From: a virus | Lineage: Duplodnaviria > Caudoviricetes | Reading direction: 5' to 3' (one strand) | Virus record (IMG/VR): IMGVR_UViG_3300031555_004294 | Span: 128,001 to 192,000 of that record | Length of the DNA: 64,000 nt | In this document: in pieces, positions 1-64,000 of the stretch | How positions within the stretch are numbered: the first letter of the stretch is position 1 | How the letters are laid out: each line of letters starts with the position of its first letter | Program-made: the position numbers and the translations under genes | Notes under the pieces: generated by a model | The model's input: only the letters and a program-made list of their open reading frames with translations | Told to the model about the DNA's origin: nothing | Database searches by the model: none

Positions 1-707
1 TTGGTTTGAATTACATATGGAATGATGTTTCCATCGAGGTCTGCCTTTAAAGCAATTGTAGAAATAATTTCTTTAAACTGCTTTCTGTTAATACCAGTCT
101 TTGCATTAAAATAAGGTTTGAAACAAGTATCTTCAGTTTCAAGAATGTTCATAAGCTCATCAAATTCTTTATTAACAAACTCTTCAATCTCAGAAAAGTC
201 TAATCCACTAGGTACTTCTTCATTTACAAGTTCTTTAAATCTATCATTCTCGCTATAAAGATTTACTAAGTCATGTAAAGATAAAGTACTACCAGAATAA
301 ACATTAAACTTTCCAGAAAGGTCAGAAAGGTGGTTAATGGAATTCTTGATAGAAATATTTAGTTCATCTAAATATCCCTTTTTCTCAATTTCTAAATCGA
401 CAAAATATTTGATTACATCATTGAAATAATTGATGACTGTATTTTTATTAAAGTTTTTGATCTTATCAAGTATGATAAACCTGTTTTCTGGTATAATTTT
501 CTGATCTACAAATGGTATCAACAGTATCATCTGTGTGATTAGATTAGCCATTGTACCTTCATAAACTTCACCATTTAAAGAAAAAGTAATGTTTATTTTT
601 CTTCTCTTGTAGTCATCTAATATTTTAGATTCATACAATTCTAGCTTCTTATAAAATTCCTGCTTATCTTCAATTAGACCATTTAAGTTTATAGTCTTCT
701 TTGCCAT
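1..707 (-). CDS. rpoC: RNA polymerase beta' subunit, C-terminal half (probably non-virion RNAP); runs off window edge
   Basis: Not in ORF track. ATG at 707 with GAGGAGG RBS; open frame MAKKTINLNG...KADLDGNIIPYVIQT matches the beta' 'KPDxxGxIIPxPI' region; early-type promoter upstream. Confidence 0.7.
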   Translation of the reverse strand, partial: MAKKTINLNGLIEDKQEFYKKLELYESKILDDYKRRKINITFSLNGEVYEGTMANLITQMILLIPFVDQKIIPENRFIILDKIKNFNKNTVINYFNDVIKYFVDLEIEKKGYLDELNISIKNSINHLSDLSGKFNVYSGSTLSLHDLVNLYSENDRFKELVNEEVPSGLDFSEIEEFVNKEFDELMNILETEDTCFKPYFNAKTGINRKQFKEIISTIALKADLDGNIIPYVIQT

Positions 708-770
708 AATGCAAAATTTCCTCCTCTTCCTCTATTATAATTTCCTACAAAAATGTATTTGTATCAAAGT

Positions 771-782
771 CATAATATATAG
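771..782 (-). promoter_or_regulatory. early-type promoter motif (CTATATATTATG)
   Basis: Member of recurrent TATATATTMT motif; resembles phiKZ/AR9 early promoters. Confidence 0.55.
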
Positions 783-795
783 ATGAAACTTAAAT

Positions 796-837
796 AAAAA
801 ATCATACTAACTGGTAAATAATCCAGTTAGTATGATT
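796..837 (-). terminator. intrinsic terminator
   Basis: 15-bp stem AATCATACTAACTGG/CCAGTTAGTATGATT with U-tract on minus strand. Confidence 0.75.
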
Positions 838-877
838 GTGTTTTTAGATTTATTTTTCTATAAAAATAGAAGAGTTA

Positions 878-1375
878 TTACTTCTTTTCAGAGTCCTTTA
901 AAACCTTGGGCTTAAGAGCATTATCCTTAGTCTTGGTTCCAGATACACCCTCTTTAGGTGCCTTAACGATAGTCTGAGAAGTCTTCTTAGCAGCCTTAAG
1001 AGCAGCCTTAGCAGTTCTAGTAGCCTTGCTAGCATACTGCTTATTAATCTTAGCGATTAGCTTCTTACGGAGACGAGAAACCTTAACAAGCTTCTGATAG
1101 TCAGCACTCTTAGCAGCACGAGCAGCAGAAAGAGCAGCCATAGTCTTAGTTAAGTTAAAGTACTGATCTCTACTCATAACACGTTGTTTGTTAGTCATCT
1201 TATTAGTGGAGACAGTAGCTTCAGTGTATACGGAATATTCATCACCAAGATCAGCATAACCGCTTTCACGGAGCCATTCTACGATCATATCAAAATCTTC
1301 CTGTATAATCATTTCATTTTCAACCTCTTCAGGAGTTTGATTTTCATTTAGATTCTTGTATTCATCAAGTAACAT
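878..1375 (-). CDS. late protein, acidic N-terminus and Lys/Ala-rich C-terminus; possible internal head protein
   Basis: ORF, RBS, late promoter, high-expression codon bias, several L/I/Y-x-E motifs. Confidence 0.6.
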   Translation of the reverse strand: MLLDEYKNLNENQTPEEVENEMIIQEDFDMIVEWLRESGYADLGDEYSVYTEATVSTNKMTNKQRVMSRDQYFNLTKTMAALSAARAAKSADYQKLVKVSRLRKKLIAKINKQYASKATRTAKAALKAAKKTSQTIVKAPKEGVSGTKTKDNALKPKVLKDSEKK

Positions 1376-1424
1376 TTTATATCACCTTTCCTTTTTAGAT
1401 TTTTAAATTTAAATAGTTTTACTT

Positions 1425-1436
1425 TATTAGATTGTT
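1425..1436 (-). promoter_or_regulatory. late-type promoter AACA-N6-TA
   Basis: AACAATCTAATA ~50 nt upstream of start. Confidence 0.65.
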
Positions 1437-1497
1437 GTTTCTAAAAATATTAAAAATTTTGTATGTTCCTGTTTACTTTTATCTCTAGAAACCTGAA

Positions 1498-1950
1498 TTA
1501 TTTGGAAATAGCTGTAAAGATATCCATGAATTCTTGTAAAGGCTGTTTTTCAGTAAGAATTGCTTTTTTATTCTTTTCTACTTTTTCCTTTTGTTCATCG
1601 CTAGTAGTATCTGGAATGATAGAAGCGTCATCATTTTCTTCATCAAGCATGTTAGCTGATGCATTTTGAACGCCAGCTGTATTAGCTTGTGTTTGTTTAG
1701 CAAATTTCTTTTCTCGACTTGCTAGTTTCATTCCATCTGCTTTTGCAGTAGCTACATCTTTCATACCGCCTGCTATTTCTTTAACGCCTTCTTTAACTTC
1801 TTTTCCGCCAGCTTTTACTCTAGCTTTGCCATTTTCTATTCTACCTTTTGCTGCTGCCATTGCGTCGTTATTAAGTTGTTTAGCGTTATCTATATTTTCT
1901 TGAGAATCTGCAACTTCTTCCTCATATAAGTAGATCCATTTTTTTGCCAC
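1498..1950 (-). CDS. hypothetical protein (possible virion protein)
   Basis: ORF with AGGAG RBS. Confidence 0.6.
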   Translation of the reverse strand: MAKKWIYLYEEEVADSQENIDNAKQLNNDAMAAAKGRIENGKARVKAGGKEVKEGVKEIAGGMKDVATAKADGMKLASREKKFAKQTQANTAGVQNASANMLDEENDDASIIPDTTSDEQKEKVEKNKKAILTEKQPLQEFMDIFTAISK

Positions 1951-2005
1951 TTTACTGCACTCCTTTCCATTATAAATTTTTGTACAATTTTAATCACACC
2001 TTTAT

Positions 2006-2017
2006 CTATATATAATT
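2006..2017 (+). promoter_or_regulatory. early-type promoter motif
   Basis: CTATATATAATT upstream of the 2062-8871 gene run. Confidence 0.5.
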
Positions 2018-2061
2018 GTTTTGAAAATATTTTACTAACACAAGAAAGGAAGAAAGTAAAA

Positions 2062-2562
2062 ATGGAGAAAAAAGTTATTTGGTCTAATTGTGATTTAAAA
2101 CTTGATGATTGGATTGATTGTTTTAAAGAAACAAACCCTGATTTAACTGAAGAAGAGTACTTACAAATGATGTATGAAGCTAACGATGGTAACTTAGATT
2201 TTGTAAGAGATGATTTAGATAAGGTAGTAGCTGATAGTATTTTAGTTATTGCAGATATAGGTAGATGGAATGGTCGAGTTATGGGATACAAAGTTATAGA
2301 AAGTGGAAATCTTGCTGATTGTTTATATTCTGACTGTGATATGGCTGAATGGTATATTGATGAAGAAAATGAGTTTAAAGGACATTTTGTTCATCATGAT
2401 GGTCGTAATAATTGTTACTACAGAATCTGGAAAGATGACATAGAAGATGAAAACAAAGAAGAACTGTTAAATTTGATTTACAATGGTAAAGCAACTCAAG
2501 AAGATATAGACAATTTAACTGAAAAATTAGGTGACACAATTAGTAAAATTTATGGTTGGTGA
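2062..2562 (+). CDS. hypothetical acidic protein
   Basis: ORF with RBS. Confidence 0.75.
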   Translation: MEKKVIWSNCDLKLDDWIDCFKETNPDLTEEEYLQMMYEANDGNLDFVRDDLDKVVADSILVIADIGRWNGRVMGYKVIESGNLADCLYSDCDMAEWYIDEENEFKGHFVHHDGRNNCYYRIWKDDIEDENKEELLNLIYNGKATQEDIDNLTEKLGDTISKIYGW

Positions 2563-2569
2563 TTTGAAA

Positions 2570-2920
2570 ATGACAAATGATGAAATTGTAAAACACTTTA
2601 TATTTGATTTGGAAATGGAAAGATTTAATAGAACTACAAAAACAATCTTTCTATCATTTTCAAATGTACTTGGATTTAAACTTGTAAAAGAAAGAACTTA
2701 TAAAATTGATGTTGATTTAGTAAGGAAATTTCTAAAAGTTGTTTTAAAAGCTGGATTTACATTTCCTCTAAATGCTAAAACATATGTTTCTGATGATAGA
2801 GAAGAAATAATCTTGGATTTAGAACTCAAAAAAATTTATATTTTGAGAGAAGGAACTATTTGTTGTAAAAATTACATTCCAGAATATGTAGAGGAGTACA
2901 AATTAGAAAATGACGAATGA
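2570..2920 (+). CDS. MTNEE family paralog 1
   Basis: Start moved to MTNDEIVKHFIFDL; ends IPEYVEEY. Confidence 0.8.
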   Translation: MTNDEIVKHFIFDLEMERFNRTTKTIFLSFSNVLGFKLVKERTYKIDVDLVRKFLKVVLKAGFTFPLNAKTYVSDDREEIILDLELKKIYILREGTICCKNYIPEYVEEYKLENDE

Positions 2921-3257
2921 AGAAATTAGAAAAAAATTTTTGTTTGATTTAACAATGGGAAGATTTGAAAGAATTATTACTGACCAAATTATATTTTATG
3001 GACCATATCTTGAAACTTTCCAATTGGCAATGGTGTTAATTGACCTTGGATTTGAAAATGCAGAGTATGAAGATAAACTTAAGCGAAATAATTTCATACT
3101 TCTGGATAGAACAGAAATTCGTATATTTACTGAAACTAAAAGTTTTCACACTTATTGGATACCTAGCAGTATTGGTAATAGCAATCCTATAAATCAACAA
3201 ATACCAGATTATGTAAAAAAATATAAAATAACGGATAGTAGAGTTCTAATTACCTAA
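2910..3257 (+). CDS. MTNEE family paralog 2
   Basis: MTNEEIRKKFLFDL...IPDYVKKY. Confidence 0.85.
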   Translation: MTNEEIRKKFLFDLTMGRFERIITDQIIFYGPYLETFQLAMVLIDLGFENAEYEDKLKRNNFILLDRTEIRIFTETKSFHTYWIPSSIGNSNPINQQIPDYVKKYKITDSRVLIT

Positions 3258-3276
3258 AGGAGTAAGAATTTAGAAA

Positions 3277-3600
3277 ATGACGAATGAAGAAATTAGAAAG
3301 AGATTTGAATTTGACTTAAAAATGGGAAGATTTAAAGTTTCTCCAGATTCAGTACATTTAGGTTTGTTAACATCTAAAAATCAAGATGCATGTAATAGGC
3401 TGTTTAAGTTATTGACTGATATAGGAAAAACACAAATTGGACCTGGTTTTGAAGAAGAATTTGATGGTGTTTATATCTTTTCCTCATTCAAAAATAGATT
3501 TCAGTTGTTAAAATATAATGAAAAGATATTAGCTGAAGGTAAAGCTATTTTTAATGAAATTCCAGATTATATCAAGGAGTACAAAATAAATGACGAATGA
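3277..3600 (+). CDS. MTNEE family paralog 3
   Basis: MTNEEIRKRFEFDL...IPDYIKEY. Confidence 0.85.
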   Translation: MTNEEIRKRFEFDLKMGRFKVSPDSVHLGLLTSKNQDACNRLFKLLTDIGKTQIGPGFEEEFDGVYIFSSFKNRFQLLKYNEKILAEGKAIFNEIPDYIKEYKINDE

Positions 3601-3910
3601 AGAAATTAGAAAAAGGTTTCAATTTGATTTGGAAGTAGGAGTCTTTAAGAAAATTGAATTTGAAACTTATTTTTTAATAAAACGAAAAGACCTATGTTTT
3701 ATCGATTTCTTAATTGATATAGGTTACTTTTTTACATTTTTACCAAGTGCAGATGCATTAATAAATCAATCTATTAGGGAAACAAATGAAGTTTGTATGG
3801 TGCTAAATGAAGCTACTAAAGAAATAAACCCAACACTATGGAGATTTAAAGAATACTTTAATGATGTACCAGATTATATCAAGGAGTACAAAATAAAAAA
3901 TGACGAATGA
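3590..3910 (+). CDS. MTNEE family paralog 4
   Basis: conserved termini, overlapping start/stop. Confidence 0.85.
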   Translation: MTNEEIRKRFQFDLEVGVFKKIEFETYFLIKRKDLCFIDFLIDIGYFFTFLPSADALINQSIRETNEVCMVLNEATKEINPTLWRFKEYFNDVPDYIKEYKIKNDE

Positions 3911-4229
3911 GAATGAAGAAAAAAGATTCCAATTTGATTTGGATCTGGAAATAAAGTACAAAACTAAGTATACTAAGAACCACAAAATAGTATATTTCGT
4001 TTTGGACGATTCTGATTCTTATCCTTTCTTAATAGAATTAAGAAATGTTTTAAAAAGGTTAGGATACAAAAAGAAAGGTGGCTATGTGAAAAATAGCAAC
4101 GCTTTAAAGTTATATCTTAAGACAAGAAGATATGAAGAAGTGTATTCTGCACCAGATTTTAAGTCCATAACTTCACCTAAGAATCGATTTCCAGATTTTA
4201 TTAAGGAGCGTGTTTTAAATGACGAATGA
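3900..4229 (+). CDS. MTNEE family paralog 5
   Basis: conserved termini. Confidence 0.85.
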   Translation: MTNENEEKRFQFDLDLEIKYKTKYTKNHKIVYFVLDDSDSYPFLIELRNVLKRLGYKKKGGYVKNSNALKLYLKTRRYEEVYSAPDFKSITSPKNRFPDFIKERVLNDE

Positions 4230-4533
4230 AGAAATTAGAAAAAGATTTGAATTCGATACAGAATTTTTATTTAAAAATAGCAACTTAGATGAAATGTACT
4301 TTGTTTGTCCTATAAATAAAATAGGAAAATTTTTATATTTTTTAGAACATGATCTTGGATATAAAAGGAAAAATGCCATTTTTCCAAGGGGTTACAGAAT
4401 GAATGTAATTTATTTGGCAGTTTGTACAAAGTCTAAGTGTCTTATTAGATTTGAAGATTACGTAGATGGCTCTATTAGACTAAATCCAGTACCAGAGTAT
4501 ATTAAGGAGTATGAAATAAACTATGACGAATGA
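4219..4533 (+). CDS. MTNEE family paralog 6
   Basis: conserved termini. Confidence 0.85.
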   Translation: MTNEEIRKRFEFDTEFLFKNSNLDEMYFVCPINKIGKFLYFLEHDLGYKRKNAIFPRGYRMNVIYLAVCTKSKCLIRFEDYVDGSIRLNPVPEYIKEYEINYDE

Positions 4534-4852
4534 AGAAATCAGAAAAAGATTTAAATTTGACATTGAAATGGGTGTATTTGAAATAAACAAAAGTATACTT
4601 TGTTACACATTCAATGATAGCACGGAAAGTTGTCTTAAATTAAGAAAACTACTACTTGATATTGGAATGAAAGAATTGGAAAGATTTAGAAAACATAAAG
4701 ATGATGAAATTTGTACGGTACTGTTCTATGTTATAAATCCTGAAAGTTCTGATGATTCATGGAATAATACATTTGATACTTTTCAATATCGTGATGATGT
4801 CTATAGAAATAACAAAATTCCAGATTACGTCAAGGAGTATGTTATAGAATGA
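4523..4852 (+). CDS. MTNEE family paralog 7
   Basis: conserved termini. Confidence 0.85.
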   Translation: MTNEEIRKRFKFDIEMGVFEINKSILCYTFNDSTESCLKLRKLLLDIGMKELERFRKHKDDEICTVLFYVINPESSDDSWNNTFDTFQYRDDVYRNNKIPDYVKEYVIE

Positions 4853-5163
4853 CAAATGAAGAAATTAGAAAGAGATTTAAATTTGACTTAGAAATAGGAA
4901 TGTTCAAAAAAGACTATCCATTTGAAAGTATTACATTTCATGGGTATTATAAAGAAACTGCAAAATTAATAAAATTGCTTATTGATAGTGGCTATGAAGG
5001 GATAATTGCTAATAACTTAGAAAATAAGCATAATGGAGAACTTTATAGAACACAAATAGATGTTTCTAATAAAAAAATTTTAGCAATATATTGGACGTTG
5101 ACAGAAAATTATAATCTTCTTCCAGATTATATCAAGGAGTATGAAATAAACTATGACGAATGA
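4849..5163 (+). CDS. MTNEE family paralog 8
   Basis: conserved termini. Confidence 0.85.
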   Translation: MTNEEIRKRFKFDLEIGMFKKDYPFESITFHGYYKETAKLIKLLIDSGYEGIIANNLENKHNGELYRTQIDVSNKKILAIYWTLTENYNLLPDYIKEYEINYDE

Positions 5164-5467
5164 AGAAATCAGAAAAAGATTTGAATTTGATATGAACATT
5201 GGTCTATTTTTACTAGACTCCAGTAATTTTATTACTGAAAAAACTTTGTTTAAATGCAGTTGGAATAGAAAACTTGCAACAAAGTTCTTAGAAATGCTTA
5301 GTGATAGTGGTTATAGTTTATCTCGGTATTACAAAGATTCAATCATCACCCTCTATGATAATCCTGTTATCGCACTAGATCAGATTAGCAAAATACATTC
5401 AATTATTGAGGATTTTGATGGAACTATATTGAACGAAATACCAGACTATATCAAGGAGTACAAATAG
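5153..5467 (+). CDS. MTNEE family paralog 9
   Basis: conserved termini. Confidence 0.85.
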   Translation: MTNEEIRKRFEFDMNIGLFLLDSSNFITEKTLFKCSWNRKLATKFLEMLSDSGYSLSRYYKDSIITLYDNPVIALDQISKIHSIIEDFDGTILNEIPDYIKEYK

Positions 5468-5758
5468 ATGACGAATGAAGAAATTAGAAAAAGATTTGAG
5501 TTTGATAGCAAATTTAGTTTTAAGACTTACCCAAATTTTGCTTTCTTTAAAATTGACACTAAAACACCTATTACTAATAGATTTCTTGCAGTTTTACATG
5601 ACAATGGTTATACAGGAAAAGGTACTGTCAATAATACACATTTGTACTTAGTAATTGATTTTAGAGACAAAAAATTCTTAGGTATTGTAAGTGTTGATAA
5701 TGAAAATGTACTTATATACAATCAGATTCCAGATTATATCAGGGAATATAAAATATGA
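5468..5758 (+). CDS. MTNEE family paralog 10
   Basis: conserved termini. Confidence 0.85.
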   Translation: MTNEEIRKRFEFDSKFSFKTYPNFAFFKIDTKTPITNRFLAVLHDNGYTGKGTVNNTHLYLVIDFRDKKFLGIVSVDNENVLIYNQIPDYIREYKI

Positions 5759-6105
5759 CGAATGAAGAAATTGAAAGAAAATTTGAGTTTGAATTAAGTA
5801 TAGGTCTCTTTAAGCATTCTATTAGATATCCAGATGAAATTCTTTTCAAAAGGGGTAGTAGAACCTACAAACTTCTTAAGTTGCTTACTAACATAGGTTT
5901 TGTTAGTGATGAAGATTCACTTTTAACTTTATGTAAGGAATCATATATAAAGGAACTTCTTGAAAGTAGAAATGGAGTTTATCTAGAAATAAGCATGAAG
6001 GACAGAATTGTAGATATAGATACAAATTGGAATTACTTGAATCCGATAACTCAGACTACGGATTTTAACGAAATACCAAGGTATGTAAAGGATTATCAAA
6101 TATGA
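5755..6105 (+). CDS. MTNEE family paralog 11
   Basis: conserved termini. Confidence 0.85.
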   Translation: MTNEEIERKFEFELSIGLFKHSIRYPDEILFKRGSRTYKLLKLLTNIGFVSDEDSLLTLCKESYIKELLESRNGVYLEISMKDRIVDIDTNWNYLNPITQTTDFNEIPRYVKDYQI

Positions 6106-6509
6106 CGAATGAAGAAATTAGAAAAAGATTTGAGTTTGACTTAAAGATGGGTTTATTTAAAAATAGGAGTCGTTTTGCTGGAGGAGAATTTAGATTCTGT
6201 GGCTACCTTGAAGATTCTATTAAATTTTTAAATTTACTTATCGATAGTGGTTATTTGTGCTCAATGTCAGAAGATACGTTTAAAAACATGATAAGAACAT
6301 ACAATTCCGCTGATACTGAAAAACTGTGTAAAATAGATATAGTCCCTTCAGATAAAATAGTTTTATCAGTCAATAGGAGTTTTGAAAAAGAAGATAATCC
6401 ATTTCCAGATTACATTAAGGAATACAAAGTATCGTTAAATAACTTACAAAGGAAAGTAATTAGATTTAAAAACCTGACAAAAGAGAAGAAATACAATTAT
6501 GACGAATGA
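6102..6509 (+). CDS. MTNEE family paralog 12
   Basis: conserved termini. Confidence 0.85.
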   Translation: MTNEEIRKRFEFDLKMGLFKNRSRFAGGEFRFCGYLEDSIKFLNLLIDSGYLCSMSEDTFKNMIRTYNSADTEKLCKIDIVPSDKIVLSVNRSFEKEDNPFPDYIKEYKVSLNNLQRKVIRFKNLTKEKKYNYDE

Positions 6510-6894
6510 AGAAATTAAAAAAAGATTTGAATTTGACTTAAAGATAGGTTTATTCAGGGAAGATATACTAGGATACGGTAAAAATAATGTAGTTACGTTT
6601 TATGATTACTATCGTAATTCTACTAAACTTCTGAAATTACTTATTGACTGTGGGTTTCTTTTTAGTAAACCTCCCACTCAATTAAATTTACCAGATCCAG
6701 ATATAGTAGAATGTACAACTGCTAAAGATCTTCTGTTTAAAATTACTATAAAACCAACTGATAAGTTAATCCTTGATACTCACTGGATTCTTAGACAACC
6801 ATTTAGTAGTAATCCACTACCAGAGTTTGTAAAAGATTATGAAATTCCAAAAAATTTTAATTTTGAAACTCTAATTCAAAAAAGTTCAGACTAA
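6499..6894 (+). CDS. MTNEE family paralog 13
   Basis: conserved termini. Confidence 0.85.
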   Translation: MTNEEIKKRFEFDLKIGLFREDILGYGKNNVVTFYDYYRNSTKLLKLLIDCGFLFSKPPTQLNLPDPDIVECTTAKDLLFKITIKPTDKLILDTHWILRQPFSSNPLPEFVKDYEIPKNFNFETLIQKSSD

Positions 6895-6936
6895 AAATTT
6901 ATTACACATGGAAAAGAAAGGAGATTTTAAAGCCAA

Positions 6937-8871
6937 ATGTCAATAGATCTCAGTAAAAGTACTTTTGTCAAAAATTATAGAGATGACATGCTAAGTGCAT
7001 TGAAACTATTGAAACCAGATATGACTGATGATGAACTGTTAGCAGTCATAGATGATCAGATAGCAAACAATGCAAAGTTAAATGATGAAACATGTAATGT
7101 TGCTATTAGAAACAACTATACCAAGGAAGAAAGTAGTCATACTCTATTAGAAATTTTGGATTTTTATGAAAACAAAAATCCCATTATGACTGGCTATGGA
7201 GTTATGTTTAAGCAACATGACAAAGCTATCAATTTAAATGCGGATTTTGTTAGCTGGTTGATGAGCGAGAGAAAAGTAGCTAAGAAAGCACAATTTGCTG
7301 CATTAAATGAGGGAGACTATATTAAAGAGTCTTTCTATGAAATGCTGCAGAAGACTTTTAAATTGTTGAACAACTCTTATTATGGAGCTACTGGAGAAAA
7401 GAACAGTCAGTTCTATAATCCAGTTATACCACCAAGTGTAACTTTCATGGGGTATGCTATTATTACCACTTCAATTTTAGCATTTGAAGCATTTTTAAGT
7501 AACAACATTCACTATGACAACTTTAACGACTTGTGTGTCTATGTTAAAAATTGCTTAAAGAGTACTAGAAATGATTTGAAAATTCTCAAAGTTCTTGATT
7601 CTGAAAATGTAAAGAAGAAACAAGATTTGTTAGATAACTTAAAGAGTTTGATGACTGTTTCTTTGACTAAAGATGAGAAGTCTAAGCTAAAGACTCTGAT
7701 TAATGGACTTTCCAAAGAGCAAGTTAATCGAGTTTACTATAAGAACAACTTGTATGAGTTCTTGAATAATGCAACTCAGAAGAAGTATCTAGAAAATATC
7801 TTGCAGTATGATATCATCAATCCGAATGAAGTTAATGATGACATTAAGGAAAACTTAGATAAACTTTGGGAACTATTAGAAGAATTTGTAGTTTATGACT
7901 TCCAGTATTGGAATAGAGCTGATAGAGCATTCAATATGGAAAGAGAAACTATATTGGTGGTAGATACTGACTCAAATTTCTTGTCGTTGAATCCATATAT
8001 AAAATGGGTAGAAAAGTCTATACAGCTTCCAGAATCAGACAAATTGTTCTATTCAATTCCTAACTCAGCTATCTTATTCTTGTCCAAGTTTATTCAGAAA
8101 GAACTAAACAGATTGACTGAGAATTGTAATGTTTCTGAAGTTAAGCAACCTATTATCAATATGAAGAGCGAATTTTTGTATTCTAGAGTCATGCTTAGCC
8201 GAAACAAGAAACAGTACTGCGGATTATTAGAGTTGCAGGAGGGTAATATCAAAAGGAAGGTAGACATGAAGGGTATGTCAATTAAGAAGGCAAATGTCAA
8301 TAATCGTACCAGACAAGTGTTTACCAACATGATTGAAAATAAGATACTGAAATCTGATAACATCAACATTGCAGAAATTTTAGGTATCTTTAAAGCATTT
8401 GAAGATGAAATTTATAATTCACTTCATAATGGTGAGATAACTTTCTTAACACCAGGTAAGTGTAATGAACTTGATGCTTACAAGGATCCATATAAAGTAG
8501 CTTCTGCTAGAGGTACTATGATTTGGAATCTGCTTAATCCAGATAATACTATTCAGACACCAGCTAAGGTAAATATGCTAAAGCTGAACATCAATTCCAT
8601 TGAAGATCTTGAACCAATCTATGAAACTGAGATGTTTGAGAAAATTCAAAAGTTAATTTTTGATGATGAAAGATTGGCACATTATGGAATGGCTACAATA
8701 AGTTTGCCTAAATCTGTAAATAAGATACCTGATTGGTTAATTCCATTTATCAACTATGATGACATTATTGACGACAATATTCGTGTTGGTAATATCTTAC
8801 TTGAAAGTTTAGGGATAAAGCTAATGCAATTTAACAATAAGGAATTCTATAGTACTTTCATCAGTTTTTAA
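6937..8871 (+). CDS. family B DNA polymerase, catalytic part of a split (phiKZ-type) enzyme
   Basis: KLLNNSYYGATG (motif B), VVDTDS (motif C), KKQY; no exonuclease or motif A seen. Confidence 0.85.
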   Translation: MSIDLSKSTFVKNYRDDMLSALKLLKPDMTDDELLAVIDDQIANNAKLNDETCNVAIRNNYTKEESSHTLLEILDFYENKNPIMTGYGVMFKQHDKAINLNADFVSWLMSERKVAKKAQFAALNEGDYIKESFYEMLQKTFKLLNNSYYGATGEKNSQFYNPVIPPSVTFMGYAIITTSILAFEAFLSNNIHYDNFNDLCVYVKNCLKSTRNDLKILKVLDSENVKKKQDLLDNLKSLMTVSLTKDEKSKLKTLINGLSKEQVNRVYYKNNLYEFLNNATQKKYLENILQYDIINPNEVNDDIKENLDKLWELLEEFVVYDFQYWNRADRAFNMERETILVVDTDSNFLSLNPYIKWVEKSIQLPESDKLFYSIPNSAILFLSKFIQKELNRLTENCNVSEVKQPIINMKSEFLYSRVMLSRNKKQYCGLLELQEGNIKRKVDMKGMSIKKANVNNRTRQVFTNMIENKILKSDNINIAEILGIFKAFEDEIYNSLHNGEITFLTPGKCNELDAYKDPYKVASARGTMIWNLLNPDNTIQTPAKVNMLKLNINSIEDLEPIYETEMFEKIQKLIFDDERLAHYGMATISLPKSVNKIPDWLIPFINYDDIIDDNIRVGNILLESLGIKLMQFNNKEFYSTFISF

Positions 8872-8891
8872 AAAGTTAAAACAGTTTCTAA

Positions 8892-8904
8892 ACATATATA
8901 ATTT
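8892..8904 (+). promoter_or_regulatory. early-type promoter motif
   Basis: ACATATATAATTT upstream of 8980. Confidence 0.45.
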
Positions 8905-8979
8905 CTTTAGAAACTGTTTATGACTTTTTCTACAGTAAAGTAACTAACAAAAACAAAATTTTTAAGGAGGCTAACTAAA

Positions 8980-9822
8980 ATGGCAGTTACTAACAGAAGT
9001 AACAATGATAACCAGAAAGAAAAAGTAACTTATAAGTGGGGTAACAGTGGTCCTAGCTTTTGGCAGAAGGATAACAACACTGTACTTCAGACTTCCCTAA
9101 GAAAATCTGACAAGAATAATTCGTATGAGCTTATTCTTAAGATCCAGACACTGGATAGTGATGGAAAGTTTGTTAAGTCTGAAGATGGTAATTATGACAA
9201 TGGTTACATCAATTTATCTGCAAATGAAATAGCTAAGATTGCTTACCAGCTTGAAGACATGTTCCCCACTGGCGATATGGATGCTGGTACTATCGGTGGC
9301 ATTATCATCAATCATATTTCTGCTCAGACCAATAATGGTTCTCAGCTTGAAATTGTTAGCGAGGAAGATGGTGTTTATGTCTACATTTCTTACGTACAGA
9401 ATGCTAGTGTAACAGCAGAATACAAGCATTTACTTAGCAACGATCAGACTTTGAAGTTCTATAATGCTGATGGTGAAGAAGCTGAAGAAGTTATCAACAT
9501 GGATATCGTAGCTTTCAAGAGACTCTTTAACAGTGCATATGCTGTGGTATCTGGCTTAGTTGATTCTACATTTGAATGCAATGGTTTTTCAATTAATGGT
9601 AGATCTGAATCTAAAACTGGCGGCAAAGTAGCAGGTGGTATGAATCGTAAAGTTCGTTCTACTCTTGGCTCTAAGAAGGCTGAAATGGTATCTGAAGACG
9701 ATGATGAAGAAGTAGATGAAGCACCTGCAGCTAAGAAGACTGTTGGTCGTAAGTCCTCTATTGCTAGATCTGCATCTAACATGAAGTCACTTTTAGAAGA
9801 TGACGATGAGGAGGATGACTGA
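8980..9822 (+). CDS. probable single-stranded DNA-binding protein
   Basis: next to DNA polymerase; beta-rich core and very acidic tail (LLEDDDEEDD); function inferred. Confidence 0.45.
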   Translation: MAVTNRSNNDNQKEKVTYKWGNSGPSFWQKDNNTVLQTSLRKSDKNNSYELILKIQTLDSDGKFVKSEDGNYDNGYINLSANEIAKIAYQLEDMFPTGDMDAGTIGGIIINHISAQTNNGSQLEIVSEEDGVYVYISYVQNASVTAEYKHLLSNDQTLKFYNADGEEAEEVINMDIVAFKRLFNSAYAVVSGLVDSTFECNGFSINGRSESKTGGKVAGGMNRKVRSTLGSKKAEMVSEDDDEEVDEAPAAKKTVGRKSSIARSASNMKSLLEDDDEEDD

Positions 9823-9878
9823 GGACGACGAAGATATTCCTTTCTAAATCGTTAAGCACAGTTATCTAAAAATTTTTA

Positions 9879-9910
9879 TGAGTCTGTATTTGTAACAGAA
9901 TACAGACTCA
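9879..9910 (+). terminator. stem-loop, probable terminator
   Basis: TGAGTCTGTATT/AATACAGACTCA. Confidence 0.6.
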
Positions 9911-9935
9911 ACTATTTTTGACGGAGATACAGAAC

Positions 9936-10667
9936 ATGATATTTAATGACAGAGAAGTAAAACCTTATAAAATAACTGAAGACAAAGATACATTACTGAA
10001 CACTAACAATACTGAAAAGAAAATTTTAGTTACAGATTTTGATGACACTTTAGCATTGACTGCAATTAAGCATTTTCATTTAGTACAGAATTCTAAGAAT
10101 GTAGAAACTTACAAGAAGTACATGAACATAAATCAGACATCACAAAGGTTCTTTTATAGTAGAACAGAATACTATACTAGCAAATGGTTGAAGAGACCTG
10201 AAGTAGATGAAATTCCTAAAGAAATAGCAAATGAAATTACGGACTTGTTTAATCTTCCAGACTTTTATGATGATGTTAAGCCTACTAAATTTGCTATCGC
10301 TTTAAAGGAATATCTTAAGCAACCTTATTGTGAAAAGATTTATGTAATTTCACATTGTCTATCAGATACAGCTGCTGACGCAAAAATAAAATGGTTGGTA
10401 GATTTTTATAAGGATTGCAATCCTGAGAAGATAGAATTTATCCCTACTACTGATACAAGAAAATCAATTCCAATTATGGAAAGAGGAATTAAATGGGACA
10501 TCTTTGCAGATGATCGACTTGAATGCATTTATGATATGGTTTTGTACGGTCAAGGCTTTGGTAACGAAATTTTAATTCCTGAGTTCGGTTATAATAAGCC
10601 GACAGAAAGATTTTCTAATCTAGTGGAGAAATTCAATCTACAGACATTTTATATGAACGTCCTGTAA
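9936..10667 (+). CDS. HAD-superfamily phosphatase, 5'-(deoxy)nucleotidase-like
   Basis: DFDDT motif I, conserved K, FADD motif IV; start moved to ATG with GGAG RBS. Confidence 0.7.
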   Translation: MIFNDREVKPYKITEDKDTLLNTNNTEKKILVTDFDDTLALTAIKHFHLVQNSKNVETYKKYMNINQTSQRFFYSRTEYYTSKWLKRPEVDEIPKEIANEITDLFNLPDFYDDVKPTKFAIALKEYLKQPYCEKIYVISHCLSDTAADAKIKWLVDFYKDCNPEKIEFIPTTDTRKSIPIMERGIKWDIFADDRLECIYDMVLYGQGFGNEILIPEFGYNKPTERFSNLVEKFNLQTFYMNVL

Positions 10668-10677
10668 GAAGTAAATT

Positions 10678-10717
10678 GAAACAGATAGTTACTAAAACTA
10701 TCTGTTTCTTTTTTTTT
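10678..10717 (+). terminator. intrinsic terminator
   Basis: 13-bp stem plus U-tract. Confidence 0.8.
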
Positions 10718-10737
10718 ATCTAGTTTTTATAGTCTGA

Positions 10738-10749
10738 AACAATCCATTA
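10738..10749 (+). promoter_or_regulatory. late-type promoter AACA-N6-TA
   Basis: AACAATCCATTA, identical to the copy at 51246. Confidence 0.7.
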
Positions 10750-10782
10750 TTAAAAGAAACGTACGAAAGGAGGAGTTTTCCT

Positions 10783-11953
10783 TTGAAAATAGATATTTGT
10801 AATCTGGACAAATTTATAAAGGTTAACAACATACAAGAAGTTACTAACCCTATACGTTTTGATGCAGATTGGTACCCAACTGATAATGGTCTTTTATCAT
10901 ATAGAATTTTTGGTCAAGTTGGTAGTTATGATAGACGTACTTTATTTGGTTACATCGACCTAAAAGGACACTTTTTACACCCATTATTTTATTTGAGACT
11001 CATAAAAATGAATCGTAATTTTGCTAGAGTCATTGATGGTAGTGGCTATTTTAGAATTAACGAAAAAGGTGAGTTAGTTGCTGATAATGAGAATGGAAAT
11101 ACTGGAATAGCTTGGCTTTATAAGAATTTCAAAAATCTTAAGTTTAAAAAATCGGGTTCAGGAGAGCGAGACAGGACTATAGACCTTCTAACTAAACTTG
11201 ATCTTGATGAAATCTTTGTCAGCAAGTGGCTTGTAATTCCTGCCTTTTATCGAGATTCTAATATACAAAAACTCGATCATGGAAGAGTTTCAGAAGATGA
11301 AATCAACCCTATGTATGCAAATTTGATTTCTCTGGCAAGTTCTAAATCAGATTTCGACTTTATGGGATATATTACGGAATCTAGAATTCAAAAACAGCTT
11401 TTAGAAATCTATGATTACTTGACTGGATATATCAAGGGTAAGACTGGACTTCTCAAGAATAGTTTGCTCGGCAAGACTGTGGACTATTCAACTCGCGGTG
11501 TTATCTCAGCAGGTAGAGTCAATTCTAATACATCAGATGAACAATTGGTAAAGTTTACTTATACTGGCATTCCTTTATCTCATTTGTGTAACTTATTCTA
11601 TCCTTTCTTCCAATACGAGATAGCTAGTTTTGCAGAAGAAACCTTTGCATCAGTTAATGAAATTAGGGGTTCTGATGGAAATTATTATCCATTGGTAAAT
11701 CCTATGAGTAAATTTACAACTGAAAAGATAAAAGGGATGATGAACTTATATATTAAGTCACCTGATAATAGACTTGATCCAATCATGGTTCCAATTAGGC
11801 TTAAGAATGGAAGTGTTAAAGAAGTTCCTTTAAATCTCTTCCAAGATGATTTAAAGAGACACTTTACTTTACTGGACTTGATATACATTGTTGCAACTAG
11901 AGTTTGTCTTGACAAACATGTGTATGTAACTCGATTTCCGATTGAAAACTATC
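10783..11953 (+). CDS. rpoC: RNA polymerase beta' N-terminal subunit (probably virion RNAP), exon 1
   Basis: GLLSYRIFG, FGYIDL, VIPAFYR, GKTGLLKNSLLGKTVDYSTRGVIS, TRFP; joins exon 2 in frame (ENY-Q-SIYP), 510 aa total. Confidence 0.92.
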
Positions 11954-12453
11954 GTGTGTCACGTTGATCTATAACTTGAAAGAATCAAGGAAATGATCGA
12001 TATAAGTATACTTATGTTAACTGTAAGTTTGATTGGTGGAATGAAATACGGCAATCAGTATGAAACACCAACATTAATACTCCTACATGCATTAAAAAAT
12101 AGCTAGAATTATTTAATGTGTGAAGCTAGGTGAAGACGTATTCATAGTAATGCGGATGGTTCTATAATATGGTGAGGAACACGAATTTTCTAACGTCCAA
12201 TGTTTTGGGATTAGTAGTATGATAGTGGCGAAAATCCTATTGAATGATGCTTCAATTGAAAATATTGGGAACAGAAAACACCTAAGTTATAGAAATACTA
12301 GAATTTACGGAACGTGAGAAGTTTCTATAAAAAGAAAATAGCTGATACTTTTTATAGAAATGGCAGCAGCCTGTAGTAGCGATGAAGCTTTTGTAATGAA
12401 AGTGGAGTGAAGGGGCATAGTCAATTTTTTGATTGAACTTTTTCTAACGATCA

Positions 12454-12465
12454 AACAATTTATTA
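12454..12465 (+). promoter_or_regulatory. late-type promoter inside intron domain IV
   Basis: AACAATTTATTA followed by AAAGGAG RBS and ATG 12493. Confidence 0.6.
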
Positions 12466-12492
12466 AATACTTTTACAAAGGAGATTAATAAA

Positions 12493-13416
12493 ATGGGTAG
12501 AAAAAGTAAATCACATGAAGATTTTGTTAAAGATGTTATGAATATTTTAGGACCAGAATATCAAGTGCTGGGAAAATATATCAAATGTTCTGAAAAAATA
12601 AAAATGAAACATTTAAAATGTGGATTAGAATATGAAACTGAACCTAGAACTGTAATGCATGGATCAGGATGTCCAATATGCAATACCGATTTTCATATGT
12701 CACATGATGAATTCGTTTCAAAAGTAAATAAAGAGGGAGATAACGAATATGAAGTCCTAACTCCTTATATCAATACAAAAACAAAAGTAACGCTAAAACA
12801 TAAAGTGTGTAATGAAATTTATGAAGTTGCACCTAGAAATTTCTTTCAAGGTAAAAGATGTCCAAAATGTACTAAAGTAAAACGTGTGACAAATGAAGAA
12901 TTTGATCGACGTCTGTTAAACATTTATGGAAATGAATGGACTAGAGTTTCAGAGTTTATGGCAATAAATAAGGAAATTCTAGTTAAACACGAAAATTGTG
13001 GGAACATAATTAAGAATACTCCAAAAGTTATTTTAAGTCAAAGATTTGGATGTAAATATTGTAAGATGACTAGCGGAGAATTTAGAATTAAATCTGTTTT
13101 AGAAAACTTAGATATAAAATTTACCCCACAAAAGAAGTTTGATGATTGTAAAGATCTAGGTTACTTATTTTTTGACTTTTATTTTTGTATTGACAATAAA
13201 GAGTATATCATAGAATATGATGGACGACAACATTTTCTTCCTATTTTTGGTCATAATGATAAAGAACGACAAGAACGTTTAGAATTTACGCAAAAACATG
13301 ATGAGATGAAAAATTTATATTGCGAAAACCATAATATAAATTTGCTGCGTATATCATATGATACTCCCTATCAGAATATTCAATCAATAATTGAAAACTT
13401 CATAAAGAAAAATTGA
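12493..13416 (+). CDS. intron-encoded putative homing endonuclease (3 zinc-ribbon repeats + Vsr/DUF559-like PD-(D/E)xK domain)
   Basis: HxxC...CPxC repeats; FDFY...IEYDGRQH...DEMKN...LLRISY; no RT/YADD motif. Confidence 0.8.
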   Translation: MGRKSKSHEDFVKDVMNILGPEYQVLGKYIKCSEKIKMKHLKCGLEYETEPRTVMHGSGCPICNTDFHMSHDEFVSKVNKEGDNEYEVLTPYINTKTKVTLKHKVCNEIYEVAPRNFFQGKRCPKCTKVKRVTNEEFDRRLLNIYGNEWTRVSEFMAINKEILVKHENCGNIIKNTPKVILSQRFGCKYCKMTSGEFRIKSVLENLDIKFTPQKKFDDCKDLGYLFFDFYFCIDNKEYIIEYDGRQHFLPIFGHNDKERQERLEFTQKHDEMKNLYCENHNINLLRISYDTPYQNIQSIIENFIKKN

Positions 13417-13503
13417 TGGAACGCTGTGTGAGGTGAAAGTCTCACGCACAGTGTGAAGTGGGGGAAAAAATAGAGATAACTTCAAAGTTTTACCTATCAC
13501 TAT

Positions 13504-13865
13504 AATCAATCTATCCAAGCCGTATAAAAATAATGACTACTTACAAGACTCAAAAAATAACAATTGCTAACAAGTATTATGACAATTATCCTGTAGTTAC
13601 TACAGATTTTGATAGTCCTAGTTATGATGAAAACATGAACTATATCGATACCATAATTCCCCATAATACGATGTTGGAAGCCTTGGGTGCAGACTTTGAC
13701 GGAGACACGGTTTCTTTAAGATCTGTCTATTCACAAGAAGCAAACTTAGAATGTGAGAAACTAATAAACTCACCTAAGTATCTTTTAGATGTAACAGGAA
13801 AAACTACTAGAGTTTTGCGTAACGAAGGTATTCAAACTCTTTATACTTTAACAAGAGAAGGTTAA
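13504..13865 (+). CDS. rpoC: RNA polymerase beta' N-terminal subunit, exon 2 (catalytic motif)
   Basis: LGADFDGDT Mg-binding motif; frame continues from exon 1. Confidence 0.92.
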
Positions 13866-14068
13866 TTTTTTTACCGTATTATCGGAAGTTCTATCTATAT
13901 ATCTTGAACTAGATACTTAGGAGCTTTAAGTAAAACTAGTTTTTGACATAATGATGGATTGGACGGAATAGACAATGTTTTGTACAAAAGAAATGAACAT
14001 GGAATATTGTAAACAAAAATTACACTTTCAAATACAAAAAAAAAAAAAGAAAATCGTTTAAACTTTTT

Positions 14069-14103
14069 TAAGAGAAGAGGTAACCCCTCTTCTCTTATTT
14101 TCT
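14069..14103 (+). terminator. intrinsic terminator
   Basis: TAAGAGAAGAGG/CCTCTTCTCTTA plus U-tract. Confidence 0.75.
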
Positions 14104-14132
14104 TTCTTTTGTTTTGCAAAAATTAGAGACCA

Positions 14133-14144
14133 AACAATAAAATA
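14133..14144 (+). promoter_or_regulatory. late-type promoter
   Basis: AACAATAAAATA. Confidence 0.6.
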
Positions 14145-14184
14145 ATCATGGTTTACAATATTTGTAAAGGAGGAAATTACATTT

Positions 14185-14964
14185 ATGGATGAGAAAAATA
14201 AAGAAGTTCAAGAGAATTTATATTCCAAAGATCTTTTCGAAGAAGAAATGAAACAATTGGATTCTGAACTGAAAGAAATAGATGCACTTTATGGCGAGAT
14301 TAAAACGCACTATGACACTATAAAGAATGCTCAGTTTAAAGGAAGCTTAGTTTTTTTGAAAGATCAAACAAGTAACTTGATTTCTTTAAAAACTGCAAAG
14401 CTGAGTTATATAAAACAGAAGGCAGACCTAAAGAAAACTATCACTGACTATGCATTCAAAGAGAAAGCTTCTAACAAACAAGATACGGAAGTTGATACTC
14501 TTACAGAAGCTATCTATAAGAAAATTACCAGTGAATTTGGTTATGTCACAGATAAAGAAAGTGAACCTCATGTAAATGAAGTTGACAATATAGACACCCT
14601 ATTAGATGAAGAACTTGAAAATGAAGACATTGGAAATATCATTGGAAGTAGTGTGAGTATTGAAACTGTAGAAGTTGACTATGAAACTGGTGAGGTTACT
14701 GAAGACGAAAATGATGAAGAAAATAATATCGAGAATGTTGTCGATTCAGAGCCTGAAGTAGATGAAACTAATGCGAATACTGTAATTGCGGTAGACATGG
14801 ATACTAACACTTTTTATCAAATTGATGAAAAAACCTTTGAAATTGTTGAAGAATTAGGTACAATGGAAGATAAAATTGTTGATGAAGTAGAAATTGAGAA
14901 TGATCTATATGCAATTGGTGAAAGTGGGAATATGTATCTCGTTATAAGTTTCGATGAAGAATAA
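14185..14964 (+). CDS. hypothetical protein, coiled-coil N-terminus and acidic C-terminus
   Basis: ORF with AAGGAGG RBS. Confidence 0.75.
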   Translation: MDEKNKEVQENLYSKDLFEEEMKQLDSELKEIDALYGEIKTHYDTIKNAQFKGSLVFLKDQTSNLISLKTAKLSYIKQKADLKKTITDYAFKEKASNKQDTEVDTLTEAIYKKITSEFGYVTDKESEPHVNEVDNIDTLLDEELENEDIGNIIGSSVSIETVEVDYETGEVTEDENDEENNIENVVDSEPEVDETNANTVIAVDMDTNTFYQIDEKTFEIVEELGTMEDKIVDEVEIENDLYAIGESGNMYLVISFDEE

Positions 14965-14971
14965 AAATATT

Positions 14972-15001
14972 GAGGATTAAGACTAACAAGTCTTAATCCT
15001 C
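14972..15001. terminator. terminator between convergent genes
   Basis: 13-bp stem. Confidence 0.7.
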
Positions 15002-15013
15002 TTTCTTTTCTGT

Positions 15014-15493
15014 TCAAATTAGTTTCTCAGCTTTTAAAATTTCTAAAATTCTTTCTACATGGTTTTCTTTATATGTGATTCTGTAAAGTCTTATTTTATG
15101 TTTCTTACAGTAATCGTTCTTTATAGCATCATTGGTCAATGTATTTTGAAAGTTTTCTAATTTCTGTTCCTCACTTAATCCAAAACAAGGTTTATAATGT
15201 TGAACTCCATCATACTCAACTAGGAAAAATCCTTTCGTAGTATAGATACAGAAGTCAAATGGTAATTTTCTATGATTGTAGCATTCATTAAAAATTTTCT
15301 CTTGGTCGTATTTGATATGAAATGCATCTAGTATTGCAATGATGTCTTTCATAGGTTTTGATACTTTTGGATTGATACCTTTCTTTGCAAAGCTGTTGAT
15401 CAGAGTATTAGATATGGAAAATTCGCCATCTATTATCTTTGCAGTATCTAAGGTATTTCTTAAAAATCCACCAAGTTTATTAAAGAAACCCAT
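15014..15493 (-). CDS. free-standing Vsr/DUF559-like endonuclease, homologous to the intron ORF C-terminus
   Basis: LPFDFC...VEYDGVQH...DAIKN...LYRITY; late promoter AACAAGTACTTA at 15520-15531. Confidence 0.75.
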   Translation of the reverse strand: MGFFNKLGGFLRNTLDTAKIIDGEFSISNTLINSFAKKGINPKVSKPMKDIIAILDAFHIKYDQEKIFNECYNHRKLPFDFCIYTTKGFFLVEYDGVQHYKPCFGLSEEQKLENFQNTLTNDAIKNDYCKKHKIRLYRITYKENHVERILEILKAEKLI

Positions 15494-15575
15494 ATAAAAT
15501 CTCCGTTTTCTAAAATTTTTAAGTACTTGTTTTGTATGGATTTTAATAGAAAAAGGTGTATCAAAATGTATTTTA

Positions 15576-15587
15576 AATACATATTCT
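15576..15587 (+). promoter_or_regulatory. early-type promoter motif
   Basis: AATACATATTCT. Confidence 0.5.
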
Positions 15588-15631
15588 AATTGTAGATGAA
15601 ATCACATTAAATTTTAACTAGAAAGGAAATT

Positions 15632-15844
15632 TTGTCTATGTTTACTTATTCTTACAATGGTCCGATTTCTCATTTTGAAAGAGTAATCGCAACTAACTGG
15701 AAAGGTTATACTACGGCACCTACACCTAAAAAAGCACTTGCAAATCTAACATTTAAAGCTAAGAAAGAGTTTGGTTTTGAGAACTTTGTAAAACTGACTT
15801 TAGATGAAAAATTCTTAAAGATTGAGGAAAAGAAGAATGACTAA
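15632..15844 (+). CDS. hypothetical protein
   Basis: ORF with RBS. Confidence 0.65.
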   Translation: MSMFTYSYNGPISHFERVIATNWKGYTTAPTPKKALANLTFKAKKEFGFENFVKLTLDEKFLKIEEKKND

Positions 15845-17285
15845 TTTGGAATTTAATTTTTGGGGGAATAATTACAACTACTATGACACAGTAGAAGATC
15901 TTCGAGATCAAATTAATAGAAAGTCATTAAACACGCACAATCCATTTATTGACTATGACGAATTAAAAGGGTTATGTTGTTATTTAGATCCTGATGGAAA
16001 CCAAGTATGGATGGGTGATTTATCAGACATATGTAGGGAACATTATGTTAAATATGGTGATGAACTAAAATACATTAGTTACTTTACTTTAATCAACAAC
16101 TACGAAATCATAAATTTCCCATATCTGTTAACATCTAGACACTTCCAAGCAAATAGTTTTTTCATAAAGGTTTTTAGACTAATAGAATTTTACCCTAACA
16201 TTTTGTCCAGTATGATAAGATTTACTAATCATGCAGAACTTATTGAAGAATATAAAGATCACCCAAATCTAAATTGGGATATCATAGTGACAAACAATTT
16301 TCCAATTAGTTCAAGTAATATTCAAAAGTACTACGAATATATTCGAAAGTGTAAGTCATTCTTCTTTGATAAGCATCAGACATTTACTAAAGAAGATGTA
16401 CTCTTCATTATCAATGCAGATATAGAAAAAACTCAGTCTCTTAATAGTGTTCTAACGTCTCCCTATCAGAATATAGAGTATCTATTTAAGACGCATAAAT
16501 TTTCAGAAGAAGATTTGAGTTACATAGTTGAAAACATAAAGAGAATTAAGTTTGATGAAGAGAAAAAACAAACTCTTTCAAGTATGTATATTGCTCATAT
16601 TAGACATCTGATATTAGAAACTCAAAACTATACTGAAAATTTATTGCTTCAGCATAAAGGTTTCTTTAGACAATATTGGACTTCTGCATGTATTCATGGA
16701 AATCTTAGTGAAGATTTCATAAACAACAATCCTAAGTACATCGATTGGGCTTGTCTATCTCAAAACCAAAAATTGTTAAATGGCAAGTATAGTGATGATT
16801 TCTATTACAGTCATGCTCTTGAAATAAAATGGAAACTCTTTAACGCAGATGCTCTCAAAAATTTCTATAAGAATGACAAAGAGAAATTTAAGGATTTCTT
16901 TATCAAGTTCTATACGTATATAGAACCAGACAATAGTGGGATTCTTTCGATGGTTGGAACTACTTCTATTTGTAATGAAGGTCCATATACTGAAAGTGAG
17001 TTACCAATATATTTTGGAGAACTTATACGAGAGTTTAGTCCTAGCGAAAAATTCGTAATGAGAATGAATGAAAGTTTTGCAAGTTATTTTTTCAAAACAA
17101 AGTATGATAGTAGAACGTTTATTACATTTTTGGAAGATGGCGACTATACTTTACATTTTGTAAAGAACTTCAAAAAGAGAATTTTTGAAATTTTGCTATC
17201 TGAGGACACAACTAAGCTCAGTAAAAGAACTAAGGAAAAGCTTAACAAACTAATTGAAGAATTGAAAGAACAAGAAAGGAAATAA
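15837..17285 (+). CDS. hypothetical protein with degenerate tryptophan repeats
   Basis: LSEDFI..IDW-type repeats; start moved to MTNLEFNFW. Confidence 0.7.
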   Translation: MTNLEFNFWGNNYNYYDTVEDLRDQINRKSLNTHNPFIDYDELKGLCCYLDPDGNQVWMGDLSDICREHYVKYGDELKYISYFTLINNYEIINFPYLLTSRHFQANSFFIKVFRLIEFYPNILSSMIRFTNHAELIEEYKDHPNLNWDIIVTNNFPISSSNIQKYYEYIRKCKSFFFDKHQTFTKEDVLFIINADIEKTQSLNSVLTSPYQNIEYLFKTHKFSEEDLSYIVENIKRIKFDEEKKQTLSSMYIAHIRHLILETQNYTENLLLQHKGFFRQYWTSACIHGNLSEDFINNNPKYIDWACLSQNQKLLNGKYSDDFYYSHALEIKWKLFNADALKNFYKNDKEKFKDFFIKFYTYIEPDNSGILSMVGTTSICNEGPYTESELPIYFGELIREFSPSEKFVMRMNESFASYFFKTKYDSRTFITFLEDGDYTLHFVKNFKKRIFEILLSEDTTKLSKRTKEKLNKLIEELKEQERK

Positions 17286-17289
17286 TGTT

Positions 17290-17919
17290 ATGGACAATAA
17301 CGAAGCAAAAAACAAGATCCAAGAAATTACAGATGAATTGGAGGAGCCTTTAAGAGAAGGACTTAATCCTATGAACGCAACTCCTAAAAATGGAGATACT
17401 GTTATCTTCTTGATTGAGAAAGATGACATAGTTCGTGTCGGAAAGATTGTATCGGACTATAATTGTATCATTGCTCAAGATGGAATTATATATGACGATG
17501 ACATTGTTTCTGATAGATGGATAGTTCCGATTAATAGGATTCAGGAAACAATCCACTATAACGGTACATTTATGAAAGCTTATGATAATTTGGTAAGCAT
17601 GAACACTGAAGAATTTAAAGCTCAACAGATAGAACATTATATCAACACTAGAGTAGTTGTAACTAAGGGAACTCTGTCTGATGACAAGCAATTCTTGGTA
17701 GAAACATTTACTAGAAATGTTAGAAAAGGTAGTATCGATTTTAAGAACTACAAATTCATGATGGAATTGTTATTTGACAATCCTGACAATGAATATGACA
17801 ACCAAATTGATCTTAGAAATCTTAAAACTATCTGTTACAATATCTTCTCGATCATGAATCGTATTTCTCAAGAAACTTACGATGAAATCTATGCAAAGTT
17901 AGCAGAGTATAATAGCTAA
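17290..17919 (+). CDS. hypothetical protein
   Basis: ORF in operon. Confidence 0.7.
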   Translation: MDNNEAKNKIQEITDELEEPLREGLNPMNATPKNGDTVIFLIEKDDIVRVGKIVSDYNCIIAQDGIIYDDDIVSDRWIVPINRIQETIHYNGTFMKAYDNLVSMNTEEFKAQQIEHYINTRVVVTKGTLSDDKQFLVETFTRNVRKGSIDFKNYKFMMELLFDNPDNEYDNQIDLRNLKTICYNIFSIMNRISQETYDEIYAKLAEYNS

Positions 17920-17926
17920 CTGAAAT

Positions 17927-17969
17927 TAAAAAGAGATATAACCATCAAAGGTTATATCTCTTTTTTTTT
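17927..17969. terminator. bidirectional terminator
   Basis: AAAAAGAGATATAACC/GGTTATATCTCTTTTT between convergent genes. Confidence 0.8.
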
Positions 17970-17970
17970 G

Positions 17971-18735
17971 TTATTCTTTATATTTTAGATCCATCAAGTA
18001 GTTCATAAAGATACTGTAGTCTTTATCTACTACTTTGATGTACTCATACTGTGTTTGTTTTGCCATTACTACATCTTTGATTTTTTCCTTAGCTTTATCA
18101 ACTTGTTGAATCTTTTCATGACGATTAGGATTGGATCCTCCATCCTTAATCTCAACTATTAGATTAAGACTAGCGATGTAAAAGTCAGGTATATAAAAAT
18201 GATCTTTTCCTTCATAAGTGTAATGAAAGATTTGTGGAGCTGGAGCGAAGATGTCATTAGGGGACATTCTCATAACTAAGTCTAAGAATTCTAAGAATTC
18301 ATGTTCATAAGAACCAGTGTATTTAGTTTTAGACTTTCCATCCGACCAAGTATAAACTCCTGAAATCTTACGATTCCCTAGCATTTTGGACTGTTGATTT
18401 GGATCATCTAAAAGGTGTGTCTTACCATACTTGGATAACATTCTTTTTTTGAACTCTTCTCTATAATCTTCCTTACATTTGTCAGAACAAAATCGTTCAT
18501 ATCTCTCTGTAGACTCATTCCATTTAGTTTCTTTATGGCACATGACACAAGAACCTTTAGTTTTCTTGTATTTGTAATTAAAATAACTTTGAGCTGGAGA
18601 TAAACCTTTTAAATCTTCTTCATGTGTTAATTCCATATGAGAATACAAAGCTGATTTTGCTTTAGGTTGATCTTTCTTATCATTTGCTAAGTACTTGTTA
18701 GTACAGAACGGACACTTATAAAATGTTCTAGCCAT
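17971..18735 (-). CDS. zinc-finger + TnsA-like PD-(D/E)xK nuclease
   Basis: CPFC..H..H, CVMC..FCSDKC, YIPDFY...VEIKDGG. Confidence 0.7.
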   Translation of the reverse strand: MARTFYKCPFCTNKYLANDKKDQPKAKSALYSHMELTHEEDLKGLSPAQSYFNYKYKKTKGSCVMCHKETKWNESTERYERFCSDKCKEDYREEFKKRMLSKYGKTHLLDDPNQQSKMLGNRKISGVYTWSDGKSKTKYTGSYEHEFLEFLDLVMRMSPNDIFAPAPQIFHYTYEGKDHFYIPDFYIASLNLIVEIKDGGSNPNRHEKIQQVDKAKEKIKDVVMAKQTQYEYIKVVDKDYSIFMNYLMDLKYKE

Positions 18736-18741
18736 AAATCA

Positions 18742-19314
18742 TCACTCTCTACTTTCTAACTCAATCCAAATTTTCCTATTTGGATAGTAGCACAACTTAT
18801 AAATAAAATCTGAATTAGGAGATTCATAAATTTCAAACTGCTCTAAAGTTTTCATATTTCTTTGATGGAGTAATCTAAAATTACCAGCCATGCTTTTTAT
18901 AATTTTACGTCCATCATTTAAAACATCATCAAAATCCAGCTTACTATACTGCTCATATACACCATCCGCATAATTACAATCTGGGTCTAAAAGTGTAAAT
19001 GTAAATTTAATTCTGTCAGTATATTCTAGTTTGTCTCTATAATGACCAACAAACCATCTCATATATCTCAATTTTTCTTCATGTAACTTTGTTTCATTTG
19101 GCAAACTAACTGAGTATAAATCTTTGTAAAAAGGTGATACTTGCATCATTCTTTCTATTTTTTTAAAGATGGTAAATCTGAGGTCATTGTTTATTTTAGT
19201 TAACTCAGTTGAGTTAAATTGCTTAGTTAAATTTAAAATTGGAATTTTATTGTAAATGTCTTTTAAAAACATTGTTTTTTCCATAATTTTGAACTGGTTT
19301 TCGTTCAATTTCAT
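18742..19314 (-). CDS. late hypothetical protein (possible head protein)
   Basis: N-terminus MKLNENQF resembles the neighbour's; late promoter at 19370-19381. Confidence 0.65.
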   Translation of the reverse strand: MKLNENQFKIMEKTMFLKDIYNKIPILNLTKQFNSTELTKINNDLRFTIFKKIERMMQVSPFYKDLYSVSLPNETKLHEEKLRYMRWFVGHYRDKLEYTDRIKFTFTLLDPDCNYADGVYEQYSKLDFDDVLNDGRKIIKSMAGNFRLLHQRNMKTLEQFEIYESPNSDFIYKLCYYPNRKIWIELESRE

Positions 19315-19425
19315 TATTGATACTCACACCTCTACTTTCTATTAAATTTCTACAGTAACCTTTTATATCTAATAGATTGTTAAAATTGAGAAACTATCTT
19401 AAAAAAGATAGTTTCCCATTATAAT

Positions 19426-20076
19426 TTATTTTCTTTTCCTGTTTTTGTAATATCTAATGAATTTTGCCAAATGTGTATTAAAGAATACGGCTCCACTAGT
19501 ATTTAATGTAACAGTTCCAAGTGATCTTAAAACACGTTTTTCTAAAAATTCTCTTCTAGCAGCTCTATATGAAGATGTTAAATAACTAGTTCCTTTGATG
19601 CAAACAACATATTTCTCTAGTTCTACAGGTTCAAAGAAAGAGAATAACTGTATTCCTTCTAATATCAGCTTTCTATGTGTTGACTGTTGTTTTCTAATAC
19701 AAAAACTAACACAGTCTCTTACACTATTCTTTACATGAATTGTAGAATCAAAAGTTATACCACGATATTTTTGACCAGGACCAGTTAAAAACTCATATAC
19801 ATAAGGATTACGTTCTTTTAATTCTTCATCAGAATATTTTACATTTTCAATTAGATTGTCCATTTCAACAAAATCAATGTTTTCATTATTTTTTGAAAGT
19901 TGTCTTGTTAATGAACTCTTGCCAGAACCTGAAAAACCAAGAACAAAACAAACGTTTATTTCATTCTTAAACCATTTTTTCTTATTCCACCAAATATCTT
20001 TTTCTGTTTTTATAAAAGACTCAGTTAGAAACATACATTGATCGTACATTTTAAGCTGATTTTCATTTAGTACCAT
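19426..20076 (-). CDS. P-loop kinase-like protein
   Basis: Walker A GFSGSGKS; ILEG Walker B-like. Confidence 0.7.
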   Translation of the reverse strand: MVLNENQLKMYDQCMFLTESFIKTEKDIWWNKKKWFKNEINVCFVLGFSGSGKSSLTRQLSKNNENIDFVEMDNLIENVKYSDEELKERNPYVYEFLTGPGQKYRGITFDSTIHVKNSVRDCVSFCIRKQQSTHRKLILEGIQLFSFFEPVELEKYVVCIKGTSYLTSSYRAARREFLEKRVLRSLGTVTLNTSGAVFFNTHLAKFIRYYKNRKRK

Positions 20077-20109
20077 ATTGATATTTATCCCCCTACTTTC
20101 TATTAAATT

Positions 20110-20943
20110 TTAATACGTAATTTTGATGTTTGGTTTACTAACCAGCCACAAACTCAAGCTTCCATTTTTATTAGGAAAAATTGCGATTGAAAGATTACTA
20201 TTGGCTAACTTGGTTTCTTCTAAGTAATAACGAATATTTGCAGTAGCAGACCAAGAAGAAAGTTTAGGTTCTAAATAGTCAAAATCTTTATCTATGAAGC
20301 CATTATTTTGGTCTTGTAAGCAATAGCATATACCACTACCAGATTTAGCTCCATATTTAAAAATTTCAGAATTATAGGATCTATCAAATTTTAAAGTCTT
20401 TCCTAAGTAATGTTTTTTGATTGCAGTAATGATATTCTCTTTTTCTTCGTTAAACTCATGAATCATGTCTTTTGCAGGTAATTGAACTTTAGGATTTTTA
20501 TAATCCATGATATTCTTAAGACACTTTTTAAAATCTAAGTATGCATAGAATCTATAAGTATCTTGAGTATTTTGTACTCTGATAAACGTAAGACTCATAT
20601 CTTTATAAGCGTAGTTGATTTCATCAAACACACTGTTAAGTTCTTTGATGATAATATTTTGAGTCAGACCAGACTCTCTTTCCAATTCAAAAATAGAAAA
20701 TGGCTCGGAAAGATATTGTTGAATGGTCATTCTATAATCTTTTGCAGAAATGGCAAATACGTTAGGATATATCTTTTTTTCATCATAGATTTTTATTGGC
20801 TTACAAGTAGTTGTCTTTTCTAGAGCATCTTTTAAATGTTTTGTCATTTTCTGTAATTGCTCCAATGCAGACAAATATGAAATTTCTTGTAACGAAGCAC
20901 TAAATAATCCTTCTGACAGTAATTTTTCGTTTAAAAATTCCAT
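20110..20943 (-). CDS. late hypothetical protein
   Basis: Start moved to MEFLNEKLL (RBS upstream); late promoter at 20987-20998. Confidence 0.65.
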   Translation of the reverse strand: MEFLNEKLLSEGLFSASLQEISYLSALEQLQKMTKHLKDALEKTTTCKPIKIYDEKKIYPNVFAISAKDYRMTIQQYLSEPFSIFELERESGLTQNIIIKELNSVFDEINYAYKDMSLTFIRVQNTQDTYRFYAYLDFKKCLKNIMDYKNPKVQLPAKDMIHEFNEEKENIITAIKKHYLGKTLKFDRSYNSEIFKYGAKSGSGICYCLQDQNNGFIDKDFDYLEPKLSSWSATANIRYYLEETKLANSNLSIAIFPNKNGSLSLWLVSKPNIKITY

Positions 20944-20986
20944 CTTCTTACTTTTCCTTTCTTCTAAAAAATAGTTTTTTATCATT

Positions 20987-21011
20987 TATGTATTTGTTTA
21001 ACAACTAATTA
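20987..21011. promoter_or_regulatory. back-to-back divergent late promoters
   Basis: AACAAATACATA on minus (20987-20998) and AACAACTAATTA on plus (21000-21011). Confidence 0.7.
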
Positions 21012-21044
21012 CAAAGTTTTTGTTAAAAAGGAGGATAATGTATA

Positions 21045-21494
21045 ATGATTGAGTTATCACATTTAGAAGTTTATAGAGAACCTTTAAAGAAAGAATTTTT
21101 TTTAAACATTGATGACTTTGGTTCGGTATCTACATATGGTGAACTACCAGCATTAGCAAGGTTAGTTCAACGTTTAATAATTATGGAACCTAAAAGTTAT
21201 CCTGACGATCCTGATATGGGAGTTGGCATTTCTAATTACGAGTTTGAATTTTTAGATGCTATTACAATAAATGAGCTAACTTTAAAAATTTCAACTCAAA
21301 TTAACAAGTACATTCCAAATAATAATATAGATTCTGTAATAGTAGAAGCTATTGCTAATGATAAAACTGGGGTAAATAATACCATTGGCATTCTTATAAA
21401 TTTCGTTAAGGATATTGAAGGAAAATCAAATATGATTCTTACTTTTGATAAAGTTGGAAAAACTGGTAAAATTGATAGTAAGATCTACATCTAA
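21045..21494 (+). CDS. baseplate wedge protein, T4 gp25-like
   Basis: YPDDPDMGVGI..YEFE and 'QINKYIP' pattern; size. Confidence 0.65.
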   Translation: MIELSHLEVYREPLKKEFFLNIDDFGSVSTYGELPALARLVQRLIIMEPKSYPDDPDMGVGISNYEFEFLDAITINELTLKISTQINKYIPNNNIDSVIVEAIANDKTGVNNTIGILINFVKDIEGKSNMILTFDKVGKTGKIDSKIYI

Positions 21495-21577
21495 TTTTTA
21501 TTCTTAAAAAATATGTACTAACATTAAAATAGTCTAAATTACCATAACGATTTAAATAAAGGAGGTAAACACTCGAA

Positions 21578-23224
21578 ATGGAAAATATTTTAAACAATGA
21601 AGATTTAAGAGAAAATGTAACTGTTTTAGATGATACTTTGAATGAAACTATGAATAATAAGCTGCAGACAACTACCGATAATACTGTTACTGCAGGTAAT
21701 GTGGTTAATGCCATGCTACAAGCTAAAATGATTAATGACAATACCCATCAATATGTAGAAACAACTACTACTCCTCATATTGAAATTCCCAATCAACAAC
21801 AGTATGTAACTAAAATTCCTGGTAATATTGAAGGTATGAATATAGTTACTCCTTTAGTTAAAGAAGGAATGGCTGCACCTAAAACTATTGACCTATCAGA
21901 CCTACCTATGGATGATGATGCTTCATATAGTTCTGTTTTAGGAAACTTAGATGATGAGCCTCTTACAACTTATGCAGATGACCTTTCAATGAGAGGAAAT
22001 AACAATACAAATGTACACTATCATACAGAGTTAGAAGGATTAAACAACGATCCTGTTCCTACAGTTAAGAACGAACTTGATTTTGGTGTAAACTTTAGTG
22101 CTGAAGAGATTGACTTTTCTAAGGATGCTAACACTACTGAATTTAGTGCAGAGGATGCATTAACTGAAGATGTCATTAAGCAGTCTAAAGATGAGGAAAA
22201 CTACATTTACCATTCATATGCAGACCAGAAGATTTCTCATAGAGGAAACAATTCTAAGCTGTCTTTCTTGGATAAAATCTCTGTAGATTTAAAGGATGTT
22301 ACGATTACAAAGAAGTCTCCAATCGAACAGGTTGAAGATATCAACGCTATGTTTAACAATAACATTGCAACATTTACAGTTACTTGCTGTCAATCTGGTT
22401 ACTGGGCTTCTATGTCTGGTTTAACTTTAGCAGAGAAGAATGCAATTAACAATTCTGATGGTGGTTCTATCTTCCAGTTCAGACAGAAATTGTATCATAC
22501 TGTTTATAACAAGATTCAGGCAATGTCTATTCCTAAGCCTAACTTCAATAACTGGCTGAAGATCACTTCTTTCAATGACTTGGCAACACTGTTATTCGGT
22601 ATCTATTGTCAGACATTCATTGACAATAACGATTTCGATATTACTTGTGGTAAGTGCGGTAAGACAACTTCTGTAACTGTTAACAATCAGTCTTTAGTAG
22701 AAGTTAGAGATCGTTCTGTATTTGAAAAGCGTGATGAAATTATTGGCACTATTGAGAATGGTGAACAGTTAGTAGCAAATTCCATTGTCCATAAGGATGA
22801 GCGTATCATGCTAAACGAAAGTAAGATCATTGTAGATGTAGCTACTCCTTCTTTACATGACCATCTAACTTTACTACAGTCTTCTAAGCAAGAGACTTTA
22901 CAGGAATACGCAGATACTTTCTCTGCAATGTTGTTTATCAGTCATCTTTATATGTTGAACATTAGAGAGACTTATAATACTGGTAAGCCTGCTTACTATG
23001 AAATTGATGATAAGGCTAGACTACTTAACATTCTTCTCAAGCTTTCTAACAATGATGGTGAACAGTTAGAAAATGCTATTCAGGAAAAACTTGGAAAGTA
23101 CCAGATTAATTACGAAATTCACAATGTAACTTGTTCTCATTGTAAGTCTCAGCTACCTGGTATTCCAGTTGATATGGAAAACATCCTTTTTACACGTCTA
23201 AACAGGACGAACACGGAGAGGTAA
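21578..23224 (+). CDS. baseplate hub / tail assembly chaperone (T4 gp26/gp51-like C-terminal region)
   Basis: two CxxC pairs (CGKC, CSHC), next to gp25-like gene; late promoter at 21520-21531. Confidence 0.55.
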   Translation: MENILNNEDLRENVTVLDDTLNETMNNKLQTTTDNTVTAGNVVNAMLQAKMINDNTHQYVETTTTPHIEIPNQQQYVTKIPGNIEGMNIVTPLVKEGMAAPKTIDLSDLPMDDDASYSSVLGNLDDEPLTTYADDLSMRGNNNTNVHYHTELEGLNNDPVPTVKNELDFGVNFSAEEIDFSKDANTTEFSAEDALTEDVIKQSKDEENYIYHSYADQKISHRGNNSKLSFLDKISVDLKDVTITKKSPIEQVEDINAMFNNNIATFTVTCCQSGYWASMSGLTLAEKNAINNSDGGSIFQFRQKLYHTVYNKIQAMSIPKPNFNNWLKITSFNDLATLLFGIYCQTFIDNNDFDITCGKCGKTTSVTVNNQSLVEVRDRSVFEKRDEIIGTIENGEQLVANSIVHKDERIMLNESKIIVDVATPSLHDHLTLLQSSKQETLQEYADTFSAMLFISHLYMLNIRETYNTGKPAYYEIDDKARLLNILLKLSNNDGEQLENAIQEKLGKYQINYEIHNVTCSHCKSQLPGIPVDMENILFTRLNRTNTER

Positions 23225-23460
23225 GTTATAAACTTTCAAGAGCTAGTGACTCTGATTTTATAGTTTCCGTACTTGACCTGTTTAGTGGACAGATGTCATT
23301 AACAGAAGTTCTAAATTCTGAAATAGCAGTTCTTAAAGAATTGTGTGAAGCAAGAACTAAGTTACTTGAAGAAAAAGAGAAAGCTAAAGCAAAGGCAATG
23401 TCAAAAATTGAAAATGACAGAGCTTATAACGACTTGAATAAAATTTACAACCAACGTTAA
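23173..23460 (+). CDS. -1 frame extension / small tail chaperone ORF
   Basis: Not in track. -1 frame open from 23173 to TAA at 23460 (...LDLFSGQMSLTEVLNSEIAVLKELCEARTKLLEE...). Confidence 0.55.
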   Translation, partial: YGKHPFYTSKQDEHGEVSYKLSRASDSDFIVSVLDLFSGQMSLTEVLNSEIAVLKELCEARTKLLEEKEKAKAKAMSKIENDRAYNDLNKIYNQR

Positions 23461-23541
23461 AATTTCATTTACTATTTTACACCTTTCTGTAAAAGTTTTA
23501 TTGATGATGAAAATGCTAATTACAGAAAGTCAGGTGATTGT

Positions 23542-23886
23542 GTGAATCCATACTTAAAAAAATTTAAGAGTCTAACAACTTGGATTACTGATGATAGAGT
23601 TGAGAACTTATTAGAGGGAACTTTATATCTAAAAGAAGCTTTCAAATTTATCGAGTTACTTTTAGTGCTTGATGAGAATAATTTTGAGTATGAGCTTGTT
23701 TCTGGATTTAAAGGAAAGACTCATTTTAAAGAAGAACAGAATATGTTCAAGGATATCGTTATAGAAGTGTCTGAACAAGAATTAAGAAATGTAGTTGAGT
23801 TTTTTAACAGTTCTGTAAAGTATAATGAAACTTTTAGCGTACAAGAATTATCAAACACAAATCTAAAGATTCAACTAAGGGACTGA
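23542..23886 (+). CDS. hypothetical protein
   Basis: GTG start with AGGTGA RBS. Confidence 0.65.
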   Translation: MNPYLKKFKSLTTWITDDRVENLLEGTLYLKEAFKFIELLLVLDENNFEYELVSGFKGKTHFKEEQNMFKDIVIEVSEQELRNVVEFFNSSVKYNETFSVQELSNTNLKIQLRD

Positions 23887-23908
23887 AATATGTCCCTTAG
23901 TTGATTTT
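23871..23908 (+). terminator. intrinsic terminator
   Basis: TCAACTAAGGGAC/GTCCCTTAGTTGA. Confidence 0.75.
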
Positions 23909-23945
23909 CTATAAACAAGTGTAACGAATTTTAAACTAAATTTTA

Positions 23946-23957
23946 AATATATATTCT
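23946..23957 (+). promoter_or_regulatory. early-type promoter motif
   Basis: AATATATATTCT. Confidence 0.6.
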
Positions 23958-23962
23958 GATTG

Positions 23963-24420
23963 TGTAAGAAGGAGAATATATGGTGGTGCACAAGAAGTGA
24001 CGATTATATTCTTTCTGTATGTTTGCAAGATACAGAGAAGACGAAGGCCAAGTCAACCATTGCAATTCTTACATATCATAGAGATAGGTTGGTCTTACCT
24101 TGGATCCAACCAAACAATCTTACCTAAAAAGCCCTAAAGAACTCGTAACGTGGAATTACTGAGATGTATGATAAAGGCGGCCAAGATGTACCACGAGAGT
24201 TGTTGCTCCAAATAATACAACCACATCAGGCTATGAGTTTGCTCTAGAGAGCAGTAGATTAGTTTATGCTAGACCATCCCATCCTCCTGCCCTAGCCAAC
24301 TAATCGAGAACGGTAAGCTCTTCTTTTCAAAAGAAGTTGAAGAAAACTCAAAATTCATAATGGTTAAAACGTTATGAGACATAAAAAAGAGAAGTGTGGG
24401 ATGGCACTTCTTTTTTTTTT
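23963..24420 (+). ncRNA. candidate large structured non-coding RNA, family not recognised
   Basis: GC-richer than its surroundings, no long ORF, bounded by promoter and terminator, many complementary segments. Confidence 0.6.
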
Positions 24421-24421
24421 T
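24383..24421 (+). terminator. intrinsic terminator with loop TGGGATGG
   Basis: AGAAGTG/CACTTCT stem and long U-tract. Confidence 0.75.
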
Positions 24422-24463
24422 ACAAGATCACATAATTTCAATTCTAAGGAGACAAAAAAGAAA

Positions 24464-26203
24464 ATGGGACAGGCAAACATAGATCAACTTTTTTTGAACT
24501 CAAATATCATAGATGAAGCAGAAACAAAAGAAAAAATTAAGTCTACACTAGCTAAAATAGCGAGAGAAGTTAGTAAGTCTTTAGGTCCATACGGTTCAAC
24601 TACTATCATTGAAGATAGACTTGGTGACCATTATATGACCAAGGATGGGTATACAATCCTTAAGGCTATGAACTACAACTACGATATTTCTCGTACAGTT
24701 CTAGATATAGTTAAGAAGATTTCTAAAGCATTGGTTAGAACTGTCGGTGATGGTTCTACATCTTCTGTAGTCATTGCCAATGAATTATTTGATTCAATTA
24801 CTTCAATCTCAGATAACTTACAGTTAGCTCCTCAAGATATTCTTGAAATTTTCAATGTTTTAGCTGAGAACTTTGAAGCTATGATTTTGAATGAAGCAAC
24901 ACAAATTACAGATGAAAACTTTGATGAAACTATCACAAAGATTGCAACTATTTCTTGTAACAACAATCAAGAATCTGGTAAGCTATTTTGTGATATTTTC
25001 CGAACCATTGGTAAGTATGGTTTTATCAACTTAGAGAATGGTAAGTCTAGTAAGGACTATTTTGAGAAAGTACAGGGTATTGAAGTTCCTAGAGGATGGA
25101 TCAATGCTCGTATGGCAAACCAAAATGACAGAATTTCAACAGAATATGAAAATGCACTTGTGTTCATGATGAATGATATTATGTCTGATGACGAAATTGA
25201 TTTCATTGCAAGTGTTATGGACAATGTATGTATTAAGCAGAATGTTCCTCTTATCATAGTAGCAACTAACTATACTTCTTCTGTTAAATCGTTCTTTGAT
25301 GCAAATCTTCAGAAGAATAAGCATCTTCCTGTAGTTGCTATCGACATTGACGCATCTACTAAAAATGGTAAAGATAGATTTGAAGATTTAGCATTAGCTC
25401 TTGGTTGTCATTATTATGACAAGTACAATGGAATGGAAAATCTTAATGAATTCTCTATCAGAGATTTAGGAAAATGTAAGAGATTTAAGGGAGATGACTT
25501 ACGTTCCACTTTCATTGATGGTGAAGGTTATGTTTCTAACGCAGAAAGACTTCAGGAACACATAAAAAATCTTGAAACTGAATATGAAAGACTTCAGCAT
25601 ATGGATGAAATTCACGATAACCGTGAAAAGGATCTCTTCCAAATTAAGAAACGTATTGCTACTTTAACATCCTCTATGGCAACTCTTTATGTTGGTGGTG
25701 GTTCTGAAATGGAACGTACTACTAGAAAGTTCTTAATGGAAGACGCTGTTTATGCATGTCGTTCTTCTATAGAAAACGGATATGTAGTTGGAGGTAACTT
25801 AATTCTTCCTAAGATTTTGGTAAAACATGAAGATGTTATTGTTGAAAATACTGTAAGAGATGAACGCTTAAAGTATTTGACTAACATCTACGAGAATGAT
25901 GAAGATTTTATGTCAGCAATTATGTATATCGTTGAAAATATACTTTCGGCTTTCAAACAGTCATTTATGACCGTTTTAAGAAATGCACACATTAGTAATG
26001 AAAATGCTGCAAAGATCATCAAAACTTGTATTGATGAAGATAAGATTTACAATGTGAAATTGAGAAGATATGAGAACGATAATGAGACCAATGTAATTAA
26101 CTCGGCTGAAACTGACATAGAAATCATCAAGGCTAGTTTCTCTATCATTGGTTTATTGGCAACTAGCAATCAGTTTATTACTAGCAATCCTGTAAGCAGA
26201 TAA
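24464..26203 (+). CDS. groEL: phage chaperonin, GroEL-like
   Basis: SLGPYG, TKDGYT, VGDGSTS, DRFEDLA, GYVVGG; start moved to MGQAN with AAGGAG RBS. Confidence 0.9.
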   Translation: MGQANIDQLFLNSNIIDEAETKEKIKSTLAKIAREVSKSLGPYGSTTIIEDRLGDHYMTKDGYTILKAMNYNYDISRTVLDIVKKISKALVRTVGDGSTSSVVIANELFDSITSISDNLQLAPQDILEIFNVLAENFEAMILNEATQITDENFDETITKIATISCNNNQESGKLFCDIFRTIGKYGFINLENGKSSKDYFEKVQGIEVPRGWINARMANQNDRISTEYENALVFMMNDIMSDDEIDFIASVMDNVCIKQNVPLIIVATNYTSSVKSFFDANLQKNKHLPVVAIDIDASTKNGKDRFEDLALALGCHYYDKYNGMENLNEFSIRDLGKCKRFKGDDLRSTFIDGEGYVSNAERLQEHIKNLETEYERLQHMDEIHDNREKDLFQIKKRIATLTSSMATLYVGGGSEMERTTRKFLMEDAVYACRSSIENGYVVGGNLILPKILVKHEDVIVENTVRDERLKYLTNIYENDEDFMSAIMYIVENILSAFKQSFMTVLRNAHISNENAAKIIKTCIDEDKIYNVKLRRYENDNETNVINSAETDIEIIKASFSIIGLLATSNQFITSNPVSR

Positions 26204-26208
26204 TTTTT

Positions 26209-26244
26209 TTTAGAGTATAACCTTTTACGAGGTTATACTCTAAA
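26209..26244 (+). terminator. stem-loop terminator
   Basis: TTTAGAGTATAACC/GGTTATACTCTAAA. Confidence 0.65.
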
Positions 26245-26266
26245 ACTTGTAACAATTTTAGTTTTA

Positions 26267-26278
26267 AATATATATTCT
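26267..26278 (+). promoter_or_regulatory. early-type promoter motif
   Basis: AATATATATTCT. Confidence 0.6.
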
Positions 26279-26321
26279 TCCCTTAGAAAGAACTAACTTT
26301 AAAAAGGTAGGACAAAAAACA

Positions 26322-26939
26322 TTGAAAGAGCTTACTAAAAAACAACTATTTGATTTACAGATCAACTATACAAAATATATTATCGAATATGGCGATAAAT
26401 GGTGGGAAGAAAAAGAAAATTGGATAAGCATTATAACTTGGGATAACTTATCCGAAGATTTCATAAGGGAATTTCAAGATTATTTAGACTTTTGCGTCAT
26501 TCCTGCAACTCAAGTTTTATCCGAAGATTTCATAAGGGAATTTCAAGATAAACTTGATTGGAATTCAGTATCAATAAACCAAGATCTATCCGAAGATTTC
26601 ATAAGGGAATTTCAAGATAAAATTTATTGGATTGGAATATCTGGCCATAAAAGAGATTTATCAGAAGATTTTATAGAAGAATTCCAAGATAAAGTTAGCT
26701 GGAGTTTGATCTCAATATATCAGAAATTATCGTGTGATTTTATAAGAAAGTTTCAAGACAAAGTTTACTGGACTTCAATTTTTAATCATCAAGAAAATTT
26801 ATCTGATGATTTCATATTGGAATTCCAAGATAAAATAAGTTGGAATAACTTATGTTGGAACAATCCATCCAAATGTAATATTTTTAAAAAATGGAGGAAG
26901 TTAATAGATGATAGCACTAACCAAACAACAGGAGTTTGA
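26322..26939 (+). CDS. tryptophan-repeat protein (LTKxQxFDL family)
   Basis: 23-aa LSEDFIREFQDKxxW repeats. Confidence 0.85.
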   Translation: MKELTKKQLFDLQINYTKYIIEYGDKWWEEKENWISIITWDNLSEDFIREFQDYLDFCVIPATQVLSEDFIREFQDKLDWNSVSINQDLSEDFIREFQDKIYWIGISGHKRDLSEDFIEEFQDKVSWSLISIYQKLSCDFIRKFQDKVYWTSIFNHQENLSDDFILEFQDKISWNNLCWNNPSKCNIFKKWRKLIDDSTNQTTGV

Positions 26940-27591
26940 TCTCTTGTTCAAATATTCAAACTTAGGATTTACGAATGAAAATTTGCATAGCGAAAAGAAA
27001 TGGGCAGAACTCATTCATCATCCTTCCAGAATATATGTAACACACAATAAGGAATTCTTACTTGAGTTCAAAGATGTTCTAGATATTGAAAATTTATCTG
27101 GTGGTATTCCAAATTACTTTATGAATGACTTTGAATTTTTTGATGAAATTTCCAAGTATATTGATTTTGGTTGCTTTCCTATCCGAATTCAAGATTACAG
27201 TACTGACAATGTATCTGTAGCTGCTCTTAGACGTTATAAGGAGACACTTAATTGGAATCGAGTGTACATATCTACACCATCAGAAGCTTATACTTCAGTA
27301 GAATTTTTAGAAGAGTTCAAAGATGTTCTATGTTGGGACAATCTTGATTATTCTTACATCTCTGAAGAAACTATAGAGCTTTTCAAGAATAAAGTATCTT
27401 GGAAGAAAGTTTGTATGAAGACTGATTTATCAGAGGACTTTATTAGACGAAACAAAAGAAAAATAGCTTGGAAGACACTTTGTAAACAACGTGATAAAAC
27501 TTTGAATTTCTCTGTTGAATTTATGAAGGAATTTGACGATAAAATTCACTGGGAAGTTTATGTAAAAGGACGTAAAACTTTATTTACTTAA
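26908..27591 (+). CDS. tryptophan-repeat protein (LTKxQxFDL family)
   Basis: LTKQQEFDL; degenerate repeats. Confidence 0.8.
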   Translation: MIALTKQQEFDLLFKYSNLGFTNENLHSEKKWAELIHHPSRIYVTHNKEFLLEFKDVLDIENLSGGIPNYFMNDFEFFDEISKYIDFGCFPIRIQDYSTDNVSVAALRRYKETLNWNRVYISTPSEAYTSVEFLEEFKDVLCWDNLDYSYISEETIELFKNKVSWKKVCMKTDLSEDFIRRNKRKIAWKTLCKQRDKTLNFSVEFMKEFDDKIHWEVYVKGRKTLFT

Positions 27592-27608
27592 AAGGAGATA
27601 CAAAAATT

Positions 27609-28730
27609 ATGGGAAAAGCAGTACTTATTGTAGGTGGAACATTTGACAGATTTGGTGGTAAGAAGTCTGGTCTCATTGAAAAGATCTATCAGTCAATCGA
27701 TTACAAAAAGTTTGACTATGATATTGTAGCTTGTCGTAATGGCGGCAACGTCGAAGATCTTAATGAAGAACTTGAATTTACAAAGGAATTTGATATTGTA
27801 CTTTGGATGCCGAATGTATCAAATGATGAAGTAAAGATTAGAAATGTGAAGGAAGTGAATCCTAAGACAATTTTGATCTCTTCAAAAAGAAATGACAATA
27901 ACAAGTACAACTTTGCAGAACTTATTTCAAGAGCACTTGAACTCAAATCTAACCTTACAATCGAGTTTAGCAAAGTTGAGGAAAATAATTGTTTCAACAT
28001 GAGAGTTTTTGATCCGCTTGGAAACCAATTCTACAATGGAACTGATGTTGAAACGATGGTTAACAAACTCTTTAAGAGAGCTGGAGAATTAGCAGAATTC
28101 ACAAGAAAACCTACCATTCCAGTTAACAGTAACGATAGAATTCCTGAAGTACCAGATGAAGAAGAATTTTTTGCATTTGCAAGAAATTGTTCTGATATTT
28201 TCCACAATCTAATTAATCCTGCTGCAGGTACTACACGTTTCTTAGGAAATATGAGTTTCCGTTGTCAAAATGGATTTCCTTCTTTCCGTGGAGAAGATGG
28301 ACTTATCTTTGTAAGTCGTAGAAATGTAGATAAGAGACAGATTACAAAAGAATCATTTGTTCCTACTTATCTCGATGAAGATGAAAATGTTAGGTACTAT
28401 GGAGATGCAAAGCCTTCAGTTGATACACCAGTTCAACTCAGACTCTATAAGAAATTCCCTCAGATGAACTATATGATTCATGCTCATTGTTATGCTAATA
28501 CTATTTTACTAACAGAACATCCAGTTCCTTGTGGTGCAATTGAAGAGGTAGATGAAATTGAATCTGTGGTTAAAAATTCAATGGATGCTGAATTTATTGC
28601 AATCAATTTGATTGGTCATGGTTGTATTCTTATGACAAAAGATGTAAAATATTTTACAAGACTCATGAAATATAAAAAGTATAAGGATAATTGTTTTGTA
28701 AAGAGAAATATACCAGAAGTTTTCTTTTAA
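27609..28730 (+). CDS. class II aldolase/adducin-like domain protein
   Basis: GNMSFR, KPSVDT, HAH, GHG. Confidence 0.7.
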   Translation: MGKAVLIVGGTFDRFGGKKSGLIEKIYQSIDYKKFDYDIVACRNGGNVEDLNEELEFTKEFDIVLWMPNVSNDEVKIRNVKEVNPKTILISSKRNDNNKYNFAELISRALELKSNLTIEFSKVEENNCFNMRVFDPLGNQFYNGTDVETMVNKLFKRAGELAEFTRKPTIPVNSNDRIPEVPDEEEFFAFARNCSDIFHNLINPAAGTTRFLGNMSFRCQNGFPSFRGEDGLIFVSRRNVDKRQITKESFVPTYLDEDENVRYYGDAKPSVDTPVQLRLYKKFPQMNYMIHAHCYANTILLTEHPVPCGAIEEVDEIESVVKNSMDAEFIAINLIGHGCILMTKDVKYFTRLMKYKKYKDNCFVKRNIPEVFF

Positions 28731-28745
28731 AAAGGAATTTTGAAA

Positions 28746-29231
28746 ATGAAAAAGCTAACAAAGAAACAAATATTCGATCTTCAACTTAACTATACATGGA
28801 TAACAAAACTGTGTGGTGATGAGTGGTGGAATGATTGGCAGAAATGGAGAGCTGTATCCTATCTTAACTTATCTGATGATTTCATAAGAGAGTTCAAAGA
28901 TAACTTAAGTTGGTTTGAGCTTACAAGAAACCACCAATTTACTCTTGAAACAGTAAGAGAATTCCAAGATTATATACATTGGGATACTCTGTCAAGAATG
29001 AGAATATCGGAAGATATCATAAGAGAATTTCAAGATAAATTGAACTGGCAATTTATTTCTACCTACCAAGATTTATCAGAAAATTTCATAATGGAGTTCA
29101 AAGATAAAGTTCAATGGGATGAGATTTATGTCAATCAAAATTGTTCTAAAGAATTCTGGCAAAAGACAAGTGAATACTGGATGCCATATTTTGAACATCT
29201 TAAACACAGACGAAAGGACGAATTAAGATGA
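28746..29231 (+). CDS. tryptophan-repeat protein
   Basis: LTKKQIFDL; repeats. Confidence 0.85.
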   Translation: MKKLTKKQIFDLQLNYTWITKLCGDEWWNDWQKWRAVSYLNLSDDFIREFKDNLSWFELTRNHQFTLETVREFQDYIHWDTLSRMRISEDIIREFQDKLNWQFISTYQDLSENFIMEFKDKVQWDEIYVNQNCSKEFWQKTSEYWMPYFEHLKHRRKDELR

Positions 29232-29755
29232 AGACTAAACTAACCAAACAACAGATATTTGATTTGCAGTTCAAATATGATATAAAGGCTACACCATCTA
29301 TAATGAAAAAGAAAAATTGGTGGAATCATATAGAATATTGGAGGTGGATATTTGATACTAAAAGTTCTTCTATTCCAGAAGAATTTTTTCGTATGTATAT
29401 TAATGTTATAGATGAATTAGGAGGTTATTATTGGGAGATTATATCACGACAAGCAATATTTTCTGAAGACTTTATAAGAGAATTCCAAGATAAAGTTTAT
29501 TGGGAGGGGGTTTCATCTATTCCAAATTTATCTGAAGACTTTATAAGAGAATTCCAAGATAAAGTTGATTGGTTTGAAATTTCTTCCACTCAAAATTTAT
29601 CTGAAGACTTTATAAGAGAATTCCAAGATAAAGTTTATTGGTGGAAAATTTTTGATTGTCAGACTTTATCAGATGAATTTATTGAAGAGTTTAAAGACAA
29701 ATATATTGACGAGGACGACGAATTTGATGATTTTTTAGAAGATGATGACTACTAA
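29228..29755 (+). CDS. tryptophan-repeat protein
   Basis: LTKQQIFDL; three DNA-identical 36-bp repeat cores, 69-bp period. Confidence 0.85.
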   Translation: MKTKLTKQQIFDLQFKYDIKATPSIMKKKNWWNHIEYWRWIFDTKSSSIPEEFFRMYINVIDELGGYYWEIISRQAIFSEDFIREFQDKVYWEGVSSIPNLSEDFIREFQDKVDWFEISSTQNLSEDFIREFQDKVYWWKIFDCQTLSDEFIEEFKDKYIDEDDEFDDFLEDDDY

Positions 29756-29768
29756 AAGAGGTTTATAG

Positions 29769-30266
29769 ATGAAGACTAAACTAACTAATCAACAGATATT
29801 TGATTTACTTTTCAAGTATAACATACAAGCTACACCAAATATCATGAACAAGAAAAATTGGTGGAATCATAAAGAATACTGGAGTTGGATTATTGATAAC
29901 AAAACAGAACATTTTCCAGATGATTTTGTAGATGAATTTAAAGATGTTCTACTTGAAGTTGCAGATAGTTGGAATAATTGGCCATACATTTCTCATAAAC
30001 GATTGTCTGTACATACTATCAGAGTGTTTAAGGAATATGTTGATTGGAATGTCATTTCTAGCAGTTGTATTTTATCTGAAAATTTTATAAGAGAATTCAA
30101 AGATAGAGTTAACTGGATTTACATTTCTAGATGGCAGAATCTATCAGATGAGTTCATTGAAGAATTTAAGGACAGAATTAACTTTAACGCACTTGAAATT
30201 AATCCGTACTATACAATTAGAACTTTGATTAAAACTAACAAAAAAGAGGAATTAGAATTATGTTGA
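29769..30266 (+). CDS. tryptophan-repeat protein
   Basis: close paralog of 29228. Confidence 0.85.
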   Translation: MKTKLTNQQIFDLLFKYNIQATPNIMNKKNWWNHKEYWSWIIDNKTEHFPDDFVDEFKDVLLEVADSWNNWPYISHKRLSVHTIRVFKEYVDWNVISSSCILSENFIREFKDRVNWIYISRWQNLSDEFIEEFKDRINFNALEINPYYTIRTLIKTNKKEELELC

Positions 30267-31048
30267 CAGAAGTAACTAACAGAAGCTTTGCAAATGGAGT
30301 TGTATATGCACTCAAAACAGAAGATGATTTTCCTATTGAAGTAACAGATACATTTCTTCCATTTTACACCAAAGATGCTATCGGAAAGCATCAAAATGAT
30401 CTCATGGACTACAATTTAGGCTCTCGTAAAGAACGATGGATGATTGGGGTATCCTGTATGTCAGGTTGTCCTGTTCGTTGTAAGTTCTGTGCTACAGGTC
30501 AGCTTAAGAGATATAGAAACCTTACAGCTGAAGAAATTGTAGAACAAGTTGAGTTCATCTTGAACAAGAATCCTGACTTTAATCCTGAAGACTCTCAGGA
30601 GTTTAAGATCAACTATACAAGAATGGGTGAACCCTTCTTGAATATTGAAGCTGTACGTAAAGCTATTGAGATCATCGATAGTAGATACAAGAATGTTCAT
30701 CACTACATTTCTACTATCGGTGTTGAAGACAGTGATTTCTCTTGGATAAAGGATAACATCACCCTTCAAGTTTCACTTCATTCTTTGGATGAAGATAAGA
30801 GAAATTGGTTGATTCCTTTTAAGAAGAAAATGACCATTGAACAACTCGGTAGAATACGTACAGAAAGTAATCTTAAGACAACTCTTAACATGACACTTGT
30901 TGATGAGAATGACTTTGACATTGATAGATTGAAGGCATATTTTGATAAGGACTGCTTCTTTATCAAACTTTCTCCTATCAATGAGAACGAAGTATCTAAT
31001 AGCAACAACATGGGTAAAGGTATTGTTGAAGGAGTAAACTTGATTTAA
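30260..31048 (+). CDS. RlmN/Cfr-like radical SAM enzyme lacking the C-terminal ACGQL segment
   Basis: GCPVRCKFCATG, RNLTAEEIVEQV, MGEPFLN, ISTIG, LQVSLH. Confidence 0.85.
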   Translation: MLTEVTNRSFANGVVYALKTEDDFPIEVTDTFLPFYTKDAIGKHQNDLMDYNLGSRKERWMIGVSCMSGCPVRCKFCATGQLKRYRNLTAEEIVEQVEFILNKNPDFNPEDSQEFKINYTRMGEPFLNIEAVRKAIEIIDSRYKNVHHYISTIGVEDSDFSWIKDNITLQVSLHSLDEDKRNWLIPFKKKMTIEQLGRIRTESNLKTTLNMTLVDENDFDIDRLKAYFDKDCFFIKLSPINENEVSNSNNMGKGIVEGVNLI

Positions 31049-31059
31049 GGAGGAACGGC

Positions 31060-31236
31060 GTGAAGCTTTTACCAATTGAAGAAAGAAGTAAACATAGTTG
31101 TTTCTTTTGTGGAACATCAAAAAGCGTTAAGTATATTGTTGAACTTCCAGAAAATAAACAAAGGGATATACATAGCGTTTATTGCTGTAATCTTTGTGCT
31201 CTTAAAAATGAAGGAGGAAATACAAATGAAAAATGA
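31060..31236 (+). CDS. small zinc-finger protein (58 aa)
   Basis: Not in track. AAGGAGG + GTG; CFFCG...CCNLC. Confidence 0.7.
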   Translation: MKLLPIEERSKHSCFFCGTSKSVKYIVELPENKQRDIHSVYCCNLCALKNEGGNTNEK

Positions 31237-31528
31237 AGATCAGATTATCTTTATCACGAAGATAGTTCAAAGCCAAAGAGCTAAAAATCCAAAAGCAAGT
31301 GAAGAAGTAATTTATGGAAAGGTTAGAACAATTTGCAATAATCTTATCCTTTCTGATGAACTTAGCAAAGATGTCGTTGAAAAGATGTTATCAATGCTCT
31401 TTGAAAGTGTAATCAAGAAAAATGAAACTAAACGAAGACAAGAAGAATCAAGAATAGTACGAACACGAAGTAGTGTATATGATACTGATCCTTGTGGTTA
31501 TTCTGGTGGTGGAAGGAGTCCTTGCTAA
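31226..31528 (+). CDS. hypothetical protein with C-terminal DPCGYSGGGRSPC tail
   Basis: Start moved to ATG 31226 behind AAGGAGG. Confidence 0.7.
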   Translation: MKNEDQIIFITKIVQSQRAKNPKASEEVIYGKVRTICNNLILSDELSKDVVEKMLSMLFESVIKKNETKRRQEESRIVRTRSSVYDTDPCGYSGGGRSPC

Positions 31529-32424
31529 TGAAATATGAACTTTTTGGAAAAGAAATCAATATTAAGGACAACTATTGTTCACTTGATGGCTGTAAAGGTA
31601 GAAAAATTGATGAACCATATGTGAACATGTATGTCGTACTAACCAACACTTGTAATGCAAATTGTGCTTTCTGTTGTAACCCTACTAAAGTTGATAAAGC
31701 TCATTTTGATTTCTACAAGTTTTATTACATTCTTCATGAGATTAGACTTACATACGGTCTTAAGATTAATAAACTTTCCTTTACAGGAGGAGAGCCTACA
31801 CTTAGTGGAATGCTTGAACACTGTGTGAGAGCTGTTAAGAATCTTGATGAAGATATTTTTACAGTTGTCAATACTAATGGAAGTAAATTAGAAACCCTAA
31901 TTCCTATCAGTCAGTATTTTGACAGCATTGCTATTTCTCGTCACTATCATAATGATGATGCGAATCGTAGCATCTTTAACTGTCATAATCATATTGCTAC
32001 AGAAGAAGAAATAAAAACACTTCCTTACAAGAATAAGGTTCATCTTAGCTGTAATCTTCAAAAAGGCTATATGGATAACATAATGAGTGTAAAAACATAT
32101 CTTGAACATGCTGCAGCAATGGGCATCGATGATGTAGGATTTGTTTCTCTAATGCCAGTAAATGATTACTGTAAGGAAAATTTTGTTGACTTTAAAGACA
32201 TCGAATTTGATGCTATAGACAATCTTTTCATTTCTAAAGAGTGGAATAATAAAGACTCTTGCAGATGCAGAAATTATTTGTATCTACCTTCTAATACGAA
32301 AGCAGAAGTCGATGTAGTAAAGGTCTACACAAGATACTATGTTGATCCTAGTTACTGTTCTGGTACTTTAGTATTTGATGGACAGAACTTAAGAATGGGA
32401 TTCAACGGAGAAATTATAATTTAA
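31528..32424 (+). CDS. radical SAM protein
   Basis: CNANCAFC, FTGGEP, TNG; start coupled by TAATG. Confidence 0.85.
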   Translation: MKYELFGKEINIKDNYCSLDGCKGRKIDEPYVNMYVVLTNTCNANCAFCCNPTKVDKAHFDFYKFYYILHEIRLTYGLKINKLSFTGGEPTLSGMLEHCVRAVKNLDEDIFTVVNTNGSKLETLIPISQYFDSIAISRHYHNDDANRSIFNCHNHIATEEEIKTLPYKNKVHLSCNLQKGYMDNIMSVKTYLEHAAAMGIDDVGFVSLMPVNDYCKENFVDFKDIEFDAIDNLFISKEWNNKDSCRCRNYLYLPSNTKAEVDVVKVYTRYYVDPSYCSGTLVFDGQNLRMGFNGEIII

Positions 32425-32442
32425 AAACGGAGGTAAAATAAA

Positions 32443-32577
32443 ATGACTGAACAGATTAAGAAACAGCTTGAAGAAAATGGTTATGACTATGCAGTTGCTA
32501 TTGCAACTAAGGCTGAAATCGAAGCAGGTGCAGCTTGTGGTCAGCTGAGTATCATTGTTGAGAATCAGGAAAAATAA
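32443..32577 (+). CDS. 44-aa peptide equivalent to the RlmN/Cfr C-terminus
   Basis: Not in track. GGAGG RBS; MTEQIKKQLEENGYDYAVAIATKAEIEAGAACGQLSIIVENQEK. Confidence 0.8.
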   Translation: MTEQIKKQLEENGYDYAVAIATKAEIEAGAACGQLSIIVENQEK

Positions 32578-32578
32578 G

Positions 32579-32971
32579 ATGACAGCAGACTATCTTAAAT
32601 TTCCACCTTTATCAAAGCAACAAATTTTTGATTTAGCATTGACTGCTTCTGAATTCTTTAATCACATTTGTTTACCAGAAGATCTTCTTGTTTCTAATTG
32701 GTTAGAAGGTCTCAGAGATGATTACTGGTACGACGGAAAATTTTGGTTTAGAGTAGTTTGTGTTTTCTATTCATGTGATGAAGGAAAAGTTAAACGTTTT
32801 CTTTATCCTCCTGTAGAAAATAGCTGTTTAGAGTTTGAAAAGAAATATAAAACTCAAATAGACTGGGTGATAAAACTTTACAAACTTTGTGTAAGCCCTG
32901 AAGATGAAACTTATGATGAGTTCTACGATACACTTGATATGATAATTCAAGAAAGTATAACCGAAAACTAA
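32579..32971 (+). CDS. hypothetical protein with LSKQQIFDL N-terminal motif
   Basis: start moved to MTADY. Confidence 0.7.
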   Translation: MTADYLKFPPLSKQQIFDLALTASEFFNHICLPEDLLVSNWLEGLRDDYWYDGKFWFRVVCVFYSCDEGKVKRFLYPPVENSCLEFEKKYKTQIDWVIKLYKLCVSPEDETYDEFYDTLDMIIQESITEN

Positions 32972-32976
32972 AATTT

Positions 32977-33022
32977 ATACTCACATATCTCTACAATGGG
33001 ATATGTGAGTATTTTTTTTTTT
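32977..33022 (+). terminator. intrinsic terminator
   Basis: ATACTCACATATC/GATATGTGAGTAT plus U-tract. Confidence 0.8.
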
Positions 33023-33081
33023 GTGTTAAATTGTTATGCCTTCAACACTTTATTATAAAAATTGTGATAAGGAGATTAAAA

Positions 33082-33996
33082 ATGTCAGAAATATTTCTAG
33101 AAACATTACTAGAAACACTGAAAATTTTACCTTTTTTATACGTAACCTATCTTCTGATGCATTTTTTAATAAATGCTCACCTTTTTAAAAATATAGATAA
33201 GATACACAAAACAGAAAAGTTTGGACCATTACTTAGTGGTTTACTTGGTGCAGTTCCTCAATGTGGATTTACTGCAGTAGTAACAGAACTATTTTCTAAT
33301 AGGTTAGTTACAATAGGAACACTTATTGCATTATACCTTTCAACTTCAGATGAAATGCTTGTAATACTCATTTCAAAACAAGTTCCTCTTTTAAAAATTT
33401 TTTTAATTTTATGTCTTAAAGTAGTAATTGGAATTGTAGTTGGATTTATTTGTGACTGGTTAGTCTTTAGAAAACCAAAGCAAATTAAGAAAGAACATGA
33501 ACATTCAGATTGCAATTGTAAACACCATCAGCATGTTGAAAAAGAAGAAGATTGCAAACATTGCAGTTGTTGTACTATTAATGACAAAAATGGAAAACCA
33601 TTACATCCACTTATTGCATCTTTAATACACTCCCTACGTATCTTCATTTATGTATTTATAGTATCTTTCATAGTCCATATGCTAATACATTATATTGGAG
33701 AAGCTACTATGAAGGGATTACTGTTGTCAGTACCTCTACTCAGTTATGTTATATCTGCAATAGTAGGTCTTATACCTAACTGCGCAATTTCAGTAATTAT
33801 TACTGAACTGTGGATAGACGGTATGCTTTCTCTTGGTGGCATGATTGCAGGTTTGTTAACATGCTCAGGTGTGGGATTAGTAATTCTGTTCCACAATAAC
33901 AAGAACTTAAAGGAAAACTTTAAGATTATTGCAATTTTATTAATTACTGGTATTTTTAGTGGAATACTTATAGACTTCATAGCAAGCCTAATATAA
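33082..33996 (+). CDS. putative metal (Mn/As-type) permease with His/Cys-rich loop
   Basis: multiple hydrophobic helices, GAVPQCG and GLIPNC half-repeats, STSDEM; late promoter at 33044-33055. Confidence 0.7.
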   Translation: MSEIFLETLLETLKILPFLYVTYLLMHFLINAHLFKNIDKIHKTEKFGPLLSGLLGAVPQCGFTAVVTELFSNRLVTIGTLIALYLSTSDEMLVILISKQVPLLKIFLILCLKVVIGIVVGFICDWLVFRKPKQIKKEHEHSDCNCKHHQHVEKEEDCKHCSCCTINDKNGKPLHPLIASLIHSLRIFIYVFIVSFIVHMLIHYIGEATMKGLLLSVPLLSYVISAIVGLIPNCAISVIITELWIDGMLSLGGMIAGLLTCSGVGLVILFHNNKNLKENFKIIAILLITGIFSGILIDFIASLI

Positions 33997-34004
33997 GAAA
34001 GGAT

Positions 34005-34838
34005 GTGACTTTTATGGGATTACTAAATTTTCCTATCTTTAATAACAGAACTATTGTTACTCTAGATCAATTTCTTTCCAATCCTACAGGAAAAGGTACA
34101 TCAATGATGGCTAAACGTGAAAACATCAAGAAAGATTTAGAATCAAGATACTATAAATTGCTTAAAAACTCAACAAAGAATGGAAATTTTACCTACAAAG
34201 TCTATATAGACAAAGACTCATATTTCTTTTGGTTTAAAATCCCTTCAGAAACCTATAAAGAAATTTACTACGATGTAGTACTAGAATTCTTACCAGAGGA
34301 TAAAAAACAAGAAAAATTTACTACCATAAACGACTATTCTATGAACTTCTTTAGTAATTCTCCTCACATGATGTTCACCTATACATATGTACTCAATGAA
34401 GAACATCTTCTAGTTGAAATGTTAAAATCAACTAAATATTCTAAAGAAGCTTTAAAACATCGTCCTAAAGTTACTAATCCTTATGAAATGTTTGGATTTG
34501 AAAAAAGCTGTTATTATGCAGCAATGTACATTAAGGAAAAGAAGTTGTACAACAAAACAGACATAGCAAGAAACGCAACTGAAATTACTAAAACTACTAG
34601 ACTTGAGTTGTTGAATTCTATTATGTCACAAGAAAGTAAATTTTTACAGTATGAGACTGTTAAGAAAAAGTATGCAGATGCAAAAAGAAAAGAAAGAGAA
34701 GCTAAGGCTAAAAAAGCTAATGCCGAACATAACAAAGCAATGGCTACTTATAAATCTAAGCGTCCTGTATCTTCTAGTAACAAAACTAATACAAAGAAAA
34801 CATCTGGATTTAAATCAGTTTTCAGCAAAAAGAAGTAA
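34005..34838 (+). CDS. hypothetical protein, basic C-terminus
   Basis: ORF in operon. Confidence 0.7.
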   Translation: MTFMGLLNFPIFNNRTIVTLDQFLSNPTGKGTSMMAKRENIKKDLESRYYKLLKNSTKNGNFTYKVYIDKDSYFFWFKIPSETYKEIYYDVVLEFLPEDKKQEKFTTINDYSMNFFSNSPHMMFTYTYVLNEEHLLVEMLKSTKYSKEALKHRPKVTNPYEMFGFEKSCYYAAMYIKEKKLYNKTDIARNATEITKTTRLELLNSIMSQESKFLQYETVKKKYADAKRKEREAKAKKANAEHNKAMATYKSKRPVSSSNKTNTKKTSGFKSVFSKKK

Positions 34839-34869
34839 GTATAGACATTTAAGTCTATACTTACTTTTA
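34834..34869. terminator. terminator between convergent genes
   Basis: AAGTAAGTATAGAC/GTCTATACTTACTT. Confidence 0.65.
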
Positions 34870-34874
34870 AATTT

Positions 34875-35831
34875 TTAAGCCTTTACAACCGTATAAGTGC
34901 CATCCTTATTAGTTACAGGTACATAACCTTCAGCACAGTATTCAGCAGCTACAGGATGTTGGAAGGTACCACCATAAACTTTTACATTACCAAGAATAAT
35001 AGTTTCGCCTTCAATACAATTGAAAGTACCACCATGAATTTCAACGGTTCCTTGGAAACCATTTACACAGCAATAGTTACCATTGAAGTTGCCACCATTG
35101 ATTATAGTTTCGCCCCAAGAACCGATTAAATAGTCACCAGATGTTTTAAAAGTACCACCCTTAATAGTTAATTTAGCAGTAGGTTGAACGCCAATGCCAT
35201 ACATACCAACAGCTACATTACCTTCGCCAGTAATAGTAAAGTCACCCTTAACTACCATGCCATAATTATTCTCAACTGTAGGGATAGTTAAATTATGTCC
35301 GTTTAAGTCGATATTAAGAGTTTTACCAGCTGGAATGGTAACCTTTTCTTCAAAGTCAATATCTTCAATAATAGCCAAAGTACTATTGTCAGCTACAGCA
35401 TCTAGAGCATCAGCAAATTTATTATAATATACACCATTAACACTAATTGTAGGGGCATCCTCTACAATTTCTATACCTTTAATTTTCTCAATAGGAATTA
35501 CAACAAGATTACAGTTGTACTGTGTCGAACAGTCTAGTACTAAAGCTAAAACTTTAATGTAATCTTCAAACTCAAATTTTTCATTTTGCATTGGCTTTCT
35601 AGGAGGTCTATGATGGTTACAATTATGAGGTACTAACTTAGTTGCAAATGTGATATCTTTTAGAATACCACTAACAGTTTTCAATTCAGAATTTTCGTCT
35701 AAATATGTTACATCTTTTAGTAACTTTCCTTCTCTTACAGCAACTTCTGTTATAGTATTATCATTGTTTGTAAGACTAATTACAACTTCTAATACTGGAG
35801 TTGCCATACAAGATTTTACAATATTTTCCAT
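34875..35831 (-). CDS. late protein with C-terminal beta-helix-like GGxF repeats
   Basis: IDLNGH, IxGGTF repeats; late promoter at 35885-35896. Confidence 0.65.
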   Translation of the reverse strand: MENIVKSCMATPVLEVVISLTNNDNTITEVAVREGKLLKDVTYLDENSELKTVSGILKDITFATKLVPHNCNHHRPPRKPMQNEKFEFEDYIKVLALVLDCSTQYNCNLVVIPIEKIKGIEIVEDAPTISVNGVYYNKFADALDAVADNSTLAIIEDIDFEEKVTIPAGKTLNIDLNGHNLTIPTVENNYGMVVKGDFTITGEGNVAVGMYGIGVQPTAKLTIKGGTFKTSGDYLIGSWGETIINGGNFNGNYCCVNGFQGTVEIHGGTFNCIEGETIILGNVKVYGGTFQHPVAAEYCAEGYVPVTNKDGTYTVVKA

Positions 35832-35931
35832 AAGTATATTTCCTTTCTATGTTTTTAAAAATTTATAGTTACGCAAGTCACATATATTTATTTGTTTTGG
35901 AGTAGTACTTATAAGTTAAAGACGTTTTCAT

Positions 35932-35942
35932 CTATATATTCT
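35932..35942 (+). promoter_or_regulatory. early-type promoter motif
   Basis: CTATATATTCT. Confidence 0.55.
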
Positions 35943-35982
35943 AAAACTGTAACAAAAATTTTAAAGGAGGAAATATTTAAAA

Positions 35983-36216
35983 ATGACAATCAAAACATCT
36001 TATACTGTTAACTTAGATGGAAACAGTAAAGTTAATAAAATGATTAGTGCTGATGACATTAAACTTAACGACCTAATTGAAATTTTAAAAGAAATTTCTA
36101 AAGAAAATGGAAATGAGAATAAGATAATTTCTTGTTGTGGTATAACTCATTTCTTTATTCATACTTTTGATAAAAATGGCAAGTATATTGTTATTGATAC
36201 TGAAGAACATATCTAA
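35983..36216 (+). CDS. hypothetical protein
   Basis: AAGGAGG RBS. Confidence 0.7.
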   Translation: MTIKTSYTVNLDGNSKVNKMISADDIKLNDLIEILKEISKENGNENKIISCCGITHFFIHTFDKNGKYIVIDTEEHI

Positions 36217-36326
36217 CAAAAAATTTTTAAAAGTTAAAGTTTTCTATAAAAATACATTAAGGGATAAACCAACAAAGTCTTATTTTTACAAAAGAAGAAT
36301 GGTAAGGAAGGATGAGGTGAATTCAA

Positions 36327-37823
36327 TTGGAAACAGAGATTAATCAAAACAACTATGACGACAACATTTATCAAAAAGAAGAAGGAAAATATGTAATCAT
36401 TGAATTCGATAAGATTTTGAATGAAGAAGGCATTTCTCATATGAATGAATTTTCTTTAAAGAAAAGATCTTATTACACTATCAACGATCTGATTACAGAT
36501 ACGATTAAACGTGTTTTTAATGATTGCGGTCATGAAGTTATTTTACCCTACTTACAAGTAGCTTATAAGATTAAAAATCTTGAAGAAGAATACTCGATAG
36601 AGGATATGATTAACGATGTGACTACAGTTGTAAATAACAAAGTTGTCAAAAAATCTATCAATGAATTTATAAACAATAACTATGTTGAAGAGTTAGACGA
36701 AAAGACAGAAGAAACTAAAAAAGCAAAACGCATTAACCAGGAATTGCAGTTTACTGATGAACATGTAAAGATTCTTTTAAAAGCAGCAGAAAGTATAAGA
36801 TTATCGATCCCACTAATTACTGAATTTTGCGAGAAAAGAAAACATGAAGTAAATAGTGTTCTGTATGATACATTTGAAAGAATTATAAAGCTGTATCAGG
36901 GTAAGATTGAGATTATGAATAAACTTCACCGTTTTACTTATTCTCGTACCGTTGCAACTCAATATTCTGATAAATCTATATGGAATCTTTTAGTTAATAA
37001 ATCTAAGGACGTTAATGTCATTACTGTGGAATTTTTGAAAGATATAATAATTGGTATCTTACCCAAGACTGTTACTGAGAAAAATATCATAAACTTATTC
37101 CATGTTGTCATTAAAAGAAAAATAGCTTTTGAATTTTCTAAGAACCATAAAATTACATTTAAACCTGTAAACCTCAATCAAGTTGATGGAGAAGGTCTCA
37201 CGATGTTTGATAAATGGGAATCGTCTATGAAAAAGCGAGATGAGTCTAAGATAATTATCAATCAGTTGTCCATCCAATATCAAATTGAAAACATTCAAAA
37301 GGAATTTAAAATTAAAATTACACCAGAAGAATTTAACTACTACAAAGAACACATTCACATCAATAAGTTCCAAACTAACTTCCTATTTTTATTCTTTGCA
37401 AAGTATATGGGAAGCTATTCCAATCTTTATAATTGCAATAGAGATGAATATGTCTATCTAGTCATCCTTCTTTATAAATGGTTGAAGCTTAATGGATATA
37501 CTTGTCTATCAGAATATCTAATTGCATTACCTGATAAGTTGAATGAAAAACGTATGACTACTAAAAACTCTAAGCTATTTGAACGTATTACTGAATCAAA
37601 AACTTACAAAGATTTAATCCGTAACAAGTATTCTTATATTAGTCAGAATATCATTCAGTCTAAGATTATCATCAAGCTAGTTGGAAATATGTCTGTGTCC
37701 AAATACAATTATCTAGTTGCATATGAAGATTACGATCCAAATGTAGAATCAGAACCTGAAGAAATTGTATGTAAGGTTGAAGATTTGGCTGATGAAGTAC
37801 TGAACTTTATAAAGTTGATCTAA
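36327..37823 (+). CDS. probable promoter-specificity (sigma-like) subunit of non-virion RNAP (AR9 gp226 / phiKZ gp68-like)
   Basis: ~500 aa helical protein; FTDEHVKILL...SIRLSIPLITEF resembles recalled homologs; unverified. Confidence 0.5.
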   Translation: METEINQNNYDDNIYQKEEGKYVIIEFDKILNEEGISHMNEFSLKKRSYYTINDLITDTIKRVFNDCGHEVILPYLQVAYKIKNLEEEYSIEDMINDVTTVVNNKVVKKSINEFINNNYVEELDEKTEETKKAKRINQELQFTDEHVKILLKAAESIRLSIPLITEFCEKRKHEVNSVLYDTFERIIKLYQGKIEIMNKLHRFTYSRTVATQYSDKSIWNLLVNKSKDVNVITVEFLKDIIIGILPKTVTEKNIINLFHVVIKRKIAFEFSKNHKITFKPVNLNQVDGEGLTMFDKWESSMKKRDESKIIINQLSIQYQIENIQKEFKIKITPEEFNYYKEHIHINKFQTNFLFLFFAKYMGSYSNLYNCNRDEYVYLVILLYKWLKLNGYTCLSEYLIALPDKLNEKRMTTKNSKLFERITESKTYKDLIRNKYSYISQNIIQSKIIIKLVGNMSVSKYNYLVAYEDYDPNVESEPEEIVCKVEDLADEVLNFIKLI

Positions 37824-37831
37824 AAAATTTT

Positions 37832-37880
37832 AAACTACTATAATTCTCAACAACAGAGAATTATAGTAGTTTTTATTTTT
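37832..37880 (+). terminator. intrinsic terminator
   Basis: 17-bp stem. Confidence 0.75.
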
Positions 37881-37904
37881 TGTAAAGAAAGGAGGTAAAA
37901 TAGT

Positions 37905-38963
37905 GTGACTGAACAGAAATATTTAAGAGATAAACTAGTTGAAAGTATCAAAGCAAATGTTCATCCAGCTAACCTAAACAATTCAAAGGATGAACTAATG
38001 TTAAGATGTCCTTATTGTTTAGACTCTCAAAAATCAACACTTCATACCCATATGTACATTGGTTTAGATAATGAACTCTGTTTTCCTTATTACTGTCAGC
38101 GATGTACTACGTCTGGAATAGTTGATCGAAATTTTCTAAAAGATATAAACGTTCTGGATTATACTTTGATAGGTGAAATCGAGAAGTTTAACAAAAGCAA
38201 CTCTACAAAAAAGAAAAGCAAAAAAATTGTAGATGAAACTTACGATGTCAAATCACTTATAAAACGAGAAAGTTTAATTTTACCTTCCTTTAATGGAACT
38301 GATAGAGAAAACGCAAAACTAAAGTATATAAATAACCGCTATAGTTTTAATCTTGAACCAGAACAGTATATAAACGATTACAAGATTATATTTTCGTTCA
38401 AAAGTTTCATAGAACAGAATGAGATTGAAGATTTGTATTTGAACGACTATATGTTAAAGAACCTCATTAGAAATTACATAGGATTTTTAAGTTCCGATCA
38501 AAGTTACATCATTTTTAGAAATATAGATCCTAACTGTAAGAAAAATGAGCGTTATTACATGTACAATATTTTTAACAATCCTGCTGGAAAACGATTTTAT
38601 ACTTGTCAGTCTAAAATAAATGTTTTGACACCAAAAATAGAACTTGTTCTATCAGAAGGTACATTTGATATTTTAGGAATAAGAGAGTATTTTTATAAGG
38701 ACAATACAGAAAATAAAATATTTGCATCTGTCAATGGTAAAGGATATGGTTTAGTTATTAACCATTTTGCTAGATTGGGTTTTCTAAATATGGATATCTC
38801 CATCTATTCAGATGCAGATGTCAATATAGGAATGTATCATGGCTTAAAAAAAGCTTATCCAATTATAGCAAGTAACAGTACTAGAGTCTTCTACAATACA
38901 ATAGAAAAAGACTATGGGACCAAATTTGAAAAGATAAAACTAAAGTCCAATTTCATCAGATGA
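37905..38963 (+). CDS. DNA primase (Zn finger + TOPRIM)
   Basis: RCPYCLDS...YCQRC, SEGTFD, YSDAD, KDYG. Confidence 0.8.
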   Translation: MTEQKYLRDKLVESIKANVHPANLNNSKDELMLRCPYCLDSQKSTLHTHMYIGLDNELCFPYYCQRCTTSGIVDRNFLKDINVLDYTLIGEIEKFNKSNSTKKKSKKIVDETYDVKSLIKRESLILPSFNGTDRENAKLKYINNRYSFNLEPEQYINDYKIIFSFKSFIEQNEIEDLYLNDYMLKNLIRNYIGFLSSDQSYIIFRNIDPNCKKNERYYMYNIFNNPAGKRFYTCQSKINVLTPKIELVLSEGTFDILGIREYFYKDNTENKIFASVNGKGYGLVINHFARLGFLNMDISIYSDADVNIGMYHGLKKAYPIIASNSTRVFYNTIEKDYGTKFEKIKLKSNFIR

Positions 38964-38965
38964 TT

Positions 38966-39002
38966 AAAAAGAGATATCACTTTCGTGATATCTCTTTTTT
39001 TT
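38966..39002. terminator. bidirectional terminator
   Basis: AAAAAGAGATATCAC/GTGATATCTCTTTTT. Confidence 0.8.
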
Positions 39003-40276
39003 TAATCATTCTGTAAATTTTGTCTGCTCCATTCAAATAAAGTTGCCTGATTAGCATAACAGCCTATATGATAGCTGTAATTGAACAGAGGATTTAATAA
39101 AACAATTTCTTTTGTTTTCCAGTTAATATCAAAATCTTTTTTAAATTTCATTTCTTTTGCATCACGATACAAAACAAATGAAAAAGTTTCTTTTAGATAC
39201 TCATAATCTCTTTTTTGCAACTGTTCATCTATGAATTTTAAAAGATCATTTGAAAATAGGTCGTCTAAGGATAACGTATCTACAGTCTTATTTACTTCAG
39301 TAACTAGTTCCTGCCAAAGTATAAGAGTCTTTTCATTTATTGTCTCATTAGGACGTAATGTGAAAGCAGAACTGTAAAAATGAACTTTACTCTCATCTAA
39401 AGATGGGATATATTCACCAGCAGGTAGAGATTTACATTCAAACATATAGTTACTGGGAATCCATAATTCCATACCAAGTGTAAATTCTATGATTTCTTCA
39501 TCATTAGCCATGTTTACTTTATTTACAGCTTTAGTATCAGCATCAGGTGGATTTTCAACAGTAACCAGTACGTTAGCAGCATAGGTATGAACAAAAGCAT
39601 TATTTCCACTTGCAGTATACATAACAGGTTCAATATGACCTTGAGAGTGATTTCTTAAGTAGGCTAGGAAATCTTTTCTTTCATCAGGATCTTTGATATC
39701 TAAGTCTTTACATTTTGACAATGCTTGGATTATAGTATTTGGTATTTGTGCTCTTAACAGCTGGTTATTCCAATACATTCTGTCATTGTTATGAAATTTT
39801 TGTCTTAGCATATAGACGACATCTATTTTTTGTAAGTATGTTTCTACTTTGATTTTGTAGTCAAATGAAAACTTAATTCTATTTGGTATTGCAGAAACAA
39901 CTAAGTCATCTTCGCTGTTATAGAAAATTTTTTTGTAACCGTATCTGCTAGAATAATGGTTGAATGTTTGGAATATACCTCTTCTCCATGTTGGATAAGG
40001 ACCACCATATGTCTCATCAAAGTCTGGTACTAAAGATGGGTTTATAGATAGTTGAGGATACTGTTTGATTGGTAGTTCATCATCATTCTTTTCAGCTTGT
40101 TGTGAAGATGCTAACGCAGTAGTAATAAAGATATCTTTAAAATATTCCTCTGGAAAAAAATCTAAAACCAATTCTTTAGCAAAACCTGTCATAGAACTCA
40201 ATAATGAACAGATTGAATTTGAGACGTTACAGGTTATTACAGTATTTCTTGAATTCTCCATCATGTTTATTATCAC
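39002..40276 (-). CDS. hypothetical late protein, probably structural
   Basis: long ORF in late operon. Confidence 0.6.
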   Translation of the reverse strand: MIINMMENSRNTVITCNVSNSICSLLSSMTGFAKELVLDFFPEEYFKDIFITTALASSQQAEKNDDELPIKQYPQLSINPSLVPDFDETYGGPYPTWRRGIFQTFNHYSSRYGYKKIFYNSEDDLVVSAIPNRIKFSFDYKIKVETYLQKIDVVYMLRQKFHNNDRMYWNNQLLRAQIPNTIIQALSKCKDLDIKDPDERKDFLAYLRNHSQGHIEPVMYTASGNNAFVHTYAANVLVTVENPPDADTKAVNKVNMANDEEIIEFTLGMELWIPSNYMFECKSLPAGEYIPSLDESKVHFYSSAFTLRPNETINEKTLILWQELVTEVNKTVDTLSLDDLFSNDLLKFIDEQLQKRDYEYLKETFSFVLYRDAKEMKFKKDFDINWKTKEIVLLNPLFNYSYHIGCYANQATLFEWSRQNLQND

Positions 40277-41423
40277 ATCCTTTATCTTCTGGAATTATGT
40301 TCTTGATATAAACATTTTTATGATTCTTTGAAAGATCTATAGTTGTTCCATCATTCAACTGTATAATTGGAAGAAGTGGATCTTCTGTATGTTGACAAAC
40401 TCTACCAATTTTTCCATTAGATAACTGAATTTTTTCACCAATAGTAAAGTACGAAATATGTTTAACTAGTAGATTAGAAACCTCTTTACTAAAAATATGG
40501 TCAGATTGTTTGAGGAAAAACTTGTTAATTTCCTTGTTACTTCCTATTGATGGGAAAACATGCTTAAAATGTATCATGAACATATCATAATAGTTAGCTG
40601 CTTGAACTATGTTAACAGCTATATCTTTTTGTTCTTTAGAGATTTTTTTGTTTTCATAAAATAGTGGATGTGACATATGCATCTTTTTAGATTCATCATA
40701 TGAACTATCAAAATCTTCCCAAACATTCTGTAAAAGTATAATTTTTTTGCTGACTAATGGTATCAATTTATTATTGAGAACTTCATTAAATCCGAGTACA
40801 GGTACCATTTCAATCAAGTGGTACTCCTCTCGATTATAAATATGTCCTTCAGTTGCCAATATTGGGAACTCAATGAATAACTTATTTCTTCCAATTTCAT
40901 GTAAAACTCCACCAATAGCTATTCCATGAATCAGATCTTTATTTAAATTTGCCTTTATAGCTAGGATTAAAGAAACGATTGTGACTCTAATAGAATGTGC
41001 AAATAACTTAGGACTCATAATCAATAAGTTTTCTAGGTAGTTTTTAAAATATTTTTCTTCTAGAATATCGTTCATAAAAATATCTACTATTTTTCTTACT
41101 AGCTCTTTATCATTTTCATCATCTACAATATGATTTTCATTTTTTCCAGAAGAATAGCGATGAAATATCAATTCTGTTTCACATTTTATCGATTCTAATA
41201 TTTCATCGCTAATAATAGACGCAATATTGTCTTTTAGCTCATTATCGTTTGTATATACAAATACATAGTAGATTGAATTTTTTAATTCATTTGACAGTCT
41301 ATTGATTGTAGTTCTATCAATAATCGAATTACTCTGAAAGAGTAATTGACCATTGTAAAAGACGTCTCTAGCTAGTATTTTACCTTCGTAATCGGCTAGA
41401 TCGCTAACGTTTATCTTTTTCAT
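40227..41423 (-). CDS. degenerate HD-GYP domain protein
   Basis: HSIRV, GGVLHEIG (HD to HE), GYP replaced by SHP, ANYYD; typical Firmicute HD-GYP N- and C-flanks. Confidence 0.7.
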   Translation of the reverse strand: MKKINVSDLADYEGKILARDVFYNGQLLFQSNSIIDRTTINRLSNELKNSIYYVFVYTNDNELKDNIASIISDEILESIKCETELIFHRYSSGKNENHIVDDENDKELVRKIVDIFMNDILEEKYFKNYLENLLIMSPKLFAHSIRVTIVSLILAIKANLNKDLIHGIAIGGVLHEIGRNKLFIEFPILATEGHIYNREEYHLIEMVPVLGFNEVLNNKLIPLVSKKIILLQNVWEDFDSSYDESKKMHMSHPLFYENKKISKEQKDIAVNIVQAANYYDMFMIHFKHVFPSIGSNKEINKFFLKQSDHIFSKEVSNLLVKHISYFTIGEKIQLSNGKIGRVCQHTEDPLLPIIQLNDGTTIDLSKNHKNVYIKNIIPEDKGCDNKHDGEFKKYCNNL

Positions 41424-42220
41424 TTCGCATTACTCTCTCCTTTCTTTTGATTAGCCTCATACTCCTTTATATAAAGTAACACTTCTTCTTTAGTTACTAA
41501 ACGGTTATTATACTTTATGAGGTTTAATGTAGCTTTAGCTTCTTTTAGTTCCTCTTCATTTAAAACATACATATCAAGTAATTTCATTACTTGTTCGTCA
41601 GTAGTCTCAAATAAAGACTGGTAGAGCATTTTATGTTTTTGGTTAGCGGAGATATAGCCGTACATTTCTAAAACCATAACGAGATTAAGTTCTTGGAGAC
41701 CAATGCCGTCTGGTAATTTTACATTCTTCGGATCATAGAAATCTGGTAGAAGTTTGCTAATTTTGTCTTTAACATTTTCCTCCAGATTATTATTTACTAC
41801 AACGTTTACATTGTTTGTATTGTTATTTACATTGCTATTGTTATTAGTTGTTGTCTCTTTATCATCATTAGCATCTTCTTTACTATTATCTTCACCTTGA
41901 TCTTTAGATGATAACTTTAGCTTGCTAATTGTAAACAGACCAGAAAGTGTACCTAGTAGACAAGAAATTATAGTATTACCAACTACAAATAAACTACATA
42001 AGGTTATTAACCAAGAAGCTATAGTTTCTATTATGAAACTTAAGACCTTAGTTTTAATATTCTTTTTTAATTTTCTCTTTTTGGTTAGTACAAATTCCTT
42101 AAATGCAAAAAAAGCTAAGCATATAACTAAAGAAAGTATGTAACTTCCAATGGGTAAATCTTTTCCACCACTAATTTCCCCAACAAGAGCATTAAAAAAA
42201 GAAGTAAAATCAAAGTTCAT
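41420..42220 (-). CDS. membrane protein (holin-like N-terminus) with MshEN-like C-terminus
   Basis: 2-3 TM helices; LEMYGYISANQ...LLDMYVLNEEEL; late promoter at 42259-42270. Confidence 0.55.
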   Translation of the reverse strand: MNFDFTSFFNALVGEISGGKDLPIGSYILSLVICLAFFAFKEFVLTKKRKLKKNIKTKVLSFIIETIASWLITLCSLFVVGNTIISCLLGTLSGLFTISKLKLSSKDQGEDNSKEDANDDKETTTNNNSNVNNNTNNVNVVVNNNLEENVKDKISKLLPDFYDPKNVKLPDGIGLQELNLVMVLEMYGYISANQKHKMLYQSLFETTDEQVMKLLDMYVLNEEELKEAKATLNLIKYNNRLVTKEEVLLYIKEYEANQKKGESNAK

Positions 42221-42337
42221 ATCAATTACCTACTTTCTTTAAAACGTTAAAAATTTATTAATTTATTGTTGTTAAGAAACGAACAATGCTAGGTTTTCCA
42301 GTTTATAGACAGTTTGTATAATAAACATTCTTTTCTA

Positions 42338-42378
42338 AAAAAAAAGAGCATATTCCAAGTGAATGGAATATGCTCTTT
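42338..42378 (-). terminator. intrinsic terminator
   Basis: AAAGAGCATATTCCA/TGGAATATGCTCTTT. Confidence 0.75.
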
Positions 42379-42389
42379 AACTTTAGTTT

Positions 42390-44681
42390 TTAGTTGAAGA
42401 ATACCTTATCGTATCCAGTCTTGATTACCAAAGTACTATCACCATTGGAAGATGTGTAGGTATATTTGTCACCATCAATAGTGAGACCTTCCCACCAAGA
42501 ACTTGTTAATACCTTAGCCATCTTAATAGCACTCAAGGTATTACGATTAGCATTTAGTTTAGCCTTAGTAGTCTTCAAGCACTTATCAAGGAACTCTCTT
42601 TCTTCTTTAGTTCCTTTATTAATTCCAAGTGACTGAATTCCATCATTAATTGCATCGATAGATCTTACAATACACTTGCTCATAAAGTTAGGTTCTTTAC
42701 CCTTACTAATTGCAGCATTATAAGTATCAATACCCTTTTCAATTGCAGGAATTGAAGAACAACCTTTAAGCATGAACTCAAGTTCTCTTGCTTCATAGTA
42801 GTCATCTTCATTCTTTTCTGTTACTTTACGGTTTACACCAGCATAGGTAAGGAACTCATTCAAACCATGTTCTTTGAGTACTTCAACTTGTTCTGCATTG
42901 TAAACAGGGGGTCTGCCAAAGCTATCAGTCTTGTATTCCTTATAAGGATGGTTAGAAACCATCCAGTTAACAACTTTTTGGAATACTTCATCTTCGGTAA
43001 TTGCAACTATAGTTTCAAATACCTTATCAATGGTAGAATCATTCAAGTAGTTACGATTGATTACAGGAAGCTTTGTAAGATCAATTTCAAAAATGTCCTT
43101 GTCATCCTGACTGCTACAAGTTAAGAAATAAGAACTACTATCGAGAACATCAATCTGGAGTCTCATTAACTTTAAACCTGTTTCAGTAGAAAGCTTGACT
43201 TTAATCTTTTCCATATTAAGATGTCCATCCTTAATAATGGTATGAGTCTGGAACTGTCTGGAATCAATAGACTCAGGTAGACCAACTTGCTTAGCTCTCT
43301 TAGGATTGATCGCTACTACACCATCTCTAGTGAACTTGATAGAGATGTTAAGCTTGTTCTTATTGTAGACGATGTTATCATTGAAAGGAGCAAAGATATC
43401 ATAGTCTCTCTTAGGAGTAAACAAGTTGAAAGTGTCTTCTACCTGAAGACCAATTCTCTTGTAGGAAGACATGTCGGGAATATAGTAGTTACCTTCCTCA
43501 CAGAGAATTCCAAGAAGATCCATGATACAGAAAGCATCATTTGCAGGTAAATAGTTGACAGGAGCCTTACCAGACTGATATCTTGTAGAGTTGCTAAAGA
43601 TACACTTATTGAGTTCCTTAAGGAATTTACTTGACTCATCAATTGTAAACGCATTAAGCTGTGCGTCAATAAGGTGCTTATCTCTCAAATCCTTAAGAAT
43701 ATCAAGGCATACTTCTCTGTTACCCTTATAGTAGTTCTCATAAGCAAGTGCATACAGAAGGTTAGCAGTAGTAGTATCAGGAAGCTTACCAAACTTAATC
43801 TTGTTAAGATCAATAAGTTCATCATTAATTTTAACAACTGAGTAGTCAATACCGTTTATACCATCTTCAGGATAGATAATTGCAAACTGATTCTTTCTCT
43901 TTTCAATAGAAGATAGATTCATAATATTATTGGCGAGCTTAGTAGATTTGCTATTGAGATAGAGAATTTCACAATCGGGAGCAGAAATCTCAACCTTTTC
44001 AGCTACCATATCTCTAACGCGTTCATAGTTGTGCTTAAAGATTTCAGAGTATTCCTTAACATTGGAGGAATGGAGATACTTACCGAAATCAGTAATTTCA
44101 GCAATCTTGGTTAAAAATTCCTTGTCATAGTAATAACCATAACCAAGAGTATTCAATGCCATAATTTCATTCTTGAAGCTACTTACAACATCATACGACA
44201 TCTTATAGTCTTCGCTAGAAGATACATTGCAACAAGAACAACCATCAGTAAACAGAGTTACATTGTAATAGGGACAAAGAGGTTTCATTTCCTCAATGAT
44301 TGACTTAACGAGTTCAAGAGGTTCATGGAAACAAGTACAACCAACACAATGCTTAATGGAATCAATAAGGTTATCAACACCTGCAAAGTCATCATCAGTC
44401 TTCTTGTATCCCTTGATAACAACTCCATTCTGTCCTTCAGATGAGAACCATACTACAGAAATATAGTCACCAACAGGAATTGCTCTAAATGTCTTCTTAA
44501 CATCTTCCATCAATGCTACGATACTGCCAGACATTGAGTATGATCTATCAAGAATATGGATGTGATGCATTCTATCAACTGTCTTGGATTCAGTTGTAGT
44601 ATCGTCATTCTTGTAGTTTACAAGTAGAATTGTACGGAGCTTACCTGCAATAGTAATTTGAGCTTTCTTAAAGGTTGACAT
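42390..44681 (-). CDS. von Willebrand factor A domain protein
   Basis: MIDAS DRSYSMS, T, LFTDG. Confidence 0.8.
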   Translation of the reverse strand: MSTFKKAQITIAGKLRTILLVNYKNDDTTTESKTVDRMHHIHILDRSYSMSGSIVALMEDVKKTFRAIPVGDYISVVWFSSEGQNGVVIKGYKKTDDDFAGVDNLIDSIKHCVGCTCFHEPLELVKSIIEEMKPLCPYYNVTLFTDGCSCCNVSSSEDYKMSYDVVSSFKNEIMALNTLGYGYYYDKEFLTKIAEITDFGKYLHSSNVKEYSEIFKHNYERVRDMVAEKVEISAPDCEILYLNSKSTKLANNIMNLSSIEKRKNQFAIIYPEDGINGIDYSVVKINDELIDLNKIKFGKLPDTTTANLLYALAYENYYKGNREVCLDILKDLRDKHLIDAQLNAFTIDESSKFLKELNKCIFSNSTRYQSGKAPVNYLPANDAFCIMDLLGILCEEGNYYIPDMSSYKRIGLQVEDTFNLFTPKRDYDIFAPFNDNIVYNKNKLNISIKFTRDGVVAINPKRAKQVGLPESIDSRQFQTHTIIKDGHLNMEKIKVKLSTETGLKLMRLQIDVLDSSSYFLTCSSQDDKDIFEIDLTKLPVINRNYLNDSTIDKVFETIVAITEDEVFQKVVNWMVSNHPYKEYKTDSFGRPPVYNAEQVEVLKEHGLNEFLTYAGVNRKVTEKNEDDYYEARELEFMLKGCSSIPAIEKGIDTYNAAISKGKEPNFMSKCIVRSIDAINDGIQSLGINKGTKEEREFLDKCLKTTKAKLNANRNTLSAIKMAKVLTSSWWEGLTIDGDKYTYTSSNGDSTLVIKTGYDKVFFN

Positions 44682-44731
44682 AATAAATTTTTCCTTTCTT
44701 TATGATTGTATTTTTTAGTTCTTTCTGAGTT

Positions 44732-45196
44732 TTATCTGCCAAAATATAAAAGCCATTTTTTCATAGCTATATCGATTTTTTCAGTTTTAAGGTCAATTAT
44801 CTTTTCTCTGTTTGACATATAAATATCAATTTGCTGTTGTACTAGTTCATCAGATTTTAATTCAGGATACAAATTAACAAGTGTAATTGAACTTTCTGAC
44901 TTTAGATCTTTGTATGTATCAGATTCAAAATCCATATACTCTAATACTATGGCATCAATTTCACTTTCAATTAGTGTATTCTGTTCTTCGTACATTTCAA
45001 TTTTCTGGTCAATTATATTTTCAGTTGCAATATCTGTTGAGTAACCAATCAGAACAGCAACTATAATAACAAAACCAATACCCATAGCGATTTCAAGTAT
45101 TTCGGGCCAACAGTCTTCCCATAGGTCATACTTTGTTGCTAAGATAGCAAGAACAACTATCCCTACGATTAAAATAACCGCGACTAAACTTAACAT
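44732..45196 (-). CDS. membrane protein, two TM helices
   Basis: hydrophobic segments. Confidence 0.7.
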   Translation of the reverse strand: MLSLVAVILIVGIVVLAILATKYDLWEDCWPEILEIAMGIGFVIIVAVLIGYSTDIATENIIDQKIEMYEEQNTLIESEIDAIVLEYMDFESDTYKDLKSESSITLVNLYPELKSDELVQQQIDIYMSNREKIIDLKTEKIDIAMKKWLLYFGR

Positions 45197-45215
45197 TTTC
45201 TTTTCTCCTCTGTAA

Positions 45216-45569
45216 TTATAAAAATCCTTGTATTTCTTCTACTTCATATAGATAATCTGGAAATGGATTAATTGTAGATTGGTCTTTCGAATTGGTTATC
45301 CTACAGAAGTAGTAATACTTTTTATCTAACTGTATGGAAATATGAGAATAAATATTTTTAGCAGTGGCACTAAAATTCCATTGGTAACCTAACTTTTGTA
45401 AAAAGTTCACTAACAATAATGCTTCTTTTTTAGATAACACTCTAAAAATGCAAACTGTAGATGAAATACACGCTGGGAAATCACCTATGCTGTAATCTTC
45501 ATCTACAACTTTTATAATTCCAGATTCCATTTCAAAGTTCATTCTTTTTTTAGCTTCATCTATTGTCAT
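45216..45569 (-). CDS. orphan member of MTNEE family
   Basis: MTIDEAKKRMNFEMESG...NPFPDYLYE. Confidence 0.7.
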   Translation of the reverse strand: MTIDEAKKRMNFEMESGIIKVVDEDYSIGDFPACISSTVCIFRVLSKKEALLLVNFLQKLGYQWNFSATAKNIYSHISIQLDKKYYYFCRITNSKDQSTINPFPDYLYEVEEIQGFL

Positions 45570-45578
45570 TTTTGTTCC

Positions 45579-45860
45579 TCATTTGGTAATTCCAACAAGT
45601 TCTTCAAATTGTTGTCTATATTTGAGAACTAGTTGTTTTTTACCTTCAGCTAATTCTTCTCTAAAATCATTTAGTGAAGTCTTATATTTGGGGTCGTAAG
45701 GTATAATTTTTATAGGTTCAAAAGCCATACCTTGAAAACCTGCAACTTTAATACGTCCATCTTTTAGAAATTCCTCAATTTCTCCACAAAGATATCCAAT
45801 ATCATCATCATACTTCCAAATACCAAGTAAGCGTTGTTCCATTTTAATTATCTCCTTCAA
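45579..45860 (-). CDS. hypothetical protein
   Basis: ORF in operon. Confidence 0.65.
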   Translation of the reverse strand: MKEIIKMEQRLLGIWKYDDDIGYLCGEIEEFLKDGRIKVAGFQGMAFEPIKIIPYDPKYKTSLNDFREELAEGKKQLVLKYRQQFEELVGITK

Positions 45861-46729
45861 TCATCCATCAATTTATAAAGCTCACTTGCTCTATCATTTT
45901 GATCTGCGTTAATGTAATAATCGAACATAAATTCTCTTTGTGCTTTGGTCAGTCTTCTTATAGTATCTGAAGTTAAAACTGGTATACCTTGAGAAGGAGA
46001 ATGAACTAACACCCAACCTTTATCTACTAAGAAGTCAGCAGCAGCATTAACTACAGGTCTTTTTCTAGCTTTACACCAAGCTTCAAATTCATCTTTGTAG
46101 TGACTTAAATCTGCAGCAGCAACCTCATCATAACGTCCTCGTTCTAAGATAGAATTGTAAGGCCAAATCTGATGACCACCAAAATCAACTTCATAGAACT
46201 TAGCTTCTGGACTTAGCCAACCATATTCAACACCTTTTACTCTAGCGTCAATATAGTCTTGAACTAATCTAGAAGTTCCTTTGATTGGGGAATACTCTAC
46301 TGTATTAAGTCTGTATCTACTATATCTGTCATATTCTCCATTTTCAATCTTTTCTACAAGCTCACAGTATTTGTCATTCATTTCGCTTAGTTCTTCTCTA
46401 GTTTCCTTATACTTCTTAGCTAGCTTACTATAAGCAGTGAAAATATTAGTCTCGTTTAATGTTTCTTCGCTATCTAAGAATGCTAGACAAAATGTTCCAT
46501 CTCCACTGTTACCTCTTAACTCCGCTCTACCTAAAAGTATATCTTGTGCATACTTTTGTAAAGTTGCTTTAGTCTCATCTGTACCACACATGCAAGATAA
46601 AAGTAATTCTTCAACTTGACTGTATGGTTTAAACTCATCAAAGAACCATTCTTTAGCCAACTTAGTTATAAACTCACCCTGTACTGAAAAGCCTAGTGTT
46701 CCAATTACTTCTTCTTTTTCGTTTTCCAT
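45857..46729 (-). CDS. hypothetical protein
   Basis: ORF with GGGAGG RBS. Confidence 0.7.
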   Translation of the reverse strand: MENEKEEVIGTLGFSVQGEFITKLAKEWFFDEFKPYSQVEELLLSCMCGTDETKATLQKYAQDILLGRAELRGNSGDGTFCLAFLDSEETLNETNIFTAYSKLAKKYKETREELSEMNDKYCELVEKIENGEYDRYSRYRLNTVEYSPIKGTSRLVQDYIDARVKGVEYGWLSPEAKFYEVDFGGHQIWPYNSILERGRYDEVAAADLSHYKDEFEAWCKARKRPVVNAAADFLVDKGWVLVHSPSQGIPVLTSDTIRRLTKAQREFMFDYYINADQNDRASELYKLMDD

Positions 46730-47100
46730 TTTAATCGAACAACCTCCCCTTTTTTAGAATATGCTAATCCAAGATAACATGACCAATCAAATTTGTTTTT
46801 AGCTAAGTAAACTTCCTCACCAAATGTTAAGTCTTTCGTGTAGAATACCATAAGATCATCATTGTATATAGAATGAACACAGTCAATAATAAACTCTAGT
46901 CCAGTTACTTCACTGATTTTATTGACAAACTTAATCACATCTTCTTTACAAGTTGCCATTTCATTACATCTAACCGACCAATCTGTTTGCACTTCTAAAT
47001 TGTAATCAAACCCAAAAGTATAACCAGCATCTTCTACAATATTTCTTAGAAGCTGTTCAGGACTTAACATTTCCAAATCAAATTTAAGCTTCTTGTTCAT
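46705..47100 (-). CDS. KKLxFDL family paralog
   Basis: MNKKLKFDLEM...AGY...YSK. Confidence 0.8.
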   Translation of the reverse strand: MNKKLKFDLEMLSPEQLLRNIVEDAGYTFGFDYNLEVQTDWSVRCNEMATCKEDVIKFVNKISEVTGLEFIIDCVHSIYNDDLMVFYTKDLTFGEEVYLAKNKFDWSCYLGLAYSKKGEVVRLKWKTKKKK

Positions 47101-47471
47101 AATTTTCCTGAGAGTCCTTCTTTAGAATATACTAGTTCAAAATGTTTACTTAGTCTAGCATTTCCATCTGGAACAATAATTCCACCAAGTTTATAATCAT
47201 CTGAGTGGTAAGTATATATGACAGGAAGTCCTTCTATACGATCATCTTTAATGATGGTAAAGTCCTTTCCAGTTACATTAGATACTGCATCAATAAAGGC
47301 ATCAATATCGTCCTCACAGTTTGCAGTTTCTTTAGTAGATACACCAAAGTCGCCGTAACATGAAAAGGATGGTTCAGCATATGTATAACCAGCCTCTTCT
47401 ATAATGTCAATCAATACTTGACAGTCTTCTATGATTGACATTTCCAAATCAAATTTAAGCTTCTTGTTCAA
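47097..47471 (-). CDS. KKLxFDL family paralog
   Basis: MNKKLKFDLEM. Confidence 0.8.
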   Translation of the reverse strand: MNKKLKFDLEMSIIEDCQVLIDIIEEAGYTYAEPSFSCYGDFGVSTKETANCEDDIDAFIDAVSNVTGKDFTIIKDDRIEGLPVIYTYHSDDYKLGGIIVPDGNARLSKHFELVYSKEGLSGKL

Positions 47472-47812
47472 AACATTTTACCATCCTTAGAATACATAAA
47501 ACTTAGATACTTACTGGTATCTTTACAGTTAATCGTTCCAAAAATTTTGTTATTGCTAGTCCTAAATGTTATAACACTACCATCAGGTGACATCGTCATG
47601 ATCATATACCCACCAATTACTTTTCTAAGTGAATCTAGGAATTTATAGCCATCATTAATTGAACGTGGTACCTGTGTGCTCAAAACCCAATATTTAGTAT
47701 TGTTAGGATAACTAATTGTTTCCTTATGACAATACCCAGCTTTTTCTAAAATACCTTTCAAAACTTCTTTTGTATCTGACATTTCAAGGTCAAATTCAAG
47801 TTTTCTATCCAT
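47468..47812 (-). CDS. KKLxFDL family paralog
   Basis: MDRKLEFDLEM. Confidence 0.8.
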   Translation of the reverse strand: MDRKLEFDLEMSDTKEVLKGILEKAGYCHKETISYPNNTKYWVLSTQVPRSINDGYKFLDSLRKVIGGYMIMTMSPDGSVITFRTSNNKIFGTINCKDTSKYLSFMYSKDGKMF

Positions 47813-47823
47813 CTTCTATTCCT

Positions 47824-48336
47824 CTACTTTATTCTTACTAGATTTCCTCTACTATCACCCACATAAATATTATTGGTGCTTGTATCTACTATTATCTCAC
47901 CAGGAGTAGGTTTAAAAGAAGCAATATTCCAATTACTTACTCCAGAACTTAATTTAATTCTTGGCCCATTATAAGAAGATGTGTTAATTATCTGAATGAA
48001 CGCTGTATCTCTCAAACCTAGTTCTAGTTTTTTATTTGTATCTGAACGTATTTCAACTACAAATCTATTAGCAATTTTACTGGTAGTATATCTTTTTAAA
48101 TCTTTATCCCATTTAAACTTTACTCCAGTTACTTTGCTAATTCTTCTTTTAAACATCCATGTTGAAAGTTTAGAAGCTTTTAGCTTTCTGATCTGTATCC
48201 AGTAATATTTTCCGTCATCTTCTTTATAGATACTTGCATGATGATATTTTGTAGTGTTAACTATGTTTTCTAGTGCTTGTTCAGGAGTTAAGAATTGTAG
48301 GTCAAACTCAAGTTTCTTTCGTTTTTTATTATCCAT
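47824..48336 (-). CDS. KKLxFDL family paralog
   Basis: start moved to MDNKKRKKLEFDL. Confidence 0.75.
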   Translation of the reverse strand: MDNKKRKKLEFDLQFLTPEQALENIVNTTKYHHASIYKEDDGKYYWIQIRKLKASKLSTWMFKRRISKVTGVKFKWDKDLKRYTTSKIANRFVVEIRSDTNKKLELGLRDTAFIQIINTSSYNGPRIKLSSGVSNWNIASFKPTPGEIIVDTSTNNIYVGDSRGNLVRIK

Positions 48337-48664
48337 CGGTAAATAACTCCCCATGCTCATCATAAACTAATTCAAAATTACATCCTATGCAAAGATTTCC
48401 GCCAAATTTATGGTCTTCCGACCAATAATAAAATAAACCATCTTGAAAATCTATATTACACTCTTTACCAAGTGCATAAGCAATACGTTGAATAAAAACA
48501 TCAATTTGCTCTTTACAAGTTGCAAGTTCTTGGGTGTGTAAACCACAAGTAATATCTCCAACATAAACATCACAACGATATGTATAACCAGCTTCTTGTA
48601 TAGTGTTGATTAAGGTTTGTTTTGGTCCAAGCATCTTTAGGTCAAATTCAAGTTTCTTGTTCAT
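48329..48664 (-). CDS. KKLxFDL family paralog
   Basis: MNKKLEFDLKM. Confidence 0.8.
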   Translation of the reverse strand: MNKKLEFDLKMLGPKQTLINTIQEAGYTYRCDVYVGDITCGLHTQELATCKEQIDVFIQRIAYALGKECNIDFQDGLFYYWSEDHKFGGNLCIGCNFELVYDEHGELFTDG

Positions 48665-48700
48665 TATCTTATTTTTTCCATTCCGTAAAATTAAAAAAGT

Positions 48701-48738
48701 AAAAGGAAATACTCTAATGAAAGAGTATTTCCTTTTTT
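48701..48738. terminator. terminator
   Basis: AAAAGGAAATACTCT/AGAGTATTTCCTTTT. Confidence 0.7.
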
Positions 48739-48763
48739 ATTTGTAACTAGCATTTTAAATTTT

Positions 48764-49168
48764 TTAAATTTGCTTGGAAGAAGTAGTCTTAGTAGAACTT
48801 GCTTTCTTTTTTGCAATTGGAATCTTCTTGCTTTCAGGTTTCTTAAACTTTACTTCGATGTTAAGAATACCATTTTCAGCAGTCCATTCAATACGATCAA
48901 TCTGCTCTTCATAAATTCTAAAACGAGAATTTACAGAATAGTTGTTTCCATACTTTTCATCATTGTAGCTGCCCTGAATTACTAAGTAGGCAACATTATT
49001 TTCGTACTGAATTGAAATATCAATATTTTCACTTGGAATACCAACACAGTTATGAATGATTACAACACTATCTTCAGTTCTGTGCTGCTGATAAGGTTTG
49101 TTGTCTAAAACACTACGATTAAAACGATAAGCTGGTGTATCAAAATCCAGCATCCAATTAAGACTCAT
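48764..49168 (-). CDS. small heat-shock protein (Hsp20/alpha-crystallin)
   Basis: GIPSENIDI, LVIQG, AENGILNI, KKIPI. Confidence 0.75.
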   Translation of the reverse strand: MSLNWMLDFDTPAYRFNRSVLDNKPYQQHRTEDSVVIIHNCVGIPSENIDISIQYENNVAYLVIQGSYNDEKYGNNYSVNSRFRIYEEQIDRIEWTAENGILNIEVKFKKPESKKIPIAKKKASSTKTTSSKQI

Positions 49169-49299
49169 GATAAAATACCTCCGTGGAATGAAATAAAATA
49201 AAATTTTTGAAAAAATAAAATTAAAAGAGACTATTTAGCTAGTATCATAGTTGTCTTACAAATTATTTGTTAGCAGTACTTTTAAGATTTTAAAATCTT

Positions 49300-50244
49300 T
49301 TATGCCCATGGAATTTGTGATTTTCTATAATAAGCCGATTGTTTACTGCTAGAAATTTTAAAGTCGTCATATGCTTCTCTTGCGTCTTTAGGTAGTGAAG
49401 CATAGTTATCTTTAAAAAAGTTTTTGTCAAAAACCAAGTTCTTAGACTTGTCTAAAACACATAAACCTTTAGAATCTAAACCTTTTTCTATTGTTTCAAT
49501 CAGCTTGTAGTTGTAGATTCTAAAGAAATCACACCAATTTATATTTTCGTCCTTGTATTTTTCTAAGAAATATTTTGAGATGATGAAATTATGTTTTCCA
49601 TCAGTTCTATAGTTGTAACTTGTAAATTCGTAAATGTCAATTCTATCTTTATATGTTTCAAAATTCTTAGGATTACAAAGGCAGATTGCATATTTTGAAA
49701 GGGATTTCCAATCTAACTTATCCTTGTACATTTCTACCTTTTTAAGAGAAATGTCAGTCTGACAGGATAATGCATGAAAGTCCATAGTACTACTTTTATC
49801 ATCAGTTAAGTATTTTAGACTTTCTTTTGGTAAGCCTTTTTTAGTTAAAAGCATAGGGATAAGACTATTTTCATTGAGTTCTTTATCGAATTCGTTTATG
49901 AATTCAATTGTAAATCGATTTCCATTACTTCTATAAACAAAATCTCGCCAGTCTATATAGTCTCGATTTACTTTTAAAAATTCCATGTTTATATTAACAT
50001 TTACACAGAGTTTTCCAAGATAAGGTTTTAAGTACTCGTAGAACTCATCTATGAATTCATCAGTAAGAGTATTACGAGTAGCAATTTGGTACCAAGAAAT
50101 ATTACTTTTATATTTCCTGATAATCTCTACATCTTCTGGTTTTGTTATTTTTAGTTTCTTTGTAAATTCGTATGGTTTATCAATAATTCCACTTAATACC
50201 AAATCGAATTCTTTTTGTTTTGCTGTTTTCTTTGTGTTAGCCAT
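49300..50244 (-). CDS. tryptophan-repeat protein, divergent
   Basis: KQKEFDL; xxW repeats. Confidence 0.75.
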   Translation of the reverse strand: MANTKKTAKQKEFDLVLSGIIDKPYEFTKKLKITKPEDVEIIRKYKSNISWYQIATRNTLTDEFIDEFYEYLKPYLGKLCVNVNINMEFLKVNRDYIDWRDFVYRSNGNRFTIEFINEFDKELNENSLIPMLLTKKGLPKESLKYLTDDKSSTMDFHALSCQTDISLKKVEMYKDKLDWKSLSKYAICLCNPKNFETYKDRIDIYEFTSYNYRTDGKHNFIISKYFLEKYKDENINWCDFFRIYNYKLIETIEKGLDSKGLCVLDKSKNLVFDKNFFKDNYASLPKDAREAYDDFKISSSKQSAYYRKSQIPWA

Positions 50245-50554
50245 TTGTTATATAACCTTCCTTTTTCATTTCTTCTACGAGATCTTTTGATAAGTATTGA
50301 GAGTAGCAAATAATTTGCCAATCAATTTTATTTTTGAATTCCCTAATAAAATCTTCGGATAAATGTTGGTAGCGAGAAATCTTTTGCCAATCAAGTATAT
50401 CTTGGAATTCTCTTATAAAATCTTCTGGTAAATTTTGACTACATTGACAAGTAAACCAAAATCTTTCAGAATTATATTTTTCCTTATAGCGTTTCCATAA
50501 GTCTCTATATTTGACTTCCAGATCAAATATCTGTTGCTTGGTTAGTTTTATCAT
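50237..50554 (-). CDS. tryptophan-repeat protein
   Basis: LTKQQIFDL. Confidence 0.85.
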   Translation of the reverse strand: MIKLTKQQIFDLEVKYRDLWKRYKEKYNSERFWFTCQCSQNLPEDFIREFQDILDWQKISRYQHLSEDFIREFKNKIDWQIICYSQYLSKDLVEEMKKEGYITNG

Positions 50555-51159
50555 TAAATATAACCTTCCTTTTTTATCCTATCGATAAATTCTTTAGACA
50601 AGTGTTTATGTCGTCCAAGTATCACTATATTCTTCCAATTTAATCTATCTTTAAATTCTTCCATAAAGTTTTCAGTAAAATTTTTATGACAGTTTGCTGA
50701 TAGTACAGCCCAATCTATCTTATTCTGAAATTCTCGTATAAAGTCTTCTGATAGATTACTATTTATCATCGAAATAACTACCCAATCAACATGATCTTGA
50801 AATTCTCGTATAAAGTCTTCTGATAATTTTTGAGCGTAAGAAATACCTTTCCAAATAACTTTATCTTTAAACTCTCTTATAAAATCTTCAGATAATTTTT
50901 GATAATAGGAAATATTCTCCCAGTCTACTTTATCTTTAAACTCTCGTATAAAGTCTTCTGATAAAGTTGAGTGACAAGAAATATGTTTCCAATTTAAATT
51001 ATCCTGAAATTTTCTTATAAAGTCTTCAGATAGTTGTTTTGTCACTATATGACTCCAAAATCCTTTGTTATTATATTTCCCTTTATAAGAATAATCATTC
51101 CAAAGATGTCTATAAACAAATTCCAAATCAAACTTTTGTTTTTTAGTTAGTTTAGTCAT
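50554..51159 (-). CDS. tryptophan-repeat protein
   Basis: LTKKQKFDL; six repeats. Confidence 0.85.
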   Translation of the reverse strand: MTKLTKKQKFDLEFVYRHLWNDYSYKGKYNNKGFWSHIVTKQLSEDFIRKFQDNLNWKHISCHSTLSEDFIREFKDKVDWENISYYQKLSEDFIREFKDKVIWKGISYAQKLSEDFIREFQDHVDWVVISMINSNLSEDFIREFQNKIDWAVLSANCHKNFTENFMEEFKDRLNWKNIVILGRHKHLSKEFIDRIKKEGYI

Positions 51160-51192
51160 AGTAAATTTCTTCCTTTTTATTTTTCTACAACT

Positions 51193-51257
51193 AGAATATA
51201 TATTTCAAACAGTTTTTACTTTTTTAAGTAATTTTCCTATACAAAAACAATCCATTA
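51193..51257. promoter_or_regulatory. divergent early (minus, AATATATATTCT 51193-51204) and late (plus, AACAATCCATTA 51246-51257) promoters
   Basis: motif matches. Confidence 0.65.
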
Positions 51258-51285
51258 TAAAGTTTTACAACAAATACAGGAAAGG

Positions 51286-52074
51286 ATGGTGAACTTAGTT
51301 TTGTCTAGAACTGTTAATGAAACAGAAAAGAAATATCTGCTATCTTTAAAACGATCAGATATTACTACAGAACTTTTAAAAGAGCTATTTGCAGTTAGTA
51401 AAAACAATCCAAAATCAAAGTTTGAGCCAACTGATATTTTACAGCTAAATGCTAAAGAATACTATAATGAGAAACTAGTTACAACTACTGTTGGTCGCTT
51501 CATAGTAAATAAATGTCTTCTAGAACCTAAAATTATTGAGTTGATTGGTTACCAAGATATCGTAATTACCAAAAAAACTATGAAAAAATTAGACCAAAAA
51601 ATCATAGACGAATGCTTATTAACTGAGAAAATTACTATGACTGAAATGCATGACTATTTCGACCAATGTAACTGGTTGGCATATAGTTGTACTTATTTTA
51701 TAGTACCTTCATTGGATACTAAGATGTTCAAAGTTGATAAAGACATTTTAGGCATGAAAGAAAAATTGATTGAGGAAAATAAAGAAGCAGTTCAAAATAA
51801 TGATGTTGGCGTTATTTATAACATTGAACAACAACTGTTAACAGCTTCTAAAGAAAAAGTAAAGGACATTCCTGGCTATCAAATCTATGCATCTGGTGCT
51901 AGAGGTAGTTTTGATAACAATTATAAGAACAGTTGCCTTTTAAGGGGTAGTGTAATGAACTTTACTAATCCTTCAGAATTCCAATCCTCAATGGCTTCAC
52001 TGGTAGAAGGAATTCCTAAAGAAGATTTCCACATCTATGCAAATATCTTAACTGCAGGTACTTATGCACGTGCT
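51286..52074 (+). CDS. rpoC: RNA polymerase beta' C-terminal subunit (probably virion RNAP), exon 1; true start may be TTG 51301
   Basis: TTVGRFIVN, SGARG, SLVEG, TYARA. Confidence 0.88.
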
Positions 52075-52292
52075 AAACTAGTGATTCTTGGCACGTAAAT
52101 TCTTTAATTGCTGGAAGAGTAGAAAATACTTAATCAGCATCTCATAAAAATTTTTATGAGTTCAACGACTATATAGAACTTAAATGAGTTCGAAATGAGA
52201 ATTACTAGTTTTTAGTAAAGATATAGTCTTATCTTTAGAGAGATCTAAAGTTATAAAGGATAGGCTTAATGAACCTATACAAAAATTTTATG
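52075..52292 (+). ncRNA. group I intron (IA-like), 218 nt, no ORF
   Basis: P1 CGTGCT/GGCACG with U-G at splice site; P10 GTGATTCTT/AAGAACAC; core AATTGCTGGAA, AATCAGCA, GTTCAACGACTA, AAGATATAGTC; terminal G. Confidence 0.92.
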
Positions 52293-52662
52293 AAGAACAC
52301 TGAGGTTGGTGGTTACTTAGTTAAGCAATCTCGTTCAGGCTATCAACATCTAATGTTAGATGAAAAGGATAGTGATTGTGGTACTACAAAGTATTTAGAG
52401 ATAGTTTTAACAGACAATAACAAAGGTCTGTTTATGCTAAGATGGATTAAAGGAGACGATGGTAAATTAGTTCTTCTTGATGCTGATAATGTTAATCAGT
52501 ATGTAGGAAAGAAAGTAAAATTACGTTCTCCTTTGTATTGTACAAGTGATAAGATTTGCAGTAAATGTGCTGGAGAACTCTATTACAGGCTCAACATGAA
52601 TAATGTTGGTCTAGTTGCTGACCGTATCGCAAGTACCATCATGCAGAAATCTATGAAACAGT
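52293..52662 (+). CDS. rpoC: RNA polymerase beta' C-terminal subunit, exon 2
   Basis: KNTEVGGYLVK (bridge helix), DCGT, LRSPLYC, ICSKCAG. Confidence 0.9.
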
Positions 52663-52887
52663 TAAAATCGTATAGCTGTTTACAAATTCTTAAGAATTGC
52701 TGGAAGAGTCATAATGACAAATCAGCAGCCTAATTAAGTTAGGTTCAACGACTAACATACTACAGGAATCTGTAGTTTGTATAAGAACATCTACTTTAAA
52801 GCGAGAAAAAGTAGTAAAGATATAGTCTGAACTTCTATGAAAATAGAAGAAAATGTTGTGTCTAATAAACACACTTAAACATAATTG
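52663..52887 (+). ncRNA. group I intron (IA-like), 225 nt, no ORF
   Basis: P1 AAACAGT/GCTGTTT with U-G; same P/Q/R/S core motifs; terminal G; splicing gives MKQ-F-HDS. Confidence 0.92.
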
Positions 52888-52952
52888 TCCACGATAGTAC
52901 TATTAAAACTACAAAGCTTGATTTTGAATCTCATCTTGAGAGAATCGATTAA
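52888..52952 (+). CDS. rpoC: RNA polymerase beta' C-terminal subunit, exon 3
   Basis: completes trigger-loop MKQFH; FHDSTIKTTKLDFESHLERID*. Confidence 0.85.
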
Positions 52953-52997
52953 AAAAAAAGAATCCCTAATACTGTTTTAGTATTAGGGATTTTCTTT
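52953..52997. terminator. bidirectional terminator
   Basis: AATCCCTAATACT/AGTATTAGGGATT. Confidence 0.8.
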
Positions 52998-53274
52998 ATA
53001 GTTTCTTTAAACAATCTTTACTGTCCACATAAAATTTAGTAGCTTTATCATACAAAAACATACCAGGATCACCGACTTCAATAATTCTATCAAAATCATC
53101 ACGTAAGTATTCATAACAACTAACGCAAACATCTGATGGGAGTAATATTCTGCCAATCTCAACATAGTAATAGAAACAATCTTTTTCAGAACAGTATATT
53201 ACCAGTTTTTCTGATTCTTCTTTGTTAAGAAGAAAGTTGAACAATATTTCTTTTAAAGTATAAGTCTTTTCCAT
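52996..53274 (-). CDS. TLKQLIF family paralog
   Basis: start moved to MEKTYTLKEILFNF. Confidence 0.7.
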   Translation of the reverse strand: MEKTYTLKEILFNFLLNKEESEKLVIYCSEKDCFYYYVEIGRILLPSDVCVSCYEYLRDDFDRIIEVGDPGMFLYDKATKFYVDSKDCLKKL

Positions 53275-53284
53275 ATAACTTTTG

Positions 53285-53557
53285 TCAATACTTTCTAAAT
53301 AAGTTTTCGCTAATCTGATAAAATCTAGCATCAGCATTTTTAATAATAAAACCATCATAGATCATAATAAGGTATGGTGTTCTTGTATAAAAAGTTCCAG
53401 TTAGATTGGTATTAAAGTTAGCTGGAGTATTATTTTTAACAAAATTGTAAGATTCTTCAATATCTTTTTCAAAACAATAAATCGCTATCTTTTTTACTTT
53501 TTCATGATCCATGTTAAAATTAAACATGATTTCTTTTAAAGTACAAATTTCATTCAT
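53285..53557 (-). CDS. TLKQLIF family paralog
   Basis: TLKEIMFNF. Confidence 0.75.
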   Translation of the reverse strand: MNEICTLKEIMFNFNMDHEKVKKIAIYCFEKDIEESYNFVKNNTPANFNTNLTGTFYTRTPYLIMIYDGFIIKNADARFYQISENLFRKY

Positions 53558-53837
53558 ATTTTGGCAACCTCATAAACTTATCTTTATCAAACTGACCAAA
53601 AATTTCAAATTCTGATGGTTTTACTTTTCTATTTAACCATACCTCTACAGTTTTTAATCGATCATCTATTGCACTAGCATTAGTTGTATATGTGCGAAAA
53701 CCATTTTCATGTAGTTGATAGAGTATGTTTACCTTAGTTTGTTCATCACAGTCTAATCTAAGGTAGCACTTCCATAAACTATCATAGTTCATACAAAGAT
53801 AAAAGATTAGTTGCTTAAGAGTATAATACTCCATCAT
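53550..53837 (-). CDS. TLKQLIF family paralog
   Basis: YTLKQLIFYLCMN. Confidence 0.8.
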   Translation of the reverse strand: MMEYYTLKQLIFYLCMNYDSLWKCYLRLDCDEQTKVNILYQLHENGFRTYTTNASAIDDRLKTVEVWLNRKVKPSEFEIFGQFDKDKFMRLPKYE

Positions 53838-53839
53838 TT

Positions 53840-54133
53840 TTACCTACTTTCCCTAAATTTAGGTAATCTTACAAAAGTATCATCATCTACCTGACCAAAT
53901 ATTTCAACTTCATCAACTAGTCTGGTATTGCAGTAGACAGTAATGGTACGGTCTAATGGTTTATCAACAGAACAGTAACCAACAAAATATCTGTCAAATT
54001 TGTTTTCAATAAGTTTGGTAAGGATATTGTTTTTTACATTGTCCTCACAGTGTAGTTGAATGTGTGCAGTACTAATGTTATCTCGGTTTAAACACAGGAA
54101 GAAAAGTAACTGTTTAAAAGTATATTTTTCCAT
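53840..54133 (-). CDS. TLKQLIF family paralog
   Basis: start moved to MEKYTFKQLLFFLC. Confidence 0.75.
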   Translation of the reverse strand: MEKYTFKQLLFFLCLNRDNISTAHIQLHCEDNVKNNILTKLIENKFDRYFVGYCSVDKPLDRTITVYCNTRLVDEVEIFGQVDDDTFVRLPKFRESR

Positions 54134-54401
54134 AATTTTTCTTCTCCATTTTTGTAAATTTATCAGCATCAAATTGCTCAAACTTAATTATTGGACATGA
54201 TATATCTTTACAAATGTCTATTATTAAGCGACAATGTTTATAGTCTCCACGAATTACACGTATGACAAAAATATTGTTTTCACGTAATTGGTTTTCTATA
54301 TTTTCAATGTTCCCGTTAAGAGCATCAATATAACACTGACTAAACTTTTTCCTATTCATACAGAGATAAAAAATTAGTTGTTTAAGAGTATAAATTTCCA
54401 T
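54114..54401 (-). CDS. TLKQLIF family paralog
   Basis: YTLKQLIFYLCMN. Confidence 0.8.
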   Translation of the reverse strand: MEIYTLKQLIFYLCMNRKKFSQCYIDALNGNIENIENQLRENNIFVIRVIRGDYKHCRLIIDICKDISCPIIKFEQFDADKFTKMEKKNYGKIYF

Positions 54402-54403
54402 TA

Positions 54404-54703
54404 TTAAACAAATTCCTCCACTTTTAAAAACCTATCATCGTCAATCTCTTCAAATATAATTTTTCCATTTGCATTCCTATTAACAAGTACTGCTAAAGAA
54501 GAGTATAAATTGTTTTTTCTTGTACTTTCTTTATAGTATTGAGATTCACTAGTTACAATAAGCTTATTCTCTTCCAATTTCGTAATTACATCACGAACAT
54601 CTATATCTCTTATATCGCCAATATAACACACATAAAATTTCTCTCTGTTTAAACAAAGATAGAAGATCAGCTGCTTAAGACTATAAGTATTCATAGCTTT
54701 CAA
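54404..54703 (-). CDS. TLKQLIF family paralog
   Basis: YSLKQLIFYLCLN. Confidence 0.8.
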   Translation of the reverse strand: MKAMNTYSLKQLIFYLCLNREKFYVCYIGDIRDIDVRDVITKLEENKLIVTSESQYYKESTRKNNLYSSLAVLVNRNANGKIIFEEIDDDRFLKVEEFV

Positions 54704-54983
54704 TTTCCTCTGTTTTTATAAATTTATCACTGTCTAACTGTTTAAACTCAATAGAGCTATTTAGTGCTTTTTTGTTAAGTCGTAGTGTTAAGCTGCAATG
54801 TGTACGGATATCAAAGTGTGAGTCTACAATGTCAAACTTATTTTCAATTAACTGTTCCCATATCTTATCAACATCCTTTGGGTTTATGTTATAGATAAAA
54901 CATATTCTAAACTGTTTGTCCTTAATCATACACAAATAGAAGATCAACTGCTTAAGGTTATAAACTTCTTGTTCCATCTTCAT
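54681..54983 (-). CDS. TLKQLIF family paralog
   Basis: YNLKQLIFYLCM. Confidence 0.8.
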   Translation of the reverse strand: MKMEQEVYNLKQLIFYLCMIKDKQFRICFIYNINPKDVDKIWEQLIENKFDIVDSHFDIRTHCSLTLRLNKKALNSSIEFKQLDSDKFIKTEEIESYEYL

Positions 54984-54992
54984 ATAACTCCT

Positions 54993-55547
54993 TCAAATAT
55001 CAAACTCAATGTTATTAAAATTGATAAACTTTACTCTATCATTGTACAAAGCTGCATAAGTATTAAGACGTTCTTCATTGTCATAAATTATACTTAGCGT
55101 TAAGCCACCATTATCCATATAAAGTTCAAACCACAAAGGACTCATCCAAATACTCTCTGTTATAGTTGGCTTGAAAATGTACTCATTTTCATCACCAAAT
55201 CGTTTACCTTCTAAAAGGTCAAACATATTAGTTGATGGCTTTTGTGGAATGACTATATTGTTGTAAGAATATTCTACTTGGGTAGTTGCTACCTCAATTT
55301 CTGGAGCATTGTAGTCAATATTTATTGACTGGTGGATACAGTGAGCGACAAAATTTTGTATAGCTTCTTCTGTTGGTAGTGAACTTTTGTCAAAGAAAAT
55401 AAAGTAGACATTATTATCAAAAGCTGCATTAAAGATAAGCTTCTTTAATGATACCTTTTCTGGTGTATAACATTCCCATTTTGCAATAATCCTAATGACA
55501 TTATTTGCACCACAGAACCAATTATCATGAGTCGAAATATCAAACAT
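54993..55547 (-). CDS. hypothetical protein with internal SLKKLIFN motif
   Basis: ORF with RBS. Confidence 0.7.
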   Translation of the reverse strand: MFDISTHDNWFCGANNVIRIIAKWECYTPEKVSLKKLIFNAAFDNNVYFIFFDKSSLPTEEAIQNFVAHCIHQSINIDYNAPEIEVATTQVEYSYNNIVIPQKPSTNMFDLLEGKRFGDENEYIFKPTITESIWMSPLWFELYMDNGGLTLSIIYDNEERLNTYAALYNDRVKFINFNNIEFDI

Positions 55548-55636
55548 AAAAATTGCCTTTCTTTTAAAAATTTATAAGTTTAACAATTCAATAAAGAATT
55601 CGTAATTTTCATTCACTAAGGGAGGGTAAATAAATC

Positions 55637-55936
55637 ATGACTGTATCACAGTTTAATGCTATTATGGACGGAAAGTCCTTTAAAGATGATGTTGTATTTA
55701 TTCTAGCATCAGAGAATACTAAGATCAACTCTACTAGATTTGAAAAAGTAGAGATTGATGAAGGTAATAATCTTTTAAAAGCTTACATTTTACATCCTAA
55801 GTCTACTGCAGAAAATCCAATATATGTTGAGAGTTTTGTAATTGATTTGGATCACATTATAGCTTTCCAGTTTAAGAATGGTTTTGGTAATGATTTACTA
55901 AATGGCTTACAAAATGTCATGTTGACCGATTACTAA
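55637..55936 (+). CDS. late hypothetical protein inserted against the array orientation
   Basis: GGGAGG RBS, late promoter AACAATTCAATA at 55582-55593, terminator at 55946-55989. Confidence 0.75.
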   Translation: MTVSQFNAIMDGKSFKDDVVFILASENTKINSTRFEKVEIDEGNNLLKAYILHPKSTAENPIYVESFVIDLDHIIAFQFKNGFGNDLLNGLQNVMLTDY

Positions 55937-55989
55937 TTTTGAAAAAATTTTTCTCTTATATCTCTAAAATGGGATATAAGAGAAAAATT

Positions 55990-56448
55990 TCATTTAGATA
56001 GGAACTTTGATGGAACTTTACATTTACTTGCAATTTGTGCTTGAATGTAAGACACCATATCATCTGGTCCCATCATTCTTCGAATACAAAAAGTATACAC
56101 TCGTCTGTTAACAATTACCGTATATGGTTTTACTGTTTCTTCGTAAATTGAAATATCATACTTCTCAACTAGACTGTTAATAACTACTTCTCTTTCCCCA
56201 AATGGAACAAATAGTACTAGAGGGGTATGAATTCCAAATTGTGATTTACTAATTTCTTCTAGCCTATACTCATTATATTTTCTAGCAACACTATCGATTC
56301 CAAATAATTCATACAGTTCGTCTAAAATGGCTAGTATAACTTCTTTGTCCTCACACAAAGTTAGACCAAAGAAACTAATGGAATGGTCTCCATAAAGCAT
56401 GTCTCTTTCAAACACTACCTGTCGTATTGTTTTTCTTAATTCTTCCAT
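55990..56448 (-). CDS. TxKQVxFE family paralog
   Basis: TIRQVVFERDM. Confidence 0.8.
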   Translation of the reverse strand: MEELRKTIRQVVFERDMLYGDHSISFFGLTLCEDKEVILAILDELYELFGIDSVARKYNEYRLEEISKSQFGIHTPLVLFVPFGEREVVINSLVEKYDISIYEETVKPYTVIVNRRVYTFCIRRMMGPDDMVSYIQAQIASKCKVPSKFLSK

Positions 56449-56464
56449 TTTGATCTCTCTTTCA

Positions 56465-56926
56465 TTAGTCTAGATTATCAAATGAGAAATTTTTGTAATC
56501 TACATACAATAAGTTAGCTTCTCCATTACAAAAAGGAGCATGATTTTTGTGTTCAATAATTGCCCACTCTTTGCAATCAGGTTTTTCAATACGATGTTCT
56601 ATGTTAACAAAAATATCTTTTGAGTTATTATAGAGTACAATGACTATAACCAGAGGAAGATCGTGAGTCCTACAAAATATTTCTGGATTTACTAAATTTT
56701 CTGGAGTTAGTTCACGTTTAATGAAATTAGAAAATATCACATAGTAACCAGGTTTTCCAAAATATTCTGCAATCTTTTCTCCATTTCTTTGTAGCTTCCA
56801 AATATTTTGTATGAAATTACAAAGATCCTTTTGAGTTTTAAAGTAATAATTACAAATTTCCACATAGTTACAGTCATTTGTAAATGCTGTAAATCCTAAT
56901 GATTTTAAATTATACGTATTTGCCAT
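56465..56926 (-). CDS. hypothetical protein
   Basis: probable start MANTY with GGAG RBS. Confidence 0.65.
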   Translation of the reverse strand: MANTYNLKSLGFTAFTNDCNYVEICNYYFKTQKDLCNFIQNIWKLQRNGEKIAEYFGKPGYYVIFSNFIKRELTPENLVNPEIFCRTHDLPLVIVIVLYNNSKDIFVNIEHRIEKPDCKEWAIIEHKNHAPFCNGEANLLYVDYKNFSFDNLD

Positions 56927-57350
56927 AATGTACATTCTCCAATTTTTTCCAACTGTAGTCTTCTGAAGAAATTTTTCCAATTATAATAGGACTAGATGCA
57001 TACTTAGGATCACTAATTGGTATAGTGTAAGTTTTTTCATCATCACCACAATGTAAATGCAAAATATAATTTATGTCAGTAGAAACAGCGAATATTATTT
57101 TTTTATCTGATCTTACTTCAATAAAAGCTTTACTTATAAAATGGTGTTCCATATTTAATTTCTTACGTATTCTTGTGATTTCCTGTTCATAACCCTCATA
57201 CTCATAGAACTCATATAGGAACTCTAAAAAATCTAATATAATAGCACGATCTGTAGGACACCTAAATTCTGTAAAGAAAACATCAGAATTTGGAAAGAAC
57301 ATATCTCTTTCAAATAGTATTTGTTTTATAGTTGTTTTTAAGTCTTCCAT
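56910..57350 (-). CDS. TxKQVxFE family paralog
   Basis: TIKQILFERDM. Confidence 0.8.
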   Translation of the reverse strand: MEDLKTTIKQILFERDMFFPNSDVFFTEFRCPTDRAIILDFLEFLYEFYEYEGYEQEITRIRKKLNMEHHFISKAFIEVRSDKKIIFAVSTDINYILHLHCGDDEKTYTIPISDPKYASSPIIIGKISSEDYSWKKLENVHYGKYV

Positions 57351-57351
57351 A

Positions 57352-57753
57352 TTATCTTACCACCCATCTATTTAAACAACGAAAATATATCTTGACTTGT
57401 TTTTCTTTATCTCTTGTAGTAATTGGTAACATAACAACTTTAACAGTATCTTCAAGATAATTTCTTCTACAATAGTCTCCATACATGTTAAGTTCTACAT
57501 CAGTTTTATTACTACGAATAGCTAGTTCTATGGATCTACTTTTATATCGTTTGATAGCTTTTCTTATATACTGTTTGTTTTCTTTTTTCTTACTATCATC
57601 ACCATATATTTCATAGATGTCATCTAAGAACTTAAATAACATTCCTCTATCTTCAGGTAACTGAAAACCAGTAAAAGTAAGGGAATGGTCTTTGTAATTC
57701 ATTTCTCTATCAAATATAACTTGCTTTAAAGTTGATGCTCCTTCAATTTCCAC
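57352..57753 (-). CDS. TxKQVxFE family paralog
   Basis: TLKQVIFDREM, GFQLP. Confidence 0.8.
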   Translation of the reverse strand: MEIEGASTLKQVIFDREMNYKDHSLTFTGFQLPEDRGMLFKFLDDIYEIYGDDSKKKENKQYIRKAIKRYKSRSIELAIRSNKTDVELNMYGDYCRRNYLEDTVKVVMLPITTRDKEKQVKIYFRCLNRWVVR

Positions 57754-58153
57754 TTTGATTATCTCCTTCCTGTTTAGATATTAGTAAACGACTCCTATGA
57801 ATATGTAAACCTTTTTTGTTATGTCTACCATTTACATAGTATAAACCTTGGTCTTCAGGATAGTAATCTTTTCCGCGTGCCAAGAGACAAACTTGATTAG
57901 TGGGTTTAAGACAATAAAGCCCAGGCAACCATATCTCTGTAAATTTTGTACCATGTAGTATGTAATAGTCTATCTCTTTTTCATTTAGTTCTTTTCTTCT
58001 ATCATCGTACTCTTTATATAGTTCATTAAGTACATTCAATAAGAGATCCTTATCTTTAGGAAGTTTAAAACCGTTAATATATAAAGATGAATCTTTATAA
58101 ACCATTTCTCTTTCAAACAGTACTTGTTTCAGAGTCCACATTTGTTGTTTCAT
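57743..58153 (-). CDS. TxKQVxFE family paralog
   Basis: start moved to MKQQMWTLKQVLFE; GLHIH. Confidence 0.8.
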   Translation of the reverse strand: MKQQMWTLKQVLFEREMVYKDSSLYINGFKLPKDKDLLLNVLNELYKEYDDRRKELNEKEIDYYILHGTKFTEIWLPGLYCLKPTNQVCLLARGKDYYPEDQGLYYVNGRHNKKGLHIHRSRLLISKQEGDNQSGN

Positions 58154-58592
58154 CTTTACTCTCCTTTTTCTCTCTGAGTATACAAGACTTATGTAAATAA
58201 AGTCCTCTAGATGGATGGTATCTTTTGCCATTTTCAGCAGTATAGCTACCGCCTGACCTAAAAGTTAGCTCTTGTTCATATGGATAATAAGCTGGTCCGT
58301 AATCGGTTATTACTGGAACCCATTTGTATAATTTATCTGGATACTTAAGCATATTTTTACAAGTTATTTGTATCTCTACAAACCTAGTACCAAGTCTAAT
58401 ACTTCGTTCCAATATCACGTCATTGCCTTCTCTACACTTATCTCCATATATGCCATAAAGCTCCTCTAAAACTTCTAATAAAAAATCCTTTTCTTTTGGA
58501 AGTTTAAAGCCATTAAAAGATAGACACTCTTTTGGATGGTTAAACTCTCTTTCAAATACTGCTCGTTTGACAGTACATTTCTGTTGTTTCAT
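58113..58592 (-). CDS. TxKQVxFE family paralog
   Basis: NGFKLP, GLYLH. Confidence 0.8.
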   Translation of the reverse strand: MKQQKCTVKRAVFEREFNHPKECLSFNGFKLPKEKDFLLEVLEELYGIYGDKCREGNDVILERSIRLGTRFVEIQITCKNMLKYPDKLYKWVPVITDYGPAYYPYEQELTFRSGGSYTAENGKRYHPSRGLYLHKSCILREKKESKDETTNVDSETSTV

Positions 58593-59010
58593 TTGTTTCT
58601 CCTATTTCTAGACAATCTTTATGTATGTGTAAACCACGATGGATGAAGCAATTTCTATATCTTCCACCTCTTTCAAGATATGTTTTATGACCGCCGTGTA
58701 AGAATAATAGATACTTTTGTTTTGGATAGCTATACTCATCTATAGATGTAACCAATATTTCATTCTGAGATAATATAATCGATACATAAAACTTACTTAA
58801 TTGAGAAAGTTTAATGTGTTTGTCTACTAATTCTTTAGGGAATTTCTGTTCAACTTTAGTAGAGTAATTTTCTAATATCTCGTCCAATGTTTTTATTAAA
58901 ACATCTTTGTCTTTAGGCATTTCAAAACCATTAAAATAAAGTGGCTCAGCACTACATTTTATTTCTTTTTCAAATAGTACCTGTTTGATAGTCCATTTCT
59001 GTTGTTCCAT
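58552..59010 (-). CDS. TxKQVxFE family paralog
   Basis: MEQQKWTIKQVLFE...GLHIHKDCLEIG. Confidence 0.85.
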   Translation of the reverse strand: MEQQKWTIKQVLFEKEIKCSAEPLYFNGFEMPKDKDVLIKTLDEILENYSTKVEQKFPKELVDKHIKLSQLSKFYVSIILSQNEILVTSIDEYSYPKQKYLLFLHGGHKTYLERGGRYRNCFIHRGLHIHKDCLEIGETNETTEMYCQTSSI

Positions 59011-59011
59011 T

Positions 59012-59389
59012 TTAGTCTCCTATTTCTAGACAATCTTTATGGATATGTAAACCACGTTCTATAAAACAGTATTCAATAGTACAAGTGTCTGTAAACATAA
59101 GTTTTTTCCCTAATGGGCTACGATCATTAACAAACACACCATACTTCAATTTTATACCACCATTCAAAACTCGAATTGAAAGTTCAGAATTTGTATTAAG
59201 ATTGGTTATTTTATCCCTAACCGATCCCATATACTTACTAGGATATCTTTCAAACAATTCTTCAAGTACTTTTATTAAAAATTCTTTATCTCTTGGTAGT
59301 CTAAAACCATTGATATAAAGTGCTTCACTATCATAGTTTAACTCTTTTTCAAATAGTACTTGTTTAAGAGTCCATTTCTGTTGTTCCAT
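59012..59389 (-). CDS. TxKQVxFE family paralog
   Basis: MEQQKW...GLHIHKDCLEIGD. Confidence 0.85.
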   Translation of the reverse strand: MEQQKWTLKQVLFEKELNYDSEALYINGFRLPRDKEFLIKVLEELFERYPSKYMGSVRDKITNLNTNSELSIRVLNGGIKLKYGVFVNDRSPLGKKLMFTDTCTIEYCFIERGLHIHKDCLEIGD

Positions 59390-59391
59390 TT

Positions 59392-59820
59392 TTAGTCTCC
59401 TATTTCTAGACAGTCTTTATGAATATGTAAGCCAAAAAATATGTTATGTGACTGATAGATTGTCCCACCAAGTCCTTCAATTTTATATGTTTTAGTTTCA
59501 CTTTTTGGGAAAAACATAAGTTCTTTCTCCATTGGATAGTTACGATAGCTTTGATAATCAATCTTTATCTTTTCTTTAAAAACTCTAATTGCACGAGGAC
59601 TACCAGCACAATATTTGTATAACTGTTCTATTTTATATTTAATTGATTCTTTAGATTCATCATTTGGGTATACTTCAAATATTTCATCTACTGCTTTTAG
59701 TAAAAGATCTTTATCCTGTGGTAGAGTAAAACCATTGATATAGAGTGGAAAAATCTTATACTTTTCGTTCATTTCTTTTTCAAACAGTACTTGTTTGATA
59801 GTCCATTTCTGTTGTTCCAT
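59392..59820 (-). CDS. TxKQVxFE family paralog
   Basis: MEQQKW...GLHIHKDCLEIGD. Confidence 0.85.
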   Translation of the reverse strand: MEQQKWTIKQVLFEKEMNEKYKIFPLYINGFTLPQDKDLLLKAVDEIFEVYPNDESKESIKYKIEQLYKYCAGSPRAIRVFKEKIKIDYQSYRNYPMEKELMFFPKSETKTYKIEGLGGTIYQSHNIFFGLHIHKDCLEIGD

Positions 59821-59821
59821 T

Positions 59822-60253
59822 TTAATCTCCTATTTCTAGACAATCCTTGTGAATATGTAAACCACCAGCAATATGGTAGATACTTTTATTTCCATTACTC
59901 TTGGTGATAAAACTGTATCTTCCAGTATGTTCTATGTAAGTTAAACCTTTATCTTCTGGAAAATTATATGAACACATAGTTGAAAATCCCACATAATTAT
60001 TTCTGTTAACATACAAATGTATATAAAACGATGTGTTAGTAAGTTCATGTTCTAAATGCGATAATGCATTTGATGTCAAAAGTCTATTAGTGTCGGATAA
60101 TGGATAAACTTCATAAAGTTTTTGTAATACTTTAACTAAAAAGTCTGAATCTTTAGGTAATTTAAATCCATCAATATGTAAGTTCGGTCTATTTTCATAT
60201 GTCGTTTCTCTCTTAAAGATAATTTCTTTAAGAGTCCATTTTTGTTGTTCCAT
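59822..60253 (-). CDS. TxKQVxFE family paralog
   Basis: MEQQKW...GLHIHKDCLEIGD. Confidence 0.85.
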   Translation of the reverse strand: MEQQKWTLKEIIFKRETTYENRPNLHIDGFKLPKDSDFLVKVLQKLYEVYPLSDTNRLLTSNALSHLEHELTNTSFYIHLYVNRNNYVGFSTMCSYNFPEDKGLTYIEHTGRYSFITKSNGNKSIYHIAGGLHIHKDCLEIGD

Positions 60254-60287
60254 AAATATCAATTCTCCAATCTATTTTTCCACAGCT

Positions 60288-60356
60288 ATAATATATAAAC
60301 AAAACTTGCTTTAATACAATACAAAAATTTCATTTTTTCTTTTAAATATATATACT
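60288..60356. promoter_or_regulatory. divergent early-type promoters
   Basis: TTATATATTAT on minus (60288-60298) and AATATATATACT on plus (60345-60356). Confidence 0.55.
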
Positions 60357-60395
60357 AACATTGCATTAAGTTTATAAGAAAAAGGAGATTTTATT

Positions 60396-60680
60396 ATGGA
60401 CGAAGAAATGATTGAAAGATCACCAGAAGCTATGAACGATCCAGAAAATGTAGTATTTAAGCGAGAAAAAGAAGAAAAATTTGTAAGATCTTATGATGAA
60501 ATTAAAGCACAGTTAGATAAAATTAAAAAGGAAAGATCTTTTCAAGAAGATCTTATGTCAAAAGGTATATTGGGTAATCAACTATATATACTGAATGTTG
60601 TTGAGTATACCTTACTTTGGATGTTAAATAACAATAACGATGATGTTTTACCATTTGAACATGAAAAAGGAGAAGTATAA
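60396..60680 (+). CDS. hypothetical protein
   Basis: AAGGAG RBS. Confidence 0.7.
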   Translation: MDEEMIERSPEAMNDPENVVFKREKEEKFVRSYDEIKAQLDKIKKERSFQEDLMSKGILGNQLYILNVVEYTLLWMLNNNNDDVLPFEHEKGEV

Positions 60681-60683
60681 GGA

Positions 60684-62066
60684 ATGAAAACAGAATTTGT
60701 AAACCTAGAAAAATTGTATGATCCGAGCAGAGTTATAAGCAATCCTCAACCATTAACTAAAGAGAAGACATTCTCAGATGATGGTCTATTCTCAGAAAAG
60801 TTATTTGGTAAGTCTAATAGTGACTCTGACATGCTTTCTTACTCTTGTGATTGTGGTAAGTACAAAGGTAAGTTCTTAAGAGGATACAAATGTGATGAAT
60901 GTAAAACTGAAGTACAATTTCAGGAACCAATGTTAGAGAAATTGGCATGGATTTCTCTTGGAAAATATCATATCATCAATCCAGTATTTTATTATGAAAT
61001 TGCAAAGTTCACTGGTGGTACTCAGAAGCTTAACAAAATCTTAGCTTATGATAAGAAGATTGACAAAGATGGTAACATCATAGATGAAGAAAAGGGTGAG
61101 TATGATAACATCGGTTTAGTGCATTTTAAAGAAAACTTCTTTGAAGGTGAGAAAATTATTGACTATCTTTATGAGAACTCTAAGTACAAGAATAAAGATG
61201 TCGTTTATAATCTCTTGATGGAACATCAGGATAAAGTATTTTTACAACACATTCCAGTTTATGATACACTGCTTAGACCTGCTAGTGTAACTTATAAGGA
61301 CAAACCTGTATTCAAGTTTGATGAGATCAATAACTCCTACAATTTTATCATCAAGTTAGCTAATATGATCAACAAGGAAAGTAAGGATTTTGACTTAATT
61401 GTATTACCTAATTTGTTCAACATTCAGAATAAAGTAATTTTGGTGTTTAACAAAATCATCGAGAACTTGGCTGGTAAGAGTGGATTTATAAGATCTTCAA
61501 TCTTGGGATCGAGACTGAACTATAGTGCAAGATGTGTTATCACTCCTATGGAAGCTGGTAGAGATGTTACTGAAATAGTGTTCCCTTATATAGCATTTGT
61601 AGAACTTTATAGTTTCCAACTGATTAACATGTTGAGCAAGTTAAAGAAAATTTCTATGTTAGAAGCACAGAGAATCATTTTTGAAGCTCAAGCTAATTTT
61701 AACCCTGAAGTTTATAACTTGTGTATGGAATTAGTTAGGAAAACCAAGCATGGATTATTAGTGATCGTGAATAGAAATCCTACAATAGCGAGAGGATCTA
61801 TACAGTTACTTCGAATTGCTGACGTTAAGAATGACATTTCAGACCTTACAGTTTCACTTCATAACTGTGTTCTAGAATTATTTGGAGCCGATTACGACGG
61901 TGACGTTTTAAACTTCTTCCCACTTATGGATAATGAATATAAACAAGAATTCTACAAAGTTTTCAGTCCTAACAAAATGTTCGTATCAAATAATACTGGC
62001 AACTTTAACAGCAAGTTATCTATAGACCGCGACCAAGTTATTGGCATCCATCAGTTCAATTTATAA
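60684..62066 (+). CDS. rpoC: RNA polymerase beta' N-terminal subunit (probably non-virion RNAP)
   Basis: GLFSEKLFG, CDCG...CDEC zinc site, LRP, GKSGFIR, NRNPT, GADYDGD; uninterrupted. Confidence 0.92.
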   Translation: MKTEFVNLEKLYDPSRVISNPQPLTKEKTFSDDGLFSEKLFGKSNSDSDMLSYSCDCGKYKGKFLRGYKCDECKTEVQFQEPMLEKLAWISLGKYHIINPVFYYEIAKFTGGTQKLNKILAYDKKIDKDGNIIDEEKGEYDNIGLVHFKENFFEGEKIIDYLYENSKYKNKDVVYNLLMEHQDKVFLQHIPVYDTLLRPASVTYKDKPVFKFDEINNSYNFIIKLANMINKESKDFDLIVLPNLFNIQNKVILVFNKIIENLAGKSGFIRSSILGSRLNYSARCVITPMEAGRDVTEIVFPYIAFVELYSFQLINMLSKLKKISMLEAQRIIFEAQANFNPEVYNLCMELVRKTKHGLLVIVNRNPTIARGSIQLLRIADVKNDISDLTVSLHNCVLELFGADYDGDVLNFFPLMDNEYKQEFYKVFSPNKMFVSNNTGNFNSKLSIDRDQVIGIHQFNL

Positions 62067-62132
62067 TGATAAGAATAGCCTAGATGTTTCATAAAAGAGA
62101 CATCTAGGCTAATTTTCAAAGGAGATTTACAT

Positions 62133-62525
62133 ATGAGAAAACCTTCAATCGAAAACAAATACAATCTTAAGCCTTCTGATATTCCAAAACTAAAAATTTT
62201 AGACAGATCTCAAATCAAAGAACCTTTATTTTGGAGAAACAAAGTAGTACAAGCATGGTGCATTTCAAGAGTAATCGGTAGTAAAACTGATGTAAGATGT
62301 TGCAATGAGCATTCTGTCTGGATTGGAATTTATGATGAAGATGCTAAGGCTTATAAAGGAAAGATCAGATATTCATGTGACTGTTATGGTGGAATGTGTG
62401 GTTATGAATTCTCTGAGTTCTTTAAGGAATCTGAAATTGAGTGTGAAAATGATTTACTTACACAGGAAACTTTACTCCGTATAGTAAATGACTTAATTGA
62501 CAGAGGAATTTTAGGAAAAGAATAA
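62133..62525 (+). CDS. hypothetical protein
   Basis: AAAGGAG RBS. Confidence 0.7.
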   Translation: MRKPSIENKYNLKPSDIPKLKILDRSQIKEPLFWRNKVVQAWCISRVIGSKTDVRCCNEHSVWIGIYDEDAKAYKGKIRYSCDCYGGMCGYEFSEFFKESEIECENDLLTQETLLRIVNDLIDRGILGKE

Positions 62526-62570
62526 GAAAATGAGATAAAGGACTTTCATCCTTTATCTCATTTTTTTTTT
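62526..62570. terminator. bidirectional terminator
   Basis: AAAATGAGATAAAGGA/TCCTTTATCTCATTTT. Confidence 0.8.
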
Positions 62571-62574
62571 GAAA

Positions 62575-63336
62575 TTATGCGTAAACGTAATAGTAAATTG
62601 TTGCTTCTTTCAAGTTATTAAAGTATGGTTCACTCTCGAAGGTAAGCTTTGTAGCAATCTCAATATTGTCCATACGGTCAGCTGCTTCATTGTAATTAGC
62701 AATACATAAAGCAATCTCATTGATAAAAGTATCACGTTCCCACATTGGATTGTCATTTTCGTCATACTTAAGTACAGTTCTGAAGTCATCTTCAGTAATC
62801 TTTAAAGTTAGCTTAAGAGCAATTTCATCCATTTGACCATATTCATTGGTATTCTTAACCCATTCCATCTTGTCAAATGACTTAGCATAGTAGTAGGTAT
62901 AATTCTTACCACTTGCATCTACTACTTCACTTTGAACAGGATTGTAATAAACACCCTTAAACTCATCAGGCTTAGTACCATTTTCATGTACTCTAAAAGG
63001 AATCTCATCACCTAAAGCACGAGCATTAGGCTCTACCGCAAGAACATTAAAAGGTTCGCCAGAAACACATCCACCACGACCAACTTTCCATAAGCAAATC
63101 TTCTTATTTGCAAGGTTTGTTTTGTTATATCCGTCGATGTTATTATCAATTGCAAACATCTTTTCTAATGCAAATGTACGTCCACGTAAAACTACTAAGT
63201 TATCTTTTTCAAGAATAGTCTCGCCAGAAATGTCATCTACGACAACAACATGACCTTTAAAAAATGTAACAGGTTTATTACCTTCAATCTTGTCTGATAG
63301 ATTGAATGGTTTTTCAAATAAGTTCATTTCATTCAT
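62575..63336 (-). CDS. probable baseplate/tail structural protein
   Basis: DNLVVLRGR...INEIAL pattern seen in phage baseplate/tail-fibre proximal domains. Confidence 0.5.
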   Translation of the reverse strand: MNEMNLFEKPFNLSDKIEGNKPVTFFKGHVVVVDDISGETILEKDNLVVLRGRTFALEKMFAIDNNIDGYNKTNLANKKICLWKVGRGGCVSGEPFNVLAVEPNARALGDEIPFRVHENGTKPDEFKGVYYNPVQSEVVDASGKNYTYYYAKSFDKMEWVKNTNEYGQMDEIALKLTLKITEDDFRTVLKYDENDNPMWERDTFINEIALCIANYNEAADRMDNIEIATKLTFESEPYFNNLKEATIYYYVYA

Positions 63337-63355
63337 TTTATTTTACCTACTTTCT

Positions 63356-64000
63356 TTAAATTTTTATTTCAATTTTGGTATCCAAACCGTCATTCATAGT
63401 GATAATTGCGGTTATGGAATCATGTAAGTTACTAAATGTTAAGAGTCCTAAATCTTGGTTACTAGAAAGATTATCTCTTGTAGCTAGTAAGTCTGCTTTC
63501 TTAGTTCCATTTAGTATCTTTGAAATTAGCTCTTTCAAAGTTTCCAATGTATTTTTATCTAAAAGACTCAAATTATTGATTGCAGACATTTTATCTGCTA
63601 AGTCCTTTAGTATTGATAAATATGCCATAGAGTTATCTAGTTTATGATCATCTAAAAGTGATAAGAGTTCAGATTTGAAATCTGTATTTAAGAAACTCAT
63701 AAGATCTTCATCATTGATAAATTTATCATTTTGGTTATCAAACCTTAAAGCATTACGTACTTTTATTAAGTCTTGTAATACAGGAATTACATCTATGATT
63801 CCTTTAGAATTACATATCTTGACAAAATCTAATAGATTCTCTAAATCGGCAATATATTCTTCTTGTGAAATAGCTAATTGATCGAATGTGAAAATTGTAT
63901 TATGAAATTTTTCATCAAATACCAGTATCGTATTAAGATCCCTTAACTGTATCGTATAAGACTTAATGAAATCGACTAACTGATAGATAAGATCTTTGAT
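63356..64000 (-). CDS. 3' part of a large (probably virion structural) protein, begins outside the window
   Basis: frame open from 64000 (IKDLIYQLVDFIKSYTIQL...) through the track's 114-aa ORF. Confidence 0.65.
   Translation of the reverse strand: MKDLIYQLVDFIKSYTIQLRDLNTILVFDEKFHNTIFTFDQLAISQEEYIADLENLLDFVKICNSKGIIDVIPVLQDLIKVRNALRFDNQNDKFINDEDLMSFLNTDFKSELLSLLDDHKLDNSMAYLSILKDLADKMSAINNLSLLDKNTLETLKELISKILNGTKKADLLATRDNLSSNQDLGLLTFSNLHDSITAIITMNDGLDTKIEIKI

Follow-up and report, generated by a model that had tools for sequence, protein, structure and literature searches.

A constant handle joined to a variable head is known from several systems. The F-box, a domain of three helices and about 45 residues, binds Skp1, and PRANC proteins are poxvirus ankyrin-repeat proteins with a C-terminal F-box-like domain. 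In bacteriophage T4, the capsid targeting sequence (CTS) is a peptide that is cleaved off late proteins packaged in the virion. The CTS forms a short conserved N-terminus on the internal proteins, which are small, very diverse and thought to act in anti-defence (PMC3012670). Jumbo phages such as phage G, 121Q and those of Rak2 type carry lineage-specific arrays of hypervariable paralogs, i.e., tandem, head-to-tail genes for small, very diverged proteins, with early promoters and one short conserved helix in a compact domain. Bacillus phage BpSp and phage G have genes annotated as members of the tryptophan repeat gene family (phrog_3532, phrog_22019, phrog_11920). Here, we describe a motif, referred to as the “tag”, that recurs in a 64,000-nt stretch (the window) of the 299-kb genome of an uncultured, AR9/PBS1-like gut jumbo phage with 31% GC.

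The locus resembles each of these systems in part. It shares all the listed features of the jumbo-phage paralog arrays; however, one motif here spans several arrays that are separate by BLAST, is also found on an unrelated repeat fold, and can occupy either terminus. As with the CTS, a short conserved N-terminal sequence stands on otherwise diverse small phage proteins, but the genes here have early-type promoters (ahead of the family B and E runs, with the family C run downstream of one), and the motif is a folded helix in two models. Those two differences led us to reject identity with a T4-type CTS, and the tagged proteins show no evident (L/I)xE cleavage pattern. The likeness to F-box and PRANC proteins is that a small, constant helical element accompanies a variable domain or repeat scaffold; here, by contrast, that element is a single helix of about 11–13 residues with no Pfam match and no known Skp1-like partner. 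The initial annotation of this DNA had drawn the F-box analogy, which finds no backing in a Pfam scan of ten representatives: neither an F-box nor any other family was matched at E up to 1, save sub-threshold noise. Family B shares the LSEDFIxEFxDKVxW repeats of the tryptophan repeat gene family, whereas the BpSp and LPJP1 members examined start with repeats or unrelated residues. Our literature search found no relevant described equivalent, and megablast of the window against GenBank phages gave no match.

Distribution and register of the motif

The window contains 45 tagged genes (14 in family A, 9 in B, 5 in C, 8 in D and 9 in E; Table 1), to be read as about 5–8 lineages and not as 45 independent events. 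The initial annotation had proposed a shared motif in about 45 early proteins from five families; both the motif and the count are borne out, and the evidence is stronger than was stated. About 60 genes are tagged genome-wide, i.e., about 17%, or roughly one in six. The share is similar in a 320-kb relative, G001 (55 motif matches), and no solved fold clearly matches the tagged set.

A gapless alignment across the five paralog families gives K(−4)-[KRQ]-h-x-F(0)-[DEY]-L-x-M(+4). K(−4) and F(0) are common to the consensus of all five; position +1 is D, E or Y, position +2 is L (K/R in family E), and position +4 is M or F. The placement near the N-terminus also holds: the central F lies at residue 7–15 (trimmed starts) in all members bar one at residue 22, the further exception being 54993, with its tag about 35 residues in. 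Four proteins outside the window have C-terminal copies of the motif.

Table 1. Tagged genes and early-type promoters, in coordinates of the window.
Feature	Position	Strand	Description
Family A array	2570..6894	+	13 tandem genes, 96-135 aa; start MTNEEIRKRFEFDLKMG.F, end near IPDYIKEY
Early-type promoter	26266..26290	+	AAATATATATTCT-N5-TAG; ahead of B run at 26322
Family B, two tagged tryptophan-repeat genes	26322-26939, 26908-27591	+	LTKKQ.FDL tag, then LSEDFIREFQDKVDW repeats
Family B, three tagged tryptophan-repeat genes	28740..30266 (28740, 29228, 29769)	+	phrog_3532 matches
Orphan with B-type tag	32579..32971	+	Tag PPLSKQQIFDLAL; no recognisable repeats; PSSM score 18.0
Outlying family A member	45216..45569	-	MTIDEAKKRMNFEMESG...; family A HMM E 4.7e-14, full length
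Family C	46705..48664	-	Five tandem genes; start MNKKLEFDLEM, then directly helix ending AGY
Family B, three tagged tryptophan-repeat genes	49300..51159 (50554, 50237, 49300)	-	Tag and repeats
Early-type promoter	51180..51205	-	AAATATATATTCT-N5-TG/AG type; ahead of B run at 51159
Family D	52996..55547	-	Seven genes, about 95 aa (YTLKQLIFYLCMN); longer 54993-55547 with internal copy VSLKKLIFNAAF
Family E	55990..60262	-	Nine genes (WTLKQVLFEKEMNY); 56465-56980 with degenerate tag
Early-type promoter	60272..60300	-	TTTATATATTAT-N5-TG; ahead of E run at 60262

Most tagged genes had been placed in runs with an early-type promoter at the head. Sites close to the AR9 early consensus, AAATATATATTAT-N6-G (PMC5312081), do precede two B runs and the E run, and a near-consensus site upstream of 2062 would serve family A; no early-type promoter was seen for family D. 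The C run lies on the same strand as the promoter at 51180..51205 and downstream of it, past a terminator-like hairpin.

Enrichment over chance

The regular expression of the initial annotation matches the first 30 residues of 47 of the 346 predicted proteins, as compared with about 7.5 expected from the interior rate. A position-specific scoring matrix (PSSM) built from any four families recovers the fifth (P 0.0004–0.007), and the median member of each left-out family scores above 99.3–99.96% of interior 30-residue windows. With a cut-off of score ≥ 9, the full PSSM finds 65 matches in the genome, 53 of them within the first 30 residues. Shuffled sequences, the control named in the initial annotation, yield 6.8 ± 2.4 matches, with 0.95 N-terminal, and reversed sequences yield 3. 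Single matches were found in Listeria phage LPJP1 (50 kb, 24% GC; an interior match) and in phage BpSp (16 kb), and none in the loci of two more distant relatives.

By chance, the amphipathic N-terminal helices of unrelated families might look alike in a genome with 31% GC and an abundance of K, F, D, L, I and N. The loose regular expression does have interior matches, at a rate of 0.02 per 30 residues, and the exact word TK[KQ]QIFD[LF] is also present in unrelated viral proteins, including at the N-terminus of a 173-aa protein on four contigs with 47–48% GC. A degenerate DNA pattern for this word found 14 stretches in IMG/VR; two are from this phage clade (L038, which is G001, and L041, which carries the same protein), and the remaining stretches examined encode unrelated proteins or very short reading frames. 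Such a coincidence is, however, contradicted by the leave-one-family-out result in each of the five families, by the shuffling, by the 0–1 matches in AT-richer control phages and by the same motif register in G001. We consider it extremely improbable.

Conservation and selection

The motif is kept between phages whose DNA polymerases are 78% identical, although the bodies of the tagged proteins are only 25–55% identical. Window gene 3900 and L005 gene 8232 (55% body identity) have atypical tags in common, and 5755 and L005 gene 9579 have the tag IERKF in common. Synonymous sites of the tag vary (GAT/GAC, TTA/TTG, GAA/GAG), with pS of 0.47 and pN of 0.19 for tag codons. Since orthologues in different genomes keep their own atypical tags while synonymous sites vary, the sequence comparison indicates that the tag is under purifying selection at the protein level. 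The retention of these variants by cross-genome orthologues also led us to reject gene conversion as the source of tag identity.

Conservation is uneven along the proteins. The invariant columns of families D and E lie in the tag. Family A, for which metagenomes provide 208 cluster representatives, has its conservation concentrated at residues 1–19 and 89–98, i.e., at both termini. Among 141 representatives, the conserved residues comprise a first set of I6, K8, R9, F10, F12, D13, L14, M16, G17 and F19, a second of F30, L44, G48 and Y49, and a third of N89, P92, Y94 and Y98.

The motif as an ordered helix

AlphaFold2 models cover families A and B. The family A model (4849-5163) has pLDDT of 92.3 and pTM of 0.85, and its tag forms a helix at residues 3–15; pLDDT is 97 for residues 1–20 (the first two 10-residue blocks), and no known fold was clearly matched; a winged-helix-like fold, judged against solved winged-helix or DEP domains, is at most a candidate for this family. 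The family B model (50237-50554) is all-alpha, with pLDDT of 92.9 and pTM of 0.83, and its tag forms a helix at residues 6–14 with pLDDT of about 91. In both models, then, the motif is predicted to be an ordered helix. A beta-strand reading of the alternating hydrophobic pattern was rejected on the same grounds. On a helical wheel, the conserved residues of helix 1 cover about two thirds of the surface, which in our own reading is as expected for a packed helix; we infer burial of the helix from the pLDDT values and the conservation pattern. A complex prediction with two copies of a family A protein scored 0.15, below the mark of 0.42, and we count it neither for nor against a homodimer.

Relationships among the small families

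Profile alignment (hhalign) with tags included relates family A to C (P 2.9e-4; the tags pair, as do the GY helices), A to E (P 0.017, 37 columns) and E to D (P 0.001, 37 columns). The A-C, A-E and D-E alignments are co-linear through the tag and the following strand and helix, and for 8 of the 10 family pairs the top local alignment matches one tag with the other. Once the tags are removed, none of the profile pairs is significant, the best being A-C (P 0.013, one helix). A tag-less family A HMM run against tag-masked proteins places 12 proteins of C, D, E or F type in the top 30 of 358 (hypergeometric P 1.1e-5; Mann-Whitney P 0.0035), with paralogues counted that are not independent. In G001, a D/E-like array combines tags of intermediate type (LKRILFDIQL, FKKFLFDLQI) with the same pattern of helix, strand and helix; this array is not enriched in the tag-less HMM ranking. 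Similarity beyond the tag is weak but consistent, and families A, C, D and E probably constitute one diverged superfamily. The bodies had been described as unrelated, which stands for the B repeats as opposed to the small domains and probably fails among A, C, D and E, given hhalign and the tag-less HMM. For four of the five families, the data come close to what the initial annotation had named as the refuting case, a helix belonging to one shared fold (tag-less HMM, P 1e-5).

Apart from near-identical contigs, family E was found in this phage alone, and a profile search of G001 gave no match. A PHROGs scan of ten representatives had no hits for A, C, D or E, and an ESM Atlas feature search with families E and A returned noise.

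Tryptophan-repeat proteins

Family B comprises eight window genes plus the orphan at 32579. The initial annotation had assigned the same tag to this orphan; its PSSM score agrees, and by BLASTP it lies outside the family B cluster. A B-type tag stands on a second body without repeats in g37198. Matches of family B to phrog_3532 reach E values of 9.7e-24 and 1.5e-26, and tblastn finds BpSp gp045, annotated “tryptophan repeat gene family protein”, with a match that begins after the tag. All 22 members in the genome show repeats of about 23–24 residues that have a conserved Trp and share an LSE-FI-F-DK core; 18 of these members are tagged and four are not. None of the tryptophan-repeat proteins that we examined in BpSp and LPJP1 is tagged (all seven LPJP1 N-termini score negative), which implies that the tag can be added and removed as a module. 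The LTKKQIFDLxFKY N-terminal helix was seen only in this phage, G001 and the related viral contig L041, and a word-indexed search with the first 40 residues of family B returned a single near-identical protein that probably belongs to the same phage. The N-terminal tag is not a property of the tryptophan repeat gene family as such.

Possible explanations

The initial annotation had proposed a common docking peptide. Its basis survives: the motif is real and non-random, and occurs on at least two unlike architectures, a small alpha/beta domain and a tryptophan-repeat alpha-solenoid. The loose peptide does not, because the helix is ordered in both models. The reading that we prefer, and that we regard as about evenly poised between right and wrong, is that the motif forms the opening alpha-helix of compact, folded domains, with A, C, D and E as one superfamily and B as a fusion. 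Families A, C, D and E would be an old, very fast-evolving superfamily of early proteins of 95–160 aa, probably with a common fold (helix 1, a strand, a helix ending G-Y/F and a small sheet), in which a constant scaffold is kept best at helix 1 and the remaining surface diversifies. The C-terminally tagged proteins are probably circular permutants of the same superfamily, since the N-terminus of g63073 aligns from the second helix of family A onward and its G001 orthologue retains the C-terminal motif. In family B, a like helix would have been joined, in this phage clade, to the front of tryptophan-repeat alpha-solenoid proteins, probably by recombination with a neighbouring A-like gene. Such a donor is suggested by a family A subfamily with KRFEFDL(T/R)FKY, which shares FDLxFKY with family B (KKQIFDLxFKY); g45352 and its G001 counterpart h252679 both have FDLxFKY and match the family A HMM (E 0.014, full length, and E 2.8e-9, respectively). 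Purifying selection on the protein would retain the helix. Early promoters, tandem expansion and hypervariability make diversified binders for host takeover or counter-defence, presumably expressed early, the most likely role of the tagged proteins.

Packing may not be the whole account. Other core elements are much less conserved than the helix, whose charged K(−4) and D(+1) persist in families that differ in their C-terminal halves. The tag has also been joined to a repeat fold that other phages have without it, and these observations suggest a function beyond folding. The folded-in helix could present an exposed conserved face (K−4, D+1 and neighbours, with the C-terminal PDYIKEY of family A) to a single phage or host hub shared by about 60 early proteins, the variable face binding targets. 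The presence of the tag on two unrelated architectures and on repeat-free bodies (32579, g37198) argues for such a module, as do its occurrence at either terminus, the contrast between tagged paralogues here and untagged ones in BpSp and LPJP1, its rank as the best-conserved segment of every family and its persistence between phages despite body divergence. Yet no candidate hub or known adaptor domain (Pfam) was found, both models show an ordered helix and not a linear motif, and packing as the first helix of a shared fold would account for most of the conservation with no need of a partner; we judge this interaction surface somewhat unlikely. Its fullest form is a portable recruitment module, in which one constant surface, N- or C-terminal and on at least two unrelated folds, would recruit about 60 diversified early proteins in each genome to one hub, of phage or host origin. 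Maintained clade-wide in gut jumbo phages, it would be a prokaryotic-virus counterpart of F-box/PRANC proteins or the CTS. This we hold to be more doubtful still. Conservation could instead act on DNA or RNA, with gene ends preserved for unequal crossing-over, cassette shuffling or translational coupling and the peptide as a by-product. Most family A array genes overlap the next gene by 11 nt (ATGACGAATGA), a sequence that encodes both ...NDE-stop and MTNE. A single conserved junction runs from the last codons of one family A gene through the AAGGAG ribosome-binding site to the fourth codon of its successor. However, the core from K−4 to M+4 lies downstream of the overlap and uses different codons in each family; its synonymous variation, the C-terminal copies and the lack of comparable conserved 3' ends in B, C, D and E also speak against a junction element. 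Orthologues between genomes keep their own tags and not a local array consensus, and tags that follow array position instead of body orthology were not seen. We give the junction element little credence.

If the preferred structural reading is true, the motif brings several orphan arrays together in a large superfamily of fast-evolving early proteins and provides a simple signature for metagenome finds, of which the cluster representatives of family A alone are an example. If a shared interaction surface is true, a single hub would serve the phage's library of host-directed binders, and a 15-residue peptide would be an easy experimental handle on it. The apparent graft onto tryptophan-repeat proteins, together with the C-terminal copies, points to module shuffling and boundary shifts in tandem phage gene arrays.

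A shared N-terminal motif in five protein families

All five families of tagged small proteins reported in the initial annotation were found in the window as described (see table). In an ungapped alignment anchored at the central Phe, the families have in common K at −4, a basic residue or Gln at −3, F at 0, D, E or Y at +1, and M or F at +4; position +2 is L, or K/R in family E.

Tagged families, promoter sites and a separate paralogous family. Positions are those of the window unless marked "genome" or preceded by a locus number; L-numbers are other loci compared. For promoters inside the window, the position given is that of the run behind the site.
Feature	Position	Genes or strand	Tag or context
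Family A	2570-6894; 45216	13 + 1 genes	MTNEEIRKRFEFDLKMG
Family B (tryptophan repeat)	26322-30266 and 49300-51159; orphan 32579	8 + 1 genes	LTKKQIFDLxFKY
Family C	46705-48664	5 genes	MNKKLEFDLEM
Family D	52996-55547	7-8 genes	YTLKQLIFYLCMN
Family E	55990-60262	9 genes, plus one degenerate	WTLKQVLFEKEMNY
Early-type promoter	26322		ahead of B run
Early-type promoter	51159		ahead of B run; C run downstream, past terminator-like hairpin
Early-type promoter	60262		ahead of E run
Early-type promoter, outside window	genome 113,642		ahead of B genes
Early-type promoter, outside window	genome 55,287		ahead of C-terminally tagged trio
Early-type promoter, outside window	genome 269,175		~300 nt ahead of C-like gene
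Near-consensus site	upstream of 2062		ahead of family A
LNE(N/K)Q-motif family, this phage	18742-19314 and 19426-20076; also genome 33039-34955	- strand (window genes)	
LNE(N/K)Q-motif family, other loci	L002 20655-21236; L005 19833-20453 and 21234-21809; L009 15950-16303		

The motif shared by these families is real. With the loose regular expression originally used, 47 of 346 N-termini match, with ~7.5 expected from the interior rate. Because paralogues are not independent, a position matrix was built from four families and used to score the fifth. In all five such tests, the median member of the left-out family scored higher than 99.3–99.96% of random interior windows, and higher than 97.9–100% of shuffles of its own N-terminus. 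Across the whole genome, the full matrix gave 65 matches (53 within the first 30 residues), versus 6.8 ± 2.4 (0.95 N-terminal) after shuffling and three on reversed sequences. Control DNA from the more AT-rich Listeria phage LPJP1 (50 kb) contained one match, in an interior position, and 16 kb from Bacillus phage BpSp also contained one; the full matrix found none in loci of two more distant relatives. Together, the leave-one-out, shuffling, reversal and control-DNA results show that composition does not explain the motif, and a chance likeness of the N-termini is scarcely credible.

Occurrence beyond the window

The 299,070-bp contig, including the window at 128,001–192,000, has a GC content of 31%. 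The B-family DNA polymerase has 38% identity to its counterparts in Bacillus phages PBS1 and AR9, and the N-terminal sequences of two paralogous proteins in the window (394 and 460 aa) lead us to take them for split RNA-polymerase beta'-like subunits. On the polymerase likeness and these putative subunits, we class the source as an uncultured AR9/PBS1-like jumbo phage. Megablast found no close relative in GenBank; relatives in IMG/VR have polymerases that are 77–80% identical, and include a complete 319,626-bp contig (G001).

The motif is wider than first reported, so that the observation is extended as well as confirmed. Genome-wide, 18 of 22 family B members are tagged, while g37198 (genes are named by genome position) and the orphan at window 32579 have a B-type tag and no repeats. 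Further N-terminal copies are found in the pair g237146/g237747 and in g45352. At locus L032, a three-gene family (genome 55328–56202) has the motif at the C-terminus (LKQAIFDIEM at residue 80 of 95), as does g63073 (genome 63073–63381), whose G001 orthologue keeps it there. G001 has 55 motif matches, with two A arrays, B-like and C-like genes, and a D/E-like array whose tags (LKRILFDIQL, LTLKQVLFEFML and FKKFLFDLQI) are intermediate between the FDL and LFE forms. The family A profile, searched against 1.84 billion proteins, matched 208 cluster representatives, of which 136 reached E 1e-10 or better; the matches listed are ~80–190 aa long, one repeat artefact excepted, and those inspected are tagged.

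Predicted structure and probable kinship of the families

An AlphaFold2 model of a family A protein, based on a 37-sequence alignment, has a pLDDT of 92.3 (97 over the first 20 residues) and a pTM of 0.85, with a helix at 3–15 (the tag), a strand at 27–33, a helix at 34–46, strands at 65–71 and 76–83, and a helix at 93–97. The model of a family B protein (105 aa; pLDDT 92.9) is an all-alpha solenoid, with the tag as a helix at 6–14 (pLDDT ~91). In both models, the tag is predicted to be an ordered part of the domain, i.e., its folded first helix. Searches of the PDB and the Atlas gave no convincing match for either model. Among 141 representatives of family A, conservation is concentrated in residues 1–19 and 89–98, and elsewhere falls on F30, L44, G48, Y49, I70 and K75. 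By our reading of a helical wheel, conserved tag residues take up about two-thirds of the helix; this is compatible with packing and with a putatively buried helix.

Apart from the tag, the families had been said to look unrelated. BLAST does keep all five separate, and family B differs from the others, but profile–profile alignments among A, C, D and E continue from the tag into the elements that follow: A with C (P 2.9e-4), where the tags pair and the “KLLxxxGY” helix meets “ILExAGY”; A with E (P 0.017), where 37 columns span tag, strand and helix; and E with D (P 0.001), also over 37 columns. With the tag removed, no pair is individually significant; the best A–C, A–D and A–E alignments all fall on the second helix. 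When a tag-less family A HMM was searched against 358 small proteins with their tags masked, 12 C/D/E/F-type proteins ranked within the first 30 (P 1.1e-5; Mann-Whitney P 0.0035; values inflated by paralogues). Families A, C, D and E probably have a common architecture and origin, which would make four of the five families one fold.

Family B belongs to the tryptophan-repeat family (phrog_3532, E 1e-24 to 1e-26). The tag is absent from the relatives examined in BpSp and LPJP1, and from four family B paralogues in the genome. An A subfamily, comprising g45352 and the G001 gene h252679 (family A HMM E 0.014 and 2.8e-9, respectively), carries KRFEFDL(T/R)FKY. The FDLxFKY that this subfamily has in common with B, and its nearness to B genes, suggest that the helix was grafted onto family B by recombination. 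The simplest reading of the C-terminal motif copies is circular permutation, in which gene boundaries would have shifted by one helix inside a tandem array. At its N-terminus, g63073 aligns with family A from the second helix on.

What the conservation of the tag reflects

The family A gene junction (window 2910–6894) is conserved as DNA, covering the C-terminal IPDYIKEY codons, with the ribosome-binding site (AAGGAG) inside them, and an 11-nt overlap. In many family A genes, this overlap with the next gene, ATGACGAATGA, encodes NDE-stop in one and MTNE in the other; the junction is likely a case of translational coupling. The overlap accounts for the conservation of the first four codons in family A. 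The cross-family core lies downstream of it, with codons that differ between families and with synonymous variation (pS 0.47 vs pN 0.19), and a DNA-level junction element is an improbable explanation of the tag. Homogenisation by gene conversion was rejected in view of orthologues that share their own atypical tags. Clear cross-genome orthologues are few: window 3900 and L005 8232, with 55% identical bodies, have an atypical tag in common, and window 5755 and L005 9579 have IERKF in common. Together with the synonymous variation, these pairs indicate vertical descent and purifying selection on the peptide.

We put roughly even chances on the tag being a structural helix in a diversifying superfamily, with a fusion to family B. 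The initial annotation had instead proposed a docking peptide with interchangeable domains, analogous to F-box adaptors. That proposal is only partly supported, given the folded first helix and the probable single fold of four families. A purely structural role is opposed by three features: the tag has been added to an unrelated repeat scaffold, occurs at either terminus, and is conserved more than the rest of the core. Given those three features, the structural helix might also form a putative common interaction surface, a possibility that we consider real but rather unlikely.

Promoters and neighboring genes

The core TATATATT[ACT]T is matched 35 times in the phage, and many of these matches extend to AAATATATATTCT-N5-TG, close to the AR9 early promoter consensus, AAATATATATTAT-N6-G (PMC5312081). 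The claim that early-type promoters head the runs holds for B and E, with C downstream of such a site and a near-consensus site for A, but none was seen for family D. Sites ahead of most runs make early expression plausible for most tagged genes.

Several other genes lie among the arrays. The B run is broken up by a class II aldolase/adducin domain gene (window 27609–28730, +), followed by two radical-SAM genes (within 30260–32424, +; Pfam E 1e-10 to 3e-11). An Hsp20/alpha-crystallin-like gene (48764–49168, −; Pfam E 6e-4, just under the cut-off) separates the C array from the tagged B genes, and is found in the same relative place in G001 with 49% identity. The D and E arrays are separated by a 99-aa gene (55637–55936, +) on the opposite strand to both, and a related, N-terminally extended ORF occupies the equivalent place in G001 (61137–61694). 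A 763-aa protein (42390–44681, −), which has a weak von Willebrand A domain at its N-terminus, is encoded downstream of the C/A-like cluster; its syntenic counterpart in G001 lies at 75982–78306.

Another paralogous family, distinct from the tagged ones, has an N-terminal motif of its own, LNE(N/K)Q..MY..C.FL.E, and is conserved as far as a clade with only 38% polymerase identity. In that clade (L009/L010 326–4911), a different run of 112–188-aa genes lies upstream of the DNA polymerase, so this slot may accept different arrays in different clades; several N-termini in the run are alike by eye (e.g., NILPIFKELF and YLPVYESIL).

Follow-up and report, generated by a model that had tools for sequence, protein, structure and literature searches.

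A tandem array of small paralogous genes beside the DNA polymerase gene of a gut jumbo phage, with ends homogenised as DNA

We analysed a 64,000-nt stretch of viral DNA (the window) and identified, at positions 2570–6894, an array of 13 paralogous ORFs whose ends are kept alike, both as protein and as DNA, and whose middles have diverged to background identity. The array lies in the genome of an uncultivated 299-kb AR9/PBS1-like gut jumbo phage. Taken as a whole, it is probably a lineage-specific tandem multigene family that evolves by birth-and-death, with recombination confined to its junctions, and supplies early host-takeover or counter-defence binders.

The 13 ORFs are co-oriented on the plus strand and arranged head to tail (Table 1), each encoding 96–135 aa, and these ORF calls bear out the array with constant ends that an earlier note on this DNA had described; its uniform units of about 320 bp were corrected to a range of 291–408 bp. 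The genes carry the N-terminus MTNEEIRKRFxFDL and the C-terminus NxIPDYIKEY, with M1, T2, N3, F10, F12, one Gly and one Pro invariant in all 13 copies. Every copy matched the family profile, with E-values from 1e-22 to 5e-35. The pI spans 4.5 to 9.7 across copies, as would suit varied binding surfaces, most copies in the array being acidic (pI 4.8–5.9). The tails of W02, W12 and W13 contained no significant relics of deleted copies, apart from a weak hint in W13, whose tail may be a relic of another copy's N-terminus (p about 0.03, uncorrected). Elsewhere in the window lies a solitary 14th member, W14, and its neighbours include further small genes with a K-x-x-x-F-D-L N-terminus.

Table 1. 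Coordinates of the array genes, two of their junctions and flanking features in the window
Feature	Position	Strand	Remarks
Early-promoter-like box ATCTATATATAAT-N6-G	2004..2023	+	Divergent junction upstream of operon; putative function
First operon gene, family without assignment	2062..2562	+	166 aa; missing from slot in both related lineages
W01	2570..2920	+	116 aa; N-terminus most diverged, MTNDEIVKHF
W02	2910..3257	+	115 aa; sole copy with gap after it (19 nt), free-standing AAGGAG inside gap
W03	3277..3600	+	107 aa
W04	3590..3910	+	106 aa
W05	3900..4229	+	109 aa, basic
W06	4219..4533	+	104 aa
Junction W06/W07	4504..4552	+	First copy of 49-nt identical stretch (other copy at 5134-5182); covers RBS, stop, start and 10 initial codons
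W07	4523..4852	+	109 aa
W08	4849..5163	+	104 aa; structure modelled
Junction W08/W09	5134..5182	+	Second copy of 49-nt identical stretch
W09	5153..5467	+	104 aa
W10	5468..5758	+	96 aa
W11	5755..6105	+	116 aa; unusual I-E-R-K-F
W12	6102..6509	+	135 aa; 25-residue tail beyond C-terminal motif
W13	6499..6894	+	131 aa; tail EIPKNFNFETL
Divergent family-B DNA polymerase (PolB)	6937..8871	+	42 nt past array, no terminator between
First terminator-like hairpin downstream of operon start	9879..9910	+	No terminator before it in the operon
W14, solitary diverged 14th family member	45216..45569	-	117 aa

At the junctions, the RBS of the next gene (AAGGAG) lies within the Lys-Glu codons of the preceding gene's C-terminal motif, as the earlier note had observed, and AGGAG was located 9–14 nt upstream of the next ATG at 9 of 12 junctions. 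Neighbouring genes overlap by 11 nt at seven junctions (ATGACGAATGA) and by 4 nt at three, abut at one and are separated by a 19-nt gap at one. In the start ATGACGAATGA, each of the two other frames is closed by a stop codon, and an upstream gene therefore terminates at the junction whatever its frame. The 49-bp identity reported between junctions W06/W07 and W08/W09 was verified as exact; the pair flanks the two-gene block W07–W08, and its length exceeded that in all 2000 of 2000 column-shuffled nulls (null maximum 47). No recurrent inverted repeat of the attC type was found at the junctions, and neither was a conserved RNA structure (consensus fold of 10 junctions −1.9 kcal/mol, no covariation). 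Rfam gave no match inside the array, and the only stretches of at least 15 nt that the array shares with other parts of the genome were coding ones of the K-R-F-E-F-D-L type.

A 30-member profile retrieved 208 metagenomic clusters (50% identity) with a threshold of E ≤ 1e-3, of which 132 also passed E ≤ 1e-10; of the 150 clusters listed, nearly all proteins were 100–130 aa long, with a few of up to about 186 aa, and carried the same end motifs. Conservation across 139 members was 0.97 at K8 and F10, 0.99 at F12, 0.96 at F19, 0.94 at F30, 0.93 at L44, 1.0 at P92 and 0.99 at Y94, and the cores share the fold-determining positions F30, L44, G48 and K75 (W08 numbering). Two members were modelled confidently with the same topology (pLDDT 88.7 and 87.0); the AlphaFold model of W08 (pLDDT 88.7, pTM 0.81) has the order helix-hairpin-helix-hairpin-helix, with a pLDDT of 97 for residues 1–10, the N-terminal helix being integral to the fold. 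Judged by homology and by these models, the units are diverged paralogs of one fold and belong to one protein family, rather than being unrelated cassettes. The description of the cores as barely alignable stands for the DNA, which is at background identity, but not for the protein, where fold-determining positions are shared and the confident models are similar. The constant ends are first of all protein motifs, because at least 139 distant relatives keep them while using other codons. On this pattern of conservation, the N-terminal helix (K8, F10, F12, D13, L14, F19) and the C-terminal N-x-x-P-x-Y are considered protein-level functional elements. The N-terminal motif K-x-x-x-F-D-L, with a 22-fold enrichment at N-termini, occurs genome-wide in 33 ORFs that belong to at least three families. 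Searches of Pfam, PHROGs, NCBIfam, PADLOC and PDB sequences gave no meaningful match to the family, Foldseek against PDB and BFVD gave none at E ≤ 0.001, and megablast and tblastn against cultured phages gave none for the array or family members. A homodimer prediction for W08 (x2, 139-row alignment) scored 0.00, 'no answer', and carries no weight on self-association either way.

The copies of one array are, in addition, homogenised at their ends as DNA, beyond protein constraint, in line with the excess of synonymous conservation at junctions that the earlier note had anticipated. At amino-acid-identical sites, codons were identical in 711 of 953 cases at the N-terminus (506 expected), 343 of 500 at the C-terminus (272 expected) and 404 of 823 in the core (374 expected), and synonymous sites are saturated even between paralogs. 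The ends are 93–100% identical as DNA, whereas the cores are at shuffled background identity; in a pair of members from another phage (B01/B02), the first 52 nt are identical and the cores are likewise at background. Plain duplication and divergence, with ends held constant by protein, RBS and coupling constraint and without special recombination, would account for several of these features: the 139 members show strong protein-level conservation of the end motifs, the AAG-GAG codons are identical because the RBS occupies them, and AT-rich codon bias makes identical codons common (53–54% expected). Such an origin is nevertheless unlikely. The Thr2 codon is ACG in 11 of 13 copies although ACG makes up 4% of Thr codons genome-wide, and the invariant Pro codon is CCA in 13 of 13 (35% genome-wide), a pattern found in this array only, ACG being absent from the arrays of both related lineages. 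The codons of the invariant core Gly and Leu are randomised across copies, so the duplicates are old, yet identical runs of 49 and 52 nt stand beside cores at background identity. In addition, W05 has the array-typical start ATG ACG AAT, whereas its ortholog in a related lineage, C11, starts with ATG ATT GAT. The rare ACG and the contrast between ends and middles point to junction-limited gene conversion or unequal crossover, and selection on the translation-initiation region could contribute to the nucleotide identity of the ends.

When array content was compared in related genomes, as the earlier note had suggested, copy number and content were found to differ at one locus. The slot upstream of PolB holds 13, 9 and 15 copies in three lineages whose PolB is 77–78% identical, and it is without the family in relatives whose PolB is 38–51% identical. 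A metagenome scan with PolB as query returned just distant relatives (51% and 38%), from which the family is absent. The 13- and 15-copy arrays (the latter in L029) share two clear ortholog pairs only, in the same relative order: W05 and C11 (core 55% identical, E 1e-26), and W11 and C15 (core 40% identical, E 1.5e-8), which both keep I-E-R-K-F. No clear ortholog was seen in the third, 9-copy lineage. All other contigs of the same phage, which come from at least five samples and represent one strain, were 99.98–100% identical with unchanged gene order. Three apparent variant proteins (P0151–P0153) were rejected as alternative gene calls on the same DNA (TGA read as W or an upstream start).

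Both this turnover and the excess likeness of the junction DNA fit a model in which junction repeats recombine homologously, by unequal crossover or gene conversion. The broader proposal that such recombination inserts, deletes, shuffles or circularises whole genes is compatible with the lineage differences, but no circular units or shuffling appeared in the other contigs, which are of one strain. An integrase-free mobile cassette array, shuffled on a short time scale through its junction repeats, would suit the junction-limited DNA identity with its 49-nt pair around W07–W08, the variation in copy number and content among lineages, and the ATGACGAATGA stops that end any upstream gene. The likeness to integron cassette arrays extends to promoterless small genes in a row behind one promoter, with a repeat at every junction. 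We nonetheless consider it quite improbable, given that the units are homologous paralogs rather than foreign cassettes, that both ortholog pairs keep their order, that the same-strain contigs do not differ in sequence or order, and that distant phages keep the end motifs as protein while encoding them with other codons. The junctions show no attC-like inverted repeats or structure, and scans of flanking ORFs with Pfam and PHROGs revealed no recombinase or integrase. Unlike that of integrons, the junction repeat consists of coding sequence plus RBS. Integron-like mobility was therefore not upheld.

PolB of this phage is 38% identical to that of PBS1 and AR9, and the synteny of nvRNAP subunit, PolB and split RNAP subunit is the same as in PBS1/AR9. 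The putative early promoter box upstream of the operon matches the early consensus AAATATATATTAT-(6N)-G, which was derived from AR9 (PMC5312081), at 10 of 13 positions; the AR9 vRNAP was reported to be sensitive to promoter deviations (PMC5312081), and 3 of 13 positions deviate here. Both related lineages have AAATATATATAAT, then TGTTT, at the equivalent spot, and the box is kept in three lineages. The PolB early operon of AR9/PBS1 (AR9 g152, PMC5312081) has the same flanking genes, orientation and early-type AT-rich box at a divergent junction, but in AR9 the promoter stands directly before PolB, whereas 14 extra genes are inserted between the two in the array phage.

This location also bears on whether the products are packaged in the virion and injected, with an N-terminal targeting peptide and variable bodies acting as anti-restriction effectors. 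The internal protein (IP) genes of T4, which have a conserved capsid targeting sequence and encode anti-restriction effectors (PMC3012670), are alike in joining a short constant N-terminus to highly diverse bodies of small phage proteins, and the sharing of K-x-x-x-F-D-L among families would fit a targeting peptide. Such a role is, however, very unlikely: the 13 copies head the PolB operon after an early-type box rather than lying in a head-gene region, whereas AR9 virion proteins are late, and the N-terminal helix is modelled within the fold. There is no conserved protease-type cleavage site, position 15 being acidic in 6 of 13 copies, and a cleaved leader would leave the conserved C-terminus unexplained.

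It is highly improbable that the products are minimal LAGLIDADG-like DNA-binding proteins of the homing-endonuclease fold, with the conserved first helix as dimer interface and variable beta-hairpins that each recognise another DNA sequence: the modelled order (helix, two strands, helix, two strands, helix) resembles that domain, and within the noise of VIA-align 6 of the top 24 rows for W08 were LAGLIDADG or WhiA domains (Z 2.3–3.1), with I-DmoI (Z 2.7) and WhiA (Z 2.5) recurring for W05, but all Z were below 4.1 (best in the wide search 4.0 and 3.3), well short of the noise level stated for the tool, Foldseek gave no match, 30 members had no match to Pfam LAGLIDADG_1/2/3 even at E ≤ 10, the motif F-D-L-x-h-G places a bulky Phe where LAGLIDADG helices carry Gly/Ala and its acid is not at the canonical pre-Gly position, and most array copies are acidic.

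Tandem arrays that expand, contract and homogenise by recombination have been described as 'genomic accordions' for vaccinia K3L (PMC6115191), and accordion-type arrays were stated to occur also in large phages (PMC13359090). The phage array resembles them in its head-to-tail paralogs at one locus, lineage-variable copy number and content, homogenisation as DNA (in the ends only) and presumed link to host–virus conflict. It differs in that its copies are old and at background except for about 60–90 bp per junction, in that its units are entire genes joined by translational coupling, and in that the family is novel and its link to defence putative.

Under the birth-and-death reading, small single-domain proteins of about 105 aa would have been amplified in tandem within one subclade of gut jumbo phages of the AR9/PBS1 type, occupying the space that separates an early-type promoter from the DNA polymerase gene. 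Their synthesis would most likely be early and from one transcript, by translational coupling through the RBS in the Lys-Glu-Tyr codons and the stop/start overlaps. Unequal crossover and short-tract gene conversion, confined to the roughly 60–90-bp junctions, would homogenise the ends within an array and alter copy number and content between lineages. Helix periodicity and conservation suggest that the N- and C-terminal motifs together make up a structural clasp, or a docking surface, common to the copies, and each copy may owe a separate binding specificity to its variable hairpins and loops. The ends would thus be kept alike by protein function together with local DNA copying between copies, while middles and array content change fast, as expected of host-interaction genes. 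Judging from the sequences, the most likely role of the array would be to supply a varied repertoire of early binders for host takeover or counter-defence.

A more specific possibility, to which we give limited credence, is an adaptor or effector library in which different target-binding surfaces share a docking handle, made of the K-x-x-x-F-D-L helix and the C-terminal N-x-x-P-x-Y, for one common phage or host machine. The helix recurs in about 33 genes, which fall into three or more unrelated families, and junction recombination would swap and re-dose members. If true, jumbo phages would have a targeting system that is modular and F-box-like or leader-like.

These results define a new family of at least 208 clusters, without annotation or structural relative in the libraries searched and tied to a genome-wide N-terminal motif. 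Three related gut jumbo-phage lineages retain 9–15 copies at the front of the DNA-polymerase operon; in two of these lineages the members have been exchanged almost completely. The array provides a clean natural case of concerted evolution limited to junctions, with RBS, stop, start and terminal motifs in one 60–90 bp repeat. Early gene sets with fast turnover are the usual location of phage counter-defence and host-takeover factors, and for this reason the family offers concrete candidates to assay.

The window carries a real, well-defined array of 13 co-oriented ORFs of 96–135 aa each (W01–W13), with direct-repeat families at every junction, as the earlier note had described. The 13 proteins could be aligned end to end, with M1, T2, N3, F10, F12, one Gly, and one Pro invariant. 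The 49-bp identity between two junctions that the note had pointed to proved exact, and this run was longer than that in 2,000 of 2,000 nulls (median 29, maximum 47), in which each alignment column was shuffled. Adjacent genes met in an 11-nt overlap (ATGACGAATGA) seven times, in a 4-nt overlap (ATGA) three times, by abutting once, and across a 19-nt gap once. The gene start ATGACGAATGA contains TGA in each of the other two frames, so that the upstream gene terminates there in any frame, and the N-D-E tails of seven array proteins are the start of the next gene read in another frame. At nine of the 12 junctions, AGGAG preceded the next ATG by 9–14 nt. The note had placed this ribosome-binding site inside the codons of the C-terminal motif; this held, in Lys-Glu codons, at eight of the 12 junctions, but not at W02/W03, where AGGAG was free-standing. 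A profile built from the 13 copies detected a 14th, diverged copy elsewhere in the window. The last array gene ends in E-I-P-K-N-F-N-F-E-T-L, a tail similar to the family N-terminus E-E-I-R-K-R-F-E-F-D-L, which may be what is left of a truncated 14th copy on the 3′ edge of the array (p about 0.03, uncorrected).

Features of the array and its surroundings, in window coordinates
Feature	Position	Strand	Remark
Early-promoter-like box	2004-2023		ATCTATATATAAT-N6-G
ORF166	2062-2562	+	166 aa, first operon ORF
Array, W01–W13	2570-6894	+	13 genes
Identical 49-nt runs	4504-4552, 5134-5182		exact match
Tail of last array gene	6835-6894	+	resembles family N-terminus
PolB	6937-8871	+	family-B DNA polymerase
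RNA polymerase subunit gene, split	10783-11967 + 13533-13865		phrog_2986
Group II intron matches (Rfam)	12016-12166, 13419-13503		RF02004, RF00029
Intron ORF	12493-13416		HNH-type
Diverged copy (W14)	45216-45569	-	solitary
Examples of motif-bearing ORFs	45216-51159, 26908-29755		N-terminal motif

The constant gene ends have two layers, conservation of a protein motif and homogenization of DNA within the array. At the DNA level, 30-nt bins were 93–100% identical at the ends and 37–63% identical in the cores, the level of shuffled AT-rich sequence, with one exception of 80% (the W12/W13 pair). Where amino acids were identical, codons were also identical at 711 of 953 sites in the N-terminus (506 expected), 343 of 500 in the C-terminus (272 expected), and 404 of 823 in the core (374 expected). 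Thr2 was encoded by ACG in 11 of 13 copies, a codon accounting for 4% of Thr codons genome-wide, and Pro by CCA in 13 of 13, versus 35% genome-wide; the AAG-GAG codons are explained by the ribosome-binding site. Codons for the invariant core Gly (GGA 6, GGT 5, GGC 1, GGG 1) and a conserved Leu (TTA 5, CTT 5, TTG 1, CTA 1) were randomized, indicating that the duplicates are old. Neither related lineage had the ACG Thr codon in its array, which favors array-specific homogenization over a conserved nucleotide function. W05 starts with ATG ACG AAT, as do its neighbors, and its ortholog C11, from the 15-copy array of a related lineage, with ATG ATT GAT. Two family members in another phage (B01 and B02) showed the same pattern, being identical over the first 52 nt with dissimilar cores.

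At the protein level, the end motifs were conserved in distant phages despite different codons. Across the whole phage genome, 33 ORFs had the N-terminal motif's core, K-x-x-x-F-[DE]-[LIMVF], within their first 30 residues, a 22-fold enrichment at N-termini over other positions, and these ORFs come from at least three families whose bodies are unrelated. Such a motif, kept across codons and common to unrelated families, argues that the 5′ constant region is a functional peptide and not primarily a recombination site. One motif group (L-T-K-K-Q-I-F-D-L-x-F-K-Y) runs into tandem L-S-E-D-F-I-R-E-F-x-D-K-V-D-W repeats, and another (N-K-K-L-x-F-D-L-E-M-L-x-P-E-Q ... A-G-Y) resembles the array family minus its first hairpin. 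Outside the window, a small ORF (G000:C1:45322-45700) has K-R-F-E-F-D-L-T-F-K-Y near its start and L-P-E-Y-F near its end, and matches array genes exactly over 22 nt; it may be a hybrid or a distant family member.

The slot upstream of PolB held 13, 9, and 15 copies in three lineages with 77–78% identical PolB, and no copies in relatives with PolB at 51%, 45%, and 38% identity. When only cores were compared, the 13- and 15-copy arrays shared just two clear ortholog pairs, W05/C11 (55% identity, E = 1e-26) and W11/C15 (40% identity, E = 1.5e-8), in the same relative order in both arrays; A06 and C10 formed one weaker pair. Since orthologs were few and W05/C11 divergence about equaled that of non-array neighbors (53–60% identity), most members have been replaced or have diverged far faster. 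Judged from these sequences, array turnover follows a birth-and-death pattern. No recent array change was seen, as all other contigs with array proteins were 99.98–100% identical with unchanged order.

The note's interpretation proved half right. Recombination between junction repeats, which it had proposed for a cassette-like array, best accounts for both the changing copy number and the homogeneous DNA of the ends. This is probably ordinary unequal crossover or gene conversion within a tandem paralog family. An integron-like cassette system was rejected, because the array junctions contained no attC-like repeats or structures and the scanned neighbors of the array included no recombinase. 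Among known systems, it comes closest to the accordion-like arrays in which genes of large DNA viruses are homogenized by recombination (PMC6115191, PMC13359090).

The window spans bases 128001-192000 of the 299,070-bp virus record. The gene 42 nt 3′ of the array is a divergent PolB (Pfam PF20286, phrog_2927), whose best matches among cultured phages were PBS1 and AR9 (38% identity). The layout matches that of AR9, with an opposite-strand RNA polymerase subunit upstream, then PolB, then an intron-split RNA polymerase subunit gene. In AR9, whose early-promoter consensus is AAATATATATTAT-(6N)-G, PolB directly follows an experimentally mapped early promoter (PMC5312081), whereas here ORF166 and the 13 array genes intervene between the early-promoter-like box and PolB. 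The equivalent spot in two related lineages reads AAATATATATAAT. Likewise, a related phage (L011; IMGVR_UViG_3300029305_004950, 320 kb) has a second array of 8–9 family members at L011 7308-10327 (about 70.0–73.0 kb of the record), which begins directly after an early-promoter-like box, ATCTATATATTCT, at a divergent junction. The two genes that open this second array are identical over the first 52 nt. No terminator-like hairpins were found ahead of 9879-9910, and we infer a single putative early transcript spanning ORF166, the array, PolB, and a 280-aa ORF. The decamer AATATATATT occurs 15 times genome-wide, 14 of them intergenic and mostly as AAATATATATTCT (e.g., G000 55285, 67955, 151946, and 280795), and probably represents the core of this phage's own early promoters, similar to the AR9 consensus. 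Both pieces of the split gene match one 457-aa gene in a related phage; the insert is a group II intron by Rfam, and its ORF is a homing endonuclease, not a reverse transcriptase.

The array proteins are a new protein family. They had no match in Pfam, PHROGs, NCBIfam, PADLOC, or PDB sequences, nor among some 50,000 records of cultured phages. Searching a 30-member profile against 1.84 billion representative proteins yielded 208 clusters with a cutoff of E ≤ 1e-3 and 132 with E ≤ 1e-10. Nearly all of the 150 clusters listed were about 100–130 aa, a few up to about 186 aa, with both end motifs present. The conserved fraction over 139 members was 0.97 (K8), 0.97 (F10), 0.99 (F12), 0.92 (D13), 0.88 (L14), and 0.96 (F19) in the N-terminal helix, 0.94 (F30), 0.93 (L44), 0.76 (G48), and 0.82 (K75) in the core, and 0.88 (N89), 1.00 (P92), and 0.99 (Y94) at the C-terminus. 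AlphaFold models of W08 (pLDDT 88.7, pTM 0.81) and W05 (pLDDT 87.0, pTM 0.78) concur on a helix, hairpin, helix, hairpin, and short C-terminal helix. Foldseek searches with these models returned nothing, and the best scores of an exhaustive structural aligner (Z = 4.0 and 3.3) lay under its noise range. Among its matches, domains of the LAGLIDADG and WhiA types came up repeatedly (Z 2.3–3.1), making a fold of this kind a weak lead. The pI values run from 4.5 to 9.7, with most copies of this array acidic, which does not fit a uniform DNA binder. Homodimer prediction returned no verdict. In other phages, some members (P0031, P0055, P0084, P0090, P0106, and P0109) end in an additional amphipathic tail resembling W-L-M-K-K-L-K-R-D-S-Y-L-I, found in no copy of the window.

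For the design of a constant leader with a diverse body, the closest known case is the T4 internal proteins (PMC3012670). The evolutionary pattern is already known in kind, and the array is a new form of it. As to function, our guess is that these proteins are a putative set of early host-takeover or counter-defense binders that would share a docking or structural surface formed by both termini.

Follow-up and report, generated by a model that had tools for sequence, protein, structure and literature searches.

The window, a stretch of 64,000 nucleotides (positions 128,001 to 192,000 of IMG/VR virus record IMGVR_UViG_3300031555_004294), belongs to the 299-kb genome of an uncultured jumbo phage from animal faeces, which CheckV rates 100% complete. 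The gene for the beta'-like N-terminal subunit of a virion RNA polymerase is interrupted there by a predicted group II intron, whose domain IV carries a putative homing endonuclease gene. The features of the locus, in window coordinates and alignment columns of the intron family, are:

10783 to 11953, + strand: exon 1 (390 codons and one further base) of the gene for the beta'-like N-terminal subunit of the virion RNA polymerase (PHROG 2986)
11948 to 11953, + strand: IBS1, ACTATC, the final six bases of exon 1, complementary to EBS1
11954 to 13503, + strand: predicted group IIB intron, complete, 1550 nt (Rfam RF02004 and RF00029)
11959 to 12317, + strand: domain I, with closing stem 11959-11965 / 12311-12317, containing the RF02004 match
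12221 to 12226, + strand: EBS1, GATAGT, in a hairpin loop of domain I, pairing with IBS1 over six base pairs
12321 to 12361, + strand: domain II hairpin, with a covarying helix (columns 423-432 / 459-468)
12369 to 12416, + strand: domain III, with covarying helices (columns 476-479/523-526, 486-487/517-518 and 496-500/508-513)
12421 to 13416, + strand: domain IV, with basal stem 12421-12429 / 13408-13416 and the endonuclease gene in its loop
12454 to 12465, + strand: AACA-N6-TA motif (AACAATTTATTA), matching the late promoter consensus of the AR9 type and located 39 nt 5' of the ATG of the endonuclease gene
12478 to 12484, + strand: putative Shine-Dalgarno sequence AAAGGAG, downstream of the AACA-N6-TA motif
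12493 to 13416, + strand: putative homing endonuclease gene, 307 amino acids, with zinc ribbons at residues ~8-190 and a Vsr/EDxHD-like nuclease domain at residues 192-307
13421 to 13454, + strand: domain V, with CGC triad, GAAA tetraloop and ACG bulge (RF00029 alignment)
13458 to 13500, + strand: domain VI, with a bulged branch-point A (RF00029 alignment)
13504 to 13865, + strand: exon 2, two bases plus 119 codons and the stop codon, including the ADFDGD catalytic motif (PHROG 2986)

Exon 1 aligns with positions 8-421 of PHROG 2986 (RNA polymerase beta subunit; E 4.7e-84) and exon 2 with positions 423-535; because the first ends at profile position 421 and the second starts at 423, the exons are contiguous in PHROG 2986. 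Exon 2 also has a weak match to Pfam RNA_pol_Rpb1_2. The reading frame of exon 1 meets a stop after four codons of the intron, and excision of the intron gives ...ENY-Q-SIYPSRIKIMTT with the frame uninterrupted, in agreement with a preliminary description of this DNA. In eight phages the equivalents of exons 1 and 2 are separated by only one junction codon, with no intron there. An intron-less allele joined exactly at 11953 is present in a metagenome that contains this phage, on one low-depth DNA contig (depth 2.9) that may be an assembly chimera. A search for related loci with exon 1 alone returned only two distant loci, neither of them with intron matches.

The boundaries and anatomy of the ribozyme are those of the preliminary description, which had pointed to a GTGTG 5' end, a canonical domain V and a domain VI ending in CACTAT. 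Matches to the Rfam models RF02004 (group-II-D1D4-5; 12016-12166, 91.2 bits, E 2.9e-18) and RF00029 (D5/D6; 13419-13503, 56.6 bits where the gathering score is 40, E 1.9e-8) are far beyond chance, and the second terminates precisely at the proposed 3' splice site, 13503. The intron begins with GTGTG (11954-11958), in keeping with the GUGYG consensus, and ends with ...CACTAT, the last base being 13503, in keeping with AY. Within domain I, a four-nucleotide bulge, AAGC (12123-12126, columns 188-191), lies between the halves of a conserved helix; because a four-nucleotide AARC bulge in the lambda-epsilon' region is the criterion of class IIB in PMC12350094, the intron is assigned to that class. 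The basal stem of domain IV, in which TCAATTTTT (12421-12429) pairs with AAAAATTGA (13408-13416), was recovered when the intron was folded with the ORF deleted, and its strands covary in AR9 and in loci L009, L012 and L014. The middle pair of the domain V CGC triad is a G-U wobble. The bulged A of domain VI is base 13496, the eighth counted from the 3' end of the intron, and the basal helix of this domain covaries among relatives (for example UGA/UCA, GGA/UCC, UCA/UGA and GCA/UGC). In an RNAalifold consensus of ten introns, 70 of the 92 base pairs have undergone compensatory changes, which therefore indicate selection on the RNA fold. By its Rfam matches and covariation, the RNA is predicted to be a group II ribozyme.

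EBS1 is found at alignment column 314 in all ten introns and pairs with the exon end of each, the two segments covarying as GAUAGU/ACUAUC in the window, as already pointed out for this intron, GGUACUG/CAGUAUC in AR9, GGUAUC/GAUAUC at a second insertion site, site B, and GUAGUC/GACUAC in a new relative, L022. The pairing tracks the exon in these four different contexts and is preserved through compensatory changes in the AR9 and site-B introns; in MarsHill and L010 it leaves exon base -1 unpaired. Family-wide scans for EBS2/IBS2 as a complementary segment at a common alignment column and exon offset gave nothing consistent. Candidates for EBS2 in individual sequences (in the window, for example, UUCAAUU/GAUUGAA) were unconvincing, because the other strand of the hairpin mimics the exon. 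For EBS3/delta, the base 5' of EBS1 has no correlation with the first base of exon 2, and the single candidate column for EBS3, column 249, depends on one change, having U in the site-A introns and G in those of site B.

The sole ORF of the intron lies in stem-closed domain IV and encodes three N-terminal H-x2-C...C-x2-C repeats and an EYDGRQH motif, in agreement with the zinc ribbons and EYDGxQH nuclease first described. The 307-residue protein matches homing-endonuclease families of PHROG (559, E 2e-72, and 9084 and 7140) and Pfam DUF4379 (E 1.3e-6), and its homologues have precomputed matches to PF14311, PF05265 and PF21817. An AF2 model (pLDDT 89.7) contains a recurrent helix-strand pattern in the N-terminal repeats, and its nuclease domain (residues 192-307) superimposes on Vsr (1cw0; Z 12.7, rmsd 2.1 A over 108 residues) and on the catalytic domain of I-Bth0305I (3r3p; Z 12.1, rmsd 2.5 A over 93 of 97 residues, 22% identity). 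Five residues, D228, E241, H247, D270 and K273, are invariant across 25 endonuclease homologues and are candidate counterparts of the EDxHD motif. HMMER returned no significant sequence match of the endonuclease to 3r3p or Vsr; searches of PDB chains with the endonuclease alone or with a 25-sequence profile gave weak zinc-finger matches only, and the whole-model Foldseek search, with a best E of 0.002, was diluted because of the multi-domain shape. The family matches and the model together support a predicted nuclease of the Vsr/PD-(D/E)xK type with zinc-ribbon DNA-binding repeats, and not a reverse transcriptase (RT). [quoted passage not shown]

As originally observed, no RT or maturase motif is present in the ORF, which matched no RT or maturase model, and no RVT_1 or GIIM match was found anywhere in the 299-kb genome. 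The intron-encoded RT and X/maturase domains that define a mobile group II retroelement are absent from this intron.

The endonuclease gene would appear to be expressed autonomously, from a late promoter and a ribosome-binding site of its own. The AACA-N6-TA motif upstream of it is the late promoter consensus of AR9, a culturable phage of Bacillus subtilis for which RNA-seq data from infections are available (PMC5312081). Of the 11 related introns, ten have the motif 33-41 nt 5' of the endonuclease ATG; its background frequency is 0.001 per nt.

Related introns occupy three sites. At site A, that of the window, the intron follows the Tyr/Phe codon of ...PIE(N/Q)(Y/F), in phase 1; at site B, in a sister lineage, the same gene is interrupted 15 nt upstream of site A; an ORF-less relative occupies the third, which lies in the gene for a different RNA polymerase subunit. 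At all three, the intron ends are exact and EBS1 is matched to the local exon. In the beta'-N gene of AR9, the two sites form a direct repeat, (G)GTATC ... (A)GTATC, such that one EBS1 could read both. A scan of the viral collection with a domain I motif returned six loci, of which one was the AR9 record (251,042 bases) and another L022; the other four were dismissed as chance matches. Rfam matches were also found in L001 and L002.

Presence of the intron differs between near-identical phages: it is present in one and absent from the other of the pairs AR9 and Goe21, and MarsHill and Madawaska. Within these pairs exon 1 is 98-100% identical, whereas exon 2 is only 81-93% identical. A tree of the host gene requires the insertion site to have changed at least twice, whereas the endonuclease tree is compatible with one. 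The variable presence of the intron among phages with 98-100% identity in exon 1, together with the conflict between trees, therefore argues for recent horizontal movement. Homing at the DNA level fits the intron-less alleles, the mosaic exon flank and the discordance of the endonuclease and host-gene trees, as well as the endonuclease paralogues that adjoin group I introns of the same genome. The diverged 3' flank could alternatively reflect selection for cleavage-resistant targets instead of co-conversion, and in AR9 and MarsHill it could have its source in a neighbouring group I intron and the endonuclease of that intron.

It is therefore very probable that the intron is a self-splicing group II ribozyme in which a homing endonuclease in domain IV has replaced the RT/maturase, and that the element spreads by DNA homing. 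The ribozyme (domains I-III, V and VI) would excise itself from the late mRNA, and by this self-removal an intact polymerase subunit would be made. The three CapR/DUF4379-like zinc-ribbon modules probably recognise a long DNA site and are tethered to the Vsr/EDxHD-like PD-(D/E)xK nuclease. During co-infection with a relative that lacks the intron, the endonuclease would cleave the empty allele, and repair templated by the intron-bearing genome would bring in the intron and, chiefly on its 3' side, neighbouring exon sequence as well; the mosaic flanks would place the cut within exon 2, downstream of where the intron inserts. The chimeric element envisaged in the preliminary description is supported in its parts: Rfam matches and covariation bear out the group II ribozyme, and the empty alleles, mosaic flank and trees lend support to DNA homing. 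That splicing in vivo is maturase-free, that the nuclease is active and cleaves at the empty site, and that homing itself takes place, we infer.

It is conceivable, if unlikely, that the intron has not turned into a pure DNA element, that its ribozyme still sets where it can live, and that it has been relocated by reverse splicing; the ribozyme lineage changed sites while EBS1 stayed matched to the exon. Such an RT-less phage intron would have two modes of mobility, spreading from allele to allele by endonuclease homing and, on rare occasions, jumping to a new site under guidance of the ribozyme, and the endonuclease could double as a weapon against intron-less competitors, as in PhiPA3.

The same changes of site can be read as retrohoming. 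At least twice the ribozyme lineage moved, to or from a position 15 nt upstream in the same gene and into another RNA polymerase gene in the ORF-less relative, with exact ends and a matching EBS1 each time, and for this break repair alone is an uneasy explanation; moreover, trans-acting RTs have been proposed for the ORF-less introns of phage LPJP1 (PMC12350094). If the bacterial host, or an element resident beside the phage, provided an RT/maturase in trans, retrohoming could still be the main route and the endonuclease a passenger that had entered domain IV. This is quite improbable, however, given a phage genome with neither RT nor maturase, a single gene whose two sites hold nearly all the copies found, as endonuclease homing predicts, an endonuclease that is intact with its catalytic residues conserved in every copy, and mosaic 3' exon flanks, which are a mark of DNA recombination and not a product of retrohoming.

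Vertical inheritance of an immobile relic sits badly with an intron whose presence varies between phages 98-100% identical in exon 1, and with host-gene and endonuclease trees that conflict. The prospect that the endonuclease of such a relic has been kept as a maturase-like splicing helper, for which there may be a need in a phage without a maturase, or purely as a weapon against the polymerase gene of competing phages, is a slim one; a precedent for the weapon is PhiPA3 gp210, which is encoded by an intron of a virion RNA polymerase gene and impairs co-infecting PhiKZ (PMC11620839), but that role is compatible with homing and not an alternative to it. It is scarcely credible that splicing does not occur and that each part of a split gene is translated into a polymerase fragment of its own, for although natural splits occur elsewhere in the RNA polymerase genes of jumbo phages (PMC7598289) and an ATG is located at 13533, ten codons inside exon 2, no Shine-Dalgarno sequence was seen upstream of 13533, the break falls inside a conserved block just 5' of the ADFDGD motif that is contiguous in all intron-less homologues, and the compensatory changes in the intron speak for selection on its RNA.

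The preferred combination of group II ribozyme and homing endonuclease is not new. [quoted passage not shown] The element type was thus already known at the same gene position, and the window copy is a diverged member of that set. It shares host gene, insertion point, endonuclease architecture and the presence of paralogous endonucleases next to group I introns of the genome with the AR9, PBS1 and MarsHill introns, and matches the same Rfam models as that of AR9 (RF02004 and RF00029), whereas its nucleotide identity to the AR9 intron is 71% over only 47% of its length (blastn), the host-gene product has ~40% amino-acid identity to that set, and the group I intron found downstream in the AR9 gene is absent from the window gene. 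The DNA of AR9 and PBS1 contains dU. In the available text of PMC12350094, no mention was found of the site-B sister lineage, the ORF-less relative in another RNA polymerase gene, the recurrent divergence of the 3' exon flank only, or the conserved AR9-type late-promoter motif before the endonuclease gene.

Other known systems resemble the intron in part. Prior group II introns with LAGLIDADG or GIY-YIG endonucleases, including a LAGLIDADG case from Mullineux et al. 2010, are cited in PMC12350094 and have the same plan, a DNA endonuclease in domain IV and no RT, with DNA homing and maturase-independent splicing proposed; however, these endonuclease families are unrelated to the zinc ribbons and Vsr-like fold of the window protein, and the window intron resides in a protein-coding gene of a bacteriophage. 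I-Bth0305I (EDxHD, catalytic domain 3r3p) has the matching nuclease fold and is likewise modular, with its nuclease tethered to extended DNA-binding modules (PMC3943268), whereas the N-terminal modules of the window protein are CapR/DUF4379/DUF723-like zinc ribbons and its element is a predicted group II intron. PhiPA3 gp210 (Birkholz et al. 2024, PMC11620839) is also intron-borne in a virion RNA polymerase gene of a jumbo phage and targets the intron-less allele of relatives, and so illustrates what such elements can do in phage competition; in contrast to the predicted Vsr-like nuclease of the window, it is an HNH enzyme that nicks DNA, and the PhiPA3 lineage (Pseudomonas, nucleus-forming) is unrelated. 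With canonical bacterial group IIB introns the window intron has in common the 5' GUGYG, AARC bulge, EBS1/IBS1, domain V triad, domain VI branch A and 3' AY, and differs from those with an RT/maturase in that both intron and genome lack an RT, X/maturase or En domain and that EBS2 is not identifiable.

Few group II introns in which an RT has apparently given way to a homing endonuclease have been published, and the locus adds to them a diverged, complete example from an uncultured jumbo phage associated with the gut; with the ten relatives gathered, they make a family large enough for covariation analysis. The empty alleles, the 3' flanks that have diverged beside near-identical 5' flanks, and the conflicting trees are the first sequence-level signs of DNA-level movement of such introns. 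Practical use is limited to annotation, where gene callers split the essential polymerase gene and call the endonuclease 'HNH' or 'group I intron'. Paralogues of the endonuclease adjoin group I introns within the same genome. Two group I introns, both missed in the first whole-window Rfam pass, were above threshold in the genome-level search, and one of the two reappeared when the window was scanned again more narrowly.

The beta'-N gene of the virion RNA polymerase is interrupted at 11954-13503 by a group II intron, as the preliminary description had proposed. The record to which the window belongs (as bases 128001-192000) comprises 299,070 bases and is rated 100 % complete. At the gathering threshold, Rfam gave two matches in the intron region, RF02004 and RF00029, the latter ending with the intron, and the 5' end, domain V and domain VI that had been described are all present in the sequence.

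Features of the intron, with the source of each in brackets
11954, start of the intron, 5' end GTGTG (sequence)
11959-11965 / 12311-12317, closing stem of domain I (consensus fold)
12016-12166, group-II-D1D4-5 model RF02004, 91.2 bits (Rfam)
12123-12126, AAGC bulge, 4 nt, the IIB criterion of Merk et al. (consensus fold)
12321-12361, domain II (consensus fold)
12369-12416, domain III (consensus fold)
13419-13503, D5/D6 model RF00029, 56.6 bits (Rfam)
Domain V, CGC triad, GAAA loop and bulge (sequence, Rfam)
Domain VI, bulged A at 13496, the eighth base counted from the intron end (sequence, Rfam)
13503, 3' end AT (sequence)

Both flanks of the intron, the ORF from 10783 on its 5' side and the frame 13504-13865 on its 3' side, match PHROG 2986 ('RNA polymerase beta subunit'); the two exon pieces abut in this profile because they cover positions 8-421 and 423-535. 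Joining 11953 to 13504 gives in-frame ...ENY-Q-SIYPSRI..., so that exact removal restores the frame as had been claimed. Eight sequenced jumbo phages (Goe21, BpSp, S6, PALS_2, SA1, UFV_DC4, Madawaska and LPJP1) have one junction codon alone between both exon matches, and therefore lack the intron. Both introns of the AR9 gene are absent from Goe21, and Madawaska lacks only the group II intron, retaining the downstream intron and its endonuclease; thus the two introns are gained or lost independently. Among DNA contigs from four animal-faeces runs that were compared with the intron region, a 369-nt contig of run X5 has no differences from 11781-11953, followed by eight differing letters and then 13512-13696 at ~81 % identity, and its reading frame continues across the join (...ENY-Q-S-L...). 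This contig, a single one of depth 2.9, is a candidate intron-less DNA allele, and its join coincides with the predicted 5' splice site. The intron-bearing junction is confirmed in a second run, X3, by a DNA contig of 1189 nt identical to 11919-13107.

As judged from aligned relatives, selection acts on the intron RNA as a group II ribozyme. The intron ORF's eight closest homologues in metagenomes all share a layout (~390-aa ORF, ~500-nt gap, ~300-aa ORF, ~110-130-aa ORF), and all eight loci have matches to RF02004 and/or RF00029. Domains I-III of the window intron were aligned with those of AR9, MarsHill and seven metagenomic copies, ten introns in all, and 70 of the 92 pairs in the consensus fold have changes on both sides that preserve pairing. 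Compensatory changes among relatives are also found in the domain IV stem (12421-12429 / 13408-13416) and at the base of domain VI. The pairing of EBS1 with the exon end, described for the window as GATAGT with ACTATC, recurs in all ten introns, where EBS1 occupies a single alignment column and pairs with the intron's own exon end; in MarsHill and locus L010 the final exon base lies outside the pairing. No placement of EBS2 or EBS3 was found in the ten aligned introns.

EBS1 and paired exon end
GAUAGU / ACUAUC, window and locus L007
GGUACUG / CAGUAUC, AR9
GGUAUC / GAUAUC, five other introns

The intron ORF is a predicted homing endonuclease and not a reverse transcriptase, which upholds the zinc-ribbon repeats and Vsr-type nuclease of the preliminary description. 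Its 307-aa product matches PHROG 559 (E 2e-72), PHROG 9084 ('homing endonuclease'), PHROG 7140 ('intron encoded nuclease') and Pfam DUF4379 (treble-clef zinc finger), and weakly DUF5889, DUF2726 and DUF559. Across 25 aligned homologues the three repeats keep their zinc-ligand cysteines, and D228, E241, G244, H247, D270 and K273 are invariant. The AlphaFold model built from this alignment (mean pLDDT 89.7) has three copies of a helix-plus-strand module, after which comes an alpha/beta domain, and residues 192-307 superpose on Vsr (1cw0; Z 12.7, rmsd 2.1 A over 108 residues) and on the catalytic domain of I-Bth0305I (3r3p; Z 12.1, rmsd 2.5 A, 93/97 residues), both of which rank over the remaining PD-(D/E)xK folds in the comparison list. 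The absence of a reverse transcriptase or maturase extends to the whole 299,070-base phage genome, which has zero matches to RVT_1 and GIIM, and of which this is the one group II intron. The endonuclease ORF extends beyond domain IV into domain V in MarsHill (L002:3065-4045) and L007 (L007:1718-2677); in most other introns its TGA stop lies within or just past the 3' strand of the domain IV stem (...TTGATGGAA).

Of 11 introns, 10 have AACA-N6-TA, the late-promoter consensus of AR9 (PMC5312081), 33-41 nt 5' of the endonuclease start codon (12454-12465 in the window), against a background of 0.001 per nt (~0.04 expected per 40-nt span), and the motif is followed by a Shine-Dalgarno sequence. These elements make it probable that the endonuclease is transcribed separately, late in infection.

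The observation is confirmed, its interpretation as a chimeric element is supported, and this kind of element is already published. In a search of phage genomes based on the same Rfam models, Merk, Jones and Eddy (NAR 2025, PMC12350094) described 20 predicted group II introns, four with a homing endonuclease in place of the reverse transcriptase, and also matches in 9,229 IMG/VR contigs. These endonucleases have three to five ~60-aa domains distantly related to CapR, DUF4379 and DUF723, and a C-terminal ~100-aa domain with a distant relationship to EDxHD/Vsr; of the four introns, three lie within beta'-N genes of virion RNA polymerases, and group I introns of those phage genomes hold homologous endonucleases (PMC12350094). 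In AR9 and MarsHill the insertion position is identical to that of the window intron (phase 1, past the Tyr/Phe codon of ...PIE(N/Q)(Y/F)), and AR9 likewise matches both RF02004 and RF00029. The window endonuclease shares 40 % identity with AR9 gp146 and 33 % with its MarsHill counterpart, and the window phage, like the published genomes, has nuclease-domain paralogues beside group I introns. The window intron is thus a diverged new addition to this kind.

The ribozyme lineage also occupies other sites. Five metagenomic introns (starting at L009:2475, L011:2485, L012:796, L013:2373 and L014:288) are located 15 nt (five codons) upstream in the same gene, after ...VTRY; they too are in phase 1 and preceded by TATC, and their EBS1, GGUAUC, matches their own site. 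AR9 has a near-repeat at these two insertion positions, with GGTATC at one and AGTATC at the other. An ORF-less relative of ~517 nt (L022:6151-6667, minus strand; nhmmer E 2.9e-42 against the D1-D3 alignment; RF00029, 66.8 bits) interrupts a different gene, with matches to phrog_23439 'hydrolase' and phrog_3233 'RNA polymerase beta subunit', 31 codons ahead of the stop, and the intron's EBS1, GUAGUC, fits an exon ending in GACUAC. Exact ends and a matching EBS1 at these new sites would fit reverse splicing more readily than break repair.

The proposal that the element spreads by DNA-break homing is supported by the exon flanks and by discordant small trees. Alleles with and without the intron were compared in three independent cases, and in each a drop in identity begins exactly at the insertion site.

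Identity of exon flanks
AR9 against Goe21, exon 1 98.1 % (1165 nt), exon 2 83.8 % (185 nt; L001 4834-5018)
MarsHill against Madawaska, exon 1 99.6 % (1161 nt), exon 2 92.8 % (194 nt; L002 4079-4272)
Window against X5 contig, exon 1 100 % (173 nt), exon 2 ~80 % (193 nt; 13504-13696)

Identity between AR9 and Goe21 returns to 97.7 % in exon 3. The diverged 3' flank could be the pattern expected from co-conversion during break repair, in which case the predicted endonuclease would cut downstream of the insertion point. An alternative explanation of the same divergence is that resistant target sequences were selected (target-site immunity), and the adjoining group I intron is a confounder for the 3' flanks of AR9 and MarsHill. 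The two insertion-site classes are intermixed in the exon-1 protein tree, built without L006, L012 and L014 because their exon 1 is incomplete, and its well-supported branches require at least two site changes, whereas one split of the classes suffices in the endonuclease tree; these small trees fit with horizontal movement.

Related elements occur elsewhere in the phage genome. A paralogue of the intron endonuclease is free-standing at 15014-15493 (minus strand), 1.5 kb downstream of the intron; this 159-aa ORF lacks the zinc-ribbon modules and has the Vsr-like nuclease domain alone (PHROG 559, 9084 and 7140). Two nuclease-domain paralogues of 37-41 % identity, at genome positions 23262-23582 (minus strand) and 29676-29996 (plus strand), are adjoined by group I intron matches (23086-23271 and 28634-28833). 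The group I intron model RF00028 has seven matches in the whole phage genome, including 52037-52250 and 52603-52849 of the window (57.1 and 56.3 bits in the genome-level search; a whole-window Rfam pass gave neither and a narrower re-scan only 52603-52849). Both fall within or next to a gene for another RNA polymerase subunit, and the pieces of this gene (51286-52098 and 52269-52733) match positions 30-295 and 295-416 of phrog_2962.

Follow-up and report, generated by a model that had tools for sequence, protein, structure and literature searches.

The approximately 455 nt that separate an early promoter motif from a strong intrinsic terminator, and that lie just ahead of the chaperonin gene in an AR9-like jumbo phage, are probably a lineage-specific gene for a non-coding RNA, since they come with a promoter and a terminator of their own and with no recognisable protein. 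In the reading favoured here, to which we assign a probability of roughly 0.55, this element is an independent early transcription unit that yields a non-coding RNA of ~455 nt and that was recently acquired as a moron-like insertion. The source is a virus record of 299,070 bp in IMG/VR with a GC content of 31%. The window denotes the whole 64,000-nt stretch of DNA that was analysed (positions 128001-192000 of the record), and coordinates refer to the window unless they are given as genome positions or belong to another record. The features on which the argument draws are as follows.

23871-23904, + strand: hairpin overlapping the stop codon of the upstream gene for a 114-aa protein (23542-23886), from a scan for terminator-like structures
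23918-24440, unstranded: approximate extent of the lineage-specific insertion (~520 bases), from comparison of the flanks with the relatives L137, L138, L005, and L006
23945-23957, + strand: AR9-type early (virion RNA polymerase) promoter motif AAATATATATTCT, by motif match
23964, + strand: predicted transcription start, a G located 6 nt past the motif, from the AR9 rule and the equal spacing at other copies of the motif
23964-24072, + strand: predicted 5' domain, a closing stem GUAAGAA/UUCUUAC around two hairpins (z = -2.9)
23969-24000, + strand: putative ribosome-binding site AAGGAG and 6-codon mini-ORF MVVHKK (ATG at 23980 to TGA at 23998-24000), as read from the letters
24087-24111, + strand: predicted hairpin H1, GGUUGGUCU / GGA-CCAACC (pair probability 0.97-0.99; z = -2.6)
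24119-24317, + strand: GC-rich core closed by CUUACC/GGUAAG, from predicted fold and GC content, with a poorly defined central arm
24257-24305, + strand: predicted hairpin H4, a 13-bp interrupted stem (pair probability 0.99-1.00; z = -5.2)
24319-24377, + strand: two small predicted AU-rich hairpins (24319-24343 and 24355-24377; z = -2.4)
24383-24421, + strand: predicted intrinsic terminator with a 15-bp stem and UGGGAUGG in its loop, from fold and terminator scan
24464-26203, + strand: chaperonin (GroEL-like) gene, from Pfam, PHROG, and identity to AR9 GroEL, with ribosome-binding site AAGGAGA at 24446-24452

The phage and its chaperonin locus

The gene 3' of the element encodes a phage chaperonin (Pfam Cpn60_TCP1, 1.7e-27; PHROG chaperonin groEL, 4.7e-114), and the protein is 44% identical to GroEL of the Bacillus phages AR9 and PBS1. 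The order of baseplate wedge gene, large hypothetical gene, small ORF, gene for a protein of ~110 aa, and GroEL is shared with AR9 and therefore places the phage among the AR9-like jumbo phages, and the DNA runs that bear the locus are animal faecal metagenomes. Judged by sequence comparison, the phage is an uncultured AR9/PBS1-like jumbo phage from the animal gut. Two other regions of the window deserve mention in their own right. A group II intron occupies 12016-13503 (domains 1-4 at 12016-12166 and domain 5/6 at 13419-13503), lies between the ORFs 10783-11967 and 13533-13865, and contains a 307-aa ORF (12493-13416). At 2910-5467, eight overlapping ORFs of ~105 aa are arranged in tandem; two of these were compared and are paralogs with identical N-termini (MTNEEIRKRF) and 36% identity (E = 6e-11).

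A lineage-specific insertion upstream of the chaperonin gene

Comparison of the flanks indicates that the element is a lineage-specific insertion. The gap between the gene for the 114-aa protein and the chaperonin gene measures 577 nt in this phage versus 56-88 nt in L137, L138, L005, and L006. Likeness to relatives ends after TTTTCTATAAA and returns near the chaperonin ribosome-binding site, and the hairpin that overlaps the stop codon of the upstream gene (23871-23904), which is also found in L137, L138, L005, and L006 and is thus kept in relatives, forms the left edge of the common sequence. Five close relatives encode chaperonins that are 84-85% identical; in four of the five the gap is 83-88 nt, and the fifth (L004) carries an unrelated insert of ~300 nt. 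In two still closer relatives, with 76-77% identity of the 114-aa protein, the gap is 56 and 68 nt. Across about 60 distinct chaperonin loci drawn from IMG/VR and metagenomes the gap is at most 160 nt in all but four (41 nt in AR9), and the element is absent upstream of the chaperonin in about 60 related loci. An independent ENA assembly and three DNA runs carry the element with an identical sequence, which argues that it is not an assembly artefact, and all copies found are identical or one base apart.

The spot upstream of the chaperonin gene seems, from the loci compared, to be an insertion hot spot. The insert in L004 (IMGVR_UViG_3300031555_004271, 2685-2975) is single-copy, has long hairpins (z = -5.9) and its own terminator, and shows no match to the early promoter. 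As a candidate relative of the element it was rejected: it shares GTGGGATGGC with the terminator loop, a match judged to be due to chance, and is otherwise unrelated. In Listeria phage LPJP1, an IS607 transposase is found at the equivalent place. In the distant relative L079 (IMGVR_UViG_3300035034_000623), ~740 nt 5' of the chaperonin gene (703-1443) contain no ORF that reaches 30 aa under genetic code 11; this region is coding-like yet is not opened by reading TAG as Q or TGA as W and is possibly a decayed gene region.

Transcription signals

The motif AAATATATATTCT at 23945-23957 matches the phage's own early motif at 13 of 13 positions and the AR9 early consensus at 12 of 13, in support of the early promoter that an earlier note on this DNA, made from the letters without database searches, had placed at 23946. 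The AR9 consensus, AAATATATATTAT-(6N)-G+1, was defined experimentally and is used by the injected virion RNA polymerase (PMC5312081). The stretch AAATATATATTCT-GATTGT-G, which spans 23945-23964, fits this layout of motif, six nucleotides, and G+1, and G23964 is accordingly spaced as at the other copies of the motif. With at most one mismatch, the motif occurs 25 times in the genome, mostly 20-60 nt ahead of a ribosome-binding site and start codon. One other copy, at genome position 80398, lies directly 5' of the genes for tRNA-Leu, tRNA-Met, and tRNA-Lys; early promoters in this phage therefore make stable RNAs. Within the window, further copies are present at 26266-26278 and 15575-15587, the former directly after the chaperonin gene, where it drives a 205-aa ORF at 26322. 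Several copies in the genome precede long ORF-free leaders (e.g., genome positions 67954 and 292830), and other RNAs may hide there.

The putative ribosome-binding site AAGGAG is separated from the ATG at 23980 by 5 nt, and the leader is similar to those of other early genes in the phage. The 5' end of the element hence has the appearance of an ordinary early gene start, and a decayed gene would fit this appearance too. At the 3' end, the predicted hairpin has an energy of -16 kcal/mol, is followed by a U run, and has a z of -6.2, so that the terminator claimed by the earlier note for 24383-24421 is confirmed by the predicted fold as a strong intrinsic one. The polymerases of phage AR9 terminate efficiently at such intrinsic terminators. 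Because an A-run lies 5' and a U-run 3' of the stem, the structure is terminator-like on the opposite strand too.

Coding capacity, base composition, and occurrence in RNA

The ~455 nt between promoter and terminator appear to be without recognisable coding signal. On the + strand of the element there is no ORF longer than 55 aa, and stop-free frames extend to at most 65 aa on the + strand and 52 aa on the - strand. Nine stop-free frames were compared with Pfam and PHROGs and gave no match, and a phmmer search with the 65-aa frame among 1.84 billion protein representatives found no relative.

The base composition of the element is anomalous. The GC content of its core is 0.42-0.43 versus 0.31 for the genome, at the 99th percentile (top 1%) of 200-nt genome windows. 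The genome contains 21 GC-rich islands, 18 of them inside long ORFs; those free of ORFs are the element itself and two islands that hold nine tRNA genes (genome positions 78765-80765, about 47-49 kb before the window), with no others.

A gut metatranscriptome from another study (run X8) contained one contig of 221 nt that equals 24094-24314 with one mismatch and whose span coincides with the predicted core at 24087-24317; no contig from this run fell on the flanking gene for the 114-aa protein or on the chaperonin gene within the 1.5 kb compared. This RNA-level support is a weak hint, as it consists of one low-depth contig that shows no strand, ends, or level and that could stem from DNA carry-over or GC bias; the parts of the element without cover in X8, and the small share of words, are evidence in neither direction. 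The discrete non-coding transcription unit that the earlier note had suggested is thus upheld at the level of sequence, where a unit without coding capacity extends from promoter to terminator, and is weakly hinted at by that one contig at the level of RNA.

Predicted structure

Folds were computed as minimum-energy structures with pair probabilities, z values are relative to shuffled sequences, and local windows were chosen around predicted hairpins. With this choice of windows as a caveat, the local modules (5' domain, H1, and H4) are clearly non-random in the models. The predicted H4 hairpin stands out foremost: its z of -5.2 was matched by none of 200 shuffles, and its stem closes a C-rich loop of 19 nt (24273-24291, ACCAUCCCAUCCUCCUGCC) with an anti-Shine-Dalgarno-like CCUCCU. 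One hairpin of the 5' domain is predicted to bury the ribosome-binding site and the AUG, and the central arm of the core (24138-24241) has a z of 0.06.

Beyond the individual hairpins, neither the modelled global structure nor the number of complementary words exceeds chance. The whole element has a z of -2.8, which becomes -1.7 when the terminator is left out, as against a mean z of -0.8 (sd 1.5) for random 417-nt windows of the same genome, of which 5 of 23 were at least as low as the element. The + strand of the element folds better than the - strand, with z values of -1.4 and -0.2, respectively, for the core (24085-24320). With the terminator left out, perfect complementary words of 6, 7, and 8 nt gave p = 0.05, 0.15, and 0.44 relative to dinucleotide shuffles. 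The complementary words listed in the earlier note were all found where it had placed them or within one base; the count of these pairings does not exceed that in shuffles, however, and two of them (TATCATA/TATGATA and TGAGTTT/AAACTCA) are absent from the minimum-energy fold. The two repeats that it had listed, TCTTACCT and GGCCAAG, likewise exist but correspond to chance expectation for 458 nt. Caution is warranted with lists of complementary words in an AT-rich sequence of 450 nt, which are mostly due to chance.

Searches for RNA families and homologs

A scan of Rfam and the collection of homologs had been proposed as checks on the element; Rfam was scanned, and homologs were sought. At the gathering threshold, the covariance models of Rfam 15 (including ROOL, GOLLD, RNAIII, T-box, riboswitches, group I and II introns, tmRNA, 6S, and RNase P) gave no hit; with permissive filters and E <=10 over 23800-24520, the best matches had 22 bits or less and E of at least 0.06, involved hairpins alone, and pointed to no family. 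As a positive control, the sensitive mode recovered two small group I introns in the window (52037-52250 and 52603-52849) at 57.1 and 56.3 bits, the threshold being 50. The sensitivity of this mode is therefore adequate; since the fast gathering scan of the whole window missed both introns, a fast scan without hits does not prove that a family is absent from this genome. Group I intron identity was ruled out for the element after this control on the phage's real introns, and ARAGORN detected no tRNA or tmRNA in the element.

By blastn, no homolog was found in INPHARED, in the whole records of five close relatives, in AR9 and LPJP1, or in 37 further IMG/VR records, the scope of BLAST among related phages being 44 records. 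Searches by nhmmer and blastn of 40 metagenome chaperonin loci also returned no homolog, as did a covariance model of the core that was run on 25 records; its sole match, of 12 bits in AR9, lies inside nrdF and was rejected. Applied with filters off to the loci with large gaps, the core model returned noise. Pattern scans of IMG/VR and GTDB genomes were equally unproductive: 18/19-mers of the C-rich loop gave chance matches only, located in coding sequences of unrelated viruses and of bacteria with high GC, and three other 20-mers of the core gave nothing. Since BLAST, the covariance model, Rfam, and the pattern scans all failed to yield a homolog, conservation and covariation give no sign of selection on the RNA.

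ROOL and GOLLD are Rfam families of large non-coding RNAs that are often associated with phages. The element resembles them in its size, which is large among the non-coding RNAs of bacteria and phages, and in occurring in a phage that also encodes tRNAs; it differs from them in that it matches no covariance model, is shorter, is not conserved in the genomes searched, and has an unexceptional global fold. The proposal that it is a multi-kissing-loop RNA in the style of ROOL or GOLLD was not borne out, with no Rfam family near it, this unexceptional fold, and one marginal loop-loop match only. By these comparisons, the element belongs to no known RNA family and is not a conserved regulator of the chaperonin.

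Alternative explanations

A serious rival, considered here to be somewhat unlikely, is a decayed gene cassette. The element would then be a transcribed relic of an early gene (promoter, ribosome-binding site, ATG, ORF, and terminator) in which the frame was destroyed or replaced, and the RNA would be functionless. A leader like those of other early genes, with a well-spaced ribosome-binding site and ATG and a stop after six codons, is what such a history would leave, and the orphan status of the element without conservation, its global fold at background level, and the ~740 nt without ORFs that L079 carries at the same site are compatible with it. However, at least four frameshifts would be needed to join the frames between 23980 and 24380, and no frame has any protein similarity. 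Decay in a phage of 31% GC should not leave an island of 0.43 GC, the other ORF-free GC-rich islands being all tRNA genes, and the sequence is identical across several samples.

The possibility that the element is a cis-acting leader or attenuator is judged unlikely. Here, the C-rich loop would pair with the terminator as it is being transcribed, at its loop and 5' arm, hinder formation of the hairpin, and let the polymerase into the chaperonin gene. The exact complementarity of the H4 loop word CCATCCCA (24274-24281) to TGGGATGG in the terminator loop (24397-24404), to which the earlier note had drawn attention, is real, although its above-chance status is marginal, with a perfect 8-nt complement to the terminator loop arising in only 2.1% of shuffles. 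It can be extended to 24274-24288 and 24390-24404, where 13 of 15 positions pair (12 Watson-Crick and 1 G-U), and the phage genome holds no extended complement of the C-rich loop besides its own terminator. The extended duplex has a calculated energy of -18.5 kcal/mol, comparable to the -16 kcal/mol of the terminator hairpin; however, 11% of shuffles attain this energy, and imposing the pairing on the fold costs 9 kcal/mol relative to the minimum. A contact between the two loops is possible in these models. The insertion leaves 43 nt between a strong terminator and the chaperonin start, and neither this spacer nor the short gaps of relatives contain an AR9-type late promoter (AACA-N6-TA/G, a motif 2.8-fold enriched upstream of this phage's genes). 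Chaperonin expression may therefore need read-through, and for this reason the attenuator keeps some weight.

The element shares with attenuators and leader RNAs a promoter-proximal mini-ORF, an intrinsic terminator 5' of a gene, and a possible alternative pairing of that terminator. Unlike them, it is not conserved with the chaperonin gene (about 60 related loci are without it) and shows no aptamer or T-box signature, with no riboswitch, T-box, or leader family found in Rfam; its mini-ORF lies 380 nt from the terminator; and the temporal class of its promoter, which is early, differs from that expected for the chaperonin, a late gene in AR9. The lack of conservation and the different temporal class are the grounds on which the attenuator is disfavoured. 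As a conserved mechanism, the attenuator proposed in the earlier note is thus unlikely, given an element that is absent from about 60 loci, that is preceded by an early promoter, and in which no sensor element was found; in this one phage it may still operate, since the insertion sets a strong terminator immediately before the chaperonin gene.

It is very unlikely that the element is the mRNA of a micro-peptide, whether the 6-residue MVVHKK or a coupled 46-aa ORF that begins at GTG 23997 and overlaps the stop of the mini-ORF. A strong ribosome-binding site 5 nt ahead of the ATG, and a GTGA that overlaps the stop as in translational coupling, would suit such an mRNA. However, the frame has no homolog among the 1.84 billion protein representatives and no family hits, a membrane helix would need more than its hydrophobic stretch of only about 9 residues, the predicted 5' hairpin holds both the ribosome-binding site and the AUG in paired form, and ~280 nt of GC-rich downstream RNA would be left unexplained.

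That the RNA serves as an antisense weapon, with segments complementary to mRNAs of a competing phage, is highly improbable. Over 24092-24114, the element agrees at 23 of 23 positions with an AAA ATPase gene in three related phages of 43% GC, and over 24303-24325 it agrees at 21 of 23 positions with another ORF in the same three (at 12190-12212 and 90065-90087 in IMGVR_UViG_3300044843_000700, an unrelated phage of 122 kb), both matches placing the RNA antisense to the foreign mRNA. However, three further core 20-mers found nothing and the 18/19-mers of the C-rich loop chance matches only, short matches among 50,697 cultured-phage records do not exceed chance, the one 20-mer hit is near expectation for so large a collection, and the different GC content suggests a different host. 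The two matches are probably coincidental.

Comparison with morons and phage-encoded RNAs

The favoured reading, an early non-coding RNA gene acquired as a moron-like insertion, can be compared with known systems. Morons are cassettes of promoter, gene, and terminator that lie between genes adjacent in relatives, a concept that comes from the lambdoid phages HK97 and HK022. The element is similar to a moron in its position between genes that are adjacent in AR9 and about 60 relatives, in its own apparent promoter and terminator motifs, and in its deviating base composition (0.42-0.43 GC in the core versus 0.31). It differs in that its cargo is apparently RNA only and in that its promoter is the phage's own early type for the virion polymerase, not a host-type promoter.

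Phage T4 makes stable RNAs C and D. Stand-alone non-coding RNAs have also been mapped by RNA-seq in the jumbo phages PA5oct (PMC7318152), phiKZ (PMC8244752), and 201phi2-1 (PMC11512511). The element is like these RNAs and those of T4 in being phage-encoded, bounded by promoter and terminator, ORF-free, and lineage-specific, most of them having no assigned function; it differs in its greater size relative to typical small RNAs and in that its phage is AR9-like, and a relation in sequence or structure would not be expected.

Proposed mode of action and implications

We infer the stability and function of the RNA, and its mode of action as a whole, from the features described above. The injected virion RNA polymerase would start at G23964 and halt at the terminator near 24421, and the terminator would shield the late chaperonin gene from early transcription. 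The product would be a chain of hairpins and not a compact ROOL-like fold, with H4 as its most distinctive part, displaying the 19-nt C-rich, anti-Shine-Dalgarno-like loop. C-rich loops of Firmicute regulatory RNAs pair with ribosome-binding-site sequences; RNAIII of S. aureus (514 nt, with a small ORF) and RsaE/RoxS are Firmicute RNAs that act on ribosome-binding sites via C-rich hairpin loops. The element resembles RNAIII and RsaE in its multiple predicted hairpins, similar size, CCUCC-like C-rich loop, short 5' ORF, and 3' terminator hairpin, and differs from them in that it has no Rfam match at E <=10 and a single C-rich loop. The likeliest action would be base pairing of the H4 loop with G-rich or ribosome-binding-site sequences in host or phage mRNAs, and the complementarity of this loop to the element's own terminator loop would be incidental or auxiliary. 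When the C-rich loop was compared with the start regions of the phage, no target stood out: the best duplex had a calculated energy of -23 kcal/mol, which lies within the range of shuffled loops (matched by 4% of them, p = 0.04), and the chaperonin start region ranked 40th of 357 as a partner.

A more specific proposal, regarded here as quite unlikely, is that of a new lineage-specific early regulatory RNA of a uracil-DNA-type (AR9-like) jumbo phage in which the C-rich loop of H4 is functional. The loop would either kiss the element's own terminator loop and tune read-through from the early promoter into the late chaperonin gene, or silence ribosome-binding regions of mRNAs of the host or of competing phages, and the two antisense matches to the 122-kb phage would be the first candidate targets.

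If functional, the element would represent a moron whose cargo is RNA only, carried by an AR9-like jumbo phage and transcribed during the first minutes of infection by the polymerase injected from the virion. To the best of our knowledge, regulatory RNAs are essentially uncharacterised for AR9-like phages at that early stage. The element is a single-lineage orphan, and its main value, once a host is at hand, would be that of a concrete candidate for RNA-seq.
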